Shown here one piece after another: positions 1-33,070 of a stretch of DNA of 33,070 bases. Within the stretch, counting starts at the first letter, position 1. Each line of letters opens with the position of its first letter. Location of the stretch: the sequence record DRR723986_4708. The stretch is one strand, 5' to 3'. The notes under the pieces were generated by a model. The model saw nothing but the letters and a program-made list of their open reading frames with translations, made no database searches and was not told the origin of the DNA. The translations under genes were made by a program, and so were the position numbers.

Positions 1-219
1 CCCGCCGTATTCCCCGCCATAGTAGATGCCGGCCAGCATGATCAGGGCGGTCGTCGGATCGAGGTAGAAGGACAAAGGCAGCAGCATCGAGATCGCCGCC
101 AGCGATCCCAGACCCGGCAGGACGCCGATGAAGGTGCCGAGGAAGACCCCGAAGAAGCAGTAAGCGAGGTTCTCGAGCGTGAAGGCCGTCGCGGCGCCGA
201 GGAGGAGATTTTCCAGCAT
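1..219 (-). CDS. tctA: Tripartite tricarboxylate transporter large permease TctA (5' part; runs off window edge)
   Basis: Manual translation from ATG at 219: MLENLLLGAATAFTLENLAYCFFGVFLGTFIGVLPGLGSLAAISMLLP...MLAGIYYGGEYGG, the typical TctA N-terminus. It follows tctB by 5 nt. Not in the ORF track. Confidence 0.93.
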   Translation of the reverse strand, partial: MLENLLLGAATAFTLENLAYCFFGVFLGTFIGVLPGLGSLAAISMLLPLSFYLDPTTALIMLAGIYYGGEYGG

Positions 220-224
220 GACGG

Positions 225-665
225 TCAGAACCCCCACTTCAGAAGCGGCAGCGGCATCCCGAGGAACCGCGAGAACAGGAGCCACGAGAAAAGACAGGTC
301 ACGGTGGCAAGGATAACCGCCGGCACAAGGCCGTAGCCGCGCTCGGACAGGGTGGTGATGCCCACGACGAGGAAGAACGCGGGGATCATTCCGAAGAAAT
401 GCATCGCGACGCCAAAGGCGAGCACGGCCGACAAAATCGCGATCATGGGCCGCCAGTCGATGGATTTCGCCTCGGGTTTCATCAGGGAGCTGACGATCTC
501 GCTCAGCGCCAGCAGGGTGAGCGCGGCCGAAAGCACCACCGGAAAGTATCCCGGCCCCATGCGAAGCGCGGTGCCGAACTCGTAGCCGAGCGCAATGACG
601 AAACCGGCGATGCCGATCGCCGCAAGTATCGCGGCCATGACCAGCCGTAGCGTTATTATCTGCAC
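225..665 (-). CDS. tctB: Tripartite tricarboxylate transporter small permease TctB
   Basis: 146 aa, hydrophobic, with GTALRMGPGYFP motif and C-terminal LFSRFLGMPLP; lies between tctC and tctA. Confidence 0.9.
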   Translation of the reverse strand: MQIITLRLVMAAILAAIGIAGFVIALGYEFGTALRMGPGYFPVVLSAALTLLALSEIVSSLMKPEAKSIDWRPMIAILSAVLAFGVAMHFFGMIPAFFLVVGITTLSERGYGLVPAVILATVTCLFSWLLFSRFLGMPLPLLKWGF

Positions 666-690
666 TGTCGGCCCTTCCTTGTAGACGTAT

Positions 691-714
691 GGGCGGCGCC
701 CGATCGCGCCGCCC
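691..714 (-). terminator. GC-rich stem-loop after tctC (mRNA stabiliser or partial terminator)
   Basis: GGGCGGCGC-N6-GCGCCGCCC perfect 9-bp inverted repeat; no U-tract. Confidence 0.5.
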
Positions 715-726
715 GCACAGGGGGTG

Positions 727-1719
727 TTATTCGGCGAGTCCGAGGTCGTTGATCACGTTCACCCACTTCGTGCGCTCGCTTTCGAGGAAAGCGGTGGCTT
801 CTGCGGGCGTGGTGAGCGTCGGTGCAAGACCCTGCTCGGCATAGGCTTCCAGCACGGTTTCGTCCTGCATCGCCTTGTTCAGCGCGTCTGACAGGATGGC
901 CTGCGCATCCTCGGGCGTGCCTTCCGGCGTGACCAGCAGGTTCCAGAGCGTGGCCGAATAGCCCTCGAAGCCGCCCTCGGCGATCGTCGGGACATCGGGC
1001 ATGAGAGGCGACCGTTCCGGCGAAGACACGGCGTAGGGATGAATCCCGCCTGCGCGGACCTGCTCGGCGGCGCCGGGCGTGGTCAGAAGGGCAACGTCGA
1101 CGTGGCCGCCAAGCACATCGTTCATCAGGGGCGTATTGCCCTGATAGGGGATGTGCAGCATCTCGACGTTTGCGAGGCTCAGCAGGTATTCCATCGCCAG
1201 ATGGCCCGGAGTGCCCACGCCGGAGGTTCCATAGGCAAGAGCGCCCGGATTGTCGGCGGCGAACTGGATGAGTTCTTCCAGCGTCTGGGGCTCCAGCCCG
1301 TTGCGTCCCGCGATCACGAGACCAAGCGTGCCCATGACGCCCACGATATCCAGCTCGCTGTCGATGTCGTAGCCGGTATCGCGGCCCATGCCGGCAACCA
1401 GGATCGACGCGCCGACACCGCTCACGCCAAGCGTGTGCCCATCCGGATCCGCCTTGGCGACCGCGCCGATGCCGACGGTCCCGCCCGCGCCCGGGCGGTT
1501 CTCGACGATGACCGGCTGACCGAGGGTCTGCGACATGTTTTCCGCAAGGATCCGCGCCACGACGTCGGTGGAGCCGCCCGGCGGGAAGCCGACGACGAGC
1601 GTGATCGGCCCGCTCGGAAAGTCTTGCGCAGCCGCCATTCCGGCCCCGGCAACCGCCACGCCGCCGACAGCGGCGGCCAGCAACGAGCGGCGGGTCAATT
1701 CCAAGGTTTTGTTCAGCAT
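727..1719 (-). CDS. tctC: TTT substrate-binding protein TctC (Bug family), twin-arginine-like signal peptide
   Basis: ATG at 1719 with GGAGGA upstream. MLNKTLELTRRSLLAAA...AAAQ signal; motifs PITLVVGFPPGGSTD, VENRPGAGG, ADPDGHTL, PDVPTIAE. Confidence 0.93.
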   Translation of the reverse strand: MLNKTLELTRRSLLAAAVGGVAVAGAGMAAAQDFPSGPITLVVGFPPGGSTDVVARILAENMSQTLGQPVIVENRPGAGGTVGIGAVAKADPDGHTLGVSGVGASILVAGMGRDTGYDIDSELDIVGVMGTLGLVIAGRNGLEPQTLEELIQFAADNPGALAYGTSGVGTPGHLAMEYLLSLANVEMLHIPYQGNTPLMNDVLGGHVDVALLTTPGAAEQVRAGGIHPYAVSSPERSPLMPDVPTIAEGGFEGYSATLWNLLVTPEGTPEDAQAILSDALNKAMQDETVLEAYAEQGLAPTLTTPAEATAFLESERTKWVNVINDLGLAE

Positions 1720-1882
1720 TCCAGTTTCCTCCATTGAACAAGTCGATGCTTCAGGTCTTGTGCAAGCCATGCAGGCATGACTTGGGGCCCTGTCCGGCAT
1801 CCTCTCCAAGGCCCCGGGCCGCTTCGTTTGGCGGCGGCCCTTCTTTCCATTCCGAAACGCGGGATGCGGGAACACGTCCGCA

Positions 1883-2242
1883 TCACGCCAAGGCAAACCG
1901 GACCACGGCCCCGCCAAAGGGATGGGGTACGGAACCCTGGGGCCGAACGATCCACGATGTGATCCGCGCACCGTCGCAGATCGGGTGGACGCCGAGCATG
2001 GCTGTCGCCTTGGCGTCTTCCGCGGCTGCGGCCTGAACATCGTCCGCCGTCTGCGTGCCGCACATCGGGGCGTCAATGCAGTGCGAACCGAACAGGCCGA
2101 GGTGCAGGAGCCGAGGTGCTTGGGCCGACCCCGGCGGCGGAGCGATTCCCACGGCGAAACCCTTGGGGTGCGCGGGGTCCTGTGCGGCCAACGGCGTGCC
2201 CGCTATCGCCAGCATCATGCCGGCTATCATGAGTTCCCTCAT
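1883..2242 (-). CDS. Hypothetical secreted protein (119 aa)
   Basis: ATG at 2242 with GAGGAG upstream; signal peptide MRELMIAGMMLAIAGTPLAA-Q; same strand as its neighbours; no family recognised. Confidence 0.6.
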   Translation of the reverse strand: MRELMIAGMMLAIAGTPLAAQDPAHPKGFAVGIAPPPGSAQAPRLLHLGLFGSHCIDAPMCGTQTADDVQAAAAEDAKATAMLGVHPICDGARITSWIVRPQGSVPHPFGGAVVRFALA

Positions 2243-2391
2243 TGTCACGCCAATCTCCTCCCCCCAATAAAGCCAACTCACCACGCTAAACGACTTAAAA
2301 GCTAGCTATATAGACTTTACCCTCGGACTTCGCCTCCAGGCAATCGTTTTTTCGGCAGTCCGGCCGATACGTCTTCGACGCTGGCGGGCCG

Positions 2392-3048
2392 TCAGGCCGT
2401 GCGCTCCGGCCCGTTGCCATCCGGAATGCCGTCGCGCTCCAGCTTCATCTGCTTCAGGATCGCCTCCCGTTTGGCCACCGCGGCGTCGAGCGTGGTGTCG
2501 TAGATGCTGTTGCCATGCGCGTCGATGCCCACCGTCAGCGGACCGAGCCGTTCCACCTCGATCCGGGCGATCCTGTAGTGCGAAATCATTTCGGGCCAGC
2601 CGATGCCGGTGACCTTGCGGATCGCAGCGGTGATGATCTCGGCACCCCCGCCCAGAAACCCAAGGTAGACGCACCCGCAGTCTGCCATGGTCCGGGCGCT
2701 TTCCGCGCTCAGCCCGCCTTTTCCGCCGGTCATCCGCAGACCGAGGCCGGGTATGAGCTTCGGCATGTGGCCGTTGAAGCGCGTGCTGGTCGTGGGGTTC
2801 ATGTAGATGATCCGCAACGCCCCGTCCTCGGTCTCTTCGTTCAGGCTGCCGAGGTGGAACAAGGCGCCGTTGCGCATGTCGAAGGGCGGTTCCTCGGCGC
2901 CGTCCACACAGCGCAGCAGGCGGTCGTGGGTGGGCAGCCCGGCGGTGGCGAAGATCTCGCCGGTCAGATAGACCACGTCGCCGGCGTGCAACTCTTCGAT
3001 TGCGTCCCGCGTGATGGGCAGGGTCAGGTCTTGTTCCCGTACACTCAT
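2392..3048 (-). CDS. Class I fumarate hydratase / tartrate dehydratase-like Fe-S hydro-lyase, beta subunit
   Basis: ATG at 3048 overlaps the alpha-subunit stop (ATGA). Motifs LHAGDVVYLTG, PTTSTR, GGKGG, GPLTVGIDAHGNS. Confidence 0.88.
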   Translation of the reverse strand: MSVREQDLTLPITRDAIEELHAGDVVYLTGEIFATAGLPTHDRLLRCVDGAEEPPFDMRNGALFHLGSLNEETEDGALRIIYMNPTTSTRFNGHMPKLIPGLGLRMTGGKGGLSAESARTMADCGCVYLGFLGGGAEIITAAIRKVTGIGWPEMISHYRIARIEVERLGPLTVGIDAHGNSIYDTTLDAAVAKREAILKQMKLERDGIPDGNGPERTA

Positions 3049-3914
3049 TCCCCCCACTCCATGCGGCCATCGTTCCAGATCCGCACGCTGGTCCGGCGGC
3101 TGATCCAGCAGTTGAAGCAGACGGCGACCGGCGTGAAGCCGTGGCCGCTGGAATAGTCGATATGAACACCCAGCACGGTGGTGTCGCCGCCGGTGCCCAT
3201 AGGGCCGAAGCCGAGCGCGTTCACCGCCGATTTCAGCCGCTCCTCCATCTTTGCGAGGATTGGTTCGGGGTTGGCCTGACCGATGGGCCGCAGCGTCTGT
3301 TTCTTGGCCAGCGCGGCGCAGTGATCGAAGGAGCCTCCGATCCCGACACCCATGACGACCGGCGGGCAATGCTGCGCGCCCGCCTTGATCGCGACGTCGA
3401 GAACGTAGGTCTCGATTTCCTCGAGCGAGGGAAAGGTGAACAGTTCCAGCGCAGCCCAGCGGCCCGACCCCAGCGCCTTGGGCGAGCAGATCATCTCGAT
3501 ATAATCAGCCCCGCTCTCGAAGTCATAGGAGACGATGGGCATATCCTTGCCGTGGTAGCCGCGCTCCTGCGTCAGCGGATTGGTCACATGCTTTAGGAGC
3601 GGCGGGTCGATGGTGTCGACCAGCTCCTCGTATCCGCTGCGGATCGAGGCCTTGATGTCGCAGTCGAGCTGGGCCTTGCTGCCGATCTTGACGAAATAGG
3701 TAGGGAAGCCGCTGTCGGAACAGACGAACCGGTCCTTGCGCTCCGCCAGTTCGGCGCTTCGGAGTTGCAGCTCCAGCGTGCGGCGCGCAAGCTCGTTCGA
3801 CTCGGTTTGCATGGCGGCCCGCAAACCGTCCTTCGCGTCCTCGGGCACCTTGCGCAGCGAGCGGGAATACAGCTCGCGCGTGGCGGTGTGGATCATCTCA
3901 TCGGTGATGGCCAA
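3045..3914 (-). CDS. Class I fumarate hydratase / tartrate dehydratase-like Fe-S hydro-lyase, alpha subunit
   Basis: TTG start 9 nt after GGGAGGG. Three Cys motifs (VCSDSG, HCPP, NCW) plus GVGIGG and LGFGPMGTGGDTT. Confidence 0.88.
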   Translation of the reverse strand: MAITDEMIHTATRELYSRSLRKVPEDAKDGLRAAMQTESNELARRTLELQLRSAELAERKDRFVCSDSGFPTYFVKIGSKAQLDCDIKASIRSGYEELVDTIDPPLLKHVTNPLTQERGYHGKDMPIVSYDFESGADYIEMICSPKALGSGRWAALELFTFPSLEEIETYVLDVAIKAGAQHCPPVVMGVGIGGSFDHCAALAKKQTLRPIGQANPEPILAKMEERLKSAVNALGFGPMGTGGDTTVLGVHIDYSSGHGFTPVAVCFNCWISRRTSVRIWNDGRMEWGE

Positions 3915-4051
3915 CTGCCATATCCCTCCCTCAATCGGCCACTCTCCGGCGGGCCGGCTTCACGATCGCGCGTGTCGCGTCGCACGTGCAACCGCGCCGG
4001 ATGCCGGCAGGGGCCTGTGGCGGTCCCACTGGATCGCTCGCATTAAAGTCA

Positions 4052-4078
4052 ATTATATAACTTATATATCCAGGTCAA
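4052..4078 (-). promoter_or_regulatory. Candidate sigma70 promoter overlapped by an AT-rich palindromic operator
   Basis: Minus strand TTGACC-N15-TATAAT (short spacer); perfect dyad TATATAA-C-TTATATA at 4054-4068 within GC-rich surroundings. Confidence 0.55.
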
Positions 4079-4973
4079 GAGTCTCGCGGATCTTCCGGAT
4101 CAGGTCCACGCGGTTCTGGCGTGTGTATACCGCAGCATGAGGGGACAGCACGCAGGAGCCGAGCGCGAGGAAGCGCTCATCGGGCCGGGGTTCGTTTTCG
4201 AAGACGTCGAGCCCGGCGCCGGCAATGCGTCCGTCACGCAGCGCGGCGATCAGGGCCTCTTCGTCGACGACGGACCCGCGCGACACGTTCACGAGGTACC
4301 CTTGCGGACCAAGCGCGTCGAGCAGCGCGGCAGAGGCGAGGTGATGGGTGGCCGGACCGCCCGCGCAACTGAGGATCAGCAGGTCGGACCCTGCCGCGAG
4401 CGTCAGCAGATCGGGCTCGAAGGTCCAGGGAACCGGCTTGGCCCGGCGCCCGGTATAGGCCACGTCGCAACCAAGGGCCGCCAGCTTGTCGGCGATACGG
4501 CTGCCGATGCGGCCCAGTCCGACGATCCCGGCCCGCGCGCCCGAGAGCCTTCGGCCCAATCCGGCGCGCCCCGTTGCCCATCCACCGCTGCGCACGAAAC
4601 GGTCGTTGGCGGCCACGTTCCGCATCGTGGCCATCGCCAACGCGACCGCGTATTCCGCGGTATCCTCGGTCATGACGTCGGGGGTCGGGCACAGCGCGAT
4701 CCCGCGCGCTTCGAGCCATGGCTGGTCGAACAGATCGACCCCGGCCCCCACGCTCGCGATGCGCGTCAGCCCGGGAAGGCGCGCGATCACCGCCTTGTCG
4801 GCGCCGCCCATGGCCGAGGTGACGGCCAGACGGATCGCCGCGACCTCCTGCCCCGGCAGTCCGGTCAGGTCGTCCGGCGAGACCAGCGCGACATCCGGCT
4901 CCAGCGCCGCCCGCACGTCTGCCGGAAAGGTGCCAAGCACCGCGACCTTCTTCTTCGTGTCCGCCTTTGGCAT
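4062..4973 (-). CDS. D-isomer-specific 2-hydroxyacid dehydrogenase (glyoxylate/hydroxypyruvate reductase-like; likely NADPH-preferring)
   Basis: GLGRIG Rossmann motif followed by YTGRR; catalytic triad motifs VNVSRG, GLDVFENEP, SPH. Confidence 0.9.
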   Translation of the reverse strand: MPKADTKKKVAVLGTFPADVRAALEPDVALVSPDDLTGLPGQEVAAIRLAVTSAMGGADKAVIARLPGLTRIASVGAGVDLFDQPWLEARGIALCPTPDVMTEDTAEYAVALAMATMRNVAANDRFVRSGGWATGRAGLGRRLSGARAGIVGLGRIGSRIADKLAALGCDVAYTGRRAKPVPWTFEPDLLTLAAGSDLLILSCAGGPATHHLASAALLDALGPQGYLVNVSRGSVVDEEALIAALRDGRIAGAGLDVFENEPRPDERFLALGSCVLSPHAAVYTRQNRVDLIRKIRETLDLDI

Positions 4974-5310
4974 CCGGCATCACCCCCCGTGAGACTGCTA
5001 TTAGACGCCGGGCCCGGCACCGTCGGATCATCGTCGGGGTGCGGGTCAGGGCGTTCTAAAGAATACTTATATGATTCATTCAGGCCAGACAGCCCCCCAT
5101 GGCGCCAACGCAAAATCGGTGCCTGCCGGCATGGCTGGAACAGGGGCGGCGGCGGAACGGGTCCGGACATGCGGGGTTCCCGTGCCGCTCTCTCCGGTCG
5201 GTGGATGCTCCGACGGCGAGGAGGGGGCCGTCGTCTTCAACCCTTGAAACAGGGCGGGGGCGCTTGCACGGGAGGAGCCGTCATGACGTCCGATGAAGGG
5301 CGCGATCCGG

Positions 5311-7989
5311 TCACCTTTGACCCGATCCGCCCGGAGCCGCGTCCGCATGGCCGGCCGATCTGTGCTCCCGGATCAGTCGCGCCGCCACGCTTGGCAGGAT
5401 GCCGCCCTCGCGAAGGTAGCGCAGTTCCTCCCCGGTATCGACACGGGACAGGGCGTCGAAGCCCCCGCGCACGGATCCGTCCGGGCCAATCACGGACACC
5501 CGGAGCGTTTGGCCGGGCTCCAGCGTGTTGCAGGAGGCCTCTATCGAGAAGCGGTCACCAGCCTCGAGGCCGAGCGACTGGCGTCCCTCTCCGTTTATGA
5601 ACTCCAGCGGCAGCACGCCCATTCGGACGAGGTTCGAGCGGTGGATCCGTTCGAAGCTTTCTGCGATGACGACGGCGATGCCAAGCAGACGTGTGCCCTT
5701 CGCGGCCCAGTCCCGCGCGGAACCGGCGCCGTAGCGCTCTCCGGCGATGACCACGACCTGCTCGCCGCGCGCCGCATAGGCCTCGGAGGCGGCGAAGACG
5801 GAGGCTTCGCCGCCCTCTGGCATGATCCGGGTGCGCGGTCCGACGCCTTCGACCATCTCGTTCCGCAACCGAAGATGGGCAAAGGTCCCGCGGGCCATCA
5901 CGTTGTGATTGCCGCGCCGCCCGCCGTAGTTGTTGAAGTCCTTCGGCGCGACACCCCGCTCCATGAGATAGGCGGCCGCCTCGCTGTCGGCGGCGATGGT
6001 CCCGACCGGAGAGATGTGATCCGTCGTCACCGCATCGCCGAGGATCAGCAGGGGCCGCGCAGCCCTGAGGATCGGCCCGCTGCCGGCGAAGCCCGCCGGC
6101 ACGTCGAAGAACGGCGGACGCTGGAGGTAGGTGCTGTCCTCCGTCCAGCCGAAGGTGTCGCTTCCGGCCACGTCGAGGGCTTCCCAGTTTTCGTCGCCCC
6201 GGGCGATATCGGCATAGGAGGCGCGAAACCGCTCCTGAACCACGACCTTGCGAAGTAGCGCGTCGATCTCCTCGGCCGCTGGCCAGATGTCGGCCAGCGC
6301 GACCGGATGCCCCTCGGGATCCCGTCCCAGCACGTCAAGATCGGTCCGCATCGTCCCGGCTATGGCATAGGCCACCACGAGCGGCGGCGAGGCGAGAAAA
6401 TTCGCCTTCACCTGCGGGTGGATCCGGGCCTCGAAATTGCGGTTGCCGGACAGAACGGCGGAAACGCAGAGATCGGCGTCGATGATCGCTTTCGAGACGT
6501 CGGCGTCGATGTCTCCGGAATTGCCGACGCAGGTCGTGCATCCGAACGCCGCAAGCTCGAAACCGAGCGCCGCGAGATCGGCGTCGAGTCCGGCTGCCGA
6601 GAGATACTGCATCACCGCGCGCGAGCCCGGCGCAAGCGAGGTCTTGATCCGGGGGTTCACGGTCAGGCCGCGCTTGCGGGCATTCCGTGCCAGAAGTCCG
6701 GCGGCGATCATCGCCTCCGGGTTCGAGGTGTTCGTGCAGGAGGTGATCGCGGCGATGACGATATCGCCGTCGCTCACGCCGTCCTGTGTCTTGATCTCGC
6801 GCCCGATGGTGTCGTCCATCACGCTTGCGACGGCGCTGATGTCGCGCCCCTGCTCTGGCCGCGAGGGGCCGGAGACGGTCCGGCTGACCGTCGAGAGATC
6901 GAATTCCATCACGTCGTCGAACCGGGGCCGGGCGTCGGGGTCGAACCAGAGGTCGGTGCGCCGGAGGTAGCTCTCCACGGCCGAGATCTTTGCGGCCGGC
7001 CGCCCGGTCAGGTCGAGGTAGTCGATGGTCGCGCGGTCGACGGGAAACACCGCCGAGGTCGAGCCGAATTCCGGGCTCATGTTGGCGATTGTCGTCCGGT
7101 CGGCGACCGAAAGCGCAGTCACGCCGGGCCCGAAGAACTCGACGATGGCCCCCACGACGCCGAACCGGCGCAGGGCATCGGTCAGTTTCAGGGCAAGGTC
7201 GGTGGCCAGAACGCCTGTCGGCAGGCTGCCCGTCAGCTCTACCCCGATCACCGGCGGAACCAGCATCGAGACCGCTTCGCCCAGCATGACCGCTTCGGCC
7301 TCGATCCCGCCGACGCCCCAGCCCAGCACGCCGATGCCGTTGACCATCGTCGTATGGCTGTCGGTGCCGATCACCGTATCGGGAAACTGCCAGGCCCGGC
7401 CGCCCACGTCACGGGCCGTGACCACATCGGCCAGATGCTCGATGTTGATCTGATGGATGATCCCGCGCCCCGGCGGTATCACCGTCAGGTTGTCCATCTT
7501 CTTCTGCGCCCATTTCATGAAGGCAAAACGCTCGCGGTTGGCGGCAAACTCCAGCGCCTGATTGCGCAAGAGCGCGTCCGGCCCGCGCGAGTGATGCGCC
7601 ATGACGGAATGGTCGATGATCAGATCGGCGGGCACCTGGGGATTCAGCGCACCGGGGGCGATACCGTTCTTCCGTGCCTTGTCGCGAAGCATCGCCATGT
7701 CGATGAGCGCGGGCAATCCTGCGCTGTCCTGAAGGATCACGCGACCGGGATGAAAGCTGATCTCGGTGCCGAGGGCGTCGCCCCTGGCCAGTTGTTCGAA
7801 ATGGTTGGCGGTGACACTTTCGCCGTTCTCGTGCCGCACGAGGTTCTCGAACAGAACCCGAAGGCTGAATGGCATGTCCGCAAGCTGCGGAAACCGGGCC
7901 GCTGCCTTGCGCAGGTCGACGAAGCGGACACCGTCCGCATCGGACAACAGTTCAAGGGTTTCAGATTTCACCGCGTTGGCTTCCTGCAT
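5311..7989 (-). CDS. acnA: AcnA/IRP-family aconitate hydratase homolog (divergent active site)
   Basis: 892 aa. Motifs DHS, GTDSHTTM, AAITSCTNTSNP, GCTTCVGNSG (three Fe-S Cys), SGNRNFE, TTDHISP, RDWAAKG, AESFERIHRSNL. Confidence 0.92.
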   Translation of the reverse strand: MQEANAVKSETLELLSDADGVRFVDLRKAAARFPQLADMPFSLRVLFENLVRHENGESVTANHFEQLARGDALGTEISFHPGRVILQDSAGLPALIDMAMLRDKARKNGIAPGALNPQVPADLIIDHSVMAHHSRGPDALLRNQALEFAANRERFAFMKWAQKKMDNLTVIPPGRGIIHQINIEHLADVVTARDVGGRAWQFPDTVIGTDSHTTMVNGIGVLGWGVGGIEAEAVMLGEAVSMLVPPVIGVELTGSLPTGVLATDLALKLTDALRRFGVVGAIVEFFGPGVTALSVADRTTIANMSPEFGSTSAVFPVDRATIDYLDLTGRPAAKISAVESYLRRTDLWFDPDARPRFDDVMEFDLSTVSRTVSGPSRPEQGRDISAVASVMDDTIGREIKTQDGVSDGDIVIAAITSCTNTSNPEAMIAAGLLARNARKRGLTVNPRIKTSLAPGSRAVMQYLSAAGLDADLAALGFELAAFGCTTCVGNSGDIDADVSKAIIDADLCVSAVLSGNRNFEARIHPQVKANFLASPPLVVAYAIAGTMRTDLDVLGRDPEGHPVALADIWPAAEEIDALLRKVVVQERFRASYADIARGDENWEALDVAGSDTFGWTEDSTYLQRPPFFDVPAGFAGSGPILRAARPLLILGDAVTTDHISPVGTIAADSEAAAYLMERGVAPKDFNNYGGRRGNHNVMARGTFAHLRLRNEMVEGVGPRTRIMPEGGEASVFAASEAYAARGEQVVVIAGERYGAGSARDWAAKGTRLLGIAVVIAESFERIHRSNLVRMGVLPLEFINGEGRQSLGLEAGDRFSIEASCNTLEPGQTLRVSVIGPDGSVRGGFDALSRVDTGEELRYLREGGILPSVAARLIREHRSAGHADAAPGGSGQR

Positions 7990-8066
7990 TGGTCAATCGC
8001 ACATTGATTTGTGCGGACCGCGCCTTTCGGCCCGGACCGCACGCTTTCCGTTCGGGGCCGCGTGGC

Positions 8067-9017
8067 TCAGAGGCCCAGCAACTGTCCCGGGTTCTTCCGC
8101 ACCATGGCATCGATGTCGGTCTGCGGAATCCCTTCGGCAAGAAGGCCGTTGACCAGTTCGATCATGCCGTCGGGATGAAGCGGGTTTCCGGTCTGCCCGA
8201 GGTCGCTGGCAAGTATGAAATGCTCCGCGCCGATCTGTTTCACGGCCTCGGCCATGTCGGGTATCGAGTTCGGTTTGCGAGCCCTGAGCCACGGGAGATG
8301 CGCATGCGGCGTCCCGAGATGATCGAGATAGATCAGTTCGAGATAGGCTCCCATCGAGGCCGCTTCCTGCATCTGTTCGATGGTCAGGCCGGGGTTTTCC
8401 GCCATGGCATGGGTGACGACGATCTTGCCGATCCCCTTTTCCGTCGCACGGCGGATCACCGCAAGCACCTCTTCGGGATAAAGATGGCCGGTCTCGAGGA
8501 TCAGGTCATGCTCGAGCACGGCATCGAGCACCTCCTCCGTTTCCGGAGTGAGCGCACCGTCCTCGAGAACCCGGATGCCGCCGGGCTGGCCACCCTTCGA
8601 TTCGCGGTGGAAGGCGGAATCGAAGGTCGGAAACCACACGACCTTGCCGCGGCCGCCGGACATCTTCGCCATCGTGCGCACGGCCTCGGCATTGATGCCG
8701 CCCACCGCGTAGTTCAGCACGACACCGCCGAAGACCTCGAGGCCGGGGACCTGCGCATTGACCAGCGCCGCGCGGTCCGACGTCATGGTGACGTGGTTCT
8801 TGAGCACCAGTCCGCCCATGTCGTGACGGGCGGCGATCTCGGCAAGTTCGATGTCGGACAGGTTGCGCGACGAAATGTCGGGTGACGTGTGAACGTGGAA
8901 GTCTATGGCGCCCCGGATCGGATTTGAATCCGTCGCCGCCACTTGGGCGGCTGCCGGTGTCTGGGTCAGCCAAAGCGCCGCGGTCGCAGCGAGGGCGCCT
9001 TTCAGAATATGGGTCAT
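8067..9017 (-). CDS. Exported amidohydrolase-superfamily metalloprotein (DUF6282-like)
   Basis: ATG at 9017 after AGGAGGAGG; signal peptide ending AAA-Q; motifs GAIDFHVHTSPD, LKNH, WFPT, TGHL, VTHA, ASDLGQ. Confidence 0.78.
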   Translation of the reverse strand: MTHILKGALAATAALWLTQTPAAAQVAATDSNPIRGAIDFHVHTSPDISSRNLSDIELAEIAARHDMGGLVLKNHVTMTSDRAALVNAQVPGLEVFGGVVLNYAVGGINAEAVRTMAKMSGGRGKVVWFPTFDSAFHRESKGGQPGGIRVLEDGALTPETEEVLDAVLEHDLILETGHLYPEEVLAVIRRATEKGIGKIVVTHAMAENPGLTIEQMQEAASMGAYLELIYLDHLGTPHAHLPWLRARKPNSIPDMAEAVKQIGAEHFILASDLGQTGNPLHPDGMIELVNGLLAEGIPQTDIDAMVRKNPGQLLGL

Positions 9018-9041
9018 GTGTCCTCCTCCTGTTGGTATGAG

Positions 9042-9070
9042 AAGGCTCCGGGCCGATGGTCCGGAGCCTT
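9042..9070 (-). terminator. Stem-loop after second tctC
   Basis: AAGGCTCCGG-N9-CCGGAGCCTT perfect 10-bp inverted repeat. Confidence 0.55.
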
Positions 9071-9076
9071 GGTTCG

Positions 9077-10048
9077 TCATTTCTTCGAGAGGAAGATGTC
9101 CTTGTACTGCGCGTTGAACTCGTACTCTTTCTTCAGGTAATCGACGGTTTCCTCTGCCGACAGGAAGTAGGGGGTCATCTTGACCTTGGCGTATTCGGTC
9201 TTCAGCGCATCGCTCTCGGCCAGCTCGGCCAAGGCCGCGGTCAGGGTCTCGACGGCCTCGGCAGAGGCTTCGGGCGGCAGCGCGACCCAGAACAGGCGGT
9301 CGGGCATCTCGACGTCGATCCCCTGTTCGGCGAAGGTCGCGACATCGGGGAGCCCTTCGAAACGCTTGGACGCCGGGGTGCCAAGCGCCCGCATGTCGCC
9401 GCTTTCGAGATAGCTCTGCACGGCACCGACCTGCACTTCGGACACGTCGACGTGCTGGCCAAGGATGCTGACGATCTTCTCACCGATCCCGCCGACGTCG
9501 ATGTTGTGCATCTCCACACCGGCCGCCTGCTCGAAGGCGGCGGCGTGCACGTGAGTTTGGCTGCCGAAGTTGATGCCGTTCTTGACCGATCCGGGGTTGG
9601 CCTTCGCCGCTTCGACGACGTCTTCCATGTTCTGGTAGGGCGAGTTGCCGGAGGTGACCCAGATCGACCCCTCGGACAGGCCTACGGAGCCAAGGACGGT
9701 CAGGTCGTCGAAGGCGAAGTCGATCGCACCCGTCAGCATGCTGCCAAGGACGCCCGAGTGGTGGAACAGCATGGTATAGCCGTCCGGGTCCGCCTGATAG
9801 ACGTTCGTGGTGGCGATGCTGCCGGAGGCCCCGGCGATGTTCACGGGCACCACCGTCGAGCCGAGAGCGGCCTCGAGCTGGCTGGCGAAGATGCGGCCCA
9901 GCAGATCGGTGTCGCCGCCGGGGTTGTACGGGATCACCAGCTGGATCGGCTTCGTCGGGTAGTCCTGTGCGTGTGCACTGCCGGCAGCCAGCACGCCGAG
10001 CGCCGGAAGGGCTGCCGTGGCGATCGCCTTGAGGGTATGAAGTTTCAT
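9077..10048 (-). CDS. tctC: TTT substrate-binding protein TctC (Bug family)
   Basis: ATG at 10048 after AGGAGGAG; signal peptide ending AHA-Q; motifs YPTKPIQLVIPYNPGGDTD, ADPDGYTML, PDVATFAEQG. Confidence 0.92.
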   Translation of the reverse strand: MKLHTLKAIATAALPALGVLAAGSAHAQDYPTKPIQLVIPYNPGGDTDLLGRIFASQLEAALGSTVVPVNIAGASGSIATTNVYQADPDGYTMLFHHSGVLGSMLTGAIDFAFDDLTVLGSVGLSEGSIWVTSGNSPYQNMEDVVEAAKANPGSVKNGINFGSQTHVHAAAFEQAAGVEMHNIDVGGIGEKIVSILGQHVDVSEVQVGAVQSYLESGDMRALGTPASKRFEGLPDVATFAEQGIDVEMPDRLFWVALPPEASAEAVETLTAALAELAESDALKTEYAKVKMTPYFLSAEETVDYLKKEYEFNAQYKDIFLSKK

Positions 10049-10077
10049 GGTTATCTCCTCCTGTTGAAACGGGTCGT

Positions 10078-11580
10078 TCAGTTTTGCGGGACCGGGCGAA
10101 GGCGGCTGTAGGCCGCCGTGATCAGGGGCAGGGCGATGAAGACCAGCGACAGCAGCAGGAAGGCGCCGCTGATCGGACGGGTCAGGAACTCCGTAAGGTC
10201 GCCCTTGGACGCGGTCAGGGCCCGGTAGAAGTTGGTTTCGACGATGGGCCCGAGAATGAAGCCCAGCACCGCCGGTTGCAGCGGAAAGCCGAAGGTGCGC
10301 AGGGCAAAGCCAAGCCCGCCGAACATCACCATCGACCAGACGTCGAAGGCGCGGTTGTTCAGCCCGAAGGCCCCGACGAGGCACATCACCACGACCAGCG
10401 GCATGAGGACGTTCTTCGGCGTGCGGACGATGCGGATGAACAGCGGCATCAGCAGGAACATGAAGGCCGCCATGGCGAAGGACGCGACGACGAGCGAGGT
10501 GAAGATGCCGTAGACCAGCTCGCCCTGGGTCAGGAACAGAAGCGGCCCGGGCTGGATGTTGTTCATGATGAAGGCCCCGAGCAGGATCGAGGCGACGGTG
10601 TCGCCGGGAATGCCCAGTGCCAGAAGCGGCACGAGCGCCCCGCCGATGCACGCGTTGTTGGCGCTTTCCGAAGCCGCGACGCCGTCGACGATGCCGGTGC
10701 CGTACTGGTCACCCCGGCGCGACGTCTTCTTGGCCGCAAGATAGCCCGTCAGGCTGGCGGTGCTGACGCCGATCCCCGGCAGGATGCCGATTCCGGTGCC
10801 GACGGTCGCCGCGACGAGGAAGGTCCGGATGTTGCCGATGACATCGGCCAGCTTGAGGCCGACCTCCTTCGTGGCCTCGCCCAGCTTGCGCATGGTCGCC
10901 TTGGCCGGACCGTTGCCGGAATCGTGCAGCAGTTCCGAGATCGCGAAGAGGCCGACGAGGAAGGGCACCATGGCAAAGCCCGCCTGCAGATCGACATGGC
11001 CGCCCGTCAGGCGCTCGATGCCGCCCACCGGGCTCATCCCCACCATGGCGATTGCGATGCCGATCACGCCGCTGATGAACCCCTTGATCATGGATCCCGC
11101 ACTCAGGCTGGCGATCAGCGACAGTGCGAAGAACGAGACGGCGAAATACTCGAAAGGCGTGAACTTCAGCGCGAACCTCGCCAGCATGGGGGCAAAGATC
11201 GCAAGCACGGCGATCCCGAACAGGGTGCCCAGGAAGGAGAACAGCACGGCGGCGCTCAGCGCCTTCTTCGCTTCACCCTTCATCGCCATCGGATAGCCGT
11301 CGAAGAGCGTCGCGACGGAGCCGGGCGTACCGGGAAGGTTCATCATGATCGCGGGGATCAGCCCGCCCGAGATGCCGCCGATGAACAGCCCGCAGAGAAG
11401 CGACAGACCGTGCAGGGCCGGCATGGTGAAGGTCAGCGGCAGGCACAGGATCAGGCCCATCGAGGCGGTCAGCCCGGGGACGGATCCGAACACGATGCCG
11501 AGGGCGACGCCGCCGAACACCAGCAGGATGCAGTAGATGTCGAGCGCGGCCGTGGCGCCCTGCAGAAAAACGTCGAACAT
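10078..11580 (-). CDS. tctA: TTT large permease TctA
   Basis: 500 aa from ATG at 11580; motifs GSVPGL, NLPGTP, DGYPMA, ASESANNA, LALGIPGD, QPGPLLF. Confidence 0.94.
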   Translation of the reverse strand: MFDVFLQGATAALDIYCILLVFGGVALGIVFGSVPGLTASMGLILCLPLTFTMPALHGLSLLCGLFIGGISGGLIPAIMMNLPGTPGSVATLFDGYPMAMKGEAKKALSAAVLFSFLGTLFGIAVLAIFAPMLARFALKFTPFEYFAVSFFALSLIASLSAGSMIKGFISGVIGIAIAMVGMSPVGGIERLTGGHVDLQAGFAMVPFLVGLFAISELLHDSGNGPAKATMRKLGEATKEVGLKLADVIGNIRTFLVAATVGTGIGILPGIGVSTASLTGYLAAKKTSRRGDQYGTGIVDGVAASESANNACIGGALVPLLALGIPGDTVASILLGAFIMNNIQPGPLLFLTQGELVYGIFTSLVVASFAMAAFMFLLMPLFIRIVRTPKNVLMPLVVVMCLVGAFGLNNRAFDVWSMVMFGGLGFALRTFGFPLQPAVLGFILGPIVETNFYRALTASKGDLTEFLTRPISGAFLLLSLVFIALPLITAAYSRLRPVPQN

Positions 11581-11582
11581 GG

Positions 11583-12086
11583 TCAGCTCCCCAGGAGGCC
11601 CTGCGGCAGCGGCATCGACAGCAGGTGCCAGAACAACAGGTTGACGATGACAGGGAATGCGATCGCAATGATCGCGGTGCGCAGCGGTCTGAAGGTGCCG
11701 GCCTCGTAGGTGAGGATGTAGCACTGTGCGAAGATGTAGAGGATCGAGGTCAGCACGAAGCCCAGCCATTCGAAGCAGGCCGCGGCGGCGACGATCAGGA
11801 ACACGGTGGCCAGCAGTCGGCCGGGATAGGCGAAATGCCGGTCAGCCGATTGCGCCTCGCGCTCCAGCGCGGCGGCATCCGGGTTCGGGTCGCCGAACGG
11901 CACGAAGGTCATGATCAGCAATCCGCAGCTCAGCGCGCCGAGGATCAAGGCGACGAGGCGCGGCGCGAGGCTCATGTCGAGCCCGGCAACCACCGTTTCG
12001 CCGGGACCGGGCAGGCTCGTGTACATCGCGATCGCGGCCAGCAGGATCGCGACCCCGGCGATGCCGTCCGTCAGTTTCTTGGTCAT
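11583..12086 (-). CDS. tctB: TTT small permease TctB
   Basis: 167 aa with about 4-5 hydrophobic segments and C-terminal LFWHLLSMPLPQG; directly upstream of tctA. Confidence 0.85.
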   Translation of the reverse strand: MTKKLTDGIAGVAILLAAIAMYTSLPGPGETVVAGLDMSLAPRLVALILGALSCGLLIMTFVPFGDPNPDAAALEREAQSADRHFAYPGRLLATVFLIVAAAACFEWLGFVLTSILYIFAQCYILTYEAGTFRPLRTAIIAIAFPVIVNLLFWHLLSMPLPQGLLGS

Positions 12087-12198
12087 ATGTTCTCCCCCTT
12101 CGTGATGCCGTGTTCGGCCGCGCGATGTGGCCGGCTGCGTCGACGCAGCAAACGGCGGAGGCCCGCGGCATCATGCGGCCCCCGACGCTCCGGGATGA

Positions 12199-13179
12199 TC
12201 AGGCGACGCGGTAGCACTCCGTCGCTTGGCCGAACAGCGCGCGTGCCGTTTCCCGCGCGATCGAACAGGCGACGCGGCACAGGCTTTCCTGCGTGGCGCC
12301 GCCGTAGTGTGGCGTTGCAATGAAATTCGGCAAGGACAGCAGCGGGTGATCGACCGCCGGCGGCTCTTGCTGGAAGACGTCCATTCCGGCAGCGCCGATC
12401 GTTCCGTCCGCCAGCCCGGCGGCAAGGGCCATCTCGTCGACAATCCCGCCGCGCGAGGTGTTCACGAGGATGAGCCCGGGCTTGGCAGCCGCAAGCACCT
12501 CCTGCGAAATCAGGTTCGTCGTCTCCGCCGTGCGCGGCAGGTTGATGCTGACGAAATCGCAGGCTGCGAAGAGGTCGGTGAGCCTGTCCATCCGGGCCAC
12601 GTCGGTCCGCTCCTGCCAGAAGCTGTCGGGCAGCTTCGGATCATAGGCGACGACGTCCATCTCGAAAGCCTTGCGCAGGATATCCGCCGTCATCCGTGCG
12701 ATCCGGCCGTATCCGACAAAGCCTGCGCGGTTGCGGTACAGTTCGCGGCACCCCGTGCCCTTGCGCCCTTCGGTCCAGCCGTCGTTCCGCACCAGATGAT
12801 GCGCGTGTGTCACGCGACGGGCCGCCGCCAGCATCAGCGTCACCGAAAGCTCGGCCACCGATTGCGAGTTCTCGAAGGGCGTGTTGAGCACCACGATGTT
12901 GCGCTCGCGCGCGGCGTTCATGTCGACCGAGTCGACGCCCGCCCCGTGCCGGCCGATGACCTTCAGCCGCTTGGCCGCGCGAATGTCCTCGCCGCGCAGG
13001 TCGAGGCCGCGGAGGATCACCGCGTCGGCCTCCTCGCGCCAGTTCTCGATCCGGGCCTCGTCCCAGGTGACGACATCGAGCCGCGGATCGGCCTTGAGAA
13101 GGGCCACGGCATCGCCGTGAATGGGCGCCCGCAGGAAGACCGTCCTGCGCTCACCCGGAACCGGCTGCACGTCATTCAT
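12199..13179 (-). CDS. D-2-hydroxyacid dehydrogenase (phosphoglycerate-dehydrogenase-like, no ACT domain; likely NAD-dependent)
   Basis: ATG at 13179 overlaps the upstream stop. Motifs RHGAGVD, NSQSVAE, GYGRIA...YDP, NTSRG, DVFQQEP, TPH. Confidence 0.9.
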   Translation of the reverse strand: MNDVQPVPGERRTVFLRAPIHGDAVALLKADPRLDVVTWDEARIENWREEADAVILRGLDLRGEDIRAAKRLKVIGRHGAGVDSVDMNAARERNIVVLNTPFENSQSVAELSVTLMLAAARRVTHAHHLVRNDGWTEGRKGTGCRELYRNRAGFVGYGRIARMTADILRKAFEMDVVAYDPKLPDSFWQERTDVARMDRLTDLFAACDFVSINLPRTAETTNLISQEVLAAAKPGLILVNTSRGGIVDEMALAAGLADGTIGAAGMDVFQQEPPAVDHPLLSLPNFIATPHYGGATQESLCRVACSIARETARALFGQATECYRVA

Positions 13180-13867
13180 AGGCGGCCTCGATGATCTCGC
13201 AGCCCGCCTTTTCAAGCGCGGCATCGACCCAGCTGCGGTCCAGCGTGCCGTCCTTGCCGGCGGCGACCTTGGCCTGATCCTTGTCCGACAGGGCGCGGCC
13301 CTTGGCGAGAACGTCCTCCGCGTCGGTGCGCGGCACGATCACGACCCCGTCGTTATCGGCCAGAACGATGTCGCCGGGGTTGACCACGCACCCCTCGAAA
13401 GAGATCGGCACGTTGACCTGACCCGGCCCCTGCTTCATCGGTCCACCCGGACGGGTGCCCGTTGCGAAGACCGGAAGCCCCAGCGTATCGAGGCTGTCGA
13501 TATCGCGGATCGGGCCGTCGAAGACGATGGCGGCCACCTTCTTGAATTTGGCGTAGCCGAACATGACCTCGCCCATCAGCGCCTGGGTCTGGGCGCCGCC
13601 GTTGGAAACGATGATGACGTCGCCTTCCTGCGCCATGTTCAGCGCCTTGTGGATCATCAGGTTGTCTCCCGCCGCGACCTGCACCGTCAGCGCCACGCCG
13701 GCAACGGGCTGCGGCAGGCGCGGTCCCTGGAGGCGCGTGGTTGCCGGCAGCGAGTTCAGACGGTTCATGACATCGGCGACATTGGCCGTCGGCAGGGCAC
13801 TGAGGGATTTCACCACTGCGGGCGACGGGAGCTTGCGGTCGCAGTACACGCGGAAGCCAACGGTCAT
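13172..13867 (-). CDS. RraA-family protein / HMG-CHA aldolase-like (class II pyruvate aldolase fold)
   Basis: ATG at 13867 after AGGAG. Motifs ANVAD, GDNLMIHKAL, E-X20-R-D (GEVM...DGPIRD), VNPGDIVLADNDGVV. Confidence 0.88.
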   Translation of the reverse strand: MTVGFRVYCDRKLPSPAVVKSLSALPTANVADVMNRLNSLPATTRLQGPRLPQPVAGVALTVQVAAGDNLMIHKALNMAQEGDVIIVSNGGAQTQALMGEVMFGYAKFKKVAAIVFDGPIRDIDSLDTLGLPVFATGTRPGGPMKQGPGQVNVPISFEGCVVNPGDIVLADNDGVVIVPRTDAEDVLAKGRALSDKDQAKVAAGKDGTLDRSWVDAALEKAGCEIIEAAYE

Positions 13868-13975
13868 CTCGAACTCCTGGATATTTATGAGCCCGGTTCC
13901 TCGCGGCCGGACTGCCGTGTCGAGTTCCGTCTTGCCAAAGGTGCATGATAACTTCAAATTCCAAATAATCATGAA

Positions 13976-13996
13976 TTGATGATCTGAGGTTATCAA
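13976..13996. promoter_or_regulatory. LysR-type binding box (T-N11-A dyad) abutting the LysR start codon
   Basis: TTGAT-GATCTGAGGTT-ATCAA: 5-bp dyad with an 11-nt core, in the AT-rich divergent intergenic region. Confidence 0.65.
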
Positions 13997-14874
13997 TGGA
14001 CGTCAGAGATCTCAGCTACTTCCGGGTGATCGCGGAACTCGGCCACATGGGCAGGGCAGCCGAACGGTTGCACCTGACCCAGCCGGCCCTGACCAAGGCA
14101 ATGCAAAGGCTCGAGGAATCCCTCGACGGCAAGCTGTTCCTGCGAGAGGGCCGTGGCATCGTGCTGACCGAACTGGGTCGGGTCCTGCTGGAGAAAAGCA
14201 CGGTGATCGAGCGGATGATGACCGAGACTCGACGCGAGCTGCACAGCTTTGCCCAGGGCGAGGCCGGCCACATCCGGTTTGGCTGCGCGCCGACGCTCGC
14301 CAAGTACTACTTGCCCGAAATCGTGCGCAAACTGCTTGCGAAAAGTCCGAAGGTGACGATCGACCTCGAAACGAATGTCAGCGGTCCGCTCCTGACGGCG
14401 CTGCGCCAGCACAGGCTCGACGCGGTGCTGACCCATGTCACCGGGCCGATGGACGGGTTCGAAGTGTCTCCGGTGCTGAAGGATGAAGTTGCCATCGTCG
14501 GCAGCTGGGCGCACCCGCTGGCCGGGCGCACGGTTCAGGTCAGGGATCTGCAAAAGTACAACTGGGTCCTGCCCACGGAATCCGCGCTCGTGCCGTGGCT
14601 GGGCGACCTGTTCAAACGGCACGGTTGCCCGCCTCCAATGGCCCAGATCCGGGCGACCTCGATCCTCTATCTGCCCTCGCTGATCGGCGGAACGGAGCTG
14701 CTCAGCCTCTTGTCGACCAGAAACCTGCAGGACGATGTGACAGGCCAGCATCTCACGCAGATCCACGTGGCCGACGAACGACACTATCGCACCTTCGGCC
14801 TTGTGTCGCGCGACCGGGAGACCCTGTCGCCGGCCACGCGGTGCCTGTTCGAGATCGTCGTCGACACGTTGTAA
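13996..14874 (+). CDS. LysR-family transcriptional regulator
   Basis: 292 aa; N-terminal HTH RAAERLHLTQPALTKAMQRLEE...LFLREGRGIVLT; divergent from the catabolic run. Confidence 0.95.
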   Translation: MDVRDLSYFRVIAELGHMGRAAERLHLTQPALTKAMQRLEESLDGKLFLREGRGIVLTELGRVLLEKSTVIERMMTETRRELHSFAQGEAGHIRFGCAPTLAKYYLPEIVRKLLAKSPKVTIDLETNVSGPLLTALRQHRLDAVLTHVTGPMDGFEVSPVLKDEVAIVGSWAHPLAGRTVQVRDLQKYNWVLPTESALVPWLGDLFKRHGCPPPMAQIRATSILYLPSLIGGTELLSLLSTRNLQDDVTGQHLTQIHVADERHYRTFGLVSRDRETLSPATRCLFEIVVDTL

Positions 14875-14959
14875 GTTGTAACCTGGTCCCGCCATTGCGG
14901 TATCGGGCGGATTTTCCGGTCGAGGCCGACGGCAGGCGCGGGTGGTCGGGGCGACGATC

Positions 14960-15073
14960 ACGCTTGTGGTTCCAGCCGTGCCCTTGGACCTTGCGCGGGT
15001 AGAGGACGCGCAGGCCGAAGCCTCGGTTCCTCTTCGTTTCCGTCAGCCCGAAGAGCAGATCGGCGATCCGCTC
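14960..15073 (-). mobile_element. Decayed IS3-family (IS407 group) OrfB transposase fragment
   Basis: Manual translation gives ERIADLLFGLTETKRNRGFGLRVLYPRKVQGHGWNHKR, matching the remembered pattern IADLLxGLT...WGFGLCFLYLRNVxGxxWNHKRV with several substitutions. No start codon or DDE domain. Confidence 0.75.
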
Positions 15074-15619
15074 GGTCGATCTCCAGCCTGCTGCTGCGAC
15101 GGCGCGGTGCAGGGGTACTTCCCGAACTGATCTAAGCGGCGGCAGAGCGTTAGTCTACGGGGCGGCGGCACGCAGGACGCATCCTCATGAGGAGTCGGGC
15201 AAGATCGCTTGCCTCGTCACGCTGCGGATAATGCGGATTATGTAAAGGCAAATGGTTTGCGGGTCGCGCCGCGTGTCGCTAAAATTGACGCCGCCGGGCA
15301 GGACCGCTTCCCGCTGCGCATGCGTCAAGGGCTCCGAGGTCACCGCGTAGGACCGCATGCGCACGCCGACATGATTCTGGCGTGGACGTCCGCTCTGGAC
15401 AGGTAAACGCCGGTTCGTGGTTGCTCGAAACGACGCCTCAGCGCGTCGACGTGACGCCTTTTCTTCACGACGGTGCGCGATGCTCATCTGAGAATCTCGC
15501 GGCACAGCAAATAGTTGCATAATCAGTCGAAGCCCCTAGGAACTCCCCGCCTCAATCCGTGAACTTTTTATTGCACAGTGAGCGTTTTTTCACGTACCAC
15601 TGCCTTGGGAGGCAGGGAT

Positions 15620-16402
15620 ATGAGCGAAATCCAGCGTCACGAAACGATCGCGGGCCTGTTGACCGAGCGCGCCTTTGCCTCGGCCAAGGAGTTGCAGGTG
15701 ATGTTCAACGTCTCTGCCGCGACCATCCGGCGGGACATCGACAAGCTGCACGAGGCCGGCGTGGCGCAGAAGGTCCACGGAGGCATCGCGGCGCTGGACG
15801 GGCCACCGCGTCAGCGCGCCGTGTCGCTGCCCTTCATCGAGAACCGCGACATCGCCGTCGCGGCCAAGACTGCCATCGCCCATGAGGCCGGCAAACTGGT
15901 GCGGGACGGCAGCCTCATCATCGTGCACGGCGGTTCGACCTGCTTTCACTTCGGCCGGCATATCGCCAACCGCAACGTGCGGGTGTTCACCAATTCCATG
16001 CCGCTGGCGGGCTACCTCTCGGAACACGGCACCTGCCAGCTGACGGTGGGCGGCGGCGACCTGCACCGCGAACCCGGCATCCTCTATGACCCGGCGCGCG
16101 GCAGCTACGAATTCTACGCCTCGCAGTTCTTCGTCGGCAGCCTCGGGGTCAGTCCGGAGGGCCTTCTGGAAAGCCACCCGCTGCTGGTGCGGTTCATCAA
16201 CGACATGTGCGACCTGTCCAACGAGATCATCGTGCTGGTCGACAGCCGCAAGTTCGCCGAGCGCCCGCCCAAGCTGGCGCTGCCCTTCGCCCGCGTGACC
16301 CGGCTGATCACCGACGATGGGCTGAGCGACCGCGACGCCGCGATGCTGGAGGATCAGGGCGTGTCCTTCACCGTGGCGCAGACCCGGTCGGGCGCGGCAT
16401 GA
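15620..16402 (+). CDS. DeoR/GlpR-family transcriptional regulator
   Basis: ATG at 15620. [18 protein letters not shown]...VHGG; sensor-domain motifs GGST, VFTNS, VDSRKF, LITDDG. Confidence 0.93.
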
Positions 16403-17910
16403 CACCGCTTCTTGAAATGCGCGACATCTCCAAGACCTTCGGGCCGGTCAAGGCGCTGACGGGCGTGTCGCTGACCGCCTTTCCGGGCGAGGTCCACGCG
16501 CTGATGGGCGAGAACGGGGCCGGAAAATCCACGCTGATGAAGGTCCTGTCGGGGGCCTATGTCGCCGATCCCGGCGGCGAGATCCTCGTCGATGGTCAGC
16601 CGATCCCCACCGGCGATCCGAAACGCGCCCGGGCCTGCGGCATCTCCGTGATCTACCAGGAACTGTCGCTGTCGCCCAACCTCAGCGTGGCCGAGAACGT
16701 CTTTCTGGGGCGCGAACCCTCGCGCTCGGGCTTCGTCAGCCGCGCCAGCATGGCCGCGCGCACCCAGCCGGTGCTGGACCGGCTCGGCATCGACTTCACC
16801 CCCGCCGCCCGGGTCGCCGACCTGTCGCTGGGCGAACGCCAGCTGGTCGAGATCGCCCGCGCCGTCGCCTCGGACGCGCGGGTCATCGTGATGGACGAAC
16901 CCACCACCTCGTTGTCCAGCCGCGAGACGGAGCGGCTGTTCTCGGTGATCGAGGGGCTGACCGCGCAGGGCATCGCGATCATCTACATCAGCCACCGCAT
17001 GGACGAGATCTACCGCCTTGCGGACCGCTGTTCGGTGCTGCGCGACGGCGCCTATGTCGGCACGCTCGACAGGGACTCGCTCAGCGCGCAGAAGCTGGTG
17101 TCGATGATGGTCGGGCGCGACCTCTCGACCTTCTACACCAAGGACCACGTCGCCCATGACGATGCCCGCCACGTCGTGCTGCGGGTCGAGGGGCTGTCGG
17201 ACGGGCGGCTGGTAAGGGACTGCTCCTTCGAGGTCCACGAGGGCGAGGTTCTGGGCGTCTCGGGGCTGGTCGGTTCGGGCCGGACGGAACTGGCCCGCCT
17301 GATCTACGGCGCCGATCCCGCCACCGCCGGCACCGTCACGCTGAACGGGCGCGCGGTCACGCCCCGCTCCCCCCGTGAAGCGCTGCGCCACGGCATCGTC
17401 TACCTGACCGAGGACCGCAAGGCGCTGGGGCTGTTCCTCGACATGACCATCGCGCAGAACATCTCGACCTGCGTGCATGAGCGCGACGCCCATCGCGGCG
17501 GGTTCCTGAACTTCCGCGCGCAGGCCGACCGCGCCGCCAAGGCGATCCGCGCGCTGGGGATCAAGACGCCCTCGGCCCGGCTGACCGTCGGCGCGCTGTC
17601 CGGGGGCAACCAGCAGAAGGTGCTGCTGGCCCGCCTTCTGGAAGCGAAGCCCGCCGTCGTCATCCTCGACGAGCCGACGCGCGGCGTCGACGTGGGCGCG
17701 AAATCCGAGATCTACCGCCTGATCGACCGGCTCGCGCGCGAGGGGCTGGCCGTGGTGATGATCTCGTCCGAACTGCCCGAGATCATCGGGGTCGCGGACC
17801 GCGTGCTGGTCATGCGCGACGGAGAGATCGCCGGAGAGGTGCGCGCCGCGCCCGGCAAGCCGGTGCAACAGGAAGAGATCATGACCCTGTCGACAGGGGC
17901 CGCGGCCTGA
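16399..17910 (+). CDS. Sugar ABC transporter ATP-binding protein (CUT2, RbsA/MglA-like, tandem ATPase domains)
   Basis: ATG at 16399 (ATGA overlap with DeoR stop). Motifs [35 protein letters not shown]. Confidence 0.95.
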
Positions 17911-17933
17911 TGGCCCGCGTGGGAGGACAAGAC

Positions 17934-18920
17934 ATGAGCGATACGGCCCAGACAGGCAACGGCAGCGCCAACGCAGAGCGGGTGAAGACGACGATCCGCG
18001 CGCTGGGGATGCTGCCGGTGCTGATCCTGCTGGCGATCGGGTTCGAGCTGATGACCGGCAAGTTCCTGTCCGTGAACAACATTTCGATCGTCACGCAACA
18101 GGCGTCCATCAATATCGTGCTGGCCGCGGGCATGACCTTCGTCATCCTGACGGGCGGGATCGACCTTTCCGTGGGCTCGATCCTTGCGGCCTCGGCCATG
18201 GCGGCGGTCTCGCTCTCGCTGGTGCCGGACTGGGGCATGATCGGCATTCCCGCCGGGCTGGCCGTGGGGCTGGCCTTCGGGCTGCTGAACGGCGGGCTGA
18301 TCGCCTTTCTGGGCCTGCCGCCCTTCATCGTGACGCTGGGGGCGCTGACGGCGGTGCGCGGGGTGGCGCGGCTGATGGGCGACGACACCACCGTGTTCAA
18401 CGCCGATCTGCCCTTCGACTTCATCGGCAACGGCACCCTGCTGGGCGTGCCATGGCTGGCGATCGTGGCGCTCCTGACGGTGGTCGTCTCCTGGGTGATC
18501 CTGCGCCGCACCGTGCTGGGCGTCTGGATCTACGCCACCGGCGGCAACCACGAAGCCGCACGCCTCGCGGGCATCAAGGTCGGGCTGGTCCTGCTCTTCG
18601 CCTACGGCATGTCGGGCCTGCTGGCGGGCCTTGGCGGCGTGATGTCCGCCGCGCGGCTTTACGCGGCCAACGGGCTGCAACTGGGTCAGGCCTATGAGCT
18701 CGACGCCATCGCGGCGGTGATCCTTGGCGGGACGTCCTTCGTGGGGGGCGTGGGCAGCATCTGGGGCACGCTGATCGGCGCGCTCATCATCGCGGTGCTG
18801 TCCAACGGGCTCATCCTGACCGGCGTTTCCGACATCTGGCAATTCATCATCAAGGGTCTCGTCATCATCGCCGCCGTGGCGCTGGACCGCTACCGGCTGC
18901 AGGGCGGCGCGCGCACCTGA
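17934..18920 (+). CDS. Sugar ABC transporter permease (RbsC-like)
   Basis: ATG at 17934 after GGAGGA. Motifs GGIDLSVGS, PPFIVTLG, GGNHEAARLAGI, YELDAIAAVILGGTS. Confidence 0.95.
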   Translation: MSDTAQTGNGSANAERVKTTIRALGMLPVLILLAIGFELMTGKFLSVNNISIVTQQASINIVLAAGMTFVILTGGIDLSVGSILAASAMAAVSLSLVPDWGMIGIPAGLAVGLAFGLLNGGLIAFLGLPPFIVTLGALTAVRGVARLMGDDTTVFNADLPFDFIGNGTLLGVPWLAIVALLTVVVSWVILRRTVLGVWIYATGGNHEAARLAGIKVGLVLLFAYGMSGLLAGLGGVMSAARLYAANGLQLGQAYELDAIAAVILGGTSFVGGVGSIWGTLIGALIIAVLSNGLILTGVSDIWQFIIKGLVIIAAVALDRYRLQGGART

Positions 18921-18979
18921 GGGCGACCCCGCCGAGGACCCAAGACCGACGACACGCATCAAAACCATGGGAGGATAAC

Positions 18980-19924
18980 ATGCGTATTCTGAAGACCCTC
19001 GTCACATCGGCCGCCGCGACGGCCCTGCTGGCCACCGGCGCCCTTGCGCAGGACAAGACACTGAACAGCATCGGCATCTCGGTCGGGCTGCTGGGCAACC
19101 CGTTCTTCGTGGCCACCATCAAGGGCATCGAGGACCGCGCCAGGGAGATCAACCCCGACGTTCAGGTCACCTCGGTCTCTGCCGACTACGACCTGAACAA
19201 GCAGGTGAGCCAGATCGACAACTTCATCGCTTCGGGCGTCGACATCATCATGCTGAACGCGGTGGATGCCGCCGCCATCGCCCCCGCCGTCAAGCGGGCG
19301 CAGAACGCGGGCATCGTGGTCGCGGCCTTCGACGTCTCGGCCCCCGGGTCCGACGTGACGGTGATGACCGACAACGTCGACGCCGGTCGCAAGGCCTGCC
19401 AGTACATCGTCGACGCGCTCGGCGGATCGGGCGACGTCATCATCATCAACGGCCCGCAGTCGTCGTCGATCATCGACCGGGTTGCCGGCTGCCAGGAGGT
19501 CTTCGAGGCCAACGAAGGCATCACCGTGCTCTCCGACGACCAGAACGGTCAGGCGTCGCGCGACGGCGGGCTGGACGTGATGCAGGGCCTGCTGACCCGT
19601 TTCGACAAGATCGACGGCGTCTTCGCCATCAACGACCCGACCGCCGTGGGCGCCGCGCTGGCCGCCAAGCAGCTGGGCCGCTCGGAGTTCATCATCACCG
19701 GGGTCGACGGCGCGCCGGTGGTTGAGGACGAACTGGCCAAGGAAGGCTCTCTCATCAAGGCCTCGGCCTCGCAGGACCCCTATGTCATGGCCGGTCAGGC
19801 GCTTGAGATGGGCTATGCCGTCTTCATGGGCGACACCCCCGCCGAGGACACCGTCCTGCTTGAACCGCAGCTGATCACCGCGGACAATCTGGCCGATTAC
19901 AAGGGCTGGACCGACCCGCGCTGA
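18980..19924 (+). CDS. Sugar ABC transporter periplasmic binding protein (RbsB-like)
   Basis: Signal peptide ending ALA-Q; motifs NPFF, DNVDAG, FAINDPTAVGA, GVDG, SQDP. Confidence 0.93.
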   Translation: MRILKTLVTSAAATALLATGALAQDKTLNSIGISVGLLGNPFFVATIKGIEDRAREINPDVQVTSVSADYDLNKQVSQIDNFIASGVDIIMLNAVDAAAIAPAVKRAQNAGIVVAAFDVSAPGSDVTVMTDNVDAGRKACQYIVDALGGSGDVIIINGPQSSSIIDRVAGCQEVFEANEGITVLSDDQNGQASRDGGLDVMQGLLTRFDKIDGVFAINDPTAVGAALAAKQLGRSEFIITGVDGAPVVEDELAKEGSLIKASASQDPYVMAGQALEMGYAVFMGDTPAEDTVLLEPQLITADNLADYKGWTDPR

Positions 19925-19934
19925 TCCGCCACCC

Positions 19935-19959
19935 GGCGCTCCGCTTCAGGCGGGGCGCC
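19935..19959 (+). terminator. Stem-loop after the sugar-binding protein gene
   Basis: GGCGCTCCGC-TTCAG-GCGGGGCGCC, a 10-bp stem with one U-G pair; no U-tract. Confidence 0.5.
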
Positions 19960-19989
19960 CACCCCGACCAGACCACCAAAGGACCGCCC

Positions 19990-20679
19990 ATGCCGCTCGA
20001 TGCCCTCAAATCCGCCGTGCTGGAGGCCAATCTCGACACCGTCCGCCACGGGCTGGTCAAGGCGACCTTCGGCAATGCCAGCGGCATCGACCGCGACGCC
20101 GGGCGCATCGTCATCAAGCCCTCGGGCGTGCCCTACCCCGAGATGACCGCCGAACACATGGTGCTGACCGACCTCGACGGCGCGCCGCTCGACAACCGCT
20201 TCCGGCCCTCGTCCGATCTGGACACCCATGTTGCGCTGTACCGCGCCTTTCCGCAGATCGGCGGCATCGTACACACCCATTCGACCTATGCGACCATCAT
20301 GGCACAGGCCCGGCGCCCGATCCCGCCTCTGGGCACCACCCATGCGGATTACTTCCGGGGCACGATCCCCGTGACCCGCGACTTGACCGCCGAAGAGATC
20401 ACCACCCGCTATGTCGCCGCCACCGGAGAGGTCATCGCCGAGACCGTGGGCGACGGCGATCCGCTCGCCATCCCGGCGGCGCTGGTGGCCGGGCATGGCC
20501 CCTTCGTCTGGGGCCGCGATCCCGCCGAGGCGGTCATGAACGCCATGATCCTCGAAGAGGTCGCGAAGATGGCGTGGCACGGCGCGGTGCTCGACGCCCA
20601 CCCGCCCGCGATTTCCGACACCCTGCTGGATCGCCATTTCCTGCGCAAACACGGCGCCAACGCCACCTACGGGCAATGA
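19990..20679 (+). CDS. araD: L-ribulose-5-phosphate 4-epimerase
   Basis: Motifs GNASGIDR, IKPSGV, PSSD..TH, HTHS, GTTHADYF, HGPFVWG, C-terminal HFLRKHGANATYGQ. Confidence 0.92.
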   Translation: MPLDALKSAVLEANLDTVRHGLVKATFGNASGIDRDAGRIVIKPSGVPYPEMTAEHMVLTDLDGAPLDNRFRPSSDLDTHVALYRAFPQIGGIVHTHSTYATIMAQARRPIPPLGTTHADYFRGTIPVTRDLTAEEITTRYVAATGEVIAETVGDGDPLAIPAALVAGHGPFVWGRDPAEAVMNAMILEEVAKMAWHGAVLDAHPPAISDTLLDRHFLRKHGANATYGQ

Positions 20680-20686
20680 GGCCAGC

Positions 20687-22255
20687 ATGAGCATCGTCGC
20701 CGGTGCCGACTTCGGCACGCTTTCCACCCGCGTCACCCTGATGGACACCGACAGCGGCGCCGTCTTGGGCTCCGCCGTCGCGCCCTACCCTCTGCATCGC
20801 TCGGACGCGGACCCGCATGTGGCGCGGCAAAGCCACGACGACCAGATGCAGGCGCTTTGTACCGCGATCCGCGATGCTCTGGCGGAGGCCGGGATCGACG
20901 GGCAGGACGTCGCCGCCTTTGCCGCCGACACCACCGGCTCTTCGGTGATCCCGCTGGATGCGCAGCTGCAACCGCTGGCCGACTATTACCTCTGGTGCGA
21001 CCACACCGCCCATGGCGAGGCCGCCGAGATCACCGCCCGCGCCCGCGAAGACGGCATCGAGGCGCTGGACTGGTGCGGCGGCACCTATTCGACCGAATGG
21101 GGCTACGCAAAGCTGCTGCATTTCCTCCGCCACAGCCCCGATGCCCCCTTGGCCACGGCGGCCGAGAACTGCGACATGATCGCTGCCACGCTCTGCGGCA
21201 TCACCGACCCGGCGCGGATGCCACGTTCGATCTGCGCCATGGGCCACAAGTGGATGTGGGGCGACGCATGGGGCGGCCTGCCCCCGCAGGACTTCCTGAC
21301 CCGCGTCGATCCGGCGCTTGCCGGGATCAACGACAGGATCACCGGGCGCTGGGGGCATTCGCTCCAGCAGGCGGGGGTGCTCTCGCAGGAATGGGCGGAC
21401 CGCACCGGGCTGAGGGCGGGCATTCCCCTGCCCTTCGGCGCTTTCGACGCCCATTGGGACGCGATCGGCACCCGCTGCGCGCCGGGCGACGTGGTGAACG
21501 TCGTCGGCACCTCCACCTGCATCATCGCCATCGCGGATCCCGATGCCCGCCCCGTGCCCGGCATCTGCGGCATGGTTCCCGACAGCGTCGTGCCCGGCTT
21601 CATGGGGATCGAGGCGGGGCAATCCGCGACCGGGGATGTCTTCGACGCCATCGCCCGGCGGGCGGGCGCGGATGTGGGCACCCTGTGCGAGGGGCTGATG
21701 GACATGGGCCCCGGCGCGACCGGCCTCTTGCGCGTGCCGTGGGACAATGGCGACCGCACCGTGCTGGTGCGCTCGGACCTTGGCGGCGTCACGCTGGGCT
21801 GGGATCTGCACCACACGGCGGCGGACGAGATGCACGCCGCGATCGAGGGCATGGCCATGCACGTCGGCCTCATCATCGAGCGGATGCAGGCCGGGGGCGC
21901 GCGCTTCGACAGGGTCATCAACGCCGGTGGCATTCCGCAGAAGAACGACGTGCTGAACCAGATCTACGCCGATGTTCTGGGCCGCCCGGTGCATGTGCCC
22001 GAGCGCTCTCCGGTCGGGGTGGGCGCCTGCATCTTCGCCGCCATGATCGCGGGGGCCTTCGACAGCATCGCCGAGGCACAGGACCGCATGGCCCCGCCCC
22101 TGCGCGTCTTCACCCCGCGCGACAGCCACGTGGCCGCCTATGCGCGGCTCTCGGCCCTGTTCCGCGACACCTATTACGCCTTCGGCGAAGGCCGGCCCTG
22201 CGACATGGGCGCGATCCTGCCCGCGCTGCGCCGGTTCCGCATGGGCAAGGGCTGA
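20687..22255 (+). CDS. araB: Ribulokinase-like FGGY carbohydrate kinase
   Basis: Motifs GADFGTLS, DTTGSS, LWCDH, GGTYSTEW, CAMGHK, FDAH, GTSTC, EAGQSA, GGIPQKN; adjacent to araD. Confidence 0.82.
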   Translation: MSIVAGADFGTLSTRVTLMDTDSGAVLGSAVAPYPLHRSDADPHVARQSHDDQMQALCTAIRDALAEAGIDGQDVAAFAADTTGSSVIPLDAQLQPLADYYLWCDHTAHGEAAEITARAREDGIEALDWCGGTYSTEWGYAKLLHFLRHSPDAPLATAAENCDMIAATLCGITDPARMPRSICAMGHKWMWGDAWGGLPPQDFLTRVDPALAGINDRITGRWGHSLQQAGVLSQEWADRTGLRAGIPLPFGAFDAHWDAIGTRCAPGDVVNVVGTSTCIIAIADPDARPVPGICGMVPDSVVPGFMGIEAGQSATGDVFDAIARRAGADVGTLCEGLMDMGPGATGLLRVPWDNGDRTVLVRSDLGGVTLGWDLHHTAADEMHAAIEGMAMHVGLIIERMQAGGARFDRVINAGGIPQKNDVLNQIYADVLGRPVHVPERSPVGVGACIFAAMIAGAFDSIAEAQDRMAPPLRVFTPRDSHVAAYARLSALFRDTYYAFGEGRPCDMGAILPALRRFRMGKG

Positions 22256-22394
22256 CGCCTCGCCCGGTGTTCGACAGCGCTCCGGCCGCGCGGCACCGGC
22301 GTCTTGCCGCCGCCCGGGCGACCGCCTTCAGCCCGAGCCGCGCGGCGCGTTCGCGGCGAGGTCAGCCCGACCGCGGGAACGGATCGAGCGGACC

Positions 22395-23150
22395 TCAACC
22401 GGCGGCACGCAGGAAGAACAGCGCCGTCATGATCAGGCCAATCGCGATGATCAGCATGCGCAGGAGGGCCATGTTCCGCACCCGCCGGGCCAGAACCGCG
22501 CCGAGATATCCGCCCGTGGCGCAGGACAGGCCGACGACCAGCAGGGGCCCCCAGTCGATCAGCCCCGCCACCGTGTAGGCCGCGACCGAGACGAGGGACA
22601 GGACCGCCGACATCAGGTTCTTCAACCCGTTCATCCGGTGCAGGTTGGTCATGCCGATGATGCCGAAGGCCGCCAGCAGCATGATCCCGAGCCCGCCGTT
22701 GAAATAGCCGCCATAGACCGAGACCGCGAAGACGATGGCAAGGGCGGCGGGGGCCGGCATCGTCCGGCCGGATCTCGCAAGGCGGCGGACGAAGGACGGG
22801 CCAAGGGCAAAGGCGGCGGTCGCGATCAGCAAGAGCCACGGCACCACGCCCGAGAACATCTCTTCCGGTGTCACCAGCAGCAGGCCCGCGCCTGTCAGAC
22901 CGCCGACCACCGCCACGCCGACCAGATGGGCCAGCGGCGGCTGGCCCCCGCGCTCTATGTCGCCCCGATAGGCCCAGGCGCTGCCGACATAGCCCGGCAG
23001 GGCGGCGAAGGTCGCGGTCGCATTGGCCATGATCGGCGGCACGCCCGCCCAGACCAGCGCCGGGAACGTCAGGAAGGTGCCGCCGCCCGCGATGGCGTTG
23101 AGCGCACCGGCCCCCAGACCGGCCAGCGCGAGCACGAAGACTGTCAGCAT
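22395..23150 (-). CDS. TauE/SafE (TSUP) family permease
   Basis: ATG at 23150; motifs NAIAGGGTFLTFPAL, ANATAT, YGGYFNGGLG, NGLKN. Confidence 0.9.
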   Translation of the reverse strand: MLTVFVLALAGLGAGALNAIAGGGTFLTFPALVWAGVPPIMANATATFAALPGYVGSAWAYRGDIERGGQPPLAHLVGVAVVGGLTGAGLLLVTPEEMFSGVVPWLLLIATAAFALGPSFVRRLARSGRTMPAPAALAIVFAVSVYGGYFNGGLGIMLLAAFGIIGMTNLHRMNGLKNLMSAVLSLVSVAAYTVAGLIDWGPLLVVGLSCATGGYLGAVLARRVRNMALLRMLIIAIGLIMTALFFLRAAG

Positions 23151-23192
23151 GGTTGCTCTCCTATGGACCGCGCCGCTGTTGCACGGCGTGGG

Positions 23193-23213
23193 ATTGGTCT
23201 GCAAATTGGTCTG
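23193..23213. promoter_or_regulatory. Tandem ATTGGTCTG direct repeat; candidate FadR-type operator
   Basis: ATTGGTCTG at 23193-23201 and 23205-23213 in the 77-nt divergent gap. TGGT half-sites are typical of the FadR subfamily. Confidence 0.55.
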
Positions 23214-23227
23214 GAAAGGGGATACGC

Positions 23228-23923
23228 ATGGCGACCAAACGAACGCGAGAGATCGTCGAGGCCCTGCGCGGCTTCTGCGCGGCGGGGTCCATCGGTCCGG
23301 GCGCACAACTGCCGCCGGAGCGGGATCTGGCGCACCGCCTTGGGTGCAGCCGCGAGACCCTGCGCAAGGCCCTCGCAGAGTTGGAGCGCGGGGGCGATCT
23401 GTGGCGCCATGTCGGGCAGGGCACGTTCCTCGGCCCCCGCCCGTTGGGGCATCCGGTGCGCGAGGCCATTCTGGTGCAGGGCGCCTCGCCGGTGCAGCTG
23501 ATGCGGGCGCGGCTGACCCTCGAACCCCCGGTCGCCGCCGAGGCCGCCACACTGGCGACGCCGGAGCGCATCGCCTACCTGTCCCGGCTGGTCGATCAGG
23601 GCCGCCGGGCGGTGACGCGGCCCGACTGCGAGCGGCTGGACGCCGCCTTTCATCGCGGCATCGCCGAGGTGACAGGCAACCCGATCCTGCTGGGCCTTCT
23701 GGATTACCTCTCGGGGGTTCGGCGTCACGTCGCGTGGCAGCGCGAGTGGGACGTCACCTATCGGACCCTCGGCCTCGCCGCCTTCACCGAGCGCCACAGC
23801 CACCAGCACGCGGAGGTGGTGGACAGCATCCGCCGCGGCGCGGCACAGGACGCCTCGGATGCCATGCGCAGGCATCTGGAGACGATCTTCGCAGCCATGC
23901 AGGGAGCAGGCCCGCCGCAGTGA
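23228..23923 (+). CDS. GntR/FadR-family regulator with FCD domain
   Basis: ATG at 23228. HTH LPPERDLA..LGCSRETLRKAL...GQGTF; FCD motifs D..FH, GNPIL, H..VVDSI, MRRHL. Confidence 0.93.
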   Translation: MATKRTREIVEALRGFCAAGSIGPGAQLPPERDLAHRLGCSRETLRKALAELERGGDLWRHVGQGTFLGPRPLGHPVREAILVQGASPVQLMRARLTLEPPVAAEAATLATPERIAYLSRLVDQGRRAVTRPDCERLDAAFHRGIAEVTGNPILLGLLDYLSGVRRHVAWQREWDVTYRTLGLAAFTERHSHQHAEVVDSIRRGAAQDASDAMRRHLETIFAAMQGAGPPQ

Positions 23924-24129
23924 CGGGGCCGTGTCTGGACGCCGGAGCCATCACTGAGCAGGACACCGCGTCAAGGGCGTGGCGTTCACCGGAAGCTTGG
24001 GATCGCCTTGGGAGAAGGGAAAAGCCCCTCCGGATGCCCATGCCGGCGTCGTGACGGTGCCCCTCCGGAATTCGGCGCTCCATGGGCATTTGCATCGCCC
24101 GAGAGGCCTTCGAGGCTCCCAGCATCCAT

Positions 24130-24729
24130 TCAGTCCCGATCAACGCGGCGCAGACGCGGCGCATGAATGCGGCTGCGAATGAGAAAGGCTGCTGCGACCC
24201 CTGCGATGGCGCCGAACAGATGGGATTCCCATGACACGCCCGGTTGCCCGGGCAACACGCCCCACAGGAGCGAGCCGTACAAGACCCCGACCAGCAGAGC
24301 CGCGCCAAGCGTGATCCCCGACCGATCCACGAGCCCGCGCGACAGCAGAAACCCGAGCCAACCGAACACAAGCCCCGACGCTCCGATATGGATGGCCGGG
24401 CTCCCCAAAAGCCAAACCAGCCCGCCACCAAGACCGATCACCACCGCATTCACCGCCATCAAGGCGCGCGTCGCGGTGGCAGACAGCAGCCCGCCCATGA
24501 CGATCAAGGGTGGCGTGTTTGCGATCAGATGAGAAAAACTGCCGTGCAGAAGAGGCATGGCGATCACGCCATCCAGCCCCCTCACCTGCCTCGGGATCAA
24601 TCCGAACGAGATGTTCAGGCTGTAACCAGCAAGCCAGTTCATGATCTGGATCGCCCACAGCAGGCCAACGAAGGCAAACAGCCCCGACAGCCTGCGCAAC
24701 AGGGCCCGCATCTGATCGGGTTTTCTCAT
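24130..24729 (-). CDS. Rhomboid-family intramembrane serine protease
   Basis: Motifs LLHGSFSHLIAN, HIGASG (catalytic Ser) and SWESHLFG (catalytic His). Confidence 0.9.
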   Translation of the reverse strand: MRKPDQMRALLRRLSGLFAFVGLLWAIQIMNWLAGYSLNISFGLIPRQVRGLDGVIAMPLLHGSFSHLIANTPPLIVMGGLLSATATRALMAVNAVVIGLGGGLVWLLGSPAIHIGASGLVFGWLGFLLSRGLVDRSGITLGAALLVGVLYGSLLWGVLPGQPGVSWESHLFGAIAGVAAAFLIRSRIHAPRLRRVDRD

Positions 24730-24864
24730 AGGGCGATCATAAGCGCCGGTCCGGCGTGTTCAATGGGCCTTCGTCCGACGCCCGCCGTCATGCAGCGTTC
24801 CCGTCGTCCTGCGGGTGGGCCCGGTGCCAAGGGATCCGTATCATGGCCTTCTGCCCGGAAGGGG

Positions 24865-25161
24865 TCAAAATCCCGAAAACACCATGTCCAGCGCGCCGCG
24901 TATTTGATGATCGAACTCGGACAGGTCCGCCACCGGCGCAGCGCCGATCAAAGCGCGGGGAATCGCGGCCATCTCTGCCGTATGCAGCGCATGGGCGACG
25001 CCTTCGATGTCGAATATCGGTTCGAGCCGTCCGATCGCCTTGGGGCCCGAAGCGACGGGTACAAGCGGCGCGACAACGCGTGTGCCGGTCTCGACGAGAT
25101 CGGTCTGAAGATCGAGAACGAACCGGTTGCCGGGGATCCGATAGACGTGGAATTGCGCCAT
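24865..25161 (-). CDS. ccdB: CcdB-family toxin
   Basis: 98 aa from ATG at 25161: MAQFHVY...LDLQTDL...TRVVAPL...RLEP...IRGALDMVFSGF. Start overlaps the ccdA stop (TGATG). Confidence 0.87.
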   Translation of the reverse strand: MAQFHVYRIPGNRFVLDLQTDLVETGTRVVAPLVPVASGPKAIGRLEPIFDIEGVAHALHTAEMAAIPRALIGAAPVADLSEFDHQIRGALDMVFSGF

Positions 25162-25406
25162 CAGTCGGTTTTCAGGACCTGAACATCCGCCAAGGGCGTA
25201 CCGTTGGCTTCGATCCACGCCCGCCGTTCCGCGATGGCCTCTGCATTGTCACGGGCCCACGCTTCGGACCGCGCGCGGCTGACGGCCTCTGCGACCGCAG
25301 CGTCGCTGATCGCCGAAACGTTCAACCCCAACTCTCTTGCGGCGACGAGATTTGCGGCGGTCAGTGTGACGTTGGTTCTTTGCTTCTTGTCCGCAGAGTG
25401 GTGCAT
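25161..25406 (-). CDS. ccdA: CcdA-family antitoxin
   Basis: ATG at 25406 after GGAGGG; 81 aa with KQRTNVTL...ARELGLNVS...W.RDNAEAI...WIEANGTPL. Confidence 0.88.
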   Translation of the reverse strand: MHHSADKKQRTNVTLTAANLVAARELGLNVSAISDAAVAEAVSRARSEAWARDNAEAIAERRAWIEANGTPLADVQVLKTD

Positions 25407-25515
25407 CGGGCCCTCCATATGCACACCAAAGATACACACGCATAGTGCGCCCGACAAGAAGAGAGCCGTCGAACGCGCAAAGGCTTGGAATTGCCCGAAC
25501 GGTTCTGAGACGGGA

Positions 25516-25617
25516 GCGGGATATCCTGAAAACCATATCAGACTGCGGGCCGCGTGTAGGCGGCAGTCCGGCCCGCGTTCGAACACCGATGACGGCGAAG
25601 GGGCGGGATATCCCGAA
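25516..25617. repeat. Two copies of a 15-bp motif GCGGGATATCCYGAA with a palindromic core
   Basis: GCGGGATATCCTGAA at 25516-25530 and GCGGGATATCCCGAA at 25603-25617. The second contains the perfect palindrome CGGGATATCCCG. Confidence 0.6.
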
Positions 25618-25621
25618 CTGC

Positions 25622-26950
25622 CTACAGGAAAACCGTGACGAACCCGGGCTGCAACGCCACCAGGATCAGGACGGCCAGCATGACGGCAATGAAGGGCAGC
25701 GTTGCGGCAAAGATCTGCTCGACCGATACGTCGGGATCGTTCAGCGTGTTGTGCACCGTGAAGACAGAGATGCCGAAGGGTGGCGTCAGAAGCCCGATCT
25801 CGACCGCGATCACCGTCACGATACCGAAGTGCATCAGGTCCAGCCCCATGCCCTGCGCGATGGGTGCGGCGATGGGCACCATGATCAGCAGGATCGAGGT
25901 GCTGTCGAGGATCATCCCCATCAGCAGGATCAGCGCCGCGTAGAAGAACATGAACCCCAGCGGCCCGAAGCCAGAGTCCGAGACCAGCCCGGCAATCGCG
26001 TTGGGCAGTCCGGCAATCGCCAGCATCCGCGAATAGAACGAGGCCGCGATCAGCAGCAGCAGGATCGAGACCGAGATCACGCCGGTCTGCTTCATCACCT
26101 GCCACAGCTTGTGCCGGTCGAGGCTGCGCCGCGACAGCGCCACCATCAGCGCGCCGAAGGCTCCGACGCCGCCCGCCTCGGTGGGTGTGAAGAAGCCGGT
26201 ATAAAGCCCGCCCAGCACGAGGATCACCAGCGCGATGATCGGGATCAGCTTGCGGATCATCTCGCCCAGCGGCATCGGGACGTGGCTGCGGTCCAGCCTG
26301 CGCGCGCGGCTGTTTTCGGGATCGGTCAGCACGAAGCCCGGCGCGATCATGGTGATCGCCACCAGCATCACGACGAAGCCGCCCGCCAGCATGATCCCCG
26401 GCACGATCCCCGCGATGAACATGCCGCCGATGGAGACCTCGGCCAGCACGCCGTAGATGATCAGCAAGAGGCTCGGCGGGATCAGCATACCCAAAACGGA
26501 AGAGCCCGCGACGGTGCCTGCGGAAAAGGCGGGCCGATAGCCGTGGCGCGTCATCTCGGGCACCGCGACGCGGGTGAAGACCGCCGCCGAGGCGATGGAG
26601 ACGCCGGTGACGGCGGCAAAGACGGTGTTCGCGGCGACCGTGGCCACGCCCAGCCCGCAGATCATGCGGCGCAACAGTTCCTCGGCCACGGCGAAGGTGT
26701 CGCGCCCGACATTCGAGACGCTGACCAAGAGGCCCATCAGCACGAACAGCGGGATGGTGGCAAAGAGGTAGTCGGCGATGCCGGAATAGGCTGTCAGCTC
26801 CAGCATCCGGAAGGCAAGGCCAAGGTTGTCGCGGATGATCCAGATGCCCACGAAGGCCACGGAGAAGAGCGCGTAGGCGATCTGCATGCCCAGCAGAACA
26901 AGCACGATCAGCACGGCGATGAGGATGAAGCCGATGGTCAGGGTCGTCAT
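25622..26950 (-). CDS. dctM: TRAP transporter large permease DctM
   Basis: ATG at 26950; motifs TIPLFVLMG, LGMLIPPS, GFFTPTEAG, EIGLLTPPFG. Confidence 0.94.
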   Translation of the reverse strand: MTTLTIGFILIAVLIVLVLLGMQIAYALFSVAFVGIWIIRDNLGLAFRMLELTAYSGIADYLFATIPLFVLMGLLVSVSNVGRDTFAVAEELLRRMICGLGVATVAANTVFAAVTGVSIASAAVFTRVAVPEMTRHGYRPAFSAGTVAGSSVLGMLIPPSLLLIIYGVLAEVSIGGMFIAGIVPGIMLAGGFVVMLVAITMIAPGFVLTDPENSRARRLDRSHVPMPLGEMIRKLIPIIALVILVLGGLYTGFFTPTEAGGVGAFGALMVALSRRSLDRHKLWQVMKQTGVISVSILLLLIAASFYSRMLAIAGLPNAIAGLVSDSGFGPLGFMFFYAALILLMGMILDSTSILLIMVPIAAPIAQGMGLDLMHFGIVTVIAVEIGLLTPPFGISVFTVHNTLNDPDVSVEQIFAATLPFIAVMLAVLILVALQPGFVTVFL

Positions 26951-27510
26951 TGCGCCGCCTTCATGGTCTTGAGTTCCAGTGTCAGACGGTAGAGCGCGGC
27001 GAGGCTTGCGGTCGCGGCCCCCAGCACCGTGATGCCCCGGAAGGGCCATGTCGGGATGGTCCAGACACCCTGCACGCCGAAGAATTCGGCGCTGGTCCAT
27101 GCGTCGGCGAACTTGGGCCAGGACGCCCAGACCACCAGCGCGAAGACCACGGCGCCGGTCAGGCAGAAGGCGGCCTCGAGCAGGGCGACCGCGCGGGGCG
27201 AGGCGCGTTCGATCCGGCGCACGAGGAAATCGGCGCGGGTCAGGCGGCGTTGCAGGATCGCCGCCGGGACCTGCAGGAAGACGATGGCCACCACCGTGCG
27301 TGCCGCGATCTCGGACACGCCGGTGATCGGCAGGTCCAGCGTATTGCGCCCGATCACGTCGGCCACGATCAGCAGCATAAGCGCCCCGATCGCGGCCGTA
27401 CCCACCGCCGACATGGCCGCGGCGGCGCTGCCGAGGGCCGCGCCGAAGGGGGCCTCGGAAAAGGCCGGGACGAAGGCGTCGTCGGTCGGGGCAGAGGTGT
27501 CGTCGCTCAT
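26947..27510 (-). CDS. dctQ: TRAP transporter small permease DctQ
   Basis: ATG at 27510; four hydrophobic segments and DVIGR...PITGVSEI; stop overlaps the dctM start. Confidence 0.88.
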   Translation of the reverse strand: MSDDTSAPTDDAFVPAFSEAPFGAALGSAAAAMSAVGTAAIGALMLLIVADVIGRNTLDLPITGVSEIAARTVVAIVFLQVPAAILQRRLTRADFLVRRIERASPRAVALLEAAFCLTGAVVFALVVWASWPKFADAWTSAEFFGVQGVWTIPTWPFRGITVLGAATASLAALYRLTLELKTMKAAQ

Positions 27511-27534
27511 GGGGGGCGTGCCTTGCTCGGAGGA

Positions 27535-27563
27535 GTCAGCCCGACCTCGGAGGCCGGGCCGAC
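27535..27563 (-). terminator. Stem-loop after dctP
   Basis: Minus strand GTCGGCCCGGCCT-CCG-AGGTCGGGCTGAC, a 13-bp stem with two G-U pairs. Confidence 0.5.
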
Positions 27564-27590
27564 GTTTGTCATGCCTGTCAGGGGAGGGTC

Positions 27591-28646
27591 TCAGAGACCC
27601 TCGGCCCAGTTGCGCGCGGGCGTCGCACCCCGTTCCGCGAGAGCGTCGAAATAGGCCTTGAGCACCACCTTGCCCGCCTCGCCGGTCTGTTCCAGCCAAG
27701 GCTCCACGATGTTCGGCAGCCCCTCGACCCACTTGGCCTTCTCCTCTTCGGGCAGCGTGTGCACGGTCAAGCCTGCCTCCTGCATCTCGTCCAGCGCGCG
27801 CGCAGCCAGATCGGCGACATAATCGCCATGCGCCGCCGAGGTCGCCTTTGCCGCCTCCCGGAAGGCTTCTTGCACCGGAGCGGGCAGCCCCTCGAAGAAG
27901 TCCTTGTTGGCCGCGATCCCGCCGAAATACATCGACCCGATGCCGACGCGGGTCAGTTCGGGGGCCACCTCGTAGACGCGGGTGGGCAGGATGCCCGAGG
28001 CGAAGGACAGGGTGCCCTCGGTCACGCCGGTCTGGATGTTGGTGTAATAGGTCGTCAGCGCGCCATCGACCGGAGTCGCCCCGGTTTCGCGCAGCCAGTT
28101 GGCCGAGGTGCCCGGCGCGTTCAGCTTGCGGTTCTGCAGGTCGCCCATCGTCTCGACGGGAAAGGTCGCGTAGATGTCGTAGCTGTCGGTGATCAGCGAG
28201 GACAGGTGCACCATGCCGTTCTCAGCCCATGAGTCCTTCAACTCCGGCAGGTTCTCGGAGAGGTCGTCGAAGATCTCGATGATCATGCGGTGGTCTTCGG
28301 TCGCGAAGGGCGTGAAATAGGTCACGTTCTGAAGCGGCATGTTCGCGCCTTCCCAGACCGTGCCGACCATGCCCACGTCGACGATGCCGTCCATCACCGC
28401 CTCGCGCGTGTCGGTGAACTTATAAAGCGTGCCCGCGTAGTTCTCGACCCAGTCGACCTGATACTCGCCCGCCTCTTCGAGGATGCGGTTCACCTCTGGC
28501 TGAAAGGTGTTCTTCATCGCGTAGACCCAGATGTTGGCTTCGGGGTGCGATGAGCCGATGTTGACGGTGATGCTGTCCTGCGCGAAAGCCGCGCTTCCCA
28601 GCAGCATGGCAAGCGCCGTGGTTCCGGCAAATCCCTTGATGGTCAT
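27591..28646 (-). CDS. dctP: TRAP transporter substrate-binding protein DctP
   Basis: Signal peptide ending AFA-Q; motifs GIVDVG, GATPV, IQTGVTEG, YEVAP; upstream of dctQM. Confidence 0.9.
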   Translation of the reverse strand: MTIKGFAGTTALAMLLGSAAFAQDSITVNIGSSHPEANIWVYAMKNTFQPEVNRILEEAGEYQVDWVENYAGTLYKFTDTREAVMDGIVDVGMVGTVWEGANMPLQNVTYFTPFATEDHRMIIEIFDDLSENLPELKDSWAENGMVHLSSLITDSYDIYATFPVETMGDLQNRKLNAPGTSANWLRETGATPVDGALTTYYTNIQTGVTEGTLSFASGILPTRVYEVAPELTRVGIGSMYFGGIAANKDFFEGLPAPVQEAFREAAKATSAAHGDYVADLAARALDEMQEAGLTVHTLPEEEKAKWVEGLPNIVEPWLEQTGEAGKVVLKAYFDALAERGATPARNWAEGL

Positions 28647-28698
28647 GGTGGTCTCCTCCCTGGTGCGGGACGCGCCCTGTGGGCGGCCCCTTCTTGGT

Positions 28699-31080
28699 TC
28701 AGTCCGTTATCGTCCCCAGCGCACGCAGGATGCGTTCCGGCGTGAAGGGCATTTCCGTCACCTGCGCCCCAAGCGGGCGCAGCGCGTCGTTGATCGCGTT
28801 CATCACGGCGGCGGGCGCGCCAGCGGTGCCGGCCTCCCCTGCCCCCTTGGCGCCCAGTTCGCTTTCGCCGGTGGGTGTTTCGACGTGGTCGATCATCATG
28901 TCCGGCATCTCTGCCGCCATGGGCACGAGGTAGTCGGCCATTGAGCCGTTGAGCAGCTGGCCGTCGCTGTCGTAGTGGATCTCTTCGAAGAGCGCGCCGC
29001 CGAGGCCCTGCACGATGCCGCCCCGGATCTGTTCGTCGACAAGCTGCGGATTGATGACCCGCCCGCAATCCTCCACGCACCAGTGTTTCAGCAGGGTGAC
29101 GACGCCGGTATCGGTATCGACCTCGACGTAAGAGGCCTGCACACCGTTGGTGAAGGCGAAGGGGTATTCCGAGGTGATGAAGTGCCGGGTCTGCACCAAT
29201 TCGCGCGGCAGACCCTTGGGCAGGGTGTCGCCGCGGAAATAGACAATGCGGCCCAGCTCCTCAAGCGCCAGCCGTTCGGCCCCGCTGTCCGCGTCCACCA
29301 CCTGCCCGTCCCGGATGTCGAGCGCGCCCGCATCCGCCTGCAACATGGCCGCGGCGACTTTGAGGATCGAGTCCCGCAGCGCCCGCGCCGCCTGAAGTGC
29401 TGCTTCGCCGCCGATGCCCGCCCCGCGAGAGGCCCACGTGCCGCCGCCATAGGGCGTGACCTGCGTGTCGCCGGTGATGATCCGCACGGTGGAGGGCGAG
29501 ACGCCCACGCCCTCGGCGACGATCTGGCTCAGCATGGCTTCGGTGCCCTGCCCCTGCTCGGTCACACCCGACAACGCGACGATGGAGCCGTCGGGGTCCA
29601 TCCGCACCGTGCAGCCATCCTGCGCCGAGATCCGCGCCCCGCCGATGCCGTACATGAAGGGCGAGGGGTTGGTCAGCTCGATGAACGAGGCGATGCCGAT
29701 GCCGCGCCGCTTGCCCTGCTTCAGCGCCTCGGCCTGATCGGCCCGCAGCGCGTCGTAGTCCATCATCGCCACCAGCTTGTCCATCGAGGCATGGTGCGAC
29801 AGACCCTCGAAGCGCATCTTGGCGGGCGAGGTCACGGGATAGGCGTCGTCGGCGTACATGTTGCGGCGCCGGATCTCGACGGGGTCCATGCCCAGCTCGG
29901 CCGCCGCCATGTCCACGAGGCCCTCGGTGATCGCCACGGCGATGGGGTGGCCCACCGCGCGATACTGGCAGGTCGGCGTCTTGTTCTGGAAGACCACCGT
30001 CGTCTGCGCGCGGTAGTTGGCGAAATCGTAGGGCCCGCCACAGAGGTTCACCACCTGGTTGCCCTCGATGGCCGAGGTGCGGGGGTAGACGCTGTAGGGA
30101 CCGATGCCGGTCCAGTCGTCCACGTCGATGGCGAGGATCCTGCCCTCGGCGTCCACCGCGATCTTCGCCTCGATCTCATGATCGCGGGCGTGGATGTCGG
30201 TGGAGAAGCTCTCCAGCCGGTCGGCGATGAACTTGACGGGGCGGTTCATCACCTTGGCAATCGCCGCCGTCGCCACCTCGTCGGGGTAGACGTGGACCTT
30301 GATCCCGTAAGAGCCGCCCACGTCCCCGCAGATCACCCGCACGCGGCTTTCCGGCAGGTCGAGATGCGTGGCCAGCACCGTCTGGATCATGTGTGGCGCC
30401 TGCGTGGCATGGTAGGCCGTCATCTGCCCCTCGGCGGGGTTCCAGTCCACAAGGATGGAGCGCGGCTCCAGCGTCACGCCGGTGTGGCGCGCGGTGCGGA
30501 AGCGGGCCGTGACGACCTTGTGGGCCTGCGCCATGGCGGCATCGACATCGCCCTCTTCGTGCAGGCGGCGGAAGGCGAGGTTGTCACCAAGGTCCGGGTG
30601 GATCACCGGGGTGTCCGCGTGCAAGGCCGTCATGGTGTCGGTGACCGTCGGCAGCGGATCGTAATCCACGTCCACCAGCGCCGCGCCATCCTCTGCGGCG
30701 GCACGGGTCGAGGCCACGACCGCGACCACCGGCTCTCCGACCCAGGCGGCGCGGTCCACCGCAAGGGCGTGCTGCGGCGCCGACTTCAGCCCCTTCAGAT
30801 GCGCCAGAACCCCGACCCACGGCGTGCAATGCTGCGCCAGTTCAGCGCCGGTGAAGATGCGAAGCACGCCCTTCACCGCCTGCGCATCCCCGATGTCGAT
30901 GCTGTTGATCCGCGCGTGGGCGAATGGAGAACGGACGAAGGCCACATGCACCATGCGCGGCAGAACGATGTCGTCCACATAACGCCCCCGGCCCTGCACC
31001 AGCTTGCCCGCGTTGGGGCGCGGCACGGTCTTGCCGATGTAGGAATTGGGTCGGTCGGGGTTTCCGAAGGCGATGGTCAT
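28699..31080 (-). CDS. Xanthine dehydrogenase family molybdopterin-binding large subunit (CoxL-like, not a form I CO dehydrogenase)
   Basis: ATG at 31080. Motifs GRGRYVDD, TQAPH, VGGSYGIK, QYRAVG loop, QGQGTE, DCGRVINP, GAKGAGEAG. Confidence 0.93.
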   Translation of the reverse strand: MTIAFGNPDRPNSYIGKTVPRPNAGKLVQGRGRYVDDIVLPRMVHVAFVRSPFAHARINSIDIGDAQAVKGVLRIFTGAELAQHCTPWVGVLAHLKGLKSAPQHALAVDRAAWVGEPVVAVVASTRAAAEDGAALVDVDYDPLPTVTDTMTALHADTPVIHPDLGDNLAFRRLHEEGDVDAAMAQAHKVVTARFRTARHTGVTLEPRSILVDWNPAEGQMTAYHATQAPHMIQTVLATHLDLPESRVRVICGDVGGSYGIKVHVYPDEVATAAIAKVMNRPVKFIADRLESFSTDIHARDHEIEAKIAVDAEGRILAIDVDDWTGIGPYSVYPRTSAIEGNQVVNLCGGPYDFANYRAQTTVVFQNKTPTCQYRAVGHPIAVAITEGLVDMAAAELGMDPVEIRRRNMYADDAYPVTSPAKMRFEGLSHHASMDKLVAMMDYDALRADQAEALKQGKRRGIGIASFIELTNPSPFMYGIGGARISAQDGCTVRMDPDGSIVALSGVTEQGQGTEAMLSQIVAEGVGVSPSTVRIITGDTQVTPYGGGTWASRGAGIGGEAALQAARALRDSILKVAAAMLQADAGALDIRDGQVVDADSGAERLALEELGRIVYFRGDTLPKGLPRELVQTRHFITSEYPFAFTNGVQASYVEVDTDTGVVTLLKHWCVEDCGRVINPQLVDEQIRGGIVQGLGGALFEEIHYDSDGQLLNGSMADYLVPMAAEMPDMMIDHVETPTGESELGAKGAGEAGTAGAPAAVMNAINDALRPLGAQVTEMPFTPERILRALGTITD

Positions 31081-31577
31081 GACTTGCCCTTCCCGGCGCG
31101 TGCCCGCGCCACCTCTTCGACCACGTCCACGATGGCCTCGTAGCCGGTGCAGCGGCAGTAGTTGCCGGACAGATGTTCCCGGATCTCGGGGCGCGAGGGC
31201 ACGCCGCCCGCGCCCAGCAGATCCTCGATGGCGACGATCATGCCCGGCGTGCAGAAGCCGCATTGCAGCGCGTTGCGCGCCACGAAAGCCTCTTGCAGGT
31301 CGGTGATGGAGCCCAAATCCGTCAGCCCCTCGACGGTCCAGACCTCGGACCCGTCCGCCTGCGCGGCCAAGGTCAGGCAGCCACGCACCGCTTGCCCGTC
31401 CACGCGCACGGTGCAGGCACCGCAGACGCCATGTTCACAGCTTGCGTGGGCGCCGGTCAGTCCGACCTCTGTCCGCAGAAAGTCGATCAGGTGCTGGCCG
31501 GCAGGCACGCGAGCCTCGACCACCTCGCCGTTCACCGTCAGTGCGACGTCGACCCTGTCGCGAAACGCCTGCGTCAT
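31077..31577 (-). CDS. 2x[2Fe-2S] small subunit (CoxS-like)
   Basis: ATG at 31577; motifs CEHGVCGAC...C, QCGFCTPG and GNYCRCTGY. Confidence 0.94.
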   Translation of the reverse strand: MTQAFRDRVDVALTVNGEVVEARVPAGQHLIDFLRTEVGLTGAHASCEHGVCGACTVRVDGQAVRGCLTLAAQADGSEVWTVEGLTDLGSITDLQEAFVARNALQCGFCTPGMIVAIEDLLGAGGVPSRPEIREHLSGNYCRCTGYEAIVDVVEEVARARAGKGKS

Positions 31578-32407
31578 GTCTTTTCTCCCTCGATCCGCGC
31601 CATGGCGCGGCGCAGCAGAACCCCGGCAAGGTGCCGCCGGTAACTGCTGCTTGCCTGAGTGTCGGACGGCGGGTCGATATCGCCGCGCAGCGCCTCGACC
31701 GCGCCGTCCACGTCGCCGGCGTCCAGCGCCGCCATGGCGCCCCGCGCCAGCACCGGCACGGGCCCCGCGGAAAACAGCGTCACCCGGTGGCCCGTGTCCC
31801 GCCGCACGAGACAAAGACCGGTCAGCGCGTAGTCACCCGAACGGCGCGCGACCTCCTGGATCACCTGCTGCTCCCCTGCCCCGGCCTTGGGGACCGAGAT
31901 TTCCACCAGCATCTCGCCCTCGTCGAGCGCCGTGGTGAAGACGTCCTCGAAGAAATCCTCCGCCGCGATCTGTCGCTCTCCTTCCGGCCCGCGCACATGC
32001 AGCGTGGCGCCGAGGGCAAGGATGCAGGCCGGAAACTCGGCCGCCGGGTCCGCATGAGCCAGCGCACCGCCAATCGTGCCCCGGTTGCGGATCGCCGCGT
32101 GGGCAATGTATTCGACGGCCTCTGTCAGAAGCGGCGCATGGGCGCGGATCAACGGATCGGCCCCCACCTCGGCGTGCCGGGTCAAGGCGCCGATGCGCAG
32201 GTGATCGCCTTCTTCCCTTACGCCGCGCAGGTCGGCGATGCGCGAGATGTCGATCAGCATGTCGCCTTCGGAGAGGCGCATGTTCATCGCCGCCACCAGA
32301 CTCTGCCCGCCTGCAAGGAAGCGGCCCGCACCTTCTGACGCGGCCATCAGGTCCAGCGCATGAGCCACGTCTGTGGCCCGGGCGTAGCCGCCCGCGGATG
32401 CCTTCAT
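31574..32407 (-). CDS. FAD-binding medium subunit (CoxM-like)
   Basis: Motifs LAGGQSL, IRNRGTIGGALAHADPAAE and RRSGDYA; GGAGGA upstream. Confidence 0.93.
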   Translation of the reverse strand: MKASAGGYARATDVAHALDLMAASEGAGRFLAGGQSLVAAMNMRLSEGDMLIDISRIADLRGVREEGDHLRIGALTRHAEVGADPLIRAHAPLLTEAVEYIAHAAIRNRGTIGGALAHADPAAEFPACILALGATLHVRGPEGERQIAAEDFFEDVFTTALDEGEMLVEISVPKAGAGEQQVIQEVARRSGDYALTGLCLVRRDTGHRVTLFSAGPVPVLARGAMAALDAGDVDGAVEALRGDIDPPSDTQASSSYRRHLAGVLLRRAMARIEGEKT

Positions 32408-32445
32408 GGTTGTGTCCTCCCGTCACGGGCGCCGCGCCATTGCGC

Positions 32446-32488
32446 TTAGTGATCGCCCGCTCACTCCTGTTGAGCAGATGATCAATAA
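32446..32488. promoter_or_regulatory. Two TGA-N8-TCA dyads in inverted orientation; candidate TetR operators
   Basis: AGTGATCGCCCGCTCACT (32448-32465) and TTGAGCAGATGATCAA (32470-32485) in the divergent gap. Confidence 0.55.
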
Positions 32489-32554
32489 ATCGGTTCGCAT
32501 TTCAAGAGAAATTTGTAGACTGTCGCCGAAGACAGGCTTTCAGGGACAAGAGCG

Positions 32555-33070
32555 TTGGCGACAAAAGCGTTGAATGGCAGCGATGTGCCCCCCCGCAGGA
32601 GGCTTCCTCCGCAAGAGCGGCGCGAGCAGATCGTGGACGAAGCGGTGCGCTTCTTCGCCGATGTCGGTCTGGAGGGAAACACGCGCCAGCTGGCCAAGCG
32701 TCTGGGCGTGACGCAATCGCTTCTTTTCAAGTACTTCGCCACCAAGGAGGAACTGCTCGAAGCGGTGTACGATCGGGTTTACCTCGACCGCCTTTCGGCC
32801 GATTGGCCAGACCGTCTGACCGACCGCTCGGTGCCCCTGCGGTCCCGCCTTCTGGCGTTCTACTCCGAATACAGCGCGCTGATCTTCCAGAACGCCTGGA
32901 TGCGGATCTTCATGTTCTCCGGCCTTGCGGGGGCAGAGCTGAATCGCCGCTACCTTGCCCATCTCGGGGAAGTGATTCTCAAACCCATGCTCGCCGAGAC
33001 CGCCGCGGAGGGGTCCGGCACGCGCAGTCCGACGATGGAGGATATCTGGAACCTGCACGGCGGCATCGTC
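32555..33070 (+). CDS. TetR/AcrR-family transcriptional regulator (3' end beyond window; start codon uncertain)
   Basis: Manual translation, open to the window edge: RRRLPPQERREQIVDEAVRFFADVGLEGNTRQLAKRLGVTQSLLFKYFATKEEL. TTG at 32555 taken as start. Not in the ORF track. Confidence 0.9.
   Translation, partial: MATKALNGSDVPPRRRLPPQERREQIVDEAVRFFADVGLEGNTRQLAKRLGVTQSLLFKYFATKEELLEAVYDRVYLDRLSADWPDRLTDRSVPLRSRLLAFYSEYSALIFQNAWMRIFMFSGLAGAELNRRYLAHLGEVILKPMLAETAAEGSGTRSPTMEDIWNLHGGIV

Follow-up and report, generated by a model that had tools for sequence, protein, structure and literature searches.

Do two TTT importers, two Fe-S hydro-lyases, two D-2-hydroxyacid dehydrogenases, an RraA-like protein and a DUF6282 protein encoded side by side form one catabolic pathway? 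The question is raised by positions 1-14874 of the window, i.e. the whole stretch of 33,070 nt analysed from record DRR723986_4708. The preliminary description proposed a single pathway of 14 co-oriented genes divergent from one LysR gene. Our Pfam scan of the window ORFs recovered every gene family that it named and backed 13 co-oriented genes on the minus strand, plus the divergent plus-strand LysR gene, but the sole possible fourteenth gene (ORF 1883-2284) had no Pfam match. The chosen reading frames have a third-position GC of 0.77-0.85. When the window ORFs were scanned with Pfam and NCBIfam, no prpBCF, ligIJU, galABD or tcuAB family came up, in agreement with that description, and AcnA was the only curated NCBIfam equivalog matched. 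Both hydro-lyases had been called divergent. This fits the fumarase-like pair, whose scores reach none of the NCBIfam equivalog cut-offs, but the aconitase passes that of AcnA and is divergent at the clade level only. Our literature search found no paper on DUF6282 and, for the combination of RraA-like protein, TTT and aconitase, only unrelated genome papers; we found no description in print of either of the two gene blocks, hereafter modules A and B.

Two separately inherited blocks

Module B (1-4973, minus strand) extends past the window. It comprises the N-terminal 74 residues of TctA2 (1-222; PF01970 TctA, E = 5.5e-18), whose gene continues past the window start, the small membrane subunit TctB2 (225-665; PF07331, E = 5.6e-17), the solute-binding protein TctC2 (727-1719; PF03401, E = 2.5e-59), an Fe-S hydro-lyase with a beta subunit of FumA C-terminus/TtdB type (2392-3048; PF05683 Fumerase_C, E = 9.3e-22) and an alpha subunit of fumarase/TtdA type (3045-3914; PF05681 Fumerase, E = 1.5e-62), and a glyoxylate-reductase-like D-2-hydroxyacid dehydrogenase, DH2 (4062-4973; PF02826 and PF00389). 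The start of the beta subunit overlaps the stop of the alpha subunit by 4 bases. A genome-specific spacer (1733-2455) contains ORF 1883-2284 and has neither a Pfam match nor a nucleotide or protein counterpart in Frigidibacter. A junction of 337 bases (4974-5310), with no homology to either Frigidibacter locus described below, separates the modules. Module A (5311-14874) encodes on the minus strand an AcnA-type aconitase (5311-7989; Pfam Aconitase and Aconitase_C, TIGR01341), the DUF6282 protein (8067-9017; PF19799, E = 1.8e-64), the solute-binding protein TctC1 (9077-10048; PF03401, E = 3.4e-34), the large membrane subunit TctA1 (10078-11580; PF01970, E = 3.2e-133), TctB1 (11583-12086; PF07331, E = 5.8e-15), a phosphoglycerate-dehydrogenase-like D-2-hydroxyacid dehydrogenase, DH1 (12199-13179; PF02826 and PF00389), and an RraA-like class II aldolase/decarboxylase (13172-13867; PF03737, E = 3.2e-42) whose gene shares 8 bases with the beginning of DH1. 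Sequence inspection places a divergent intergenic region (13868-13995) between RraA and the plus-strand LysR gene (13996-14874; PF00126 and PF03466). This region holds a single minus-strand sigma-70-like match (13996-13968); in the promoter and terminator scan, sites were no commoner than in shuffled sequence.

The closest genome found was that of Frigidibacter oleivorans, which we compared by blastn. Positions 5362-14873 form one alignment of 9523 bases (84.6%) to locus L001, with the LysR gene at the end of the homology block. Positions 2-1732, 2456-3939 and 4034-4973 align to locus L085, on a different contig, and 4974-5361 have no blastn match in this genome. The homology break coincides exactly with the gap that separates the aconitase from DH2. 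Identities are 88% (TctC1), 95% (TctA1) and 86% (LysR) at L001, and 90% (TctA2) and 69% (TctB2) at L085.

The modules also differ in their relatives. In a sample of 401 Rhodobacteraceae genomes, the module-A RraA had a sole close match (90%, in G001), the other 24 matches being at most 49% identical; such close orthologues were present in a single genome of 401 both in the class sample and in the family sample, and we met the complete module A in one other genome only. Orthologues of the module-B FumA-like subunit were found at 84-93% identity in 4 of the 401 Rhodobacteraceae genomes, with one further at 60%. The six-gene order DH2-FumA-FumB-TctC-TctB-TctA is complete at L085, L253 and L254 and interrupted by a contig end at L256; genes for CoA_transf_3 and Flavin_Reduct proteins follow it in all three full loci. 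In the family search, three further genomes with a close module-B hydro-lyase had no close module-A RraA.

The proposal of one 14-gene pathway is at odds with these patterns, since its halves lie on separate Frigidibacter contigs and the module-B hydro-lyase occurs elsewhere without a close module-A RraA. A single route running from RraA to the second TTT importer, in which one branched or hydroxylated polycarboxylate is degraded under one LysR regulator, would account for the adjacency and co-orientation of the genes. It would also fit two loci elsewhere: in G526, a fumarase-like pair 59% identical to that of the window adjoins a DUF6282 gene and is linked to an FAA-hydrolase gene, a weak link between the halves that hints at cross-talk between both module kinds, and Frigidibacter carries a further pair of dehydrogenase and RraA genes some 5 kb upstream of its module B. 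Yet the junction between the halves is unique, a spacer of 670 bases lies within module B, and TctC1 and TctC2 are only 30% identical, so that, together with the genomic separation, we find a single pathway unlikely. With a transporter and a dehydrogenase in each half, the more economical view is that two substrates are handled by two pathways. On balance, we lean towards two independent catabolic modules, juxtaposed in the window and each served by a TTT importer of its own. Their adjacency and co-orientation here may reflect selection for joint use.

Components of the two modules

The module-A aconitase is an AcnA paralogue of a separate clade. It scores 1051 bits against the AcnA equivalog TIGR01341 (cut-off 945) and 800.7 against the AcnD model (cut-off 1419.85). 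Its closest homologues (73-85%) come from Frigidibacter, Nitratireductor basaltis, Hoeflea ulvae and metagenomes, followed by a second group at 51-63% and, beneath these, generic AcnAs with roughly 50% identity. In a FastTree analysis (81 rows), the 38 paralogues and 43 ordinary AcnAs fall on either side of a long branch, a split with 100% SH-like support. Three Frigidibacter genes match PF00330: the cluster copy, an ordinary AcnA that shares 48% identity with it and groups with the ordinary AcnAs in the tree, and a short open frame of 484 aa, presumably leuC-type judging by length only. Forty-five positions at which 83 ordinary AcnAs show at least 95% conservation, including the Ser adjoining the catalytic Ser, are replaced in the group of the window aconitase. 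These replacements include S758A and G789R (38/38 each), T90A (37/38) and T175R (11/11). The Cys ligands are kept, as are the Arg and Ser aligned to active-site residues of human IRP1. Having passed the AcnA cut-off with its core catalytic residues in place, the enzyme may still use citrate.

The DUF6282 protein appears to be exported: its N-terminus is hydrophobic and ends in AAAQ, with a comparable leader, assessed by eye, in 14 of 14 aligned homologues. Residues H41/H43 (an H-x-H motif), K125, H178, H203 and D272 show little or no variation across 14 sequences and sit at the strand ends of a predicted (beta/alpha)8 barrel (model pLDDT 86). Foldseek matches this model best to hydrolases of the LigI kind, phosphotriesterase-like lactonases and dipeptidases, with 4i6k, a probable 2-pyrone-4,6-dicarboxylate hydrolase, at the top; TM-scores are 0.5-0.6 at 12-16% identity, and lactonases and dipeptidases score alike. 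The neighbours of the family are heterogeneous (among 94 ORFs at 52 loci, 5 TctC, 4 2-Hacid_dh and no aconitase), and tblastn found no aconitase across the 79 other loci examined. The family gives no guide to its role in module A. In N. basaltis, the accession numbers of DUF6282 and aconitase directly follow one another in GenBank and in UniProt, an adjacency judged from these numbers rather than DNA.

The dehydrogenase, RraA and TTT form a recurrent core. Dehydrogenase, RraA, TctC and TctA co-occur at 8 of 10 loci around RraA homologues of 42-49% identity, and the dehydrogenase adjoins RraA in 23 of 54 metagenome contigs measuring 4 kb or more, none of which has an aconitase. There was no N. 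basaltis protein among the RraA homologues listed (120 of 3185); RraA perhaps does not travel with the DUF6282-aconitase pair. The closest model to the RraA-like protein is NF004850 ('hypothetical protein'; 228.1 bits, cut-off 231). It falls below the LigK/PcmE cut-offs (132 vs 179 bits and 123 vs 304.5 bits), and its best solved match is the aldolase/oxaloacetate decarboxylase 3NOJ (E = 8.5e-29), relative to which the R-D pair is kept. DH1 reaches 256 bits against TIGR01327 (cut-off 454) and has phosphoglycerate dehydrogenases and McyI as nearest solved structures. The best NCBIfam match of LysR is PcaQ (134.8 bits, cut-off 303.8), and the two TctC proteins score only 135 and 186 bits against solved TTT proteins.

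In module B, the alpha subunit exceeds the cut-off of TIGR00722 (203 vs 100.65 bits) but falls short of the equivalog cut-offs of fumarase and TtdA, and has five Cys invariant across 5 orthologues; the beta subunit is below all NCBIfam cut-offs. DH2 has a best NCBIfam match of 152 bits (cut-off 455). TctC2 has a twin-arginine-like leader (TRRSLL, read from the translation), and its closest relatives of solved structure are Bug27, BugE and BugD. The acid imported by module B, distinct from that of module A, would probably be a C4-C5 hydroxy-dicarboxylate, to be processed by the TtdAB/fumarase-like hydro-lyase and DH2, with a family III CoA-transferase next in its relatives.

A candidate route for module A

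We infer that module A is co-transcribed as a LysR-controlled operon of RraA-like protein, DH1, TctB, TctA, TctC, DUF6282 and AcnA paralogue. The metallohydrolase-like DUF6282 protein would act in the periplasm on a lactone, ester or amide, liberating a citrate-like tricarboxylate for uptake via TctC1/TctB1/TctA1. The aconitase paralogue would then shift the hydroxyl to give a (2R)-2-hydroxy, 3-carboxy 'iso' acid, which the dehydrogenase would convert to a substituted oxaloacetate, to be decarboxylated or cleaved by the RraA-like enzyme. By analogy, C-C cleavage is a plausible last step for the latter, and the two enzymes would jointly amount to a split beta-decarboxylating dehydrogenase. Periplasmic hydrolysis, uptake, isomerisation, oxidation and C-C cleavage could reasonably be placed in this order.

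Two more familiar processes deserve consideration. TctCBA is the classical citrate system, and module A could be an ordinary citrate/isocitrate uptake operon with extra AcnA capacity, in which RraA decarboxylates oxaloacetate to pyruvate and the part of the dehydrogenase and DUF6282 is accessory or nil. The AcnA score, the IRP1-aligned residues and the name of 3NOJ suit such an operon. Nevertheless, the 45 altered positions, the long branch and the company of PrpF and a CoA-transferase around a sister-group aconitase, as in citrate-analogue catabolism, all speak against it, and citrate use leaves no role for an exported hydrolase and a dehydrogenase; we regard it as improbable. Module A could otherwise be a variant of lower protocatechuate/gallate meta-cleavage, with DUF6282 as LigI/LigJ (lactonase/hydratase), the aconitase hydrating an oxalomesaconate-like enoate and RraA acting as a LigK-type retro-aldolase to give pyruvate and oxaloacetate. 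The 4i6k and PcaQ matches and those of RraA to the LigK/PcmE models and 3NOJ point this way. However, that route is cytoplasmic and DUF6282 appears exported, its TM-scores are low and shared with lactonases and dipeptidases, RraA misses the LigK cut-offs, Pfam detects no ring-cleavage dioxygenase or PrpF/LigU gene in the window, and the D-2-hydroxyacid dehydrogenase would be left without a role. This makes a meta-cleavage variant very doubtful.

Set against known systems, module A, read as a citrate-analogue route, resembles AcnD-PrpF, the Fe/S-dependent 2-methylcitrate dehydratase and isomerase of the 2-methylcitrate cycle [PMC5690661]. In both, an AcnA-like paralogue would be recruited for citrate-analogue dehydration inside a catabolic cluster, and in G941 a PrpF gene adjoins a sister-group member 57% identical to the window aconitase (an RraA-like gene, a LysR gene and TctB-TctA-TctC-PrpF-CoA_transf_3-aconitase). 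But the window lacks the PrpF, PrpC and PrpB families in Pfam and NCBIfam scans, its aconitase misses the AcnD cut-off, and the partners are a D-2-hydroxyacid dehydrogenase, an RraA-like protein, TTT and DUF6282. With the HMG/CHA aldolase-oxaloacetate decarboxylases (LigK, GalC and P. putida 3NOJ), the RraA-like protein shares the fold and the aligned R-D pair, but it accompanies a dehydrogenase and TTT instead of LigI, LigJ and LigU. The DUF6282 protein has the predicted barrel and strand-end residues of binuclear amidohydrolase-superfamily hydrolases (phosphotriesterase-like lactonases, renal dipeptidase) and LigI, yet it belongs to its own Pfam family, at low identity, and appears exported. 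All three subunit families of the Salmonella TctCBA system, with its Bug/TctC-type binding proteins, occur twice in the window. Salmonella TctCBA is regulated by the TctDE two-component system; module A has the gene order B-A-C and is apparently regulated by LysR. Finally, module B recalls L-tartrate dehydratase TtdAB, two-subunit class I fumarase and mesaconase in its overlapping Fumerase and Fumerase_C genes and conserved cysteines, but the pair scores below all TtdA, TtdB and fumarase equivalog cut-offs and is combined with a dehydrogenase and TTT, to which its relatives add a family III CoA-transferase and a flavin-reductase-like protein.

Gene content and division of the region into two modules

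The window is GC-rich (0.62-0.71), and its reading frames were picked by third-position GC and Pfam matches. On the minus strand, a gene encoding an RraA-like protein starts at 13867. Below it lie, in this order, the genes of a D-2-hydroxyacid dehydrogenase (DH1), of TctB, TctA and TctC of a tripartite tricarboxylate transporter (TTT), of a DUF6282 protein, of an aconitase of 892 residues, of a second D-2-hydroxyacid dehydrogenase (DH2), of the alpha and beta subunits of a fumarase/TtdAB-type hydro-lyase, and of a further TctC and TctB, followed down to position 1 by a second TctA, of which the window includes the 74 N-terminal residues. The TctA/TctB/TctC families are thus represented twice, with the last TctA truncated at the window edge. 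Divergent from the minus-strand genes is a LysR gene (13996-14874), 128 bases from the start of the RraA-like gene. All these families were recovered by Pfam and the frames are supported by third-position GC; therefore, the set of families named in the preliminary description is correct. Its count of 14 co-oriented genes stands for 13 of them. We rejected the fourteenth, an ORF at 1883-2284, which has no Pfam match and is not conserved in Frigidibacter oleivorans, the nearest genome found. Both TctC proteins resemble, in sequence, solved binding proteins whose ligands differ. A scan of the region for promoters and terminators gave no enrichment over shuffled sequences.

The DUF6282 protein of F. 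oleivorans is 90% identical to that of the window. One contig of this genome (locus L001) encodes LysR, RraA, DH1, TctB, TctA, TctC, DUF6282 and the aconitase in the order of the window, with 81-95% protein identity. Another contig (locus L085) encodes DH2, FumA, FumB, TctC2, TctB2 and TctA2 at 69-93%. At the nucleotide level, window 5362-14873 matches L001 in a single alignment of 9523 bases, and the alignment to L085 covers 2-1732, 2456-3939 and 4034-4973. The 337-base junction at 4974-5310 and the spacer at 1733-2455 have no nucleotide match to L001 or L085. The two TctC proteins share 30% identity, and DH1 and DH2 share 37%. Hence, what had been proposed as one 14-gene pathway is made of two blocks, module A (5311-14874) and module B (1-4973), found on separate Frigidibacter contigs.

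The distribution of the two modules also speaks against a single pathway. Our genome sets are samples, and negative results apply to the genomes searched. Among 401 Rhodobacteraceae genomes, orthologues of the FumA-like subunit were found at 84-93% identity in four and at 60% in one further genome, while the remaining 40 matches (E ≤ 1e-30) are at 30-35%. In this family sample, Frigidibacter alone has a close match (90%) to the RraA of module A; 24 further matches reach at most 49% identity. A class-wide sample gave matches at E ≤ 1e-40 in 9 of 401 genomes, and again only that of Frigidibacter is close. Therefore, the module B hydro-lyase occurs in genomes lacking a close module A RraA. The six genes of module B have an identical order in L085 and in two loci of other Rhodobacteraceae (L253 and L254); a fourth locus (L256) is cut by the contig end. 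All three full loci have a family III CoA-transferase and a flavin-reductase-like gene downstream of TctA, and module B therefore extends past position 1 of the window. A GntR/UTRA regulator was found by scan in two of them (L085 and L253).

The module B hydro-lyase scores 203.2 bits with the generic alpha-domain model TIGR00722 (cut-off 100.65), and its alpha subunit keeps the five invariant cysteines. Its scores are below the cut-offs of the more specific models, both for L-tartrate dehydratase TtdAB (NF006084, 133.2 versus 365 bits; NF006082, 97.4 versus 264) and for two-subunit class I fumarate hydratase (NF004885, 207.6 versus 276; NF004708, 123.7 versus 269).

The rest of the window has other systems. 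A sugar/polyol cluster on the plus strand (15578-22255; DeoR regulator, ABC ATPase, permease, periplasmic binding protein, class II aldolase and FGGY kinase) flanks the LysR gene in the window, but not in Frigidibacter. There, two MmgE/PrpD-family genes, absent from the window, adjoin module A upstream of LysR (L001 3-2593); this family, too, is linked to tricarboxylate metabolism. A TauE/SafE ORF (22395-23552, minus strand) overlaps a GntR/FCD ORF (23153-23923, plus strand) by 400 bases. The Pfam match suggests that the TauE gene starts around 140 codons into its ORF, which would remove the overlap. A ccdA-ccdB toxin-antitoxin pair lies at 24865-25412 on the minus strand, flanked by a rhomboid gene and a TRAP transporter (CcdA, approximately 25161-25412, PF07362, E = 2.9e-18; CcdB, 24865-25218, PF01845, E = 4.9e-21). 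Its presence suggests that the region may belong to a plasmid, a chromid or an island. The TRAP transporter (DctP, DctQ and DctM) and then a three-subunit molybdenum hydroxylase occupy 25622-32407 on the minus strand, with the large MoCo subunit at 28699-31263, the 2Fe-2S subunit within 31077-31814 and the FAD subunit at 31574-32407. A TetR gene starts at 32555.

The aconitase paralogue and its genomic contexts

The aconitase scores 1051.3 bits with the AcnA equivalog model TIGR01341 (cut-off 945), and falls short of the AcnD model for 2-methylisocitrate/2-methylcitrate dehydratase (TIGR02333, 800.7 versus 1419.85 bits). The PrpF family is absent among the window ORFs. Alignment to human IRP1 (2B3X) shows that the motifs CTNTSNP, CxxC, NRNF..R, RRGN and GAGS.R are kept, and with them the cysteine ligands and the conserved arginines; we take these motifs to be the Fe-S ligands and the substrate-binding Arg/Ser sites of aconitases. 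Despite its equivalog score, the protein appears from its sequence to be different from the ordinary AcnA enzyme, because Frigidibacter has a second AcnA, because the homologues form distinct groups and a separate clade, and because many conserved positions are replaced. The second Frigidibacter AcnA is 48% identical to the cluster copy; this genome also has a shorter PF00330 gene with an open frame of 484 aa, leuC-type by length only. Among the matches listed, one group of homologues is at 73-85% identity (Frigidibacter, Nitratireductor basaltis, Hoeflea ulvae and metagenomic proteins), a second at 51-63% (Amorphus, Cohaesibacter, Aurantimonas, Ancylobacter and Aureimonas), and the remainder is a large set of AcnAs near 50%. 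We defined the ordinary AcnAs as matches 38-120 of the search seeded with the window aconitase (83 proteins). A FastTree phylogeny of 81 rows splits 38 paralogues from 43 ordinary AcnAs (every second of the 83, plus the second Frigidibacter copy) with 100% SH-like support; it was rooted at the midpoint for drawing only.

The window's group departs from the 83 ordinary AcnAs at 45 positions with at least 95% conservation in the latter, and many of these are also changed in the sister group. The replacements S758A and G789R are found in 11 of 11 proteins of the window's group and in 27 of 27 of the sister group, and T90A in 11/11 and 26/27. T175R is present in all 11 of the window's group, the sister group having mostly Q. 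Other replaced positions are W447R/K, P493D/E, S687N and D132H. By the alignment to human IRP1, position 758 is the second Ser of GAGSSR, next to the catalytic one. Position 493 comes after the CxxC ligands, and position 175 is four residues ahead of the IIHQ histidine. A literature search on residue roles (Ser643/Arg644/Gln72) retrieved no open paper. Plasmid records matching the aconitase number 375, all below 60% identity.

The paralogue was found in several gene contexts. In N. basaltis, the DUF6282 protein (76% identical) and the aconitase (77%) have consecutive GenBank accessions (KFB09342.1 and KFB09343.1), and their UniProt accessions are also consecutive. This order of accessions, rather than DNA, implies that the two genes are adjacent in a second alphaproteobacterial order. 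A paralogue at 57% occurs in 2 of 401 genomes sampled from the order of another genome (G799). At locus L222 (genome G941), the gene order is RraA-like, LysR, and then TctB-TctA-TctC-PrpF-CoA-transferase III-aconitase-short citrate-synthase-like protein, with a FAA-hydrolase gene further along, beyond an ORF lacking a Pfam match. At locus L223, the genes beside the paralogue are again this short citrate-synthase-like one, plus those of alcohol and aldehyde dehydrogenases and of a CoA-transferase. Thus, the paralogue clade sits among organic-acid catabolic genes. A close DUF6282 was found in none of 22 genomes of the family of G941. The arrangement of L222, where PrpF is near the aconitase paralogue, recalls AcnD-PrpF. 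In our search for an aconitase paralogue with PrpF and TctC, only work on AcnD-PrpF and on aconitase X was relevant in the accessible portions of the papers. The short protein that adjoins the 57% paralogue in these two Rhizobiales genomes (L222 8694-9578 and L223 11568-12425) has around 290 residues and only the C-terminal citrate-synthase domain; its gene and that of the paralogue form a conserved pair.

The dehydrogenase-RraA core and the DUF6282 protein

We compared ten loci, found through RraA homologues of 42-49% identity in Rhodobacteraceae and through one class-level match. Eight of them have a dehydrogenase, RraA, TctC and TctA, often with a divergent LysR. A search with the RraA protein gave 54 metagenome contigs no shorter than 4 kb. 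In 23 of them a DH1-like gene adjoins RraA; none has an aconitase, and one has a distant DUF6282 (28%). RraA homologues at 50-60% extend, among the matches listed, to anaerobes such as Clostridioides and Desulfovibrio. Thus, the dehydrogenase-RraA pair, usually accompanied by a TTT system, is a widespread unit. The aconitase and DUF6282 are additions to this core in the lineage of the window. Frigidibacter has a second dehydrogenase-RraA pair (L085 1608-3377; 39% and 36% identical to DH1 and RraA), around 5 kb upstream of module B and accompanied by an alpha/beta hydrolase, a CoA-transferase and an acyl-CoA dehydrogenase.

The best profile match of the RraA-like protein is NF004850 ('hypothetical protein'; 228.1 bits for a cut-off of 231). 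It scores below the cut-offs of both LigK/PcmE CHA aldolase models (TIGR02798, 123.1 versus 304.5 bits; NF006731, 132.3 versus 179) and of the model for the RNase E regulator RraA (NF006875, 85.1 versus 136), being 231 residues long versus around 160 for the latter. Its best solved relative is the HMG/CHA aldolase-oxaloacetate decarboxylase 3NOJ, whose GVRD aligns with GPIRD; we take the shared Arg-Asp pair to be catalytic. DH1 is below the cut-off for the D-3-phosphoglycerate dehydrogenase SerA (TIGR01327, 256 versus 454 bits). Its nearest solved relatives are phosphoglycerate dehydrogenases and McyI. The latter enzyme acts on a substituted malate.

The DUF6282 protein scores 217.5 bits with Pfam PF19799 (cut-off 26.8). 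Of 8000 candidates scored, 4406 proteins match this family at E ≤ 0.001, and our literature search found no mention of it. The leader peptide of the protein ends in AAAQ, and a leader is present in all 14 aligned homologues, as judged by eye. Residues H41/H43, K125, H178, H203 and D272 are invariant or nearly so in this alignment, and are placed at the ends of predicted barrel strands in the AlphaFold model (pLDDT 86.4, pTM 0.84). We take H-x-H, Lys, His, His and Asp at strands 1, 4, 5, 6 and 8 to be the signature of binuclear-metal amidohydrolases; the protein may be a metal-binding member of this subtype. The best Foldseek matches are a probable 2-pyrone-4,6-dicarboxylate hydrolase, phosphotriesterase-like lactonases, E. 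coli PHP and dipeptidases, at 12-16% identity and TM of 0.5-0.6. The modelled fold suggests that the protein is most likely a hydrolase of lactones, esters or amides.

Family-wide neighbourhoods of DUF6282 were discarded as a guide to function, the neighbours being heterogeneous. The scan took 94 of 151 neighbour ORFs, from 52 loci, and retrieved five TctC, four 2-Hacid_dh, four alpha/beta hydrolases and three Amidohydro_3. An aconitase is present in only 1 of 80 DUF6282 loci (L001), and a protein atlas search returned only DUF6282 clusters. One locus (L255 7952-17032) of a Rhodobacteraceae genome with 39% GC (G526) has a HIBADH-like dehydrogenase, a flavin-reductase-like gene, FumA-like (59%) and FumB-like genes, IclR, DUF6282 (30%), a FAA hydrolase and a TAXI-type binding protein with a fused DctM. 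It is the only locus linking parts that resemble both modules.

Candidate routes and known systems

In the route that we propose for module A, the exported hydrolase would open or free a citrate-like tricarboxylate, which the TTT system would import. The aconitase paralogue would then shift the hydroxyl to give a D-configured 2-hydroxy-3-carboxy acid, DH1 would oxidize it to a substituted oxaloacetate, and RraA would decarboxylate the latter or cleave a 4-hydroxy-2-oxo acid. In a more far-reaching reading, which we regard as possible but rather unlikely, module A is a new bacterial route for a natural citrate analogue. It would involve an unrecognised AcnA subfamily with a remodelled substrate pocket and an exported binuclear hydrolase of the DUF6282 family, with a D-2-hydroxyacid dehydrogenase and an RraA-like decarboxylase replacing a beta-decarboxylating dehydrogenase. 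Candidate analogues are hydroxycitrate, homocitrate or allo-isocitrate lactone and citryl amide. Nothing in the analysis points specifically to hydroxycitrate, which was not retained as the substrate of module A. In the portions of the literature accessible to our searches, we found no description of a cluster combining hydroxycitrate, aconitase and aldolase, nothing relevant on hydroxycitrate and lactonases, and only general genome papers on RraA-like proteins with TTT and aconitase. In module B, a second acid would be taken up, hydrated or dehydrated by the Fe-S hydro-lyase and subjected to redox at C2 via DH2, with CoA activation by genes outside the window.

If the citrate-analogue route were true, it would provide the first function for DUF6282, a large family with more than 4,000 homologues, whose proteins resemble metallohydrolases and are apparently exported. 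The AcnA-like clade, found in catabolic clusters and changed at otherwise invariant positions, is labelled 'aconitate hydratase AcnA' by annotation pipelines. Loci with the dehydrogenase-RraA-TTT core range from Rhodobacteraceae to metagenome contigs, of which some are labelled human gut. The substrate of module A, once found, would anchor the aconitase clade, this core and DUF6282, and would correct a systematic mis-annotation. The split in two modules provides two binding proteins and two enzyme sets to screen independently.

The enzyme families are all known; the paralogue clade, the core and the points on DUF6282 are absent from the curated models and from the accessible portions of the papers searched. 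The defining scores of known systems are all missed, save that of AcnA and those of generic domain models. The closest of these systems are AcnD-PrpF, the LigK-type aldolases, TtdAB and class I fumarases, TctCBA, and the lactonases and dipeptidases of the amidohydrolase superfamily.
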